From Botryllus schlosseri (taxonomy: Eukaryota): 64,000 bases of DNA. Positions within the stretch are counted from its first letter, which is position 1. The number at the start of each line of letters is the position of its first letter. The stretch covers positions 2,542,001-2,606,000 of the forward strand of contig CM119380.1 in the NCBI GenBank assembly GCA_051294905.1. Reading direction: 5' to 3'. Made by a program: the position numbers and the translations under genes. The notes beneath the pieces were generated by a model. It saw only the letters and a program-made list of their open reading frames with translations. It had not been told where the DNA came from and searched no databases. This document shows, one piece after another, positions 1 to 64,000 of this stretch.

Positions 1-459
1 TGACCACAACGAAATGATCACAGGTTACGTTGTAGTTGTAGTGGTAGTATTAGCAGTAGTAGTAGTAGAAGAAGAATACAATAGCAATTAACGTATCTAT
101 GTTTCTTGGACGGCTCACTGCTAACATTGCGCAGTGATCAGTGATCACCTTTACCAACCCTCTTGTATGATTCAAATCCATATCAATTTGTTTCAACGTC
201 TCGAGGCTTCGTATTCGATCCTAATGGCTGACATAATAACAGACTGTAGCATAGCTATACAGTAAGTCGCGTATATTATTTGCGGTTCTGCGTCTGCGTG
301 ATAGACGCCTTCTTGCATGCATATTCAACTTTATAAAGTATGTGTATGTATACATTAGTTATTTGATGCAAGATAAATGGCAAATTATACTGTCTTTCAC
401 TCAGCCAACAAAATGTAATTACTTTGAATCGTCACTGATACTTCGAAAATTCAATTTGA

Positions 460-651
460 CTTGAATTGTGACTTGACTCGTGACTCGACTTGACTTGACT
501 TGACTTGACTCGAGTCACATCCAAAAAACGAGTGACTTGACTTGACTCGAGTCACTTTCGAAAATCGCTTGACTTGACTTGACTCGAGTCAAAATGTGCA
601 ATGACTCGAGATGACTCGTGACTCGAAGGTACTGACTTGATCCCAACACTG
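460..651 (-). mobile_element. End of a hAT-like non-autonomous element with GACTT/GACTC subterminal repeats
   Basis: Dense GACTTGAC/GACTCGAG repeats end in TCCCAACACTG, the reverse complement of CAGTGTTGGGA. The same terminus occurs at 15893 (+) and near 16900-16912 and 17340-17354. No partner TSD found. Confidence 0.55.
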
Positions 652-2234
652 GTGGCCAGTCGAAAAATTAGGGGGTTTGGATTTTTTTCAAATTTACCAA
701 TATAGCATCAATTCAATTAGGGGTCAAGTACATGCGTAAATGGCTATCATATAATATCTTCGTATCGACGATTTTAGGCGTATGATAAGCTTGCCGGAGT
801 CAGGCAGTGCTGCCGATTAGCGAGTCACTGATCTCTGGTGAACAATTAAATACGCGCGAGTATACGCAGTCTCGGCTACAGTTTTTGCAAATCAAAATGT
901 CCGAACTTGATTGCACCGATTTCAAACCTTTGACGTATTTCAGAACTCGAGACATGATACACATCTTCTGGTCGTTACGTTCAAGTATTAGCGGGAATCA
1001 ATTTCGCACGTTAAAGTCTGTTTGCAGCAATTTGATTATATTCAGGTTCGCGGTGTCGCTTTTTAATCAATTAGACATGAAACGATAACTAAGTAGCGTA
1101 AACTCGGCCGCATTGTCTCGAAACCAGCGAGAGACAGGAACCAAAGCATGCTAGGCTCGAGACGCGATAGTTAGGCCATAGGCCAGCAATTATATCTTTT
1201 ACTCGAGGCCTATTGCAGATGCTATTGTGTAGGCCAGCGATGGCATCGTGCACACCAGGCCGAAGCCGCCAATGCAGATTCGATTGCGCAGTTAAGCGAT
1301 GATATGGTGTGAACTGTGCCCATTGCAGATGCGACTGTTGAAGCCTGCGGAACCAGGCTCGATCGAGACGCGATAAATCAGGCTAGCGACGATTGTCCCG
1401 CGCACGGGAATGAATGACCTAATTTCGCGACCATCTCAGCGGGAGATAATCGCAGATTCTTCGCGCTAATTGACAACACGTTTCTCGCAAACCCGCCGCG
1501 CGGAACACTGATTACACAATTATTGGATTGCAACTGTAGCAATTGCAAGAGTTAGAATGATCATTTCAAAATGACGGGGTTTCGCGTTTCAAGTAGGGAA
1601 GTTCGACCCCCGAAAACCCGTGGCTACGCGCCTGGCACACGCGCGTACCGAAATCGAAGACGTCTTTAACGAGGTCGCATCGATTCGCTTGATTACTAAT
1701 TACTGGTCACAAATCACTTGGGCGTTTGAGCATTTTGCACGAGGTGGCCGCCGCCGAGTGGAATCAGGAGTGTATGTTGTGAAATTGTGAAAAGCAGTGC
1801 GAGGTTTATCGAATTTTTCCGTGGTATTATGGTGTGTGGTAGTGAAGAGGTCATGTATGTCTTGGTAGTAGAGGGTAATTTATTTAGTTGATTTGCTGGA
1901 CAATTTTGGGTTCTTATATTTGAAATTCAATATGGTGTCGTGTTTTTCACGAATCAAATTCAAGTTTAGGGTTAAGTTTGTAATATAGAGTAAATGTGAT
2001 GGGTTGGAGATTTCGAAGGAGTTTTGTTGGTGGGCTGGGCTGTGGTAATGTCGGTATCGGAATAGGTAAGAAGCAGTGAAATGAAATTAATAAAAGTGGG
2101 TATGGATAGTTCCGAATAGCTTTTTGATAGTTTTCTTTTTAAAATTGAGAGTAGAAGACGAAATAGCTTTAGGTTGCGATCACTCTCGGTTGACGCTGGG
2201 GAAATTTCAGATACTGTCGTTATGAGCAAAACCT

Positions 2235-3278
2235 GTGAAATATGCTACAAAAGACTCAAAGATAAAAATTCTTCGGAATATGAGGAGTGGAAAAACTTTC
2301 ATAAGGAAAAGGGAAAGTGCTTGTGCATTGTGCAACCATGACAAACCAAGTTCAAGCATGGAGACCGCTGTAGCAAAATTATTTGGTCTCGCTCGGTTGC
2401 CAAGCACAAGATGCGATATACAAAAATATTGTGTGATGGGGACAACAAAACTTTACAGTCTTTGAATGACATGAAAGTTTACGATGTTTCGATTGAGAAA
2501 TCAGAATGTGTCAATCACATCCACAAACGAATGGGCACTGGCCTGAGAAATTTGCCACAGGAATGTCCTCATGTCAAAGGTGTGACTGGTGGATTGACTT
2601 CAGTCACGAAGAAGATGTCAAAGGTGTGACTGGTGGATTGACTTCAGTCACGAAGAAGAAGCTAAGTAGCTACTACCGCAACCATATAAGGAAGTACGCC
2701 ACAACTTCTAATGATCCTGACGATTTTGACGAAGCTGTAAGCAAAATGAAGACCCACTGGAGCAACACAAGTACCGTCTGAATGACAATGTTGACTGGTG
2801 CACCTATAAAAATAGGTTGAACGACCCACCACTGAACCAACAGGTAAAACAATGAAAACAGTTGCCACAGTCTTTTTTGCAACACCTCCTTCTCCTTTAT
2901 AACAGGTTGTCGGAAGAATCTCTATTGAAAAGATCTATCAGTGGACTTACCCAAAACCAGAATGAATCATTCAACGCGACCATATGGCAAAGATGTCCTA
3001 TGGCAAGATACTTCGGAACTGGGGCTGTAAAACTTGCCCTGGCTCTGTCAGTACTAAGCTGGAACGTTGGTTGCAGTGGGCTCTCGAGTGTAATTGAAAG
3101 CCCGGACTTAGTGCTTTTTGTGAAAGTGTTCACTGCTGTTTTTGAAGGACATGAAAAGACGAAACGCATCTCAACGCTCTTCTGCAGTAAAAAAAAGAAA
3201 ATTCGAAGAGCTCGAGAGTCCTTAGACTCTCATCTGACTATGTCCATGGCGGCTATTGATGCCGATATTTTGTTATAG
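2235..3278 (+). pseudogene. Decayed Mutator-like transposase (animal PF20700-type)
   Basis: Motifs LCDGDNKT..., IEKSECVNHIHKRMGTGLRNL and LLKRSISGLTQNQNESFNATIWQRCP...AVKLALALSVLSWN are spread over several frames. A 44-bp tandem duplication near 2571-2658 causes a frameshift. Confidence 0.75.
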
Positions 3279-3699
3279 ATGCTTCACTGTCTGATACCAA
3301 TAAACTAATATGATCATTTACGTCATTAGCACCGTTTATATCCTTGCTTTTCGGAGTTATTGTGGTTGTAATTTTTTAAATGCGTTTTTCTCAGAACTGA
3401 CGTTTTCTATCGACAAATTCTATCTCCTCCGCACCTGCTAATCCGATTCATTTGAAATTTGGTACGAATGATGTTTAGGGTATATATAATAAATCCCATG
3501 GAGCGTTTTTTCAAAATTTTCACCAAGCAGAAATGTTGCAAAAAAGCTAAACTCAGGGTTCGCAGCCAAAAATTTCATAACACGTTTTTTGAACATCCCT
3601 TCATGGGGTTGTGGATATATGTCTGTACTATTCCTCCACCAATTTTGAAAGGAATATCTCCAGAGCATTTTGACTTCTTAGGATTTTAGTGAACGGGTG

Positions 3700-4611
3700 G
3701 TGATAATTTACAGATCAATTCGAGTTCTTGTCCCCTTGAGCCCCGTGGTTCAAAATAAAGGCCATATTCGGAAAAGAAATTTATTGCCTTTTCCAACAAT
3801 ATATAGATCATGGAGCTAGCATCTACCTTGTGGGAGATATGACCACAAACGTGAACAACTGTGAAATTCATTTCTAACTAGTAGTGCCCCCTAAACAGTG
3901 GCCCATACCGACAAACTCTTCCCTACTGAAAGAGATGGAGGATACTCGATGCAACTGGGGTCATCTATGTTACTCACCGACGAAACTTCGCAAGATTTTT
4001 GTGTGCTGCGCTATTCTGCACAGCATCTGTCGCAGAAACAACGTGCTGCTGCTGAATTGCAACCCAGTCAATGAAACCGAAGATGGTCAAGATGAATCGT
4101 CTTGGGTGCATCTCCCACCGCAATCGTATTGCGTGACAGAATCGCCAATATGATGGGAAACGAGTAGTCGACCTCATTCGCAGCGTTCTATTGCTCACCA
4201 CTCATGTTTTTACCACTGCAAGTCAATGTTGTTGACGAATTGCGGTAGGCACAGTGAACCTACCCTTACCTAATATAATAAACTTGACATACAGAAATTG
4301 AATGTTTTACGTGTAATTGAATCGATCATAGATAGAATCAACTGTAACGTAATTCATGTTGACCGTGCCGAAAGAGCAACACGCTCACTAAAGATCTCCA
4401 AGAACTTTTGTTGATTCACCACAATTTGAGCAAGCAGATCACTAATATTACTCTGCATCTCCACCATTTCTTCAGTCTCTTCCTCTTGCGTCGATTCATC
4501 CCTGCGCTTCGTCATCCCTGCGCTTCGGGAGGCTGAATATTTCGCATTAACAAAGTCCGTTACACACTCGTTCAACGATGCACTGCTGCAGCCTTCCTCG
4601 CAAGATTGCAA
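3700..4611 (+). pseudogene. PIF/Harbinger relic: nuclease C-terminus (+) with a convergent ORF fragment (-)
   Basis: LCYSPTKLRKIFVCCAILHSIC matches the Harbinger L.Y.P.K...I..AC..LHN.C motif. The opposite-strand acidic/coiled ORF 4354-4611 fits the tail of the second (Myb/SANT-type) ORF by inference. Confidence 0.55.
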
Positions 4612-7399
4612 TGCTGTCTAGGCGCCTGTGAATGCAACGACAACCAGCATTGTTGGACGACGTATTCTCAGCTAACGCCTATATTTATACGTTCAGGCTA
4701 ATGGCTATATGCGTAATAAAATTAGTGGTATCAAGCCTAGTGTGGACAGGACATTCGGCAAATAAAGCTACCTTGACTAAGATCCTGTTCCTGTGCGGTT
4801 TCTAACGGCTGCAGCTGTATCCCATCGAGGTCATCCACGTCATTAGATTGTAACCGAGACATCTGCAAGATGAACCAAGTCTGATATGAACAGCACGGTG
4901 AAACCAATAATTAGCTAAAGGCTCACAGTCATGAAAATAGAACAATTATTACCTAGCCAAAAAATGTCCGCCAGACCGGGGATTCTAACTACCTATTCCA
5001 TCCCGATCACAGATCCCTGGCCTTTTGGAGATGCTTGGAAACCTTGGCCTTGGGCCGTCAATTTCAAGTCACCCCCGTCTCTTTATAACTTTGTCGACCG
5101 TTCTAATAGTGCCTGACACGTTGACTGCATTCACCTTCAAGGAGAATGATGGATGCGTAAGACTAGTCAGAATGCCAATGCTATGCGAAATTATCATTAC
5201 CGGTACTTTTTGGAATGATAATTCACGGCTGCCGAAAATGGCCTTAGAACGATTTTTTCTCAATTTTGACTGTCGTCACCAAAGTTGAAGTTATTTCCTT
5301 TAAAATCTTTTCACCCTGATGCAGGATACCACAATTTAACACAGGGCCACAAACAACGAAAATGCAGTCTATGCAAGTAGCTACCACATAGCTGTGGATA
5401 GAGAATATATGACAGCTACACCAGTAATGGAATGTATTTGCTACGCATTACGTATGACCGTCGCTACTACACGATTCCTACAAAACTGTTGGATTCCGAA
5501 ATCGATAGGGCGTTTCAGTGTGCTGCGATGTTAACGAATAGTGCATGAGGTAGATTCGTTTGTACCTCACCAGGCTATTGTTATCTGCGATGGCATTGTC
5601 TGTAATAAAGCCGAATGTCACCTTCCTTGACGATTTCGAGGGGGGGTCTGGTGCTCTGAGACCGGTAATATTTGGATTTTCGGAATCAGTGCGACGATAG
5701 CATTTGATCAATTCCAGTCATGCATTCCGAGCTATTTATGATGAATTGGATTGTCGTAGGTGTGGCACGACCCGCCCGTGCCTATCTTTTCGCGCTATAT
5801 TTTTGAATAATAATAGTTGCATGATGTAGGATGAAAAAATTTAAATTTAGTTATTTATGTATGAACATCGATGGGAAATATCGATATAAACATCGAGGGA
5901 TTTCACTTACTCACCCGGACGACAGGTGAGGCACTGTCTCACTTGCCTCATTGGACCGCACGTCACTGCCACCCCCACACTCCCATCTGCCTCCAATAAA
6001 AATCTCCCGCGAAGAGAGAGATGCTGGTTGCATGACGCAGCTTAAAAGAAAATACATCAACCTTGGATCATTAAAAGCTGCAACAAAGAATATTACGGGT
6101 ACATTACTGCATTTATAAGAATGGATCATAACATTATGTAGAGTTGCAATGCAGGCTATGATTGTATATAATTGTCAAGGTTACATATAATTTTTTTAAT
6201 TGCCCGTGTTTTCCCATCTTCAGGTGGATGGTTGTTCGCTGACGGTGGTGATAGTAATTATTGAGAAACAGCAATTATTCTGGTAACTCTTTCGTGTACC
6301 GGTACGGTATTGTATTTTCAGAGGCAAATGGGTCGACGGCGAACAAATTCTCATGTGGTAGCTTACGACATTCACCATATCAAAGAAGCTAATGAATAGT
6401 GCGGCGGCGCGACCGGCCGTATGCACTCGCCCCGAAACGGACAAAGTCGCAATCTCGAAGAATTGCGGTTGATTTTATAATCTCCTAATAAGCACATGCA
6501 ATGCTTAAGCACGTGCAATGCTTCTAACAAAGGTTGTTTTAGATATCAAGGACCACTGTATGAGAAGGGGACATTGAAGCACACCAATCCCAATGATGCA
6601 GACTGGTCCAATAGACTACAATGCGTGCATTATGCACCTAAAACACGGAAATAGGATTTTTAGATGCCACATTGTGTGGTAGCGATGTATATCACGATAT
6701 TGTGTGGTCTGAAGTGGTATATGAATGTCTGTACTAGGGATGGTGTGAACCTCTTAAAGGTTCAGGTTCTTGTGAACGCGAACCTTTTTGAAAGGTTCTG
6801 TATGAATTCCAACCCTACAATTCGATGAGTTGATATACTAATGTACACAATACGTAGCGACAACGCGGGCCACAATGCTGAAGTGCATACTGACTTTTAA
6901 CCGTCGCCAAATGTATCAACTAGCAATCAAATAATATAATAATCCCATAAAATCAATATCTTCCGTCGATTTGCCAAGAATTTCGACGAAAACTTGCAAG
7001 GGAGTATAATCTTACCCCTTAACGGTCTAGGCCAGACCGACCCCTTAACGGTCAAGGCCAGACCGCACAATGTATTCGGCGTCTAAGTATTGCTAAATTG
7101 ATATATAGCACTTGCTACCAATATATTTCTACCGATATGATCCTATTAACAAGTTACATAGGAGTAGACAACACCCCAATCGAACGGATTTGGTTTGTAT
7201 GATACGATAAACAAATCAAATCAAGGTTGAGCCCATACGCCTGCTAAATTTGCATCAGACAACGAGGTATTCTTTATATCAATTTCATTGATTGGTTGAA
7301 TAAGCATCATTCGCCGACTAATTACATGTATAGCGAATAATCGCCGAATAATCCTGTCCTTGCCAAATGTGCCCAGTGATATACAAAGGCAATCACAAA

Positions 7400-9597
7400 C
7401 AGTGTTGCCAATTTAGCGATTTTCGCGCTAGATCTAGCGATTTTTCATCCGGTTTAGCGCCAAAAAATATGGATCTAGCGCCTAGCGATAAATCTAGCGA
7501 TTTTTGAAAAAGAATTTAGCGATTATTTAGCGCTTTTTTTCCGAAAATAACCAATAAAGATCAGTTCTGGTCGACGACTGCATTGGCTATACCAGAGGTC
7601 TCAAACTCAAATGTGCTCGCGGGCCAATTTCCTATTTTTGATGGCGCCGCGGGCCGCACCACCAATAATAGGGGAATTCAATGTATTTCAAAGTAGGCCT
7701 TATTTCCGCGTTTCGAGCATAGGTCTACTCCTGATAACTAGGCTATATTGGCATGTCATTACGGAAGTCAAATGGAATCAGCGTTTGATTTTACCTTCGA
7801 ATGTTGGAACAGATGAATAACAACTTGAACATAATGAATCTGTGCAATAACAATAGAAATGTGCAATCGCCGAAGAATCCGTTGGTGTTACAGCTGTGAA
7901 GCGTAGGCTACGACTAGTTAATACTCGCCACATTAAATTGGCGACAATAACATATATAAAGATACCCAATATGACACGAGATGTAACCAACTATACATCA
8001 AAGGGCCAACATAATGCCAATGTCGGTTGCCATACCAACACAACATGCTTAGATATCTAAATAAGCTACGCAACGCAAGCTACGACCTTTTGATATTTTA
8101 CTATGTCTCCTACCAGTTTCATAGTTTGTTCATAGTGTCCTATATGGTGTGGACACAAGCAAATCTCACGGCTCAGTGAAATTGGTCTTTGTCACACTTT
8201 CCATTTGGTCAAAGGAAATTTGTCGGTAATTTTTGACCGGCTTGTCCTGCATTAGCCTACATTTGATAAAACGGGTATCAATGGAAAGCTACCACGGTAC
8301 CTCTTGGCTATACCATTCACCAGAGTGCGGACTCCGATGATATATAATTATAGATTACTAACCTACCTACAGATATATAGTAGATACGCAACTCCTATCG
8401 GTTACGCATGGGCAAACAGTGTCTCTTCTTGCTGAGTAATCTAAAAGTAGCATAATTGGCAGTGCTACATCTGGCGACCTGAGCGCTGAAATTCAATATA
8501 ATTGGCCACGATCGAAAGCCAGTGTCGCAGTGATTCCGAAAACAAAACACACAAAACAAAATCTCGCCAGGACAACGACACCATGCACCCCGAAACAGCC
8601 CCAAAGTCCGAAAACCGGCATTGCTCCAACAATGGCACCGCCGCAACACAATGAACATAATAATGACCAATTTCGTCCAGCGATTGTTCTGATCAATGCC
8701 GATTTCAGACCCCGAGGGCCGCCTCGAGGTCGTTCCACTGTCCTGACAAGAACCCAATTCGCATTGTCGGAATTAGTGCGACACCAGTTCCCGTCCACGA
8801 CCAGATTAATTAAATTTCATACCCCGGGTCGGTCCTCGGATTATTTTCTCAAGGCCTCTACTTATAGTGGCTGGCGAACCCGGTTCAAGTCGGGTCAAGT
8901 CGCATGTCGTGTTCAAGTACTCCAACACAGTTTAGAGAAGTCAAGCGCATTTCCACAGTTGATCGCATCACGTATTCATCGAGCAAGGCACGCACGCTTA
9001 TATATTGTGCGGTTATGCCTGCAAACCTGGTTAGTGGTCACGTGTAGCGATCATTGCGCAAAGTGATCTGCTTTATCGAAATGCATCGAACGTTTTGTCC
9101 CGCTTAGAGATGACTATTACGTATTATGAGCTAGAAATATGATAAGTGACTTTGGCCCCAGACGAGGAAAATATAGCTGAGAAGAATGTATCGATATTAT
9201 GTTTCAATTAACACCTTTAACTTCGAAAACTTCTGGTGCGGAGCTGGTAGCCGACATTTAGTTGACAATTTCACATTCTCACGTAGTTATCAAATCGGCC
9301 TTATTTCCTTCCGTAGAAGCTTTCCGAAGTTTTAGTTCATTTTATAGCGAGTTCACGGTCCCCGTAGAATATGTTGTAGCCATTTTTTCCATATAAAATA
9401 CCCTTACACAATCGAGAAAGTAACCTACGGGTTTCTGAATACGGCAACCGCATACGTAACAAAGGCAGGCGACACATAGTGGTTTGATAGACCCTAATTA
9501 ATGCAGATTTAGCGCTTTTCTATCAATATTTAGCGACATCTAGCGATTTTTGACACCGGTTTTAGCGATTTTCTTTCATCCGGAGTTGGCAACACGG
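7400..9597. mobile_element. Non-autonomous hAT element with nested insertions
   Basis: TIRs CAGTGTTGCCAA / TTGGCAACACGG. 8-bp TSD ATCACAAA at 7392-7399 and 9598-9605. TTTAGCG/CTAGCG subterminal repeats at both ends. Confidence 0.9.
8350..8790. mobile_element. Degenerate copy of the foldback family best seen at 51569-52549
   Basis: Shares the TATAGAT.ACTAACCTAC terminus and the GTCGCA.TGATTCCGAAAA / TCGGAAT.AGTGCGAC inverted motifs. Further partial copies lie near 5670-5700 and 46225-46318. Confidence 0.6.
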
Positions 9598-10872
9598 ATC
9601 ACAAATATATGCAAGTAACACTTATTGATCGATTCATTCATTCTCTTTGAAAAAATTCGAGGACATGAATACACAGTTGCACAGAGATTTCATGTCGTAA
9701 TTGTGTCAAATGTAAAGCGTAGTTATTTAAGTAATTTTTTCAACGTTACCACATTGAAGTGGCTCGCGCAATGGTTCCTAAATCGCGTGTGTCCATTTGG
9801 CCGAAAAGGTTGGCCACCCTTGTCAAAATATTGAGTGCTGTCATTGTCATCTTTTTGACCTGGAATAAGTGCTATCATAGTCATCAGCCATTATTACTCT
9901 GGTAGTAATATAGGCTATATGATTTCATACTCTATTTGCCTTTCAGTATACAGTTGCGTGCCCTCATTTTTTCGGGATAATTCAGAATCACCCAACCCAA
10001 TCATAGCCTACATCTTGACACTCAAGAAATCAAGTGGACGGTGCACTTCGACGGGCTAGTGATAAATGACGTAGGAGATTTCACATAAGCTTTAGATCTC
10101 ATTTTCTCACTGTATTGGGTATTCAATATCCAGTTCGCTCCTGGTGTGAATAATACTCTGCATTTCTTGTCCATCTACATTGCAAAAATCAAAAGGGCTG
10201 CGTATGCCGCCTGCGGTCGCTTCAATGTGTGATAAAAATTGATGTGCAGCTTTGAAATTCATTTGATCATTGATGTACAAATTGGTAAGTTACGAAGTAG
10301 TTTTGCATTTTTAAGGTGTTAAAGTAGATTTTGCGTCAAGTGATTATGTTTTCAGCATACTTCATTATTTCAAAGTTTTGACGTTGTAAAGTATAAATAG
10401 TTATGGAATAGGTTTGTACTGGACCTAATAATTTACTTTCAAAGCTACATGAGTTCTTGTCAAGCCATTCATCTTCAGCATGCTGTCTTCAAGCTGCACT
10501 CATGTGGAATAAATATAGTTCCAACGCTCATGAGCTTGCCTTTACACCTTTTACCGCTTCGATATTATTGCTAATTGCCGGAATATTCGAGTAACATGCT
10601 GGGTCTGCTGCAGGCCAAGTCATGCGAATATTGTTATTGCACAATCAATTTTCTTTTTAACTGCATACTGTGCCTGAGCCTGCTGCCGTTGTTAATTCAC
10701 TGTAATGAAATGAGCCTTTTGCTATACATTTCCGAACAATCATGGCCACCGAATGCATTGGGTCTTTCGGCTTATAAGTACTGCCAGTATAGGTGCATGA
10801 TTTAGGTATAATGAGAGAAAGTTTTGAGTTTACAAGATTTTGCTTGTAACGAGTTACAAGAATGGTTTAGCT

Positions 10873-12566
10873 CAGTGCTCTTCAACCGGGGTGGTCGTAC
10901 ACCCTAGGGTGTACCAGAATTCGCAAAGGGTGTACCACTCGGATGGGGTGTACAGGGGTGTACCAGATCCAAATTACAATGAGCCGATGGCTAGCTATCA
11001 CAAATGCCGGTTTATAGGTCAGTACAGACAGGTTGACGCACAGGTTAACGAGCAATAAGGCACAATGTTATCTCAAGTGTAATACTGTGCACCGCTTGAT
11101 TGTGATGTCATAAGCAAATATTTCTTCTATTCATTTAGCCGTCGGCAATAGACCAATGGTTCCGTTTGGTGTTGTAAAGTATGCAGTTAACAAACATGTG
11201 TTCAGCTAGTCATTTGTATTTTATTGATTTGTGAGGAAACCGCCGCGATAGCTCAGACTTTTTGAATCCGTGCTTCCTACCCGACGCTAATAAATACCGC
11301 AATGCACATAAATGAAGTGACGTAGCTACTAGCTAGCCAGGGTCGAAACAGCTTCCATATTGAAATCGAAACCCTTTTGTTTTAAAATGCCGATTGTATG
11401 TCCAATCTTTCGCCATATTTAGTATTTTGTTATAAGTGATGTAAATTAGCGACAATAGACTGTGTATAGCGGCATACGATCTGAGGTTACTGACATCTCT
11501 TGCAGCCCATGTGCTACTTATATCGACTGTGTGTGGTGTGTGGCAGGCCTGGTGCGCAGTAGGCTGGTGCACCTGCTATCATCGCTGATCTGAATTACCG
11601 CTTCTGCAGCAGTAGCTTTAACTACTCTCCCCCCAATACTGTTACATTTAGGTTGAATATCGTTCGTTATATCATGCTGTTTTTGCTCTGACACGAAATA
11701 AATTCCAATTTGCGTAGGGTTACCATACCGAGGATTTGTCCTCTTTTATGACTTTTTTGAAAGTGTCCTCGGAGGACGCCCTTTTGTCTTCTTTTTTTGA
11801 GATTTTGTCCTCTTTTTTGAAAATTTAGGTCAGATTTAGAGCAAATTGATATGCCATAAATCAGCACAGAAGTGACGCTCCGGCTGGTATTTCGGAGTGA
11901 AAAACTGTGATTTTAGCTCTGAGTGAAAAGTTGACCTTTTTTTTAGTCATCCACCTAGCAATGCGGAGAGAAAAACGATATTTTGAGCTCTGAGCGGAAA
12001 TATGACCTTTTTTTTAGTCAATTGATCACCAAGTGGGAAAAATTCACCGGTTTTTTAGAATTCTTCTCCGGTTTTGCAAGTCTCAAATTTCTGAAAAAGT
12101 GTCGTCTTTTTAGATTTCCAAAATATGGTAAGCCCAAATTTGCGTGGCGGGCTGCCTAACTGGCTGCGAATAGACTCTGTGACCAAATACTATTTTATTC
12201 AAATCCAATTTTTTTGACGGCAATACCTCCGCTTCTACTGGTCGGAATTGAAGCAAATTTGAAGAACATAGTTTTTATAGACAATCTAATACTTTCATGG
12301 GGTGAACAGAAAAATTTCAAATTTTTCGTTATTTATTTTTTTATAGTAAATAGAAACTTTCCTCTCCCGTAGCAAGGCGGCTACTAGTTGGAATTGAACC
12401 AAATTTGGTGTGTAGGCTTAAGTTAGGTAACCTAACAATTTTATCAAGTAGCCAGTACGATTTGAGAAAAATAGTCATGTTTGAAGACCCCTAATGAACA
12501 GGGGTGTACGAGTTTTGAGCAAACCTTAAAAGGGTGTACCACGTCGAAAAAGGTTGAAGAGCACTG
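10873..12566. mobile_element. Non-autonomous hAT (Buster/Charlie-type)
   Basis: TIRs CAGTGCTCTTCAACC / GGTTGAAGAGCACTG. TA-centred 8-bp TSD GTTTAGCT at 10865-10872 and 12567-12574. Confidence 0.92.
11715..12136. mobile_element. hAT MITE nested in 10873-12566
   Basis: TIRs TAGGGTTACCATA / TATGGTAAGCCCA. TSD AATTTGCG at 11707-11714 and 12137-12144. Confidence 0.88.
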
Positions 12567-13063
12567 GTTTAGCTTCTTGTTTAGCTTGTACTAGAAGAAT
12601 GGTTTAGCTTCCTGTTTAGCTTGTACTGAGTTACAAGAATATAACCCTGTATAAGCTTGTCTTCGAGTCCAGCATATTTTTTCTTGTAAATTTACAAGAA
12701 TATAATTTAATTTTTACAGTTTAGTGAAGTAATAAACGCGGACGCTTTTTGTAGCATGTCATGTAGTACAATCAGCTCCAAAATATCAAGAACAGAAGAC
12801 AGCTTCAGCGACAGTCCATTTGGCTGGATCGGTATGTAATTGCCATGCTGAATATCAAGAATTGTCATTTGATAACAATGTTATTTTTGCAGCACGCGTT
12901 CAAGATCCTTTGGAACAAATCCAGGACACTTTGGCTAGAATGGAGCCTATGATACTGGAAATACTGCAGAGCATGATAAGCAAAAGAAAAAAACAACCAT
13001 TAATCACAATTAATTGCTGAAAATATTATCCCAGTGCCAATAGCTAGTAAAGTGGGTTTAGAG

Positions 13064-13969
13064 CAGGGGTTCTCAAAGGGTGGAATTTGAGGTAAACCAC
13101 AGAACTATTTGGAAAATCGTAGAATTACTAAAAGTTCGGTTTCATTTTTTATGTTCAGACATTCAAAAATATATATTCATATTATCGAATTATACGTTTG
13201 ATGCATAAAGCTTTTTATTCGACTCAGATGAATGAGACTTAGTGAGTGGGACGTATATAGTCACAATGTACAGTGGCACGCATGGAGTCACAATGTAGAA
13301 GTCGAAATGGGAGAGGAAACGGCGGCTTTTGTCCCCCGGGTTATGACAACCTGCGGCCAACAGCAACGAACATAATTTCGATGATATGACTGGACGTTAA
13401 TACTGAATTAACCAAGTATTCCAGCAGGGTCATGCGTCGTCGGCCCTTAAAAGGTGTGTGTGCATTAAACTCGGACTGAAGTGCATTTGATGTAGATTTA
13501 CGGTACTATAGCAGGTCGTATTATAGTAACATAATAGCCATAATTGCAATTTATTATCAATTTTCAACTTCCTGTGTAAGTATACGGCAGTACCGCAACG
13601 AATTGTAATTGATTGAGGAGTTAGCGCAGCACATTATTAATCTTCGGAGTCGGTCTAAAAATGTCCGGCCTTGAAATTATTGTACATTATGTAGAAGTAA
13701 CATTAATTGATTGTATAATTGGATATAATATTCTGACCACGCAACTTCAACAGGTACAAGACATATACAGCTAGTATATTGAAAAAATATATCCCCCACA
13801 TCTCTGTAGTATCCCATTCGCCTAAGAATTGTTAGAAGCGGGCCAGAAATAAGCATATCGGCGGCGACGACTACAATCATTAAACAGGACTATGACTCTA
13901 AGATGTGGGCCGCAGAGCATTTTCAATCCGGAAAATGGGCCACAGCCCGAAAATGGTTGAGAACCCCTG
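13064..13969. mobile_element. Non-autonomous hAT (Buster/Charlie-type)
   Basis: TIRs CAGGGGTTCTCAA / TTGAGAACCCCTG. TSD GTTTAGAG at 13056-13063 and 13970-13977. Confidence 0.92.
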
Positions 13970-14999
13970 GTTTAGAGCAATTTGAAAACAGATTGCTGGA
14001 AAACAAAGATTCTGCAAGCGATGCGGTATGCATTATCAATAATGTTCATCCTTTGCTTAACAAGTTTCTTAGGGTATTGCCAAGTGCAGGGGTCTGCAAA
14101 TCCCGGCACAAATGGCACGCGAGATCATTTTTCATGGCATGCCAAATGATTTCACGCAAACGAAATATTGAGACCATGTTTTTGCAAGAAGTGAAAAGGT
14201 CGTAGGCGAGCCTAAAATTCTTTCGTAAATCAACATAAAATTGAGTCTTTTGAGGCAGATTGTTACATCTTGAATTTTTTTTCCGCGCCTTGCGCGGTTT
14301 CTTGGAACCTGATGTCTTGATTATAATGTGTAAACCCCTAATAATTAAATAAAGATATCTATATGGAAAAAAATGTTTTTGAAAAATATGCATAACGTAG
14401 TACAGAAATGAGTCAACGGTATTAGCAGCTATGAAAGAACGTCAACCGAATATTGTATGAATCTTTGGGATGTTTTAGTCTATGAGTGATATTCACTGTG
14501 CAGTCTACGGGAGCGCAAGTTATGAACCGGCATTCTGGCGCTGGTAATTATCACGCTATAGAAGACACGGCCTATGCATAAAGTTTCGGACAGCATGCTA
14601 CCCGCATGCGGTGTATGCGGTGCCAAAATGATTGACAAAATATCCGCCGCATGCTGGGCAAAGCGTTCGACATTTATATACCCACTCTCAAGGCGCCGAA
14701 GTGACCAGCGCCAAATAGTCCAGCGCCCGCATCAAATGAAAACTGCCGAGAAAATTTTGAGCCCATGTCGAAATGCGAATTTGGCATCGTGCTCGTCTTT
14801 CGGAAGGAGATATTCATTTAGTTTCGTATGGTGTACAAGCGATCCCATTGCTTTTCTATCTGTTTCATGTTTTCCGGCGAACAGGCCCTATTCATTAATT
14901 TCGCATTTTTCATATTGTGATTTCGCCCTATTTGTTTATATACGTTGAACTCGCAATCCCGCTCCCGTAAATGGCGGGTATTGTTCCGACTTTATGTGA

Positions 15000-15380
15000 T
15001 GTACTGTCGATGTGACTCAAGTCGATCATGTATTTATATTCTTTATTCGTGATCTCATGGATGAATAAAATACTTCGAATCAAAAAATGTTCAACAAGTA
15101 GTTGATTTTGATGAGGAATATTTGAGACCTTTACTACAGATCTGACAAAATGGTGAACGCGAGACCATTTTTCTTCAAGGCCCACGGCTATGACTTCCAA
15201 GATGTCACAAATGGGTTCTGGACTTGGTGATCGAGCACAGCAAAAAATCCACAAGTGTATGGAAGAAGAGCTAACGACAGTGAGACGGAATAATGGATGT
15301 TTTTCGATCACCTCAGACGAATCAACTTCTACACGAAACAGGCGGCACATGAATTTAAACGCTTTAGGTCGCTGATTTAA
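15000..15380 (+). pseudogene. hAT transposase N-terminal catalytic fragment
   Basis: FSITSDESTSTRNRRHMNLN resembles the hAT FS+T.D.WTS....Y first-Asp motif. Confidence 0.55.
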
Positions 15381-16985
15381 TTCGTATTCACGGGAGCATG
15401 TTTTTGCGTCAATATTACAAGGAATAAATGTTGTTTGTCTAACTTGTATGTGTATTTTACTACCTTGCTAATCCCGGGATTGAGGGGAGGAAATCCCGCT
15501 CCCAGGATTTCGAATTTGATCCTGAATACCCGGTACGAATGTCAGAATTTTATCGCTTTCATAAATCTTACACGCCTGCATGCATACCTTTCTTAGGTTC
15601 CTACATGCATGCATCATTTGGATTAATGTTCTTGATTTGATACCGCGATATATAAGTCCGAGCTAGGTTCTGGTTTCGTATGCCACGGGTGCATATTCAT
15701 TCAGTCTTCATTCACACCCGTATCAGGGGTGGAAATACTTTTTCGCTTAGAGTGCATAACGGTTTTACAAACATGCGATTTCCAAGAAGCGGGCTGCCAA
15801 AACGCCAGTGGCCCAATATGATATCACCGCATGTTGGCCGAAAGCTCCGATATTGATATGTCCAGGCACCGAAATATCCGTTACTTATTAGCAGTGTTGG
15901 GACCAAGTCACTACCTTCGATTCACGTGTCAATCTCGACACGAGTCTAGTCGAGTCACTCAAGGTTTGTAGGTACGAGGCAAAATTTCGCTATGAATTTT
16001 GATAGCTGTTTGAAAGCTGCCATTTCTTTTAATTGGAGGGACGAATGCCACTTCTAATAAGCGGAAAATATATTTCATGTATTTTGCCCATAAAGCTTCA
16101 AAGGTGATCTGCTAAAGCAGGTGTAACGTTCCAAAAAGCCGGATATTTCAGATTAGCAGGACACGTCATGGGCTGCTAGATAACGATAGGATAGGTAATT
16201 GCTAGATTGCGAAACGGTAGTTTCAAACGTTATGGTGGGCCATATTTGCAGCGTCAAAATATTTGATATGGGCGACAATGTGGGTGTGAGCGGAACCATA
16301 AGCGATCCGTTATACCTAAATTATATCTATTCACTGATACTTTCGTGAAAACATATATGTCACTCCATAACTACTGTGCGCGAAGCGCAAAAATTTCTGG
16401 GCTCTACTTGACTTTTAGGAACATTAAATGTTGGTACTCCGTGAAAACAGTCCCGAAATTCCTCAGACTATCTTTTGTATTGGGGATTAAACTACTTCTA
16501 CTTGACAAACTGAAAATAGCGAAAAGTAAGTAAGTAGATCACAAAATATTACGAAGTAGAAGTAGAGAAAATCAGATATACTTGAGTAAGTACCCGAAGT
16601 AGAGGAAAACTACTTGAGTACTTCCAAAAAGTAGAAGTACTTCGTTACTGACCACCTCTGCTAGCCACCTATACATCCGTGAAATACAATTTAGGCCAGA
16701 GCCGATGGTAGACGAGCAATATAAACTTATAAATTATGCTAGAATATATAGGCGAGATCTGTTATTTTTATCGACACTCGTAAATTTTGCTTCAAGTCCT
16801 AAGTCAATCTACATTTCTGAAACGCCGAGTGAAGTCAAGTTAAGTCATACGAAGAAAGTGTCCCGATTCATTCCAACACTGCTAAAAGTGTCCCGAGTCA
16901 TCCCAACACTGCTGAGTAGTCGCAAGCGCAAAAGCCCAAGTCCGGACAAACGGCAACAACCAGGGTTCCTGAGGATTATCCTCCT

Positions 16986-19265
16986 ATCGAGGAACCTGCG
17001 GTATTAGTGGCTGCGCCAAAGGCCATGTCTTCACGAATTCAAGTCGCAAAGCCAAGTCGCATGAGCAAAGGCATAAGTCAGCACAAGCGTACAACAAACA
17101 GGGTTCCAAGGGGTAATCCGCATATCGAGGAACCTGCGGTATCATTATCTGCGCCAAAGTCCAAGTCTTCACGAAGCCAAGTCGCAAGCGCAAAAGCCCA
17201 AGTCCGCACAAGCGGCCTCATTCAAAACACAAAAATCCAAGGTGATTTGAAAATCCAAGGTGACTAGAGTGTTGTTAAAAATTTATGCGGACTTCGTACC
17301 GTCAACATTTGACACCTAAATGGAATATGGCTCGAGCCATCCCAAACACTGCTGAGTAGTCTAGTCAATGGAATCTGAGCCACCGCGCGGTACAAATACG
17401 ACCCGTTGAGGAAAGTAATGCTCCGATTTGGAATGCCAATTGAAAAGCAATATTTCATTTTGTTTGGCGTACACGTGTAATCGATTTCAATATATTTCGT
17501 GTAGCGAGTTCACGTTATTACAATATGCCTCAATGAAGTAATTATTAAAAATGGATCCCTTGAATCTAACGCGCGTAAAACTCCGACGTCGTTTCTGAGA
17601 CATGAACTTGGCTCAAGATGTATAATAATTCACACTAATATCTGGAAGACTTTAATTAGTTCTACTGGTGGCTGTTTAAGTGCGCCGGGAAAGGATCAAA
17701 ATACATGCAAGAAATACAATATTGATTCCTTAAGTCAAAAACATAACTTGCGACGCGCTTTTTTGTGTTGATGTTGCAAGGGACCTGAAGTTTTAGAACC
17801 ACTGGTAACTGGTATAGAGCAATCGAAGCGGAAGCATAGGGTTCATCATTTCCAAAACAAGGTACATTACAGATGATCGACAGAACATCGCATGCGGTTA
17901 CTGCCTGGTCATCGAGATATCACTATGAGCGAGATATACTTTGATTGTAGGATTTCGAATACAATGCAACAGGACTCACAAATGGTGTATAAAAGATAGG
18001 ATCTCGAGAGTATCGATTCAGCCTCATAGCTAGGCACAACCCAACTCACTAGGAAATCGAGGACCGCGGTGACTAATTTGAAGAGACTGCACTACCTTAC
18101 GGCAATGCTTCAGATTTACCTAAATTACCAGGAATGCTGTTTTCCATGGAAATTTCCGATCAATATTGAAACAATGGTTTCTGAATCTATATCACTGGGC
18201 AACAATTTTGAACGAAAAAATTGTTGACTTTGATTTTGCACTATATTTAGGCTAATTTTGGTATGCTGATTCCACAAATGACGCTGGTTTTCTTCTATAA
18301 CGTCATGTTTTTGCTCAGCGACAGCAGCCCAAAATATGCAGACCATGACGAATTTAGCCACATCACTTTTCATAACTATATAGAAATCCACACTTTTATC
18401 ATAAAACAAGTCATAGCTAAGGGGTCAATTGAATTATTTGGGTACAAAATGTACCGGTATCGATCTAGGCCGATCCTTCTCCTATTTTTGGTTAGAGAAT
18501 GCAATCATCCGAGGTTATTTCAGACACATATTTGATGTAAACTGCAGGATATGGCAAGATAAATAAAGATTACATTTCCTGACAGCTATAGGAACACTGC
18601 CCCATTCCGCTTATGCAGTGGAACTTGAGAAACTCCTATAAGCTCATTAATTTGGATTGAGATGAAGATCTTAGATATGGTAGGCCTAATGAAGATTTTG
18701 AATTCGAATTCAGAACGTTGAGTAGTCCATCAATACATGTTAAATGATCTGCAATAGGCTTTGAGACTTGGAAGAGAAGTATTCGGAATTTTTACCATCC
18801 TCGCGAATTGAGAAAGTATTACTTGGGAAGAGAGCGAAGATATCTCACTTTCGAACATGAGAAACGGCGTTTTTCATCGTAGTGCTACTTTCGGTAGATT
18901 GGTGTATTGACGTGAAAATGGCATTGGCATGATACTACCATGGGTTGGTGGAGGAGATAGGAATCCCGATTTACAACTCAAGTGAATGCAAATGTCTGTT
19001 GCGAAAGCCTGAAGAAACGTTGTAAAAAAATTGAGAAAATGCGTACAAAAATTAAATTACTTTTTCTCAATATATTTCTACATGGTGATAATAACTGCCG
19101 CACCCCAAAACAGGAATGTCTGACATCACACTCTCACATAGGCTGCTGAACTCTACTGTACAAGTGGGGCATCAATTCCTGGGGTAGATCTACAATTCGA
19201 TCATTCTGCACGAGCTTGTGAAGGCTACCGAAAGTACTATGGTCAACTTCTACTGGATGAAACTG
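16986..19265 (+). repeat. Copy 1 of a ~2.3-kb composite duplication (copy 2 at ~43139-45496)
   Basis: Near-identical over the whole length by eye, with only scattered substitutions and small indels. The ORF track shows matching peptides (17007 vs 43180, 17264 vs 43419, 18263 vs 44420). Confidence 0.95.
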
Positions 19266-19566
19266 GTATGTTACTATAATATTGAGATGAATCAAGCAAA
19301 AACTCTAAATTCAACGATTTTCTGTACAGATGAGGGAGAATTGGAAAATTATTGCAATAAATGCAAGAGTAGAACACGAAATCCAATGATCACGGATTGG
19401 GTATGTAATTGCAAAGTTGATTTGTCCAGTATGATGATCCAAGTCTTTTATATAGGTTGCATGTGACAGTTGTGATCGGCGGACATGCAAAGATTGTTGT
19501 TACCCAGGGCAATTAAAAGAGCTGCAACCTGATCATTTTTATTGTGTTTGTTGCACTGTAAATTAA
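18890..19566 (+). pseudogene. Spliced Ulp1-like protease C-terminus plus PHD finger, probably transposon-borne
   Basis: GTATGT...AG introns at 19266-19329 and 19401-19455 join exons in frame to give AAELYC...LQFDHSARACEGYRKYYGQLLLDETDEGELENYCNKCKSR...DWVACDSCDRRTCKDCC...FYCVCC*. Upstream WCIDVKMALA*YYHGL resembles the Ulp1 HW.L..ID.....YYD.L motif. Confidence 0.6.
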
Positions 19567-20490
19567 TTTGAATATAGATACTTCAATTGTCATTCATTTC
19601 CTTGTATTTTGCAATGTTGCAGTCTCAGGTGAGATTTCTACGAGTGAGGCAGCGCAGGGACTAGCCATCGGCAAGTTCAAGTTTATTGATAAATTTTCAT
19701 CCTTTCAAGAGAGAGAGAGGGAGAGTCTTTATTTTCATCCAACCAAAATACATAACACACGGCAGTGATGGTGGTACAGAAAATATGCTTGCACAGTATT
19801 CGGTATTAGATAGGAATGATCGATATAAGACCGTGAAGGTCATAGTCTGATCACACCAGCATCAAACAGGTAATTGACTCTAAACAGTCTGGAAGACATC
19901 ACAAGACTACAATAGAATGAAAGTAAGGAAGATGCCAAAACGACTTGGAGTATGGTCTGAGATCAGACATCACGCGGGCCTATAAAGGCTATGTAAGGAG
20001 GAGGTATATGCACTGCGAAGAGTAAAAGAATGATAATATAAAAGGACAGGTGATGAAAAAAAATTGGATCGATATGTGAGGTCGTGGTCCGGTAATCTTG
20101 ATTTGACTATGGTATTGATTCAGTAGAAATTGTATGTATTTTGACTGGAATATGCTTGATAACTATCGGAGCTATTATGCGCAGCATGATGCAGTTTTTT
20201 ATATGCCGAGAAAATATATCTTCCACCCCCAAAACCCTCTCACTTTATAGGAGGGTTTTGGGAGGTGGAATATGTATTTCTGGAGGTAGGAAAATGTATT
20301 ATACCTTCTTGACAGGTGTATGGCATACTCTACCTCTCGTAAAAGGAAGGATTATAGTTTCTTCCTCGATTTTAGCCAAAAACCCACCTTTATTTTTTAC
20401 AGTGTGGTAGCTCATATAAAGTATCCCAAGTGTGACATTCTCCCAGCTAGCAACGTCTTGGTACAATAACAATTGCACACTCGGTCAGTA

Positions 20491-21375
20491 TTTTCACCCA
20501 GCCTCTAACGGGGAAGCGGAGCGTTTCGTCCAGACTTTAAAAGCTGGATTGATAAAAAATTGCGACGGGGGAAAAGATCTCAACTTCGCGCTCCAAACAC
20601 TTCTCGCTACGTACCGATGTGCACCGCACCCGGGCATAGACTGGAAAACGCCTGCCGAGATTTTACATGGTCGACAGCCGCGCAATTTGTTAAGTTTGTG
20701 CTCGCCCTTCGACAAATCGAAACCCGTTACGCCTAGACAATCAGTCACTCATTTCGAGATTGGTTCCTCGGTTTACGCTCGCAGTTACCGAAGCGGACCA
20801 AAGTGGGTTGCTGGCGTGGTGACGGAAATACTGGGGCGTGTTGTGTACATTGTAAAAACAGATCATGGGTATTGGAGGAGGCATAAGAACCAACTCCAAC
20901 CACGCTTGATTTCAGCTGGCCATAATAATACAGCCACACAGGAAATTGCTCAGCCTACGCAGTCGCAAGCTGAGCAACCATTGGTTAGGAACAGGGCACA
21001 AGGTCCTGCAGCTAGTCCTGTCCGTACGTCGGGTAGACGTTATCCTCTAAGGAACAGGAAACCCCCGGATTTCTATAGACCTACGTAAATGTGGGCATCC
21101 CTTAACTTACAGGGGAGGACTGTTATGTTCGCGCATTTACGTTCAGTGTTGTTCATCTCCTAATTTCTTTAGGACTAGTAATTACCGCCAATCATTATTT
21201 CCTCGTGTGTCGTGCTTGTATTTATACCCTGTGTTCTGTTGTCTCGTGGTCTTTTCATTTAACTGCACTCTGGATCGTGTCGCTGTCTTAAAGTTATATT
21301 GCTGATAATATACTGATTTTGTATTGCAACCTCGTCGCATTGAGTTATTGTTCAAACAAGATCAAGAACATAACA
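20491..21375 (+). mobile_element. 5'-truncated Mag-like Gypsy copy (integrase C-terminus, PPT, LTR 21121-21375)
   Basis: ORF from FHPASNGEAERFVQTLKAG nearly identical to the end of pol 31560-34481. PPT AGGGGAGGAC. LTR TGTTATG...CATAACA. Confidence 0.93.
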
Positions 21376-21436
21376 ATCACCCCTTTCGTTGTTTTCGCCC
21401 CCTATTAATCAGCAATCGTGTAATCAGGGATTCACG

Positions 21437-23294
21437 CAGTGGCGGCTCGTCCTATAGGGCAACTGGGGCATTGCCCCACCTAAAATTCTGTTCAATAACA
21501 ATTTAACCATTTATAGACGCACAGCGCTCAATATATACCGAGATCACAGCGAAACCCGCGTTCTTCTTGTGCTTTCGCTTGCAAATGCCCATTGCCCATG
21601 CATAGCGAAGTATCTGCGAAAATCGAATTCTCTTCTGTGTTTTCGCTTTGTGAATGCCTAGTCGGGGCTTGCCCCGGTAGCGCTCATAACAAGCTTTCAC
21701 TACCTATTCTCTCAAAGCCGCGCACAATAAAGAAACGGTGATTTACTCTCTCCTATTCGTAAAATGGCCGAGCAACCGGGGCGAATATGCCTAGTTGCCC
21801 TTAAGGTGTGATGTAACAATCGCATCTATATCTGAACTCGGTTACCGTAACATGCGTTGAGTCGACCTTTGCTGGTATAGGTCGATTTTGACGGTGTTTC
21901 GCACCATGATAATTCTTGAAACTTGGTATGATATGTCGTGAAGGTTGTATTTAACACTGCTCCAAGTTTCAGGCTTGCTATACTTAAAGATAAGGGTACT
22001 AATTTCGTTTCCGAAGTATAGTGTGTGCTGATCTATCATGTACAATTGTACATTGTACAGCAAACAGATTTTACTCAAAAGTCGGTATTTGGTCTCCATT
22101 GATTTTGACGATGTTGCATACCGAGATCGGTCATGACATTTGGCAGTTTGGCACACTAAGTCTTAATGGTAGTATCGACCGCTGTAACAAACAAGTTTTA
22201 AGTTTGTTACTGAACTATGTTGGTGGTAATTTCGTTTCCGAAGTCGAGTGAGAGCTGACTCTTCATTTATCGCTAACAGATTTACGCAAAAGCCGTTCGG
22301 TGTTCGTATGTTTGTATTGATTTTGACAGTGTACCATGCCGGAATGGGTTATGTATGAGACTGCGTAGGCCTATGCTACTTCTTGATGATTTCTTGTAAC
22401 AGTATACTAAGTTTGCGGCTTTCATTCATGTATTTATTGATTAATATATTTTCCAACGACGATTTCGCAGCAGACTTATAGACAGTAAGCCGTATGTGTT
22501 GTGTCACAGTCTCCAGTTTCAAGGCCAAAATTTCCTATGTTGTTCCGAGACCGAAGTTCCGAGGCTGCTGTCCTTAGTTCTTCAAAGACCATTCAAATTG
22601 ATCATCTGGATCCAATATGACAGGCCCAATCTATGAGATAACAATTGCGTATGTGTCCGAACTCGTTGACCTTTCCAGTTAGGCTTACTCAATCTGTCGA
22701 GTTCTAGTCATTGGAATTAGTCAAGTGCGAACATGAATCGTATTGAATCTTTGCTCCGTACGTAGTTTACGCAGTTGCCTTTTGAGCGAAAATTAGAGGT
22801 CTAAGTTGTCCAGTCCATTGATCCAATCGTACGCCGGGTGCCTCCGCTTTGGTTGCCTATCACCTGGTCGTAACCACCAGCTCAGTGGTCGTAACACACC
22901 AGGACCGTGTACGAAACACTCTTGGACGGGCTTAGAAAAATTAGGGCCTATCGATTTGCAAAATCTCTAACTCTACCATGAAATCATAACGCATGCTACT
23001 AAGGATGGCCTGATAATTGATTCGTGGCACAGGAACGATTCTTAGTTCACGTACATTTTGTAAAATAATCCTTTGATTTAAAAAAAAAATGAATAAAACA
23101 TTTTTTACCACACTTCAAGTCACGGCTCACAGGCAAACCTCTCGCGGCACCTACGTTAAAATCACTGTTGTTGGGAAATTCATGTGACCATAAAGTTACT
23201 GTTTTACATTGGAAAACGCCATTGTGACGTCATGTTGATAAAAGTCGCTCGCACCCCTTGCCCCACCACCCGATATTGTCACGAGCCGCCACTG
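21437..23294 (+). mobile_element. Internally deleted hAT (Tip100/ZMYM-like)
   Basis: Perfect 14-bp TIR CAGTGGCGGCTCGT. TSD GATTCACG at 21429-21436 and 23295-23302. Residual MNRIESLLRT*FTQLPFERKLEV near 22734-22800. Confidence 0.88.
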
Positions 23295-25012
23295 GATTCA
23301 CGGGATGGTACGCTACACTCCAAACTGTCTAATTGCTTGGCTGTGGGTGGAAGCTCGGATTCGGAGCCATTTACGAAAATTCGCTGTATTATGAGCGTAT
23401 AAGGTTTTTGCAAGGCCATGTGCCGCGGGTGGACTACAGCTTTTAGTTGTTCCTGGTATACAACGGATTGAACTCGCGATTATAAATATCGAAACAACGA
23501 ATAGCACGTTGACTTCTGACAATGAAAAATATGTTGCTATAATTACAATTACCAACTACAATTATATTGTACTTACATACATGATTTCGCAACGCTGCAT
23601 GTGGCGGTGACGTATCATCCAATACAACAACGGGCGAAACGCAAGACTTTCTGTCTGAGACCATATGGTCTGCCTACGGATATGCAAGAATTGACTAATG
23701 AGGTAACAATGGAGCGCTTGAAGACGCTTTCCTGCGAGTGTCTGTCCTGGCCAGGATATGGCGCGTCTGGGCTAGCCGAAACCGGACTGAAATGCAAGAA
23801 TATCACACCAGAGTCGGAACTCCTAACCGATGAAGTGTGCAGGTCGCTCTGGTTGATAAACCCGAACAAATCAGTGACCTTCTCGTGCCTTTCTGGAACG
23901 ATGCGCGAAATGCTAACAGAAAGCCAGACATGTCCGAAGACAAATTACGTTCGAGAAAAATCAGAGAGCTGAACAATTGCCCGATTGTCTCGAAGTTTTG
24001 CCGAATTTCGCCGGCATTTTTAGAAAGTCTTGGAGTCGAAACAAATGATCAACAATGACTTTTATTCGAATGAGCTTATCAATTGGCATATTCTGAAAGC
24101 TGCATAAAGATCGGAAGAAATGAAAAAAGAAATCGGCCATGATGATTGCATAATGTTTTTTGACGATGACGGCGATTGCATGCGATCCTTCAGCAGTGCA
24201 GAAGATTCACGATGAAAAGATCAATAATTTTAAACATTTCCATACCATTTCTCTCGACTCGTACATATATGTTTTGTGTCAGAACTATTTCAAAAGTGAA
24301 AGTTCAAATTGGGAAAGGATGAACGATATGATCTCTAAACAGCAATATGTTTGCATCGGCAGGTTATTTGTAATTTGAAAATTAAAATGACTTTGCACAG
24401 TCGGATCGGGCCCTACGATATTTACGGCCTTATCTGGTACAATACACTTGCAAGAGCTAACAGGCGATGCTCACAAAACAGAAATTCGCTATTACTCCTG
24501 CCGTAATAATGGGCGAAAGTTTTGATAGGACGATTACTCTCAACGTGACAATCGGCGATTGTCTCGATTTCGCTTCTCATACCGGACTCTTCGCATTTTG
24601 AAGCGAGTTTTCGAGTTGAAGGTTGACAAATATGTTTTAAGCTGCCGTTTTTACCGTCTTATGCTATTAGGCAGGCTACAGTAATGCGATTGAAATACTC
24701 TGTAGCAGACCCCTCAAGTTTGAGTTGAAGTTTTTGCGCTCGTCGCCGCGTCTGAAATGTTACAGGATGATGCCGTGATTAGCTAAATGCTCCAGGGACG
24801 ATATTCCGTATATAGTCTAGTGGAAAACGTTTAGCTGTCGTTTTGACCGGCTTACAGCGTGATGTAGGATACCGCTATGCAGTGGTTTGTGGTGCGTATT
24901 ATGTATATGGTGAAGAATTGGTGGCGAGCTTCATGTGGCCTTTCTTCCAGTTAATTTGACTGATTGTATATACTTGGTGACTCAGGTTTAGCTCAAGGTA
25001 AAATAATTGATA

Positions 25013-26230
25013 ATGGTCAATAAATGCTGTGCGTATGGTTGTATGGCTGGATATTTGACAACTAAACAAAAAGTTTCAATTTCCATTTGAGGATTTGGAG
25101 TTACAAAAAATTGATATCTTGCGTGAATGGACGTGATTGGAAGCCAACGAAGAATTTTGTAATTTGTGCGTTGCACTTCGAAGCAAAGCACAATAAAGAA
25201 TGTGGCTTTCGAAAAAAAGCTGCTCTTGGATAGAGAACCAGTTCCTACCATCCGACCGGAGCATGAGCTGCAACGGCCTTCATTGATCCCGACTATGGCC
25301 ACTTGCATAAACACTGAAGAGAAGGGTATTTCAGAATGATCAGTTGAAAGATTTTGAGCTGTCTGATAAAATGAGCAGTTTATAAGACTTGACCGAGTCC
25401 CACACTCCAGAAAGCTATACCATGTACAAAAGAGGGTAATCAATATGTAATTTTCTACCGTATGGAATTCAATGATGACTAGGTGTTGCGTGGCGCACCA
25501 TCCAACATCCCGAAATATCTCGAAAATGTATGAGCACAATATACTGGAAGAACTTTTCGAGCCGTGAAATTTGTCTTTCTTCCATTCTCATTCGCCGTTG
25601 ATTCTTCAGGTGTATCATCATCCAGCGGATTTATTGCATGGAGCGATCTGCACAAAATCGGGGAATCTCATGATAATGATTCGAATTTGCGGAAAGCGCC
25701 AAAAGTAATATATGCCTCGTTACATCCAAGCAATAACAAGCAGAATGTCAACTTATCTCTTGCTCCATTCTATGAGTCGACTATATAGCAGCTTGCAAAA
25801 GTTACTTGCCTCTCACGGAAGATATGGCTTCATTCTTGAACCTGAGTAATGCGAAGATATGGCTTCATTCTTGAACCTGAGTAATGCTTGGTAGACGATT
25901 CTCACGGTATAGGCAAATGTGTGTGGGGGGGGGGAGGTTTCTGGTTAGTTCAATAGAAGTTACTAATTCTGAAAAGATAATACTGCTCTGTTCCATCCTA
26001 AAAATTGACATCAAGCTCAGCTCATTTTTACCATTCCAAAAAAGTCATTGAAGAAGTGGCTATTGAAATTACCGAATCATTTCTATCTCCTTACAGTGAG
26101 AAGGTGTCCTGTGTAATTCCTGGGTAAATTGGAAAGCAACTTCACGCAATTTCGACTTAATCGATCATGGGGGACTCCTTACTCCCTCAGAACCACTTGC
26201 CGAGTTAGTTTCATCCAGTTTTTTAATCCT
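25013..26230 (+). pseudogene. P-element/THAP9-type transposase relic
   Basis: Read on + (not in the ORF track): MVNKCCAYGC...RDWKPTKNFVICALHFE...EPVPTI, a THAP C2CH domain. Later LRKAPKVIYASLHPSNNKQNVNLSLAPFYESTI, the conserved P-transposase motif. Many stops and frameshifts. Confidence 0.8.
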
Positions 26231-27229
26231 AGATTGTTCTGATAAAATAATCTGCCCTCACCCTAAGTCGCAGTGAATAAGTTTTGCGTTTTTTATTATT
26301 ATTATTATTATTTTTTTGGGGGGGGGGGGCTTTGTATGTTGTGATCATCGATATCAAGCTTTGAAATTGGCGACAAAATCATTGTGATTATATATTACAA
26401 TGATTATATATTACAATAACAAGTAGAAGCTAGTTAATGCCTCTGTGATACAAATGCTTTAAAATCGGACTTTAAAACTACAGTTGAGCAAGACATAGCT
26501 TGCATTCTTCGGTGATGCATTTCATTCTCATTACCGGTACTTATGGCCGTAGCTTGTATGCTGCGAGTTTGTTTTTGATACAAGTTGGTTATTGCGTGTT
26601 TTTGATACAAGTTGGTTATTGCAAGTAGTTTCTATTATGACATGTGTACCAATTCTTCTTCGAGTGCTTGAATTGATTTTACCATGCAATAAAATGGTTT
26701 ACATGAGCATGTCGGTGTTGTCTCACTACTTAGCCTACTTCTGCAATTGGTGTATAACCGGGCCTGAGAGGTCAACTCTTGTCACTTTCTGACGGTACGG
26801 TACTAATTTGACCTGTTGTACGAATACACACAGCTTATCTGAGGCGAGGTGTCTGGTAGCGAGAAGCGAAATCGCGCATAATCGCGAACTTCTGTTTTGT
26901 GAGCATCGTCCTGTTAGCTCTTGCAAGCGTAATGTACCAGATAAGGCCGTGAATATCGTACGCCCCGGTCGGATATTTCGTCTCGGACGACCATTTTAAT
27001 GAAGCGAGTCCTGAAGTTTTAGCAATCATGAAGCGGAACTGTCTCATGCTTTTACCAATTACAAAAAATTGAAATCGGGTCATCAATCACTTTACAAATT
27101 TAGAGGTTTCGCAGACCCCTTCAAGATGCTTCGAGGACCCCAGGTTGAGAACCACTGATCTAAGCCCATCGCAAACTACCTCAAATATAATGGACTAGTT
27201 TATTTCAAATATCATGGACTAGTTTATTT

Positions 27230-27545
27230 CAGGTATCAGCATATACGGACGGCCGTCGCGGAAGGCGATGCGCTGCAAAGGTACCTCACTGATAACGGGA
27301 TCGTATGGAAATATATCACAAAGCGAGCTCCTCATCGTGGCGCATTCTACGAACGGATGAATAGGTCGATAAAGGAGCCTATACGAAAAGTTCTCGGCAA
27401 GGCCAAATTGACATTATTTGAGCTGTATACTGTGTTAACGGACGTTGAATCATGTCACATTAGATATCTGTCGACTCATCTGGGATCCGACCCGAGGAAC
27501 GAACACGCGATTACACCCACACATCTCGCTCTCGGCAGAGGCTGG
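27230..27545 (+). pseudogene. BEL/Pao integrase fragment
   Basis: GIVWKYITKRAPHRGAFYERMNRSIKEPIRKVLGKAKLTLFELYTVLTDVES...ITPTHLALGR matches the BEL/Pao integrase W.F....APW.GG.+ER...S+K and TP.H..+G motifs. Confidence 0.85.
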
Positions 27546-28450
27546 GAGTGCCGGAGGTAGCGGAGGCGGCGCTGCTGGTGGCGGCAGTGCAGGGGGCACA
27601 GGAGTGCATAAAGTCGCAGGATACTTGTGGGAGGGAACGGAGCACGCAAACTACCGAATAAAAATAAATGAAGTAGCAAACTTCGCATGCAAAGCATCGA
27701 CAAGAACGACAGCGCCATTCGGAGAAGAAGACCATCAATGGGCAGACACATATGGAGATGGACATTTCAGATAAAGTGCAATAAGAAAGGAAACATTCGC
27801 ACTGCCACAAGAAGGGGAGCATGCGGAAGCATTCAAAAACGTGAAAAGAAAGAGAGTATGGCCTTGGGATACTCAGAAAAAATTCAACCCGCTGAAAATG
27901 TACAGATATTTTCGAATCAAAAGTTACAAAACTACGTTACGGCATCCGTACGCATTCGTGCCTCGACCGAAAAAGGCGACAACGACCTACGCATATACGA
28001 ACGGGCAAATGACATCAGCAACAACAGCGTCGGATGGAGAATTTACAGGAAATAACGGCCCGCAGATGATGTGGCTTACAGAATGGACAGATAAAGATAA
28101 AAGCGCACTTACAGCATCATGCACGGCAGAGGCAGTAAAAGAGACATACCTACCGGTGACATCGCAATCTACATCAGTAGCCTACATAGATGAACCGGAA
28201 TTATGGATACTGGGTCAGGAAGGTGCATCAAAAAGCACTTCGGATATGGGACTACATTGAGAAATCATGAAATGAAATTAGAAAAAAAGTATCAATATCG
28301 TGGACAGTTCGTCAACAGGAAATAAGATAGAGCTGGATTCGGAAGGGTCGCCATGGATGCATTGCGCAGACTGGAATAAGTGGAGAAGCCAAAATTACTA
28401 CAGTGGGCTAAGCGTATATGCACACAAACATGGCCGAATTGGGATGGAAC
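27545..28450 (+). pseudogene. Candidate endogenous ssDNA-virus capsid relic (single jelly-roll; parvo/densovirus-like or CRESS-like)
   Basis: Gly-rich GGSGGGAAGGGSAGGTG, then VWPWDTQKKFNPLKMYRYFRIKSYKTTLRHP, FTGNNGPQMMWLTEWTD and, after frameshifts, SPWMHCADWNKWRSQNYYSGLSVY. The resemblance is judged by eye only. Confidence 0.4.
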
Positions 28451-28548
28451 AAAAACATTAACGGTTGAAATCTTTAAAGCGGGCTTAGATGCTGGTATGC
28501 CTCTGTGAGCGGATCTTACTAGCGAAATGTCATTAAATCATTGTTAAC

Positions 28549-28736
28549 GGTTGCCGGAGAACCCGGCCCTACCAACTCGGCCCTCGGAGAACCCGGCCCT
28601 TGGAGAACCCGGCCAGAGTAGTCGAAAAACACCGTGAATACCACAAGTAGACCACGCGTGCTTGATATACAAAATTTCCCGAGGGCCGAGTTGGTAGGGC
28701 CGGGCTGGGTTTGTAAGGCTGGGTTCACCGGCAACC
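28549..28736. repeat. GC-rich inverted repeat (MITE or hairpin)
   Basis: GGTTGCCGG...CCGGCAACC ends. Perfect 26-bp inverted core at 28562-28587 / 28679-28704. Internal GAACCCGGCC reiterations. Confidence 0.8.
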
Positions 28737-30233
28737 ATTCATATCACTTGAGACATTGTTAAACTGTTTTCGGTTTCGACACTTTCACTTGTGTGCCTTG
28801 GAATCAACTTTTATCAAAATACACCAACCAAAACTCTGTCAACAGAAGGAGTTTGTGTACCACCTAAAAATAGTACATTGAACGCTCTCTCATTCGAAAT
28901 TTCATACTGGGGACGTCATATTTTGTGATACGATTGTTGATATACAATGTTCTTTCCAATTCTCTACTAGTTGCTGACGATTACCCCTGACGAGTGTCAG
29001 CCGAAAATATTCGGGTTCATTTCAATATGAATATACTATTTAATTGGATGTTTTTCTTGTTAACATTATGTCAATTACTTGTAGTACTTGGTCATATGAT
29101 AAAACACAATCTGCTATAAGTAGAATATAATGAAATTCTGAATCAGTGATTGTACTAGACAATGCAAGTTCAATTCACACACCTAGCAAAGTATATTACA
29201 GCAACCGGCTGTTCTGTTCGTTCAGCCAGTGGCCCACGAGCCAGACACTGCAACAGTGCTCAAGGAGGAGTCAGTTTTAACCCAGATATAACATATACGG
29301 TAATTATATGATCAACTCCAAGCTACACCAGAACACTTTTAAAATAAATTATCATCACTCCTACTGTCAGACTTGAAGTTGACTATCAAAGTTCCAGAAT
29401 AATCCTGAGATGAGTATGCTACAGAAGCTTGCACAATATGTATAATATATAAAGCAGTTTACAATGTCTCGAGTGTTACGGAAAATCACCATTTTCTACA
29501 AAACATACAGGTATGAGGTATATATAACTTATATATAGGGCTAGGCAAAATCGAGTACATCAGTGATTCGATTCTGAATCACGTATTGGCTATTACGCTT
29601 CGAGTCGAGTAATCGAGTATCACTCATTATGACGTCATATCAGAATGCACCATAACAAAGTTCAAATATGTTTATTTTATGCCACCTTAACATAATGGTA
29701 CCACCAGCGTGTAGGCTACTCGCTGGTACCACAAACATATTGCCTGTCATCCGTCACATTAAAGATAATTTGGTATTTATTCGACCATACAGATTTCATT
29801 GTACTTCTTGACAATGTTGTGAGATGCTCATAACTTCGTATATGTGCCATTTCCACCAACGTTCGTAGCTTTGTACCACTACGACACGGTCAATCAAGGA
29901 TTCAAGGCTTTCTCAGTAGAAAATTGTTATGTTCGTGCATTTACGTTCGGTGTCGTAGAACTCTTTATTTCTATAGGATTAGTAATTTCAGCCAATCATT
30001 ATTTCCTCGTGTGTCATGCTTGTATTTATACCCTGTGTTCTGTTGTCTCGTGGTCTTTTTCATTTAACTGTACTCTGGATCGTGTCGCTGCCTTAAAGTC
30101 ATACTGTTGTAAAATATACTGATTTCGTATTGCAACCTCGTCGTATTGAGTTATTGTTCAAACAAGATCAAGAACATAACAATTGGTGTCAGAAGTCGGA
30201 TTCAAAGTTATTTCTGCGACGAATACTGTATAT

Positions 30234-31553
30234 ATGATGGAATCGGGTATTTTGAAGCTTCTGGAGAAGCAGCAGGAAATGATGGCAGAACAACGCGCAC
30301 AGCGTAAAGAAGAGCTGGAGCAGCAAAATGCTCGACACAGAGAAGAGATGAAACAACAAGCGAAGCAGCAAGAGATTATGGCGCAACAACAAGCGAAGCA
30401 GCAAGAGATGATGGTGCAACAACAAGCAAAGCATGACGAAGCAATGGCAAAAGTCATGACAGAGATGGCGCAATTGACGCAGAGGTTGAATCCCGGTGCA
30501 TCAACATCTGAAGCAGCCGCTCCCAAGTTTGATTCGTTCGCAAAATCAAAAGAAAAGTGGGACCAATATCTGCAACGATTCAACCATCACCTTGCAATTT
30601 ACGGCATTTCCAACATGGAGAAGAAAAGAGCGTGTCTACTCTCATGGGTCGGACCTGAAACGTACTCGCTCCTACGTAATTTGTTTGGTGCTGCTGATGT
30701 CAGTGCGCAATCCTTCGACGCGTTGACTGAGAAGTTGTCTACACATTTCAAAGACTCAATTCATGTGCAAGCAGCCAGGTACGAATTTTACAACTGTAAA
30801 ATGCAACCGGGACAATCGTACGCCGATTGGATCGCTACTCTACGCGGAATCTCCAAAGATTGCAACTTCATATGCTCAAGAGATGGCTGTGATCAGAGCT
30901 ACGTTGATGAGCTAATGCGCGATCTCATCATTAAAGAAACGCCGCACGCGGATGTGAGACGGCATTGTCTAACACAAACCAATCCATCCCTTGACGACGT
31001 TCTCAAAGTAGCCGCAACATACGTGAGAACGCTGGAAACTGATAGGGTTATCCAAGGCGAGAGTAGCAGTAAAGACGCTTCCATCGTCAACAAAATGACG
31101 GGAAGTTATCAGAAGGGGAAAAAACCTTCCAAATCCATCCAAGGCAACTTCCCGGAAAGACTGAAATCCTGCAGCTGCTGTTTCATCGATCACCAGAGAA
31201 AAGACTGTCAATATCGACATTCAGTATGTCAGAAATGTGGTCGTAAAGGTCATATCAAACCTGTGTGCATGTCTACCAAACCTAGTATCACGCAACAGGT
31301 CACATCCGTCAATTTCTGCTCAGTGCCACTCCTCTCCTTCGACATCGATCAACTATATCGACGCGTAGGTAACCAGCTCTGGATCAACTCCAGCATCAAC
31401 GGCATTCCGTTGCCGACACAGTGGGACACTTGTGCACCCTCCGCCATGGTGGGATTGACTGGGTACAAAACTTTGGGCTCTCCGAAACTCTCAGCATACC
31501 ATTGCTCTTTCGTAGCGTATGGCGACAAGCCACTGAAAGTGAAAGGTATTTGA
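30234..31553 (+). CDS. gag: Gag (coiled-coil N-terminus, capsid, two Cys/His knuckles) plus N-terminal half of the aspartic protease
   Basis: First ATG at 30234. W..Y..RF....A.YG capsid motif, CSCCFIDHQRKDC and CQKCGRKGHIKPVC knuckles, protease-like WDTCAPSAMV. Ends at a TGA in frame with the next ORF. Confidence 0.9.
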   Translation: MMESGILKLLEKQQEMMAEQRAQRKEELEQQNARHREEMKQQAKQQEIMAQQQAKQQEMMVQQQAKHDEAMAKVMTEMAQLTQRLNPGASTSEAAAPKFDSFAKSKEKWDQYLQRFNHHLAIYGISNMEKKRACLLSWVGPETYSLLRNLFGAADVSAQSFDALTEKLSTHFKDSIHVQAARYEFYNCKMQPGQSYADWIATLRGISKDCNFICSRDGCDQSYVDELMRDLIIKETPHADVRRHCLTQTNPSLDDVLKVAATYVRTLETDRVIQGESSSKDASIVNKMTGSYQKGKKPSKSIQGNFPERLKSCSCCFIDHQRKDCQYRHSVCQKCGRKGHIKPVCMSTKPSITQQVTSVNFCSVPLLSFDIDQLYRRVGNQLWINSSINGIPLPTQWDTCAPSAMVGLTGYKTLGSPKLSAYHCSFVAYGDKPLKVKGI

Positions 31554-31559
31554 AACACT

Positions 31560-34481
31560 GTGACCGTGCAGGTGGGTTCTGAAGTTCGAGTTGGCTTAAA
31601 ATTGGTGGTTCTCGACGAACACCGTGGGCAAAACATTTTTGGTCTTGATTGGAGCGATGCTTTCTCCATGACCGCTAAGGGAACGTCTGCTTTGGATGCA
31701 ATTTCTTCGCAGATGGTCAAATCGCAATCATGTAATACTATTGACATTTCTGATTCGAACGACAAATTGGCATCTTTTCAGTCCAAATTTCCCTCCGTTT
31801 TTTCTTATGTATTAGGACGATGCACCAAGACAAAGGTGACGATTCACTTGAAACCTAATGCCAAGCCCGTATTTAACAAGCCACGCCCTTTGCCTTTCGC
31901 AAGGCAAATCGCTGTTCAAACCGAATTGGATAGATTAGTCAATCAAGGTATTCTCGAACCAATCAATTACAGTGATTGGGCAGCACCAATTTTTGCCGTC
32001 ACTAAATCAAATGGATCAATACGCATTTGTGGCGACTTCAAAGCATTGAATCAACAAATTCAGATAGATCAACATCCCCTGCCATCCTTGGATGAAATCC
32101 TTCACAAGTTACAGGGTGGTTGTATTTTCACGAAAATTGATCTTGCCGATGCTTATTTTCAGCTAGAATTAGATGATGATGCGAAGAATTTGTGTGTCAT
32201 CAACACGCAATTCGGTCTATTCCGTTATCGACGGATGTGTTTCGGAGTCGCATCTAGTCCCGCAAATTTTCAACGCTGTATTGATGCCATGATCGCCGGC
32301 TTACCCGGCGTTGCTAGTTTTATCGATGACATAATCGTTACTGGCATTGATGAACGCGATCATTTTCGCAACTTATCGCTACTCTTTGAGCGCCTCACCG
32401 AATACGGTTTCACCGTCAACTTCGCTAAATGTGAATTTTTCAAAAGTAGTATCGAGTATCTTGGTCACATAATTGACAAGGATGGCAAACGCCCGTCTAA
32501 CAAATCCGTTGAAGCAATCAAACAGTTGCCTAAACCTCAGGATGTTCGCCAGCTACAGGCATTCCTGGGCAAAGTCAATTATTATCGCGCGTTTATTCCT
32601 AATTTCACGAATAAAGCCGCTGCCTTGTACCGTCTTCTCCAAAAAGACGCGAAATTCATTTGGAATACGGACTGTGACGCAGCTTTTCGCATTCTCAAAA
32701 ACGACGTAATCGACGCTACGCAGTTAGCTCATTATGATGTAAACAAGCAGCTCATTTTGTCAACTGATGCTTCTCAATTCGGAATTGGCGCTGTCCTCTC
32801 AATCGAGCACAATGGCGAAGAGAGACCGATCGCGCACGCATCGAAAACGCTTTCAGATTCGCAAAAATCCTACTCTCAAATCGAGAAGGAAGCTCTGTCA
32901 ATCATTTACGGAGTCACTAAATTTCGTCAATTCTTGTATGGTAGAAAATTTACGCTCGTGACGGACCACAAACCGCTTTTAGCTATTTTCTCGCCGGACA
33001 AGAAAATTCCCGTGATTACAGCGCAACGCTTACAGCGATGGGCACTAACGCTCATGGCTTACCGATACGATATTCGCTATAAACCGACTAATCAGCACGG
33101 AAACGCCGACGGTTTATCTCGCCTACCAAAAGGTCCAGACCCCGAGTTTGACGAACTGGAAATTCGTGAAAACGCGGAGATCGTTCACGCTATTAATATG
33201 GCATTCGATGGCTTACCGTTAACTCGCAATGAAATTCGTGACGCGACGTTGAAGGACAAAACCATGAAACTAGTAAAATTATCTGTCACTCATGGTAATT
33301 GGAATCCAAAGACGCACATTGATGATTTTTCTTGGTTTTCGACTCGCAAACATTCGCTTTCTTTGCACGAAGACATAGTCATACTCAATATTGATGGTTT
33401 TCAGCGCGTAGTAATTCCGCAGTCACTTCGCTCGCGAGTCTTATCATTGTTGCATGAAGGACATTGGGGTATCGCGAAAATGAAGCAGATGGCTCGACGT
33501 TACATCGCATGGCCTTCCATTAATCGTGACATTGAAAATCTCGTTAAGAGTTGCGACGCTTGCCGTAAGGTAATGAAAGCGCCTGATCGTCAGTATCGCG
33601 AATGGCCTAAAACTTCTGAAAGCTTTGAACGAATTCACTTGGATTTCGCAGGTCCAATAAACAATAAGATGTTTCTTGTCATCGTCGATGCGCATTCGAA
33701 ATATCCTTTCGTTAAAGTAATGAATGTCGGGTCTACCACAACCTTGTGTGTGGTCAACGCTTTGAGGGAAGTCTTCTCTATCGAAGGCTTGCCCATAACA
33801 ATTGTCACGGATGGTGGGCCGCAATTCACATCGAATGAATTCGATACGTTTTGTTCTAATTTGGCAATCAGCCATATCGTATCACCGTCTTTTCACCCTG
33901 CCTCGAACGGGGAAGCGGAGCGTTTCGTCCAGACTCTAAAAGCTGGATTGATAAAAAATTGCGACGGGGGAAAAGATCTCAACTTCGCGCTCCAAACACT
34001 TCTCGCTACTTACCGATGTGCACCGCACCCGGGCATAGACTGGAAAACGCCTGCCGAGATTTTACATGGTCGGCAGCCGCGCAATTTGTTAAGGTTGTGC
34101 TCGCCCTTCGATAAATCGAAGCCCGTTACGCCTAGACAATCAGTCACTCATTTCGAGATTGGTTCCTCGGTTTACGCTCGCAGTTACCGAAGCGGACCAA
34201 AGTGGGTTGCTGGCGTGGTGACGGAAATACTGGGGCGTGTTGTGTACATCATAAAAACAGATCATGGGTATTGGAGGAGGCACAAAAACCAACTCCAACC
34301 ACGCTTGATTTCAGCTGGCAATGATACAGCCACACAGGAAGTTGCTCAGCCTCAACAGTCCCAAGTTGAGCAACCATTGGTCAGGAATAGGGCACAACGT
34401 CCTGCAGCTAGTCCTGCTCGATCGTCGGGCAGACGTTATCCCCTTAGAAATAGGAAACCCACCGATTTCTATAGACCGTAA
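31560..34481 (+). CDS. pol: Pol: protease C-terminus, RT, RNase H, integrase
   Basis: WAAPI, RICGDFK, FTKIDLADAYFQ, FIDDIIV (RT); TDASQFGIGAVL, EKEAL, TDHKPL (RNase H); HEGHWG...CDAC (HHCC); HLDFAGP, TDGGPQF, SNGEAER (DDE). Confidence 0.95.
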   Translation: MTVQVGSEVRVGLKLVVLDEHRGQNIFGLDWSDAFSMTAKGTSALDAISSQMVKSQSCNTIDISDSNDKLASFQSKFPSVFSYVLGRCTKTKVTIHLKPNAKPVFNKPRPLPFARQIAVQTELDRLVNQGILEPINYSDWAAPIFAVTKSNGSIRICGDFKALNQQIQIDQHPLPSLDEILHKLQGGCIFTKIDLADAYFQLELDDDAKNLCVINTQFGLFRYRRMCFGVASSPANFQRCIDAMIAGLPGVASFIDDIIVTGIDERDHFRNLSLLFERLTEYGFTVNFAKCEFFKSSIEYLGHIIDKDGKRPSNKSVEAIKQLPKPQDVRQLQAFLGKVNYYRAFIPNFTNKAAALYRLLQKDAKFIWNTDCDAAFRILKNDVIDATQLAHYDVNKQLILSTDASQFGIGAVLSIEHNGEERPIAHASKTLSDSQKSYSQIEKEALSIIYGVTKFRQFLYGRKFTLVTDHKPLLAIFSPDKKIPVITAQRLQRWALTLMAYRYDIRYKPTNQHGNADGLSRLPKGPDPEFDELEIRENAEIVHAINMAFDGLPLTRNEIRDATLKDKTMKLVKLSVTHGNWNPKTHIDDFSWFSTRKHSLSLHEDIVILNIDGFQRVVIPQSLRSRVLSLLHEGHWGIAKMKQMARRYIAWPSINRDIENLVKSCDACRKVMKAPDRQYREWPKTSESFERIHLDFAGPINNKMFLVIVDAHSKYPFVKVMNVGSTTTLCVVNALREVFSIEGLPITIVTDGGPQFTSNEFDTFCSNLAISHIVSPSFHPASNGEAERFVQTLKAGLIKNCDGGKDLNFALQTLLATYRCAPHPGIDWKTPAEILHGRQPRNLLRLCSPFDKSKPVTPRQSVTHFEIGSSVYARSYRSGPKWVAGVVTEILGRVVYIIKTDHGYWRRHKNQLQPRLISAGNDTATQEVAQPQQSQVEQPLVRNRAQRPAASPARSSGRRYPLRNRKPTDFYRP

Positions 34482-36559
34482 ATGTGGGCAACCCTCTAAC
34501 TTACAAGGGAGGACTGTTATGTTCGTGCATTTACGCTCGGTGTCGTAGAACTCTTTATTTCTATAGGATTAGTAATTTCAGCCAATCATTATTTCCTCGT
34601 GTGTCATGCTTGTATTTATACCCTGTGTTCTGTTGTCTCGTGGTCTTTTTCATTTAACTGTACTCTGGATCGTGTCGCTGCCTTAAAGTCATACTGCTGT
34701 AAAATATACTGATTTCGTATTGCAACCTCGTCGTATTGAGTTATTGTTCAAACAAGATCAAGAACATAACAAAAATAGTATCCGATCCAAACAATAAGTC
34801 TTGTTTATAAATTAACTTTTAGCTGGTAGGAGCGCATAATGTCAGTACTCGGAATAATCGTCTTTTACTACTCGACTCGACGAATCATTAAAATTAATAC
34901 TCGATTCAGATTCAAGTAGCCTACTCGTATCATTCTGACCAGCCCTACTTATATAGCTGATTTACTGCTACTGATTCACAGTTTGAACAATCCAGGCCTA
35001 TCGTTTGTTGTTGAGTTGAACGGAAAATACCTGTCCCACCAAGTTCATAACATAAAGGTTTGTGAAGATGTAATATGATGAAAGTTCAATCATTCTCTCT
35101 ACAGATCAAAATTATGCTAGGTTGGTGTAAAAATCAACTCATTGGTCCACCAAACAAGATTTTGTTGTTAAAAAACAATGTAACAAATTTTAACATGCAA
35201 ATTGGCATTGCAAACTAGGTAAAACCAACCAACATTTTAATGGCGGTCTAAAAATCGATAATTTACTTGTTAATGGCGGTCTAAAAATCGATAATTTACT
35301 TGTAACTTTTTTTCTATACATTTTCAAGACAAAGTTCTATGGAAGTGAGATAGAAACATGTTGCTTCCGCAGCTTTTAAGCGCGATATTAGCTTCCTAAC
35401 ATAAGCGGTTATCCAGATATGGTAAAATTAGCTATTTTCGGCTCATTTGGTAAAATTGCACGGCCACTAGAGGGTACTGAAACCTGATAGTAGTAATTCA
35501 TTTAAGATTTGGGACCAAATATCAAAGGCACTTTTTGAAATTCAAATTTTTCTTTTTTTCACTCCACCCTAGAGGCCCATTGATAAAAAATGCCTTTTGA
35601 ACGAAGAATCACGGTTGAAAGAATAGCCAAGATTCTGACAAAATATCCACGAGACAGTATCACCGTTGGAATGTGGGGAGACATCTTTAAAGAACTGTAC
35701 GAGGGCTACGGGAAAGCTGATTGGAGAACACTCAGTTCTCATAAGCGCAAGGTCCGAAATATGTTGCAAGCGCAAGGTCCGAAATATGTTGCAACGCAAT
35801 CTGCCGGAACATCTGGAAGTGAGAGAAAGTTTGTTGGCAAAAAACCAGGAGTCATCCTGCAAACAAGGGGTAAGTGACATTTCTCAAAGACTAGGGACAC
35901 TTCACATACCCTGCAGCCCCAACAACCAGTGGCGTATCCAGGGGGGGTCGGAACCCCCCCTTTTCAAAATCCCCAAAATTGATGTCAAATAATATAGCCT
36001 CTAATATTTGCTAATTTATCAGGTCGGTCAACATATTCGTTTTCTCGTATGATAAGGCAAATATGGCGTCTTAATGTTATTTAGGGGGTCTAATACCCCT
36101 ACAAAATGTTGGAGTTATGCGCCGAATTAGTCGTTAGGAAAAAAAGGGTCACTATATTATCTCTAATTATCAATTCCGTTGGACCATGACGTCATTAATT
36201 TGTGACGTCATCGAACTCGCATACCTAAGGAAAATTAGCGTTCGGCGCCTATGCTCAGTAGAGATAGCTATGGAAGTACTCAACTATCACTACTGTGAAT
36301 GTGGATACTGGATATACTCAGCTACCACTACTGTGGATATAACCAGCTATCGCAGATATCAGCAAAAACGCGTTGTTTAGGACGTATGACGTCTGAGGTC
36401 TGACGCACGTCTGTTTCCATTAAGCGCGCAGCCGCGCATATATCCGGTTCGGACAATGCCTGGGGGTCTTTAGTGCGCAGGTATCAGCTCCGGAGCATGT
36501 CCAGATCAAAATAGTGAGCAGACATCAGGTCTGAGTTATGTCTGGCGCAACACAAACAT

Positions 36560-36870
36560 TTCCCAGATACAATGTCAGAGTGACAACACACACAGTCCTA
36601 ACATACCCCAGGCATGATGTCCGAACACGCCCTAGACACGATGTCCGAATGGCAACACATTCCAAACACACCCTCGGCCCGATGTCCTAGTTGCAAAACT
36701 GTCCGAACGCACCCAAGACATGATTTCCGAAAACACCCCAGACACGATGTCCGAGGGGCAAAACAGTCCGAACTCACCCCAGACACGATATTCGAATGAC
36801 AACACAGTCCGAAAACACCCAAGACATGATGTCGGAACACACCCCAGACTCGATGTCCGAACACAGCCTA
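36560..36870. repeat. Minisatellite with alternating ~24-bp and ~41-bp monomers
   Basis: Core CCCCAGACACGATGTCC recurs about 9 times, separated by either a short GAA.ACA linker or a longer GA...CAA.ACAGTCCGAA..CA linker. Confidence 0.85.
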
Positions 36871-38039
36871 CTACTACTGAATTTCCATGTGCAAATGAAG
36901 TGTGCTCTTGAAGTTGCAATTTCATCACATTACAGTTTAAAAAACAAAATAAAACAGCTATGCACAAAGTCCCCTTGAAGCAAACTTTCATTTAGGACCC
37001 AATTTTCAAAAATATTTTGATATGTTTTTGAACAATCCGCAGTCTAAATCGCATAACGCCTGACAGATTATGGACCTTTGACCAAATTCCCCCTCAATTT
37101 AACCTTTGACCCTACCTAACCTACAGGGTATTAAATTTTACTTGGAAATATAGACAATCAGACAACACCACCACAGTGACGACTCTTTCGATTCAGGGCG
37201 CAAATATCACCGTGCTATCGGCACCGTCTGTTGTCGCTGACAATGAGAACGCCGACCGACCGGAACCGATCGTTAATTCAAAGCATTCCGAAAGTGACGC
37301 CAAGTTGCGAACAAGCGTGATGAACTTGACACTTATCGAGCACGACGCCACGATATCGTGTAAAGGCATAGTTCCCAAACCCAAGAGCATACCGACGCCG
37401 ATATTCTGAGCGATTCAGCGGCTGCATTCGTACAATGGAAGAACTTCTACAAACTACTTCAATAGGCAATTTGCTTGCTTCATTGTAATGAGCTCCCTTT
37501 GTGACATGTTTTCACAGAATCAAATGGTTCAACAAGAAGTCCTGACAATTTTAGCGGTCCAATTGGCGCAAGACTAGATAGCTGTGTTTCTGAATGACCC
37601 GTTATTCAATTCATAAGCATCCCGAATCCTCGCTCTCCAGAACTCCCCAGTTGGTTGTGACCAGTTGGTTGTGAAAGACTTTTGAGCACAGATCAAAAGT
37701 AATCAGCTCATCTAAGCACAGCTGATTTGATTGGGATAGAGTCATTCATCAAGCAATTTGCACTATCTTGCCCAATTCAGCATGATGGTTTATTTGTCGT
37801 CATGGTTTGAAATAAAAATGAACAATTAGATAGTTAATGGTGCTAAAAATTTCTACAAGAAAGCAGTATAGTAGTAGTTTTAGTTGTTACAGGGGTGCGG
37901 ATTTCAAACACCTTCGCAGCTTCGCTCACACGTTGAATTTCGTAGGCCAGAAAGCTATTCAAAATATAAAAACGAATTTTCGTCATTTCCCCGGTAGCAC
38001 AATGGTGGGATCGAAATTTGGGTCACTTCAATCTTAAAA

Positions 38040-38860
38040 ATGAATAACGGTAAACTTGGAAATGATGTGATTACTCGATGGAAATCGACTTACCAACTGC
38101 TCGAAAGAGAAACCAACTGTTCTTCAGGAACCCATCGAGGCAACCCTCGAAAATTGCGCAGCCCCATTGAAAATCTTCCGTCCTTGGAATTGGAAGCACT
38201 CCACCCGAACTATGCAGGATTTTGCAGCTGTCTGAATATGTGACGAAGGAAATTTTTGCCGAGAAAACTGTATTTCAAAAATCATTGCGCTTGCGAACGC
38301 GCTTCGACCAGGATGTGGTCGTATAACTTCAACACCGAAGTTGGAATTAGCGAAGAAATTTATGCGATCGTTGATTGAGAATCACAACGCTTGTTTCGTG
38401 AACATGGAAGTCACGCAATTATTTTGTCTCGTGCGATGCGAACGCAATTGATTTCGTTCAATGCACACGATCAGGCGTATTAGGGACTCGTCGCAGAAGT
38501 AATGCTGCACTTGCCGATAACGATGCTCCTTGTCATAACGAGAATTCTGTTGATTTTGACGATGTACTTTCGGGCGAATTTCAACGACGTCAGAAAAGAA
38601 ACAAAACAACAATAACTAGCCATTGTAAAAATGCAGCACTATATGAATGACATTGTTTGTCGTACAAGTGACCCACTGCTTTTTTGGAGAAATCGGAAAT
38701 TGGTGTATCCTCATCTGTCCCAAATGGCAAATGTGTATGGCTGCTTCTGTTCAGAGTGAAATAAATTTATCGAGGTGCAGTCGATCGTATCTGATCGAAG
38801 AAGTCGATTGAAGGCTGATCGAATCACCATGATTGTATTTTGAAATTATAATTTCTAGTA
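38040..38860 (+). pseudogene. hAT (Ac/ZBED-like) transposase relic
   Basis: DVITRWKSTYQLLER matches D+.TRWNST..ML.R. A dimerisation-domain remnant PLLFWRNRKLVYPHLSQMA...RRSRLKADRITMIVF follows. Confidence 0.75.
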
Positions 38861-39049
38861 CATATTTTAAATATCATACATATTTTAAATATTTGTTGAG
38901 TTGAAAGTTGAGTTATGAGAACAGTCCTGTTCGAGAATATGAAGCAGTGCCCGTGAAAATTATGTAGTTGCATACATAATTCAATTCAAGATCTCAAGAT
39001 TTTGTGATTTTGGAAAATGAACTTGCTCTTTTTGCTACACTAATGATGA

Positions 39050-39330
39050 TTGATGTATGATCAGTCACCTAGCAATATCAAATAGAATTGTTGGAACTTC
39101 AATGTGACTCGGCAATGAAGGAAAAGTATTCGGAAGTAAACATGCCCGAATTTTTAAAGTACTTACCACAGCACAAGTGACCGAAGCTTTCTTCGCACTT
39201 CCGGAAGAACCGCACGATGTTTCTCGACCATGAAGATCAATAAATCAGCCTTACGCTCGCTACTGACAGATGAGCTATGGCGGATTGGTATACCGCACTT
39301 ACCCTCTCGGCGTCGGATAATCCAATTAAC
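39050..39330 (+). pseudogene. hAT Buster/Charlie (GTF2IRD2/ZBED5-like) transposase C-terminal fragment
   Basis: IELLELQCDSAMKEKY...EFLKYLP, then KINKSALRSLLTD. Typical of the C-terminus of this subfamily. Confidence 0.6.
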
Positions 39331-40019
39331 AATCATTGCTGTTGATTGAGCGCGACGTCTGGATTCCGTCTATTAAAAGAGGAGCTTCATTCGATGATGG
39401 GGGGGGGGTCGTTTCATACCTGACGACTGTTACGGCCTTTTGACCTGGCAAGTGCTGCCTTTTTATCTGACGATCGACCGACGCTGTACGACCAATGCTG
39501 TTCATTTTATCCGAAGTTTTATCCTTATTCCGTTGAGGTTTTCTGCTATACAATAAAGTGCAGGCCATGGTATTCGCCGACTCTCTGTTGCATACCTTAA
39601 AGGGAGCGCGACGTAGTCTATACTAAGTTAGCGTGCCATAGCGCATCTCAAAGCAATTTTGGGACTGGCGAACCACCCAACGCTCGATCAGCCATAACAT
39701 TGATTCTTCAGTCGCTGAAAAGTCGCTGTTATATTGAAATTTCTTCAAGAAATATAGTCCATATAGTTCCCACCGAATTTTCACACCATTGCAATTACGT
39801 CACGATTTGTTCCCTCATGAGATCAATCTAGGACAGGGCCGGCCAACTCGTGGCCCGCGATAAGGTTTTGAGTAGCCCACGAGGTAATTTCCGAAATTAG
39901 AAATATTATCAAAAATGGATTGCACAGATTGTGAACCTGCAAGGCCAACCAAAAATTTGATTGGTCTGGCCGCAACATTAGAGATGTGATGACGGCCGCA
40001 ACATTTGAGATGTGATGAC

Positions 40020-40476
40020 TAGGGCAAGTTATTGTTGCAGTTAAATCCGTGGAATGTTGCATTTATTTTTGACAAAAGTTGCAGTAAAAAGTTGCATTTA
40101 TATATTCACAAAAGTTGTACTAAAAGACCACTATTTGCTTGGTTGACTTAAAAAAGATCAACTTCCCTGTTTCACTTCCGAAATACAGATTTCTATCCGC
40201 ATACTGTATTGATTGACTAAAAAAAGGTCAACTTTCCGGCTCAGCTCCCGAAATACCCGTAAGAGCGTTACTTCAGTGCTAATTTACGGTATTTCAGTCG
40301 GATTCGGGCGTGTATTTCACCAAAATCGAAAAAACTTCCATGAAAAATAGACAAAAGTTGCACTATAAGATATTACTTCAAACAGCTTAAAACAGCATTC
40401 TACATATCTTCAGAGTATTTAGGAAGCTGCCGAAAGCTTTAAAAAAAAGTTGCAAAAGTTGCAGAAACTTGCCCTA
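40020..40476. mobile_element. hAT MITE nested in 39834-42251
   Basis: TIRs TAGGGCAAGTT / AACTTGCCCTA. TSD GTGATGAC at 40012-40019 and 40477-40484. Confidence 0.9.
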
Positions 40477-40830
40477 GTGATGACTAAAACATCAGTTCCG
40501 ACGCATTGGCAGATTCATGAACCAGTCACATTTTGGCAGATTTTGGTACTATCGTACACTACAATAGAAGAATATTTTGCGATAGATTTATCAAAAGTAA
40601 ATTTTTTACAGGCTTCGCGCAACATGTTGCGACTCGATTTCGTGCTTTTAATATTGTTACCCTTTTCTGAAAATGAAAGAACGCTTAGTGTATCAGATTT
40701 GAGTCGAACTATATTCGCGATTACGAGACGAAGTGTCGTTCAACATATGCGACCTTGCGTTTGCGCTCGCAGAAAGACCATCTACTATGAAATCCGGACC
40801 CCAAAATGATTGACGGATGTTGGTCTAAGC

Positions 40831-42053
40831 CAGGGGTTCTCAACCCGCGGCCCGCAGAGGCTTTTTTTGTGGCCCGCGAGATCTTTCAATATGATCGCAA
40901 TTACTACCGGCACAGTATTGTTGCATGCGGTATCAATTTAGCTACTAAAGCTCTCTTATCGCTCCGTCTGTGTTTCGTTTGATTTATTCTCATTCTTCAA
41001 TGTTTTCTGGTTTCTTGATATGGTCGAGTTTAGATTCTTATTTTTCTGAATAGGTCTTCGGACAGCTCCATCTCGAGTTACACATATCCCCTGATCTTAG
41101 GAAAAAGCGTTGCGAGCTAGGTCTCAGGCTAAGCAATCCATATTTTGAGGCATTGTTGAGATTGCCGACGACGTTAAAAACGCATGGTTCAAAATTGCTT
41201 GGTATATCGCTAAACCCATGAAATCGGTTAGAAAAGATGTTTCTCCAACAAAACGTGCGAATCTCCGCTATTTCCGGAATTTAGCAGCAAGGACAACTTC
41301 ACCTAACGAATTTCGAAGCTGCAGTTGTCTGATTCAACCGTGACAAGAAGAGTAACATTTAATCTTTTGTCGCATGTTTTGAAACACGTTGCCCCGTAGA
41401 CTACTTTAACCTAGCATTGGACAAAGTCTACGGACATTGCAACGCTAATTGTATTGGGGTATTCTATCAGAGGGGATATATTTGTACACGTAATGCTGGC
41501 TGGGCAAACGTGGGGAGAGCGGACTAGCAAACAACATCAACCTAACAAAGCTGACTTCTGTAACTATAGGTGCAAGGCATCAGCCATGGAAGAAAAGGAG
41601 AATGGTTGATTGGTTTGCTCAGAAATTACCCCGGACATGAGACTTCTTCTCATATCACTGAGAGCCCAAAGTGACAATGGCCTCTGTAAAGAAAAAGTTA
41701 CCGTAGTTTTACCGTAGTTTTACACTTGCTCGCTCACGCATTGAAACAGAGAGTTCAGTTCTCTAGTGCAAGGGTGTGAAGGTGCACATACCGACTTGGG
41801 AACGAATGCAATGCACGCTTCATGAAGGGATTTACTTGTTCCGTCGGAAGATGACACAATCACTAGAAACAGCAACTGAAAGCTTACGAACGCTGTCCAT
41901 TATGCTGTAGAATGCATACAAACTAAATGCTAGGCTATATTAGCCTAAATATAATAGTATAGTCCACAAATATACGGTAATATGTTCTGCGGCCCGCAGC
42001 GCTTTTTGCTGTTAAAATGCGGCCCGCTACGCAAGGAAAGTTGAGAACCCCTG
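40831..42053. mobile_element. Buster/Charlie-type hAT nested in 39834-42251
   Basis: TIRs CAGGGGTTCTCAAC / GTTGAGAACCCCTG. TSD GTCTAAGC at 40823-40830 and 42054-42061. Confidence 0.92.
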
Positions 42054-42359
42054 GTCTAAGCTTTCGATATCGATATGTCCACACCGAATAGTCCATTCCT
42101 TGCAAACGGAGCCAGGTATGATATAAATCAGGCCCGCGATATTATTGACCTTTGAACTTCGAAAAATTATCGCACTTCGTGTGGCTAGTGGCCCGCGCAA
42201 TAGTTCGTCAATCAAATGTGGCCCTTTGGCTGAAAAGGTTGGCCACCCCTGATCTAGGACCTTGAAACTTGTGGACCATTTGCTCAGTACCGTGTCGCAC
42301 AGAAAATTCATGCCGCCGATAAAAACATCCACCTGTTGTTCGCAGAATATCAACACTCT

Positions 42360-42775
42360 CGTATTCGACATTCCATGCTGGTGACGTCATATTTTGAGAT
42401 ACGATTGTTGATATACGATGATATTTTGAGTTCTGAACTATAGTTGCTGACGATTACCCCTGACAAGTTGCCAGTCGAATATTTCATTACTTCAACGGTT
42501 GGGGTTATTAGCAATTTTGTCAGCTCAATACACCACAACAATCCTGATTTTGTATTAGCTGTTGTTTTATTTATTGGTTATTTAATGGTTCAGCGGTTCG
42601 GTTTATTAGCAATTTTGTCAGCAATTTTGTCAGTTGGGGGAGAGGGATATTAGGGTTGAACGTGGAAAATTTTAATTATAATTGAAATCTTTGATGCTAT
42701 TTTTTTCGATGGACTTCCATCACCTCGGTGTTGGTGCTAGTCTGAACGCAGACGGAGCAAGACCAATATATATAT
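42360..42775 (+). repeat. Unclassified interspersed repeat family
   Basis: ACGTCATATTTTG.GATACGATTGTTGATA is shared with ~28858-29010 and ~61805-61897. The distal part (GGGAGAGGGATATTAGGGTTGAAC...GTCTGAACGCAGACGGAGC) is shared with ~59250-59600. Confidence 0.75.
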
Positions 42776-42947
42776 ATTGTATTGTATGTAACATTGTATT
42801 GTCATATTCGTAAAACAATGTAGTATTCGTAAAACAATGTAGTTTGCCCAATAACGAAGAAGCGCCGAGTTCACTGGTAACCAACCGTTTTACGAATGCC
42901 CGTTGTTGTCTTGATCAGCTGTTTAGGCTGTTTACGTTTATGAGTTG

Positions 42948-45496
42948 AAGTCCTATATCGAGGAACCTGCGGTATTAGTGGCTGCGCCAAAGGCCATATG
43001 TCTTCACGAATTCAAGTCGCAAAGCCAAGTAGCATGAGCAAAGGCATAAGTCAGCACAAGCGTACAACAAACAGGGTTCCAGGGGGTAATCCGCATATCG
43101 AGGAACCTGCGGTATCATTATCTGCGCCAAAGTCCTATATCGAGGAACCTGCGGTATTAGTGGCTGCGCCAAAGGCCATATGTCTTCACGAATTCAAGTC
43201 GCAAAGCCAAGTAGCATGAGCAAAGGCATAAGTCAGCACAAGCGTACAACAAACAGGGTTCCAGGGGGTAATCCGCATATCGAGGAACCTGCGGTATCAT
43301 TATCTGCGCCAAAGTCCAAGTCTTCACGAAGCCAAGTCGCAAGCGCAAAAGCCCAAGTCCGCACAAGCGGCCTCATTCAAAACACAAAAATCCAAGGTGA
43401 TTTGAAACTCCAAGGTGACTAGAGTGTTGTTAAAAATTTATGCGGACTTCGTACCGTCAACATTTGACACCTAAATGGAATATGGCTCGAGCCACCCCAA
43501 ACACTGCTGAGTAGTCTAGTCACTGGAATCTGAGCCACCGCGCGGTACAAATACGACCCGTTGAGGAAAGTAATGCTCCGATTTGGAATGCCAATTGAAA
43601 AGGAATATTTCATTTTGTTTGTCGTACACGTGTACGTGTGATCGATTTCAATATATTTCGTGTAGCGAGTTCACGTTATTACAATATGCCTCAATGAAGT
43701 AATTATCAAAAATGGACCCCTTGAATCTAACGCGCGTAAAACTCCGACGTCGTTTCTGAGGCATGAACTTGGCTCAAGATGTATAATAATTCACACTAAT
43801 ATCTGGAAGACATTAGTTCTACTGGTGGCTGTTTAAGTGCGCCGGGAAAGGATCAAAATACATGCAAGAAATACAATATTGATTCCTTAAGTCAAAAACA
43901 TAACTTGCGACGCGCTTTGTTGTGTTGATGTTGCAAGGGACCTGAAGTTTTAGAACCACTGGTAACTGGTATAGAGTAATCTAAGCGGAAGCATAGGGTT
44001 CATCATTTCCAAAACAAGGTACATTACAGATGATCGACAGAACATCGCATGCGGTTACTGCCTGGTCATCGAGATATCACTATGAGCGAGATATACTTTG
44101 ATTGTAGGATTTCGAATACAATGCAACAGGACTCACAAATGGTGTATAAAAGATAGGATCTCGAGAGTTTCGATTCAGCCTCATAGCTAGGCACAACCCA
44201 ACTCACTAGGAAATCGAGGACCGCGGTGACTAATTTGAAGAGACTGCACTACCTTACGGCAATGCTTCAGATTTACCTAAATTACCAGGAATACTGTTTT
44301 CCATGGAAATTTCCGATCAATATTGAAACAATGGTTTCTGAATCTATATCACTGGGCAACAATTTTGAACGAAAAAATTGTTGACTTTGATTTTGCACTA
44401 TATTTAGGCTAATTTTGGTATGCTGATTCCAAAAATGACGCTGGTTTTCTTCTATAACGTCATGTTTTTGCTCAGCGACAGCAGCCCAAAATATGCAGAC
44501 CATGACGAATTTAGCCACATCACTTTTCATAACTATATAGAAATCCACACTTTTATCATAAAAGAAATCCACACTTTTATCATAAAACAAGTCATAGCTA
44601 AGGGGTCAATTGAATTATTTGGGTACAAAATGTACCGGTATCGATCTACGCCGATGCTTCTCCTATTTTTGGTTAGAGGATGCAATCATCCGAGGATATT
44701 TCAGACACATATTTGATGTAAACTGCAGGATATGGCAAGATAAATAAAGATTACATTTACTGACAGCTATAGGAACACTGCCCCATTCCGCTTATGCAGT
44801 GGAACTTGAGAAACTCCTATAAGCTCATTAATTTGGATTGAGATGAAGATCTTAGATATGGTAGGCCTAATGAAGATTTTGAATTCGAAGATGATTCAGA
44901 ACGTTGAGTAGTCCATCAATACATGTTAAATGATCTGCAATAGGCTTTGGGACTTGGAAGAGAAGTATTCGGAATTTTTACCATCCTCGCGAATTGAGAA
45001 AGTATTACTTGGGAAGAGAGCGAAGATATCTCACTTTCGAACATGAGAAACGGCGTTTTTCATCGTAGGGCTACTTTCGGTAGATTGGTGTATTGACGTG
45101 AAAATGGCATTGACATGATACTACCATGGGTTGGTGGAGGAGATAGGAATCCCGATTTACAACTCAAGTGAATGCAAATGTCTGTTGCGAAAGCCTGAAG
45201 AAACGTTGTAAAAAAAAGCCTGAAGAAACGTAAAAAAATTGAGAAAATGCGTACAAAAATGAAATTACTTTTTCTCAATATATTTCAACATGGTGACAAT
45301 AAGTTATATTCTTACCAGGACCATAACTGCCGCACCCCAAAACAGGAATGTCTGACATCACACTCTCACATAGGCTGCTGAACTCTACTGTACAAGTGGG
45401 GCATCAATTCCTGGGGTAGATCTACAATTCGATCATTCTGCACGAGCTTGTGAAGGCTACCGAAAGTACTATGGTCAACTTCTACTGGATGAAACT
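42948..45496 (+). repeat. Copy 2 of the 2.3-kb duplication, preceded by a 182-bp head-to-tail repeat
   Basis: Matches 16986-19265. ORFs 42998 and 43180 are offset by exactly 182 nt with identical starts. Confidence 0.95.
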
Positions 45497-47079
45497 GAGA
45501 CAAGCCTGATATCACTATCGTGGAAATGTCTTTCACAGACTCTTATATTCTCTGAGTGATCTAGAAATGTAAATCACAAGCTACACACATATCGACAATT
45601 TATTGCTTCGTCAAAAATATACAAATTTGACTGGAAATCATGAAATCACATGTAAAGGTCTTATAGTACTCGTCGCAACTATTGCAGTGGACTAATACAG
45701 TGCACTCATTTTTACAGAGGATATAGCTCAGTGGAGGTAACAGAAGAAGAAACACAAATAGGAGTCGAGGCAATAATAATATGCAGATTGTCATAATAAT
45801 ATGATGTTTATGATAGAAGTAGATGGAAATGAATGTTATAAATAACAAGTTTCTCACAAATATGCCAGCGTTACACAAACCTTAAATAAAATCCTTTCCA
45901 CAGTAACCTCTTCTATGTTCCAACGTAATACAATCTTTCTTTGTAGCTTCTTGTCCTTTGCGAAGGAAGCAACCGGTACCATTCACCATTCTCTCATTAC
46001 TGCATAATGCACATAGGGACGCAACAATGAAGGTGTGAGACACCATTCGGCTTCGTTTTTACATGCTATATGCAGGCACCGGCACATATAGACCCACAAC
46101 TATAATGACCTACGTTACGCCCCTTCAAAAGTGATGGAGCATCGAAACCTCCGATCCGACATCTGGCCAGCCTTTCGAAACAATGGCGCCACCCATGCGC
46201 AGCCAGTGGAAATCGTCTATTACGTTGAGTTCAGCTTGCTGAGCAGTATTTTCCTCCGAGCAAGCAAGCGTGACGACGGGTGTTAGGTATCATCTATCCA
46301 TAGGTTAGTTATCTATAGTACTACTGACAGTAGTCCCACAATTTCTACCAGTAGTAATATATTCAATATTTCCTTTACCAGGTAGCTCCACTTAAGCTGC
46401 TCTGTATGCTTCTAGTCTTTTACTAGTCCACTCAAGCTCCTCATACGAATTCATTTTGATGACGTCTTTTATCCATTTCTTTATTTATATCCTTCCTGAC
46501 CCACCCAACTGCTCAAGTTTTAAAACTAGGGTGGGTCAGTCAGTCCATCTAAGGGCATCTCTTTATCCGCAGATGGACTGATATAGCGAACGAGGCCAAA
46601 TGGCTAAGTGAGCGTGACGGCTCCCCGGCCTCTGGGGGCCCCCGTGGGCCGCCCGAAGGTAAGCGAACGAGGCAACAAAATCGGTCGTTGCCAAGTCTGG
46701 ATTCTAATTGTTTAGCGGCAGCGGCACCGATTCCGAAAATATTAATTGAATTATAGTCAGGGCCTCTGTGTCTTTGTGTACTGACTGTTACCTCGGACGC
46801 TGATCATAGCGCGTGCGACTGATTGATTGCTCGTTGATTAGTTCGAATGGTGTTGGTTGATGGTCGTGAATATTGGCCCACAGAGCTCGTGTGACCCGTG
46901 GAGAGAGATGTCGCTTTGTTGTTGTTGCGTTGCAGTTGTATCATTTTCCGTTTTTATCTTTTGAATATACTTCGCACAGCCTCAGAACCTGACCAAAAAT
47001 CCCCCACAACATCTGAAATCAGCATTGTTCAGAACAATCGGATGACTGCAAAACAATGACCCATTGTGGCTCTTCGATA

Positions 47080-47240
47080 GACGAGATAGCGTAATGGTGA
47101 AGCGTCCGGCTTCTTGATCGGTAGGTCGTGGGTTCGATCCCAGGCCGGGTCAGATCAAAGACCTGATTAGTAACACTGGTATCCATGACTTCCCTGCTTG
47201 GCGCTGATGCATTACTGAAATAGCATGGAGGGGTGGTGCC
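47080..47240 (+). mobile_element. tRNA-derived SINE head with a probable Nin-type core
   Basis: A-box TAGCGTAATGG and B-box GGTTCGATCC, followed by GGTCAGATCAAAGAC...TGGTATCC...CTTCCCTGCTTGGCGCTGATGCATTA, which resembles the Nin-SINE domain as I recall it. Confidence 0.6.
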
Positions 47241-48448
47241 ATACTTAGAAAGCCGTCAAAGGCTTATATCTGTACCTTCCTTGTCCAGCGGCATATGCAT
47301 ATCATGCACTCATGAGTCGGTGTATATGTCGCGCGGATTTACCAGTACCGTCAAAAAACGAGAGAATTGTAAAAATGGTATCTCAAAACGCCGACTACAG
47401 CTCTCTTCGGCGGCGTGGTATCGGTGCTATATCATTGCCCGTCTTCAAAACGAGCGTTACCACGAAGATACCAAATATGAAGAGGAATTTGACAGCAGTA
47501 GAAGCTTCAAATTCGTCAAAGACGAACGGGCAGGGAAAATCATTGCCCGATTCAAAGAGATCGCGAATGAGCGAAAGCGAGAAGTGCAACAGCGCAGCAG
47601 TAAGTACGGGAAGTTCCGAGCGTGGGCGAGTCTGGTGCTTTACCTCAGCAAACGTCGAGAAGTAAGAAAAGGAGATTGGAACCTGGAAAATTTTGATCGG
47701 GCCTGCAGAGAACGACTCCGGGTCCTTTGTAGCCAATGGCAATATTGGGCCTACGGCCCAAAACAAAAAGATCTGGTGCGCGAGAAAGCTGAAACTTCAA
47801 AATCATAGACAAATTGGGTATTAAGCTGCACAACGGTTACTTACAACCGCTACGGAAAAGCAAAGTGGACTTGCTATGTGTGGAAGTCGGACATATAATA
47901 TATACCGAACAGCTTGCTGGCATGGATAGTGTAGTTGACTCTGTCAACGTGAATTGGACTTTAGAGTATTATTAGGACTATCATGTGTGGCCAACATACA
48001 TTGTATCGTATACATCTTGTAACTAGTCAAAGTCAGAATCGTTTTGTGTATTGCGCAAGTTCTACAAAGATATCTCTGCCTTTTTCGTACCGCGACTATT
48101 TCGTGATCCGTATTCCTATTGGCTGAACTTCACCATCTCTGTTACGTAAAACTAAAGTTCTACACTACATAGATATCTCTGCCTTTTCCATGTCGCGAGT
48201 ATTTCGTGATCCGTATTCCTATTGGCTAAATACTTCATGGCGTTTCCCTCATTGGCTAAAAGTTACAACCATTGTTTCGTACTACTGTAGCAGTAGCATA
48301 AACTCGATCGCTTGATCTCGTGATGCAGACTCATTTAACCGCTACTAGGACGAACGTCTTTTCTTGTCGTTTCCACGCAAATACATTCGTGTCAGAGAAC
48401 TTTGCTGTGAATTGAAGAGCTTGTAACAGTACACAGGACAACCTAGGA

Positions 48449-49592
48449 TAGGGTTACCATATCTTTGAAAAGCAAATTCCGGACACTCTTTAGCGCACAC
48501 TAGCGGATTTTAAAATGAGGTGTAACATATTGTCTGGCAATATGACGTCACACTAGAAAAGCATTGCCCAATGCCCATCGACTGTATGCAGACACTATAC
48601 AGGAATGGAATGGAACATAGGTCATGAAATGAGCCATTTGTAATGTGAGCTCTGGAGATTGCTGCTTGCTAGGGTCTGCAATAGATTCCCCCACGGGCCG
48701 GATGAAATCGTATGACGTGCCGTATTTCGCCTGCCAGGATTGTGTTTGACAGCTCTGCTATACTGTTAGGTCGGTGCGGGTATCTGGTTATGTGTTTTAA
48801 TCAAGTCCGAAACATCATTTTTCTGCCCCCTTCCGCCCAAAAGAGCACTGATCTTGGGCCCACTATGGGTTAGTCGATGTAACTTGTTGTGCACTTATTA
48901 TATGCATTTGACTGTTAAATTTTATGAATGAATTCTGTTAATAATATTGATTCTGATTCTTCCGTATATTAGGGTACTATAAAATGTACCAGCATGTTTG
49001 CACATCCGGTGATTTCCAACCTTTCATGGTCGCGACCTCATTTCCAACTTGAAAATGTTCCGTGGCAAAGCTCAAAACTTGATAAGCTGATTACTAAAAA
49101 ACATTCAGCTTGTCCAAACTTATTCACGGCTTAGGAAGCTGATTATGTCCAACGTCATCGCGATCCCCAGATAAAGGCAAACGAACCCAAGATTTGGAAC
49201 CACTGTCTGTGACTGAAGCATCCAATCGGCCTTAGCGCAACTCTAGGAATATACCGTTAGCTTATAATTGCGATTACAACCAGACTTATTTCAGTAAATG
49301 ATGGTTATTTATATTTGTTTTGATTTCATTGTTGACGAGGGTGGTGCCTGGTGCCCATACTAATATCATTATACGTTGCATTAACTCGCACGCGGAGCGA
49401 AAAAGAGTTTTGAATAGCATAAATCTGCTTGAAAATAATACTGTTTATGCTGAATTACGAAAAACTTTTGAGCCTGTTTCAAGCCTTCAAAATTCCGGAC
49501 ATTTAGACATATTTTAGAAATTCCTCCCGGAAGCAGATTTTTCAGTGAAATTCCGGACATGTCCGGGGAATTCCGGACGTATGGCAACCCTA
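48449..49592. mobile_element. hAT MITE inserted in the 5' LTR
   Basis: TIRs TAGGGTTACCATA / TATGGCAACCCTA. TSD ACCTAGGA at 48441-48448 and 49593-49600. The 3' LTR shows the empty site (single ACCTAGGA at 54800-54807). Confidence 0.95.
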
Positions 49593-49939
49593 ACCTAGGA
49601 CCACACTACTGCTGCATGGTGCCTATGCGTGAGATTAGTTCCAGCTAACACTTCTTACGGAAGAAGCCGACGTTCGCTATCGTTCGACATCGCATCTAGG
49701 ACATTCTATACGGTGACCCGTTTATTTATATTTTCCAATTCTGAAGTACGCTTCACGACAGCAGAATCTCGGGTATCATATACGGCATTTCTTGAAGTGT
49801 ACCTTTTAGTGCATGTCACCTAAGAATCTTTTTATTATAAACGTGTTTCACCGCATTTCTCCATGGCGAGTAATGATGATACTAAGCCCGTTCCGGGCCC
49901 TAAGCCCTGACGTTGAGAGCTCAAAATATGTTAAGCTCG

Positions 49940-50198
49940 AGAAATCTTCACCCAGTGAGCTCGACGACATGGCTATCGTTATTATGCGTGCTAACCATGT
50001 CGTCGAGCTCACTGGGTGAAGATTTCTGCGAGACGATTATTCTGGTCTGCGAGACGCTGCACACGTATTTTATCATCTACGTCAGCTGGTGTAGAACTAA
50101 CTTCTACTTGGCTATCGTTATTATGCGTGCTAACCAAGTAGAAGTTATCAATAAAATACGTATACACTGTACAGCGTCTCGCAGACCAGAATAATCGT
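49940..50198 (+). repeat. Two stem-loops with an identical 22-nt loop
   Basis: 33-bp perfect stem at 49940-49972 / 49995-50027. Second stem 14 bp at 50098-50111 / 50134-50147 plus a 27-bp outer IR at 50033-50059 / 50172-50198. Both loops read CTATCGTTATTATGCGTGCTAA. Confidence 0.95.
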
Positions 50199-50210
50199 GG
50201 CGCAGCAATT

Positions 50211-51330
50211 TTGTTGAATCGGGCTGTAGGAGCTGAAGGTGGAACTGGTATTGGCTACCATCCGGACTCCAATCCCCACTCTGATCATAGACATTACGAG
50301 AACGAAGTAGATACCTTGCTGCATACGCCTCGCCTTACGCTTTTATCGGATCATCCTAATGTCAATACTTCTGGGCGCGCGCGGCCCCGATCAGAGCCAG
50401 TTGCCACGCCACAACCGGCACCAGTTGTGCCGACACCAATCAAAGCACATTCCGACAGCCATACCTCTGAAATGGGCACAACAGGGTATCGAGATTACAT
50501 AGACAGAGAGCGCCGAGAGCTGAGGGATGTTCTCAATAAAATGCCTCGTGTCAAATTCGATGTCCGTCACCCGTCACAGGTTTTTGCACTAGCTGATATG
50601 GCTTTTGAGACCAACGACATTCAATCCAATTACGCTAAGTCATCCCATCTGATGTTGACTATCGATCATGACATCGTCCAACGCATGTTTGCAACGGCCA
50701 TTGATACTAAGAAAATTGACAGTTATGATTCCGCAAAGCGGGCTTTATTGCGCAGATTTCAGACCCCAGTAAGCGCCCTGGCGTACAATTTTGGCGGAAT
50801 TTAAAAAATCGCAAAGTCAGTCGGCTTAACCCCTGAAAAAGCGTATAACACTGTCGTTCAATACCACGCTGGTTTTGTTGACTGTGACGCGACAAGACGC
50901 ACGATGAAATCGATGTTTGATACTCTTCTAGACGATCCCCTCAAGCCGTCAATGATCGTTCACGGAGCCGAAAAATCGCTGGACGACTTGCTAACCATTG
51001 CCCAACTCGTCGCTGCCAGAATAGCCGACAGACCGCAATACATCAATGCAGTACAGACGAACACCACGTATGAAACGAGGGAGTCCGACAGAACGCAGAC
51101 CGAGAGAACCGCTACTCTGGAGAGAATGCTCAAACAGCTGCAAAGCGACTTCAAACGGAATGGGATTTACAAGAAAGAGCCAGATGCTTCTAAAATCAGG
51201 CACAACCTCTGCTGGTTTCATAGAAAATATGGACATAAGGCACAGTAATGCGCCGCCCCGGACACATGCCAATCCGAGGCACACCATAAAGCTATGACAA
51301 CTTCAAATCAGAATCAAAATTTTTGATTGG
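50211..51330 (+). pseudogene. gag: Gypsy-type gag (DUF7041-like) in one frame with in-frame stops
   Basis: KFDVRHPSQVFALADMAF...YDSAKRALLRRF and C-terminal LCWFHRKYGHKAQ*CAAP match the CW+H.++G..A..C..PC gag knuckle. ORFs 50211 and 50904 are in the same frame, with stops at 50802 and 51246. Confidence 0.7.
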
Positions 51331-51568
51331 GGTGAAATCGGTCGATGACATTCCTGTGATAAACGAAGTCGATCTTCTTCACCCGCCATCATACACAGGC
51401 TCAAATTTCGTCGCGTACTACGCCGGCGATGGAATGTCTGATTTCTCGCACCCCGTGCTAAACACGCCTACGGCATCTGGTTCTTACGGTTCAAAGGAAC
51501 ATGTGGTTGACGTGTCCACACCTCACGCAGGTCGCGCTGGAAATTTTACCACCAACGCGATGCCTGAC

Positions 51569-52549
51569 TATAGATAACTAACCTACGGATAGATACCAGA
51601 GATTAGCGGATTTGAAATTTCTATGTCCTAATCCAATCCAAATCCGAACCTTCAAATCCTAATCCATAACTTTTTCATATTCAAGTTCATGTCCAATCCT
51701 AATCCGATTCCAACTGGAAATTCAGAAAAAATACTAATTTATGCAATGGAGGGATCCGAAAATTTTCTTTCACAACCAACGATTCACTTGATTCAAGATA
51801 ACTTAGTAACCATATAAGTACATTAATAGCTGATCTGAATACAGTCTGTCGCCATTCGCCACACATTTCAATCTCCCAGAAAATAGATAAATCCAATCCA
51901 AATCCGTTCTGAAAAAAATGTCTAATCCAAATCCGACAAAATTTCACAAATCCTGTTTTTTCAAAACCTAATCCTAATCCGTGCTCATCTCTGATAGATA
52001 CCCAACACCCGTCGTCACGCTTGCTTGCTCGGAGGAAATACTGCTCAGCAATCTGAACTTAACGTAATTGCCAATCCCATAGCTGACGACACGAGCGCTC
52101 AAATTAAATAAGGTTGATCTTATTAGAAAGCTACTGTTGCACTGATTCCGAAAATATACATTAAAATCCGATCGGGGCTATGGAACCAGACCGAAATAGC
52201 GTCCAAAATCTGAAAATCGGCATTGTTCCAGACAATCGCATCGACGCACCACAATGACCATAACAATGACCCTTGCGTGTCTTCGATTGTTCAGAACAAT
52301 GCCAATTTTCAGACTTTGAGGTGCATTTCGAGGCGATTCCATTGCCCCGATCGGATTTTAATGTATATTTTCGGAATCAGTGCGACAGTAGCGTTCAAAC
52401 AAGATCAACTTTATTCAATTTGAGCGCTCGAGTCGTCAGCTACGGGATTGGCAATTACGTTGCGTTCAGATGGCTGAGCGGTATTTTCCTCGGAGCAAGC
52501 AAGCGTGACGACGGGTGTTGGGCATCTATCCGTAGGTTAGTTATCTATA
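51569..52549. mobile_element. Foldback (almost fully palindromic) DNA element, ~576 bp without its insert
   Basis: Termini TATAGATAACTAACCTACGGATAGA / TCTATCCGTAGGTTAGTTATCTATA. Imperfect arms of ~250 bp. Flanked by GCCTGAC at 51562-51568 and 52550-52556, which is a 5-bp CCTGA TSD if the termini are CTATAG. Confidence 0.88.
51597..51993. mobile_element. hAT MITE nested in the foldback element
   Basis: TIRs CAGAGATTAGC / GCTCATCTCTG. TSD ATAGATAC at 51589-51596 and 51994-52001. AATCC-rich subterminal repeats. Confidence 0.92.
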
Positions 52550-55500
52550 GCCTGACTCGCATTAGATTGCTGAGAACTCAGTTCCAGGCAATTTTGCATC
52601 AGAAAATCCTGTGGATTCCTATGAGGCGGATTTAAAACACTGTTGACGAAGCTAATGTAGCGACTTCTCCTTCCAGAAACTCCGTAATTACGCCAGTCAT
52701 AACGAGAGCAGGTCGCAGTGTTCGCAAACCGAAGCCATTTGACCAGCACGGATCTTTTGCAATCAATGCTCTATTTTCTCCTCCTGAGGGTGGATATAGA
52801 CACCCCTAGTGAAGGGAGGCAATTTTATTACTTCGATTGAGGTTAACGTGTGTCCAACCTCCGACTCGTTCCAGACCTCCCGTCAGATCAATGCGTAATT
52901 AGGATTTATATGTCTTACTGCTCAACAATTAGATATGGCAAGGCACATTTGCCTTCGCGCCATTTTAACACGTGCAAAAACAAAATATTTTTTTTTTATT
53001 ATACAACGACTTGGACGCGGGTACTATCACTGAGACCATAAAGTTAGCGTTCTTACCATGTTGTCGAACACCACACCAAACCTTACTTCTATACCTTCTT
53101 TGACAGGCTTACTTATTATTATTGCTATGCCATGGGGGCTATTTAAGTGTTTATATTTCTCTATTAGTTTGTTTTTCTCCATTAGTTTGTTGATCGTTCT
53201 AGGCTGTTTTTAGTTTATATGTCCTTTTACCCGTGATGCTGTCGTGAGCTATTTCAGACCAACCGGTCCGTCCAAATGTTCATGCACACTGCAACACCCG
53301 ATATACTACTCCACATTCGCGGATATCGATTTCGTCGGGCAACGATTCGGGTGACGATGCTGAGCGACCTTATTCTACTGTGTGACCTCGCGCTAAATCG
53401 ACAAGATGCCAGCGACTGAGTGCTCCGATCTACGCCGCCTGATGCATATTCCGCATCCAGCCGAAAGTCCGGTCCGGAACGCTCTATCTCAGACGATGAC
53501 CGCCACGATCGCATCTGCTCCGCTGACACACGTATTGTTCAGCTGGAAGTCTATACGCGCGTAGCCATGAGGTCTCAAGAACACACAATTTCGTTACTTG
53601 ACGGCCGACGACGACACCAGCTCACGACGAATATACCAATTCCGCTTCCGCGAATGAGTAGCACATCGCGTTTCCGTTGCAATTACCGACCGAGGTATTA
53701 TGACACATGCAACTGGTCACACCTGTATTACATGGTGACCTTTACTTTCTAGTTGTCTAGCCCCCTCGCCGCGCGACGATCTTTGATCGACTGACTCTTG
53801 CGCCGCGTCGGTGTAGTTATAATTATGTAGTTATAATTATTATTTTGTGTTTTGGTTTATAGGCTAGCGGTGTTTATTATAAAAGAAAAAACTTACTCTG
53901 ACATGATCAAATATTATCCTCTGTATTTGGCCTCGTTCCTTAATTACGTTATGAACATTACTGTTGTATAATCGTCTGTTGTTGACTTATATACCAATTC
54001 ACATTAACCTGCCTTACCCTTTCATTGTTACCCTTTCATTGAAACCAAGTGAAATTCCTTTTCCGTTGAGGGGATAATGTAGTGACTCTGTCAACGTGAA
54101 TTGGACTTCAGAGTATTATTAGGACTATCATGTGTGGCCAACTTACATTGTATCGTATACATCTTGTAACTAGTCAAAGCCATAATCGTTTTGTGTATTG
54201 CGCAAGTTTTGGAAAGATATATCTGCCTTTTTCGTACCGCGACTATTTCGCGATCCGTATTCCTATCGGCTAAAATTCACAAACTGTGTTACGTAAAACT
54301 AAAGATACATCTGCCTTTTTCGTACCGCGACTATTTTGTGATTCGTATTCCTATTGGCTAAACTTCACCATCTCTGTTACGTAAAACCAAGTTCTACATA
54401 GATATCTCTGCCTTTTCCATGCCGCGACTATTTCGTGATCAGTATTCCTGTTGGCTAAATACTTCATGACGTTTTCCGCAATTCGTTTCCTCATTGGCTT
54501 TTTCCATGCCGCGACTATTTCGTGATCAGTATTCCTGTTGGCTAAATACTTCATGACGTTTTCCGCAATTCGTTTCCTCATTGGCTAAAAGTTACAACGA
54601 TTGTTTCGAAAAGTTACAACGATTGTTTCGTACTACTGTAGTATAAACCCGATCCCTTGAACTCGATCGCTTGATCTCGTGATGCAGACTCATTTAACCG
54701 CTACTAGGACGAACATATTTTCTTGTCGTTTCCACGCAAATACATTCGTGTCAGAGAACTTTGCTGTGAATTGAAGAGCTTGCAACAGTACACAGGACAA
54801 CCTAGGACCACACTACTGCTGCAATAGACAAACAACACGGCAAACCACTAGAGGCTAAAAAAATAGCAGATCTGCAAGGGCGTTTCGACACCAAGCCTTG
54901 CGAAGCGCAATCGAGACAAGCGCTGATTGAGGAATTCGGATATACCGGAGTCTCAGAATTATGGATATAACTCATGGGATTATTTTGACTAACATCACAT
55001 ATTTTCATAGACGTTTTTTGTATCTGGACCATGCCATTTTTTTATCTTGACCATACTAAGTCGTTTCATCAAGTTGAGAAATTCAATCTACTTGTTAATA
55101 CTGAACACTGTATTAAATCAAAATACAGTGAAATAAATATATTTAGGGTAAATAGATTCATCGTAATTTTAGTTTTTTTATGGATATTATCTACATTGAT
55201 AAACACTAAACATAATGTTCATTGTGCGAAAGCACACTTTTTAGGCTTTTTTCACAAACGAACATCATGAATCAGGTCATTCGACATGATTGGTCTTCAT
55301 AGTCAATTATCTATTTAACTGATGTTCGTTATCAGCGACCATCAAAACCCCTGGAACGACTCCTAGATGTTCTGTAAGCTAAACCTGATGCGGCCTCGAA
55401 TCGGGAAATTTTTTTTTTTAGCTGCGGCTACTTCGTTGAGGAACGCACTGTATAAAGAAATTGCATCTTAAACAAAATTCCAACTATCGCCATTGCACGA

Positions 55501-56659
55501 TAGTTGCACTAATAAATTTTAAAGGTCAAGGTCCGCATCTCTGCGGCACGATTTCTTAATGTACTTGTTCGCACAGTTTCTCGACGCGACCTCCGTTCGC
55601 ACAGTTTCTCGACGCGACCTCCATTTATTCTAGCGACATAATTTCTTCCCAAGAGTTTAATAAATTCTACTTCAATGAATGTAGTTTGGAAATAAAAACT
55701 TTATTCACGCAACTTGAGTGCAATGTGGATAGTCAGCTGCCGTTCCATAACAGTGGATGTCTGAAGAAGATGGCTGCAGCAGATTTTTGTCTTGATTTCA
55801 TCTTAAATTCGAGACCACATCATATGAAGTGCCCCTTCAACTTCAACCTTGGAATTGATTTCCTACAAGCATGTTGCTATTTTTGCGCTGAAGAGATATT
55901 TCCATGGCTAAACCAAGTATCATCGTAACTCTTCTATAATTGTGCAGAGGAAGCAATCTTTAATTCTGCAAAGGAAGGTTTTTGCAAAGTCAACTCATCC
56001 ACCCTCCTGATGACGAACTTAGCGTCGACGAGCATCAAAAGTAAATAAGAGTAGAGTGGGAAAAGAGGGTGCCAGATAAAGAGATACTGCGAGATAGAAT
56101 GAGAAGAACTTTTAAATCACGCCGTGACAGTGTCGTAAATGCAATATAAAGCGTATATATATATATAAGCAGTGAATTACATTGTTAATGAATGCTTCTC
56201 TGGGGATGTGTTGATATTAGATAATGAGAAAAGTATGGTAAATTAACAAAATGAAAATATATCTTCATTTTCCCTCATAATTCGAAATAATGTTGAAATA
56301 CATTTTGAATTCTCTTTAATCCAGGTTTTTATATTAAGACATTAAAAGGTATTTCGGATACTACGATGCTTATTGTCTTGATACAATACTACAACAACAA
56401 TAATAATAATACTCAATTCAGATTCAAGTGCTCGAATCATTATGCCCAGCCCTAAAACCATGTGAGTTTAGTGTGCGCCATTGCCTCGCGGGAAAACCAG
56501 TCGAAAACCACTGATATAGATTTGTAAGTTGTAGCTATATAAGTGACGTCATTGGTTTCTTGAGCACGTTGAATAATAATTTCGAATTTTACAAAACGCT
56601 TGGCATCGATATGTTTAAAGGTAACGCGAGCATCCGAATATAGAGAGTAAACTGATGTT

Positions 56660-57010
56660 TCGGGATTGCTACGATATCACTCTCCTCCATATGGCCAATG
56701 CCGACCTTCACGAAACGATTCTGAACAATTTGATAGGTTGATCACAGATAACGACACGACACGTTATGTCATGGATGAAACGAAAATACGCAGTCTTCCC
56801 TACGGTGACAACGCTAAAACCGTCAAGAATGTAGTAGGTTATGACGCCAACGCCTTATACCTTGCATGTATCAATCAAAAACTGTCAACGTGATATGCTA
56901 TAAGGTGGATTTATGATCAGGAAAAGCGTTTGGCCTACTTTTGCGGAGCTCGAATGACTGGAATACGAAAGTCGCGATCGTGATATCAAAATTCATCACA
57001 CTAATCAATC
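56660..57010 (+). pseudogene. Polinton/Maverick-type protein-primed DNA polymerase B fragment
   Basis: ETKIRSLPYGDNAKTVKNVVGYDANALYLACI carries the polB region II D.N.LY motif. Downstream E*LEYESRDRDIKIHHTN matches the (E)WL.Y......I.H..N motif with TGG changed to TGA. Confidence 0.7.
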
Positions 57011-57499
57011 CAACTTTATGATCTACGGCAGTGATTCCCAAATTATGTGCCGCTACATATTCCGAAGTGTGCCGCGAATCTTCTATTTTTGGAAAAAAGA
57101 CTTCAACTTCTTTTAATGAGACATGGAGACTAGCATATGCAACTCAACATTCTGCTTATATTTTTGCTCAAATACTAATTTGACTTTCAATCTTACATCA
57201 TTATATTCTACATGTACTTCGTGTTGAATGAGGAATATAGATCCTATTTTGCTTGGCCTAGATTCAAAATCAGTAACAAATTGGCCGCGCATTTTTTCAG
57301 TAAAACTCGAGTAGGTTTCTGCTACCTGCTCCACTTGACCATTTAATTGTCTGCATTTAACTTTGTACTTCAGCAGTTTTTTCCTTGCCGATATGCTAAT
57401 TTCACTTTCAATGTTTAATATAGTTCCTTGTGTCGTTTTAGCATGAACCTAGGCATGAACGTGCTACGAACGGCCTTCCGGGTAATACGAACTTCTTTG

Positions 57500-58340
57500 A
57501 ATGGCGGCCACGGCAATGAACGCGCACGCGTACGACTCGCGAGGCAATCCACGTAGGTATTCTTGCCTACGCATACGACCTAGCCTTGCTTGCCCCGAAC
57601 ACCGCATCAAACAGCGCCTCATTACCCAGCTAAAGGCCGCCGCCGCTCTTGTTGGCATCCAGATCAACGCCACGAAGACTGAGGTTCTGGCCATACAAGC
57701 TCTACTGGAGAACGCGACACCAATTCAACTGGGAGAAATCGATCTCAAGTATGTAACGAGTTTTGTATACCTTGGTATTGACGTCGCTGACTCTGGAAAA
57801 GCGCTCAAGGCGAGGCGAGCAAAGGCCTGGGGCGCGGCAAGACGGCTACATAGCCTCTTCCATTCAAGTGCCTCAACCCAGCTCAAGACCCGTATCTTCC
57901 CTGCACCTGTATCTTCCGTACCACTGTCGAGCAGGTTCTTCTCTACGGAATAGTGGCCCTCACGCTGACAGAGAAGCTGGCTAAGACTCTCAACACTAAC
58001 TACGACGCACTCCTCCACTATGCACTCGGCATTCACCAGCCGAAGCATATATCCACGAATGCATTGCGAGAACTCACAGGAACGGTCCCGTGCCGTGTAC
58101 TGGCAGCTGAACGACGCTTCCGCCTAATCAGTCATCTAGTGCGGCATCAAGACGAGCAATCGGCCGCCGCCATCATCAATCACATTCCCACGGAGTCATG
58201 GCGCAGAGGTGGCTGGAATCGGAAAACATGGCGCTAGACGATAAAGACTGATCTAGCGCAACGCGGGCTGTCGCTTGAAGACGCCCACAACCGCCTACGT
58301 TGGAGACGCATAACACGAGCCCAAAACTGATTATCTCGGT
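57500..58340 (+). mobile_element. 5'-truncated LINE (RTE-like) RT C-terminus
   Basis: GILAYAYDLALLA (decayed YADD), VGIQINATKTEVL, VTSFVYLG, RRAKAWGA..RL...F, RRFRLISHLVRH, W...IKTDL...GL. T-rich tail after the stop. Confidence 0.85.
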
Positions 58341-58759
58341 GTTCTTTTGTTTCATGTTTTCTTTTGCCCTTTTTATTTTATCTAATTGAAAAGTCGATAT
58401 ATATATATAGGTTCATAAACTATTTTTACTTTTTACCTAAACTACTAAAAGGATCGACCGAACATTACTGCCCTAAAAGATAGATGTCAGCTGCAACTGA
58501 GTACTTTTGCTTTTCTGTGAACTTGAGTAAATGCATAAATACAAAATGCGCCATGTTATGTTTCAGCAGTTTTCCCCGTTCCCAAATACTACTTTCTCCA
58601 TGTTTTCTATTACCAATTTCTTTTTCATTGATCATACACACAAATTGAAATCCGATTTCTGACAAATGCGCAATTAGTTGAAATTTGATATTGGTGCATA
58701 TGTTACCAGCCTACCAGCGGCGACCAAGTTAATTGGAATATAGAAGATTCACTAGAAGC

Positions 58760-59170
58760 TGATATACAGTAATTCAATAGTTACCATTGGACTCGGCTCT
58801 TGGATGGTGACGCAACAATGCCGTCTGTCGGTATTATTGCTAATTTGGCGGCGTGAAGGACTGACGTGCGTTGTTAAGTCTTGAAAGATGGATATTTGCG
58901 TTGTATGTGATATCGAAGTGGGACCATTGTACGTACAACCAGGTAAGTCTAAAAGTGCTATGCAATTGCATGTAATCAAATTTATATATTTTATTTGCAG
59001 CAAGATGATATCGTTGAATCATATGCAGAGCGTATGGACACACTCGAAGGATTGGAAGCCACATAGTTGGAGTGCTTATCAAAAAGACAATCCGCACCAA
59101 CAATGACGTCAAGGGGTGGCACACTCGCCTAAACATGCGGGGACGGCGCAACATGCCATAATATGGCCTT
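58760..59170 (+). pseudogene. MULE transposase C-terminal fragment
   Basis: VWTHSKDWKPHSWSAY then, after a frameshift, IRTNNDVKGWHTRLN, matching the MULE RTNN..EGWH..+N motif. Confidence 0.7.
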
Positions 59171-59605
59171 ATTCTTGGGAATGGGGAAGCGTCGTCGTCT
59201 ACTTCATTTTGTATTCGCTGATTATATCTGTTGTTTTATTTATTCGAAATGGTTCGGTTTATTAGCAATTTTGTCAGTTCAATAATACAAAAATTGGGAT
59301 TCAATGAAAAGATAGGATGGTGTCGACAAGATAGGAAGGTGTCGAAACGACTGGGATTAGTCTATGAGATCAGTCTATGAGATTAGATTACAACATGTGA
59401 TTTTTTCACAGGTAGCTGGTAAGCAGCAGGTTGAAGGGCGACATTAGGGTTGGGGGAGAGGGATATTAGGGTTGAACTTGGGAAATTTAATTTTTATAAT
59501 TGAAATCTTTGATGCTCTCTTTTTTTCGATGGATACTTCCATGACCTCAGTGATGGTGCTAGTCTGAACGCAGACGGAGCTAGACATACATATACATATA
59601 TATTA

Positions 59606-61710
59606 GGGTAGTCTAACTGCGTCCGGGAGGAAATTCTAAAATATGCCTAAATGTCCGGAATATTGAAGGCTTTGAAGTAGGGTCAAGATTTTTTCGTAAA
59701 TAAAACCATAACAGCTGTTGATTTCATGTCAAGATTGTCAAGTATTGCACTTCCATTTTAAAAACTGTCATCTACCTGATGGTTAGTAAGTACGTGGGAA
59801 GGTGATGTTCAACATTTCAATGAATTGGCAGGAGCTCATACTTCACCTGTTCTGAATCAGCCACAAAGAAGATGGATGTAAAGTACAAGAGGCTCGACTT
59901 CTGAAGGATATGCTATATGATCACCACGCATACGATGCTCGGTATTGCCATCGTTTATTTCAGTCAGACAAAAAAAGAAAGTGACCTATTGAAATTTTAT
60001 AGAGCTCGAGTCTTGTGATGCGGATGGCATAATTAATGCCATGAAAGCTGAACTTAATGCGGCGAAAGCTGAACTATGAGAATGGAACCTCAATCAAAAA
60101 CATCGTGTTGCTATCGGGACTAGTAATGCAAGTGTAGTGGTCGGAGTGAACAATGGTGTGTACCAAAGGTTGAGGAATGATGCCCCATCATAAAATTCTA
60201 GAGAAAATTGTTTGTCATTCCCTACAACTGGTGGTGTCCCAGTCCTCAGCTGACTCATTGCCAAGAAATTAGGAAGTTCTGTTGTCAGAGACCTACAAAT
60301 GGTTCGCACATTCATCGCAAAGGCAGCTTGCTTATAATCGTCTCTACGAAACAATCAACGATGGCCCAACACCACTGAAGATATTGAATAATTGCAAAAC
60401 AAGATGGCTGTCGATTGAACCGGCTGTCCGACGAATCATTGATCAATGGGTGGAACTAAAAACCCACTTTGGAATAGTCAGATGGCCAGAAAAATTTTCC
60501 ACTGCTGAGATATTGGCCGATATGTACACGTACAGTGACGAAAGGAACCTGGCATACCTTCTCTTCTCTTCTTACATCCCATCTTTTCAGAAGTGCAGCG
60601 TGTCAACATCTTAACAAGTCTTGTGAAGGAAAGGTTGTCGACAAACTGAAGCTTTTTGAAGACTTATCAATGCTTTTTCAGTGTCTGATTAAAAAGCTGA
60701 TTGTACCCACAGCACGTATTGATGTCTTCAACGAGAACATCGAAGAATATCTCGACGCACGCCCATATTTGACGCATGGATTTGAGCACAAGGTGACACT
60801 TGGCGGATGAGAAGAATGGACGGCAGAAGAAAAGTGTCTGATAGCGGTCGCAACAGTTCCTAGTCAGTTCGTAGATGACTCAACAGGGCATTTCAGAACA
60901 TAAGGATGACGCATGGAGGTCTATCAAGAGCCAATGTGGACGGAGTTGGGTCGAATAAAGAGTGTGAAGTGCTCGGTCGTTGCACTTCCTCGACCGTCAA
61001 GAGGTTCACTGGTAGAGGTTTTGCAAAGGAATATGCCGTTAAGATAATTCCTTTTCGTGAAGCGCCGACGAATGAATCTCAGCGAAAATCCACTGAAGAA
61101 AGTGTACTGGAAACACTCAGTCACCGAAACTTTGTAAAATTTTACGCACGTATTCCGGATTCGAGAAGAGTTATTCCGGTGTTTGCAGCTATTACGGCAA
61201 CTCAAACAGCGACTACCGCAGAATTTAGAGATGCTTGAAAACATCTCGTTATTATCAATACTGCATCCCAATAAACCGCCGATTGCACCTATAATGCATT
61301 TGCTGTGAATGTCTAAATAGTTAGCGTTACACAGATGACACCGAAAGATTTTGGTCCGAGGTACTGGATTGCCAAGGTTCGTCGGGGTCTAATCCATTTC
61401 AAGAAATAGCAGAATTTGCAACCAGCACCTTGGTGCTGCCGCACTCGAATGCCGATATCGAGAGAGTGTTCAGCAGCATGAATCGAGAGAGTGTTCAGCA
61501 GCATGAATGAAGTCAAGTCGTAATAACGCGGAACTTGAAATGCTCTCGTTAATATTGACGATAAAGTTTGGTCCGAGTACACATGAAAAATGTTGTATAA
61601 GCTGCCCCATGCCCTCAAAAGTTGTTGAGTGGATTGTTACCATGGCCACGTACTGGACTAGGTCCAGCCCAGGAGATGAGCCTGCATGCTCTTCCATCGC
61701 ATATTCATAC
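59606..61710 (+). pseudogene. ZNF862-like hAT transposase relic
   Basis: Degenerate TAGGG terminus at ~59606. GTSNASVVVGVNNGVYQRL, ETYKWFAHSSQRQLAY, CKTRWLSIEPAVRRIIDQWVELKTHF, and a C-terminal PHSNADIERVFSSMN motif near 61440. Confidence 0.8.
60950..61160 (+). pseudogene. Protein kinase N-lobe fragment embedded in the hAT relic
   Basis: EVLGRCTSSTVKR (Gly loop), KEYAVKII (catalytic Lys), EESVLETLSHRNFVKFY (helix C and H.N+V). No HRD or DFG motif follows. Confidence 0.65.
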
Positions 61711-61897
61711 TTTACCCGGATTCTATATGAATAGTTCCAGATATCTGTAAATTGCATGATTGCATTTTCGAAAATTCTTTCCATTGGCGTGGGTAAGATA
61801 ATTGTACCACCTAAAAATACACATTGAACGCTCTCTTTCGAAATTTCATGCAGGTGATGTCATATTTTGTGATACGATTGTTGATACACCATGTTCT

Positions 61898-62833
61898 TGT
61901 TATGTTCTTGATCTTGTTTGAACTTAACTCAATGCGACGAGGTTGCAATAAGAAATCAGTATATAATCAGCAGTATAACTTTATAACTTTAAGACAGGCG
62001 ACACGATCCAGAGTGCAGTTAAATAAAAGACCACGAGACAACAGAACACAGGGAATAAATACGAAGCACGACACACGAGGAAATAATGATTGGCGGTAAT
62101 TACTAATCCTAGATAAATAAGAAACAAACGATACCAACGTAAAATGCACGAACATAACAGTCCTCCCCTGTAAGTTAAGAGTACAAGGTGATCTACGTTG
62201 GCCGATAGAAATCAGTTTGTTTTCTAATTCTAAGCGGATAACGTCTGCCCGACGATCGAGCAGGACTAGCTGCAGGGCGTTGTGCCCTATTCCTGACCAA
62301 TGGTTGCTCAGCTTGGGACTGTTGAGGCTGAGCAACTTCCTGTGTGGCTGTATCATTACTTGTGGAAATCAAGCGTGGTTGGAGTTGGTTTTTATGCCTT
62401 CTCCAATACCCATGATCTGTTTTTATAATGTACACAACACGCCCCAGTATTTCCGTCACCACGCCAGCAACCAACCTTGGTCCGCTTCGGTAACTGCGAG
62501 CGTAAACCGAGCAACCAATCTCGAAATGAGTGACTGATTGTCCAGGCGTAACGGGTTTCGATTTGTCGAAGGGCAGGCACAAACTTAACAAATTGCGCTG
62601 CTGTCGAGCATGTAAGATCTCGGCAGGCGTTTTCCAGTCTATGCCCGGGTGCGGTGCACATCGGTACGAGAAGTGTTTGGAGCGCGAAGTTGAGATCTTC
62701 TCCCCCGTCGCAATTTTTTATCAATCCAGCTTTCAAAGTCTGGCCGAAACGCTCCGCTTCCCCGTTAGAGGCAGGGTGAAAAGACGGTGATACGATATGG
62801 CTGATTGCCAAATTAGAACAAAACGTATCGAAT
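61898..62833 (-). mobile_element. Truncated Mag-like Gypsy copy (LTR 61898-62159 plus integrase C-terminus)
   Basis: Reverse complement of the LTR and pol end of 29925-34771, with a frameshift. Cut at ~62833, just before a CAGTGCTTTTCAACC hAT terminus at 62838. Confidence 0.93.
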
Positions 62834-62837
62834 GGAC

Positions 62838-63005
62838 CAGTGCTTTTCAACCTGTGTGACGGTTCGCACTTGTGCGAATGAAAAAATTTGCAGTGCGAAT
62901 GACGAACATGGTGCGAACGGTGCGAATGAAAATCCCGGATGAGTGCGAATGACGAAGGTGGTGCGAACGGTGCGAATGAAAATCCTGGATGAGTGCGAAT
63001 GAAAA
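62838..63005 (+). mobile_element. hAT-type left end with GTGCGAA(T/C) tandem repeats
   Basis: CAGTGCTTTTCAACCT terminus, then ~50-bp repeated units built from GTGCGAATGA and GTGCGAACG. Confidence 0.55.
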
Positions 63006-64000
63006 TCGTGAATAATAATTGCTTTTCAAATAAACATAATACGAAATTCAAGGGCAGTGTAACTTTAGTTGTTGCGACGCAACTGTAAAAACTTGTTTAA
63101 CTTACGACGCACCACTAGTCGTAGCTCTCACAAGCCGTATAGTGAATTGATGTTTTCGCACTATAATTATTACGTAACCAAAAGTTTGGTTTGGAAGCTG
63201 GTGTAGTGACAGACATATAGCAGCCCGTCTGAGGCTGGGAAGATGACGTTAAATTCACTTTCTGCTTACTTTCGCTAAACAATCATCAATACTTCCGTAA
63301 TACCTGTTCGATTAGTGCTAGGCACGAGAACAGTAGTAAATATACTATCATTACAGACTGCCATTTGCAAGTTGCAGTAACGTAAATTTTACCCTTTCAG
63401 GGGTTATTGAAGTATAGACCGCAAAGGGTATAATTTTGGGTCGACACAGTGCCAGGACTATCTATGTGTTCGGCGTAGCCAGCCGATAAAATGGGTGGGT
63501 GGTTGAAAGAAAAGAGCGGGTTCGATTTTTACCGAATTTAGTAATATGCAGGGCCGTAAAAGCACTTCGTCAGCCCCCCCCCCCCAAAAAAAAACGTTGG
63601 TCCTCGGCCCCCATATGGTGATAAACCGAACTTCAGTGAGCCAGCGCTAAGCGCGAAAATTTTCGATAATTCATGATAAAATCGGTCAATAAGATCGGGA
63701 ATTGCATATATATTGCTATCAATGTCTTGTCCTCTCTGCTCACGTAATGAGTTTTACCGGTAGAGCTGAGTGAGATGTCTTTGAAACTGTACAGTCCGTA
63801 AATAATGATTGAACATCTTCGGGCGGGCGGACTCGTTGGTATGACTTCGTTACATGATGTTATTTCGTGACCTCCTGTCTGCTATATCAAAAATATAGAA
63901 TCACTCAAACGTACTAGACTGAAAGATCACACGGTTTCGGATTGGTATTTCTTCACTGGCATATAATTTTTTCTTACAGGATGATATTTGTCTTGTATGT

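Follow-up and report, generated by a model that had tools for sequence, protein, structure and literature searches.

Mobile-element relics in the window

The window, which is the whole 64-kb stretch of DNA analysed here, holds relics from at least eight superfamilies of mobile elements, among them a full-length Ty3/Gypsy-type LTR retrotransposon on the + strand (29925-34772). The gag (30180-31550) and pol (31554-34478) frames of this element are both open, its two LTRs (258 nt each, 99% identical) end in TG..CA, the 5-bp target-site duplication (TSD) is kept, a primer-binding-site-like (PBS) TGG run follows the 5' LTR, and a purine tract precedes the 3' LTR. In Pfam, pol gave RVT_1 (E = 2.9e-26), RT_RNaseH (2.5e-33), Integrase_H2C2 (1.4e-15) and rve (3.3e-9); paired LTRs, TSD, PBS, purine tract, gag and a pol in the order RT-RNase H-integrase together identify the element as Ty3/Gypsy. 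Two 5'-truncated fragments of the same type, each with a pol end and an LTR, were found: one on the + strand (20488-21376; 92.6% DNA identity to 33887-34772, direct), whose ORF is a 94% match to the pol C-terminus, and one on the - strand (61894-63096; 90% DNA identity to 33839-34775, inverted), whose pol end carries one frameshift and whose - ORFs match the pol C-terminus. The preliminary description had listed these copies as Mag elements, and repeat alignment upholds them as Gypsy-type LTR copies oriented +, + and -, the last being the fragment at 62 kb.

All four supported DNA-transposon relics, namely one Mutator-like, one THAP-bearing and two hAT relics, lie on the + strand. The Mutator-like transposase relic (2120-3275), described as such before, runs through several broken frames; one + piece matches positions 232-291 of the 357 in the Pfam Mutator profile (PF20700; E = 5.8e-12), and the adjoining + pieces, none with a Pfam match of its own, resemble its continuation on reading. 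The relic at 24401-26973, previously termed P/THAP, is bounded by TIRs of about 94 nt that are 89% identical, and its best Pfam match was THAP (PF05485), as predicted, at an E of 0.011, which is under the curated cut-off; a 199-aa - ORF within this interval is antisense to the THAP frame and has no relatives. The hAT-like relic at 37834-38808 matched Dimer_Tnp_hAT, predicted beforehand, at E = 4.3e-4, which falls 0.9 bit short of the curated cut-off; a weak match of P-element HTH-like type lies at its start (Tnp_P_element, E = 0.0038), and a hAT-type motif is readable between both matches.

The other hAT transposase relic (59905-61731) is 5'-truncated and consists of nine colinear pieces with at least eight breaks. 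It has 508 relatives at E <= 1e-3, the named ones being ZNF862-like and FAM200B-like, and all nine long relatives that were scanned carry Dimer_Tnp_hAT, eight of them also DUF4371. A profile made from 29 relatives aligned colinearly on + over its positions 148-625 of 638, with no other match on + or -, and by this alignment the relic is assigned to the hAT transposons, whose transposase has a C-terminal dimerisation domain. A kinase-like + ORF (60879-61235; Pkinase, E = 4.9e-6) lies within it, the match occupying an interval of about 0.3 kb, flanked by two hAT pieces, over which the profile advances only 19 positions; the ORF, earlier listed as a kinase relic, is real, but because it is inside the hAT relic it is not counted as an independent one. 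Five hAT relics had been proposed, of which two are supported and two were not found, with one or two more at the level of motif leads.

Three further + elements retain their strand but only part of their earlier labels. The integrase-like relic at 27159-27557, then called BEL, had the rve_3 integrase core as its best match, as predicted (E = 0.025, under the cut-off); it had no counterpart in PDB and did not match the intact Gypsy-type pol in pairwise comparison, and its BEL/Pao assignment comes from reading only. The element at 47924-54807, then called gag-only, is LTR-bounded, lacks pol and contains a nested 0.5-kb hairpin repeat: its direct terminal repeats (47924-48448 and 54072-54807) are 77-90% identical, with 87-88-nt tandem repeats, and a purine tract lies on + directly before the 3' repeat. 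The internal + frame of this element (about 370 codons, one stop) has no protein relatives, and the gag identity is therefore not supported. The relic at 57501-58327, then called RTE, is a 5'-truncated, LINE-like ORF2 C-terminus with one frameshift and one stop, whose three + pieces are colinear with the relative P0001 (217 aa, E = 2.5e-27, 74% identity); P0001 is open throughout and has no Pfam or PDB match, and the reverse-transcriptase or RTE identity was assigned by reading only. The tRNA-derived SINE (47060-47250, 3' limit approximate) stands on + as described, with A-box-like and B-box-like promoter elements readable on that strand at about 47080-47140; since neither ARAGORN nor Rfam calls a tRNA there, its head is taken to be degenerate and tRNA-like.

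Reading also gave unconfirmed leads on +: a Harbinger/PIF-like motif resemblance at 3878-4150 (no Pfam family at E <= 10), a hAT-like stretch at 15157-15372 (no relevant Pfam match; E = 4.9, not significant, with the local hAT profile), a family-B DNA-polymerase-like stretch with one polymerase-type motif at 56651-56890 (no relevant match in Pfam, PDB or viral contigs) and a MULE-like stretch at 58885-59158 (no Pfam match). The Harbinger, polB and MULE relics of the preliminary description thus keep a motif-level resemblance on + but gain no database support, and its DUF4806-like frame and capsid-like relic were not found, nor were its two Ulp1-PHD copies by Pfam or ORF reading. A 2.3-kb direct repeat (16985-19265 and 43138-45497, 95% identical) has no Pfam match, and none of its frames encodes a protein that could be recognised; if it is the pair meant by the Ulp1-PHD copies, that identity is not supported.

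Strand distribution of the relics

Reading by eye took in all translated ORFs of 40 aa or more from the two strands. Stop-to-stop ORFs of 50 aa or longer, 227 from + and 255 from -, were all scanned against Pfam (E <= 0.01, six batches); for pieces found on reading, family predictions were written down before Pfam testing. In the scan, TE families matched + ORFs only (Gypsy-type pol, Mutator at 5.8e-12 and Tnp_P_element at 0.0038), and the - ORFs gave weak non-TE matches with no TE domain among them. Read as carefully as the + strand, the - strand yielded no TE relic beyond the Gypsy-type fragment at 62 kb, in agreement with the earlier statement that it bears no other TE domains. Outside the Gypsy-type copies, all ten - ORFs of at least 120 aa are antisense to + ORFs (six of them relics or leads, four without a family assignment), and the longest - ORF has no relatives among 5.8 billion proteins. 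The earlier claim that no host gene is present likewise holds for ORFs of at least 50 aa, in which Pfam recognised no host protein domain across the 64 kb except the kinase-like fragment and noise-level matches, a search that short exons could escape.

Among independent tool-supported relics, ten lie on + and one on - in the 64-kb window (two-sided binomial p of about 0.012), a value that may be unremarkable if many windows were scanned. The + relics are the Mutator-like relic, the THAP-bearing relic with TIRs, the integrase-like relic, the intact Ty3/Gypsy-type element and its fragment, the two hAT relics, the SINE, the LTR-bounded element without pol and the LINE-like relic; the Gypsy-type fragment at 62 kb is the sole - relic. 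Three of the ten + relics have a weak Pfam basis (THAP, integrase core and P-element HTH, E of 0.004-0.025), strong evidence alone gives 7:1 for + (p of about 0.07), and addition of five unconfirmed motif-level leads, all on +, brings the tally to 15:1. The large majority of TE copies share one orientation, although the numbers are small; the claimed bias of 21 relics in 22 is borne out in its direction but not in its count, and the secure relics make up about half of those listed before. Repeat-family pairs, an annotation-free test of orientation, show no significant excess of direct over inverted (7 versus 3), AATAAA signals are about as frequent on one strand as on the other (48 versus 46), and ORFs of at least 120 aa show a mild + excess (22 on + and 16 on -, versus about 8 expected per strand).

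Possible origins of the co-orientation

Uni-strand piRNA clusters are characterized by one long antisense precursor and by phased, 1U-biased small RNAs of 24-32 nt from that strand only. The layout of the window fits such a cluster of the flamenco type, read from right to left, and we consider this reading, the likeliest of those weighed here, to have slightly less than an even chance of being correct. Tens of kilobases of fragmentary TEs without recognisable host genes or domains, drawn from many unrelated superfamilies, are co-oriented, and a young intact LTR element has inserted recently in the same orientation; the window is a TE graveyard in which nearly all retained insertions point one way. 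The piRNA-cluster proposal of the preliminary description is in part supported by these sequence-level features, but only about half of the relics that it invoked are secure, and the poly(A) signals, being symmetric, are uninformative on a precursor; right-to-left transcription of the locus is plausible but unproven. The traits that would define a cluster, here a long - precursor and one-strand, 1U-biased small RNAs of 24-32 nt, are not of a kind that sequence alone would reveal.

What follows on transcription and its direction, on processing into piRNAs and on selection is inferred from this arrangement. One long - strand transcript would start from a promoter lying right of the window; being antisense to the + relics, it would be cut into primary piRNAs, and these would silence active relatives elsewhere. 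Selection would retain insertions that yield antisense RNA, the most recent of those captured being the intact Gypsy-type copy, which is young.

We regard it as unlikely that the window instead lies in a very long intron or non-coding unit of a - strand gene, from which sense insertions were purged with no role for small RNAs. Sense insertions bring poly(A) and splice signals, and an antisense excess of intronic TEs through selection against sense copies is well documented (PMC3088655, PMC1794541); an exon-like domain need not fall within 64 kb of a long intron, and a weak BUD31-like Pfam match (E = 1.6e-4) falls on the - strand somewhere from 32 to 64 kb. However, a functional exon of a protein as conserved as this one would match far more strongly, and the - strand of the window showed no host exon that could be recognised. 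Both cases would share a TE excess antisense to a transcription unit, but the bias on record is of moderate size and has been described chiefly for LTR elements and LINEs (PMC3088655). In the window, where flanking exons cannot be seen, the bias is near-complete and extends to the SINE and all four DNA-transposon relics, the sole exception being an LTR-element fragment. Because the DNA-transposon relics are also co-oriented, intronic bias explains the window less well. Chance, by which about eleven independent insertions in ordinary TE-rich intergenic DNA were aligned at random, is improbable to us as well: the 7:1 ratio of the strong evidence, the repeat pairs and the symmetric poly(A) signals speak for it, and among thousands of such windows per genome some reach 10:1, but each added tier of evidence agrees, from 10:1 with the weaker matches to 15:1 with the leads, and nothing emerged from the - strand when it was read with equal care. 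Least credible by far is an ascertainment artefact, with - relics hidden in families beyond recognition by Pfam on ORFs or by reading: Pfam on ORF pieces is insensitive, false negatives being common since it missed most hAT and LINE-like pieces, and long ORF clusters on either strand (about 8.4-9.1, 13.8-15.0 and 47.2-47.8 kb) have no assignment, but the same methods gave TE matches on + only, the hAT profile search took in both strands, and even the longest - ORF is without relatives.

Comparison with known clusters and implications

The flamenco locus of Drosophila melanogaster is a uni-strand somatic piRNA cluster, a long gene-free array of nested TE fragments, almost all in one orientation, with one transcript antisense to them and recent captures of active LTR elements in that orientation. 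Gypsy-class LTR elements dominate in flamenco, and the promoters of flamenco and of the Aedes cluster lie at one end, with a Cubitus interruptus site. The window resembles flamenco as a long stretch without a recognisable host gene, with co-oriented TE fragments and a recent LTR insertion, but it is mixed: 3 of its 11 relics are Gypsy-type, and the rest, with at least four DNA transposons, are mostly the Mutator-like, THAP, two hAT, SINE and LINE-like relics. In Aedes aegypti, the 143-kb flamenco-like cluster 38 is a repeat-rich intergenic region that contains TE-EVE hybrids on one coding strand and LTR copies with capsid and RT/integrase genes, and its one long transcript, which is antisense, yields phased piRNAs (PMC7161354). 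The window is likewise rich in repeats with same-strand elements; in cluster 38, however, viral relics fused to TEs define the locus and the RNAs were measured, whereas the window is known from its DNA, and no viral relic, capsid-like or polB, was confirmed in it.

We tentatively suggest, with less confidence than for a uni-strand cluster as such, that the window is a flamenco-like one-strand archive that keeps DNA transposons, a SINE and a LINE-like relic co-oriented with LTR elements; if so, TEs of every class within a single precursor would be subject to orientation-dependent selection. Should small RNAs prove absent, strong co-orientation can come from introns or chance, and calls of piRNA clusters from sequence would need a genome-wide baseline. 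If small RNAs confirm the cluster, the locus would map the mobile elements that this genome has learned to silence and would add a further case to the repeated origin of one-strand piRNA traps among animals; with DNA transposons included, the orientation selection of such traps would not be limited to retrovirus-like elements.

Strand-symmetric census of reading frames

The preliminary description held that 21 of 22 relics of transposable elements (TEs) and viruses are encoded on the plus strand, and because it conceded that this strand might be easier to read, every step of our analysis was made strand-symmetric. The window has a G+C content of ~42% and is free of N runs. Open reading frames (ORFs), defined from stop to stop on both strands, were nearly equal in number between the strands, with 148 plus and 167 minus ORFs of at least 60 aa, 32 and 29 of at least 100 aa, 22 and 16 of at least 120 aa, and 5 and 1 of at least 200 aa. 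Under a local second-order Markov simulation, each strand is expected to have ~8 ORFs of 120 aa or longer; therefore, long ORFs are above chance on both strands, and the plus-strand excess is modest.

The 227 plus-strand and 255 minus-strand ORFs that reach 50 aa were then scanned singly with Pfam (E<=0.01; six batches). Matches to TE families were confined to plus-strand ORFs and comprised LTR-element pol (RVT_1, RNase H, Integrase_H2C2 and rve), Mutator (5.8e-12) and Tnp_P_element (0.0038). The minus strand yielded weak, non-TE matches, namely BUD31 (1.6e-4), a spectrin repeat (3.3e-4) and others at ~0.005-0.01, a number near the chance level, since about two or three spurious matches per strand are to be expected with this cut-off. 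Models for Harbinger, BEL, Ulp1, PHD, polB and non-LTR reverse transcriptase matched none of these ORFs on either strand. Rfam and tRNA scans made no calls, and an all-versus-all comparison of ORF pieces recovered the DNA-level repeats and nothing further. The BUD31-like match lies on a minus-strand ORF of at least 60 aa within 32001-64000, which was absent among ten minus-strand ORFs scanned singly with Pfam. A match this weak does not fit a functional exon and may mark a decayed processed pseudogene.

Outside the Gypsy-type copies, all ten minus-strand ORFs of at least 120 aa overlap plus-strand ORFs, of which six are relics or leads and four are unassigned, and a protein search with the longest minus-strand ORF (199 aa) returned no relatives. 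Long minus-strand ORFs were therefore rejected as hidden genes, since each is antisense to a plus-strand ORF and six of the partners are plus-strand relics or leads.

Relics, repeats and their orientation

Pfam proved insensitive on ORF pieces, as those adjoining the Mutator match scored nothing, and for this reason the ORFs of both strands were printed and read down to a length of 40 aa. Family predictions were recorded before testing; the readings were based on motif resemblance and hence provide leads rather than tests. THAP was the best Pfam match of the piece predicted as such (E 0.011), the integrase core model rve_3 was that of the piece predicted to be integrase-like (E 0.025), and Dimer_Tnp_hAT matched a predicted hAT C-terminus (4.3e-4). 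Three plus-strand relics rest on Pfam matches at E 0.004-0.025 and were accepted because their family had been predicted beforehand. The THAP-bearing element (24401-26973) is flanked by 94-nt terminal inverted repeats, and a weak P-element HTH match lies alongside the 38-kb hAT relic (37834-38808). Pairwise BLASTP of the integrase-like relic against the intact pol, and of the two hAT relics against each other, gave nothing significant, and eight ORFs or relatives used as sequence queries against the PDB returned nothing relevant.

For the hAT relic predicted near 60 kb, 508 relatives were found at E<=1e-3, among them named ZNF862-like and FAM200B-like members; the hAT dimerisation domain was found in all nine long relatives scanned and DUF4371 in eight of them. 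Alignment with a profile of 29 long relatives covered positions 148-625 of 638, colinearly on the plus strand (59905-61731), with no second location on either strand of the window. Between two pieces of this relic, a kinase-like ORF (60879-61235, plus strand; Pkinase 4.9e-6, below the Pfam cut-off, N-lobe-like) occupies ~0.3 kb in which the hAT profile gains only 19 positions. The kinase of the preliminary description is thus supported as an ORF, which may derive from a piece of a gene that was captured or inserted, and owing to its position it was not counted separately. The predicted LINE-like relic (57501-58327) has a single relative, the 217-aa protein P0001 (74% identity), which is open throughout and colinear with three plus-strand pieces of the relic; this colinearity fixes the coding strand as plus, not the family. 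P0001 matched nothing in Pfam or the PDB, and its AlphaFold model has a mean pLDDT of 39.

The LTR element at 29925-34772, on the plus strand, is of Ty3/Gypsy type, young and apparently intact: its two 258-nt LTRs share 99% identity, both gag and pol are open, and a 5-bp target-site duplication, a run resembling a primer-binding site and a purine tract are present. Two 5'-truncated fragments of its family, each comprising the end of pol plus an LTR, lie at 20488-21376 on the plus strand (fragment A) and at 61894-63096 on the minus strand (fragment B). Their inner ends (20488 and 62833) correspond to starts ~50 bp apart in the pol of the full copy (33887 and 33839), as might result from a truncated variant common to both or from a preferred site of breakage. 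An element without pol is flanked by a second LTR-like pair (47924-48448 and 54072-54807); a purine tract ahead of its 3' repeat and a frame of ~370 codons interrupted by a single stop both indicate the plus strand, and its 220-aa plus-strand ORF had no relatives in a protein search. Within both LTR-like repeats, an 87-88-nt tandem unit forms variable arrays. Nested in the same element is an inverted repeat spanning 0.54 kb (51993-52530; arms 84% complementary), with related short copies at 8430-8542 and 46219-46318, which looks foldback or MITE-like. A tRNA-like SINE head near 47.1 kb bears A-box-like and B-box-like elements on the plus strand.

The sole two-copy unit is a 2.3-kb repeat (16985-19265 and 43138-45497) with no recognisable protein in any frame. 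A repeat of ~100-130 bp occurs in three direct copies of the same orientation, 80-90% identical (28856-29008, 42352-42482 and 61803-61908). In addition, ~18 units of 11-182 bp, each in two perfect tandem copies, are spread window-wide through otherwise decayed sequence (for example, 2571-2659, 25818-25887, 35237-35303, 42948-43317, 44539-44587, 54413-54586, 55567-55622 and 61457-61508), and one of these duplications is carried by one 2.3-kb copy but not by the other. Their pattern suggests a recent, ongoing short-tandem-duplication process.

Strand tally

Ten independent insertions lie on the plus strand, namely the Mutator-like, THAP-bearing, integrase-like, full Gypsy-type, Gypsy-type fragment A, 38-kb hAT, SINE, LTR-bounded, LINE-like and 60-kb hAT relics, and one, Gypsy-type fragment B, lies on the minus strand. 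This 10:1 ratio for all tool-supported relics has a two-sided binomial p of about 0.012; strong evidence only, leaving out THAP, the integrase-like relic and the LTR-bounded element, gives 7:1 (p about 0.07), and adding five unconfirmed leads gives 15:1 (p about 5e-4). An annotation-free check on the orientation of repeat-family pairs (7 direct versus 3 inverted) agrees in direction and is not significant. Thus, the direction and near-exclusivity of the reported bias stand, whereas the total of 22 relics, like several of the family names, does not: scanning and reading the ORFs of both strands recovered neither the DUF4806-like frame nor the capsid-like relic, two of five hAT relics were not found, and nor were the Ulp1-PHD copies, the only two-copy unit being the 2.3-kb repeat. 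Harbinger (3.9 kb), hAT at 15.2 kb, polB (56.7 kb) and MULE (59 kb) are motif-level plus-strand leads whose predictions no tool supported, and the polB-like lead had no relative in a viral-contig scan.

Interpretation of the co-orientation

Three readings of the bias were weighed, and poly(A) signals, being strand-symmetric (48 versus 46), favour none of them. A uni-strand piRNA cluster read on the minus strand would fit the mixed fragments, the near-complete co-orientation, the fresh LTR insertion in the same orientation and the lack of a recognisable host gene, although short host exons could escape detection. The window may instead be a long intron of a minus-strand gene: antisense bias of intronic TEs is real, but it has been reported chiefly for LTR elements and LINEs (PMC3088655), whereas here the plus strand also carries the SINE and all four supported DNA-transposon relics, and the sole exception is an LTR fragment. 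Chance also keeps enough weight not to be dismissed, with 8 to 11 events and an undefined number of windows scanned.

In a rough likelihood comparison, co-orientation was set at 0.85 for clusters, about 0.6 for introns and 0.5 otherwise, with priors of ~0.07, 0.33 and 0.60, respectively, for a TE-dense window without a recognisable gene. Under these rates and priors, which are our own rough estimates and come from neither a tool nor a paper, the cluster model receives between about 0.37, if the 7:1 ratio is used, and 0.67, if 10:1 is used. On the sequence evidence, we tentatively propose, at a little under even odds, that this part of the B. schlosseri genome may be a uni-strand piRNA cluster read on the minus strand.
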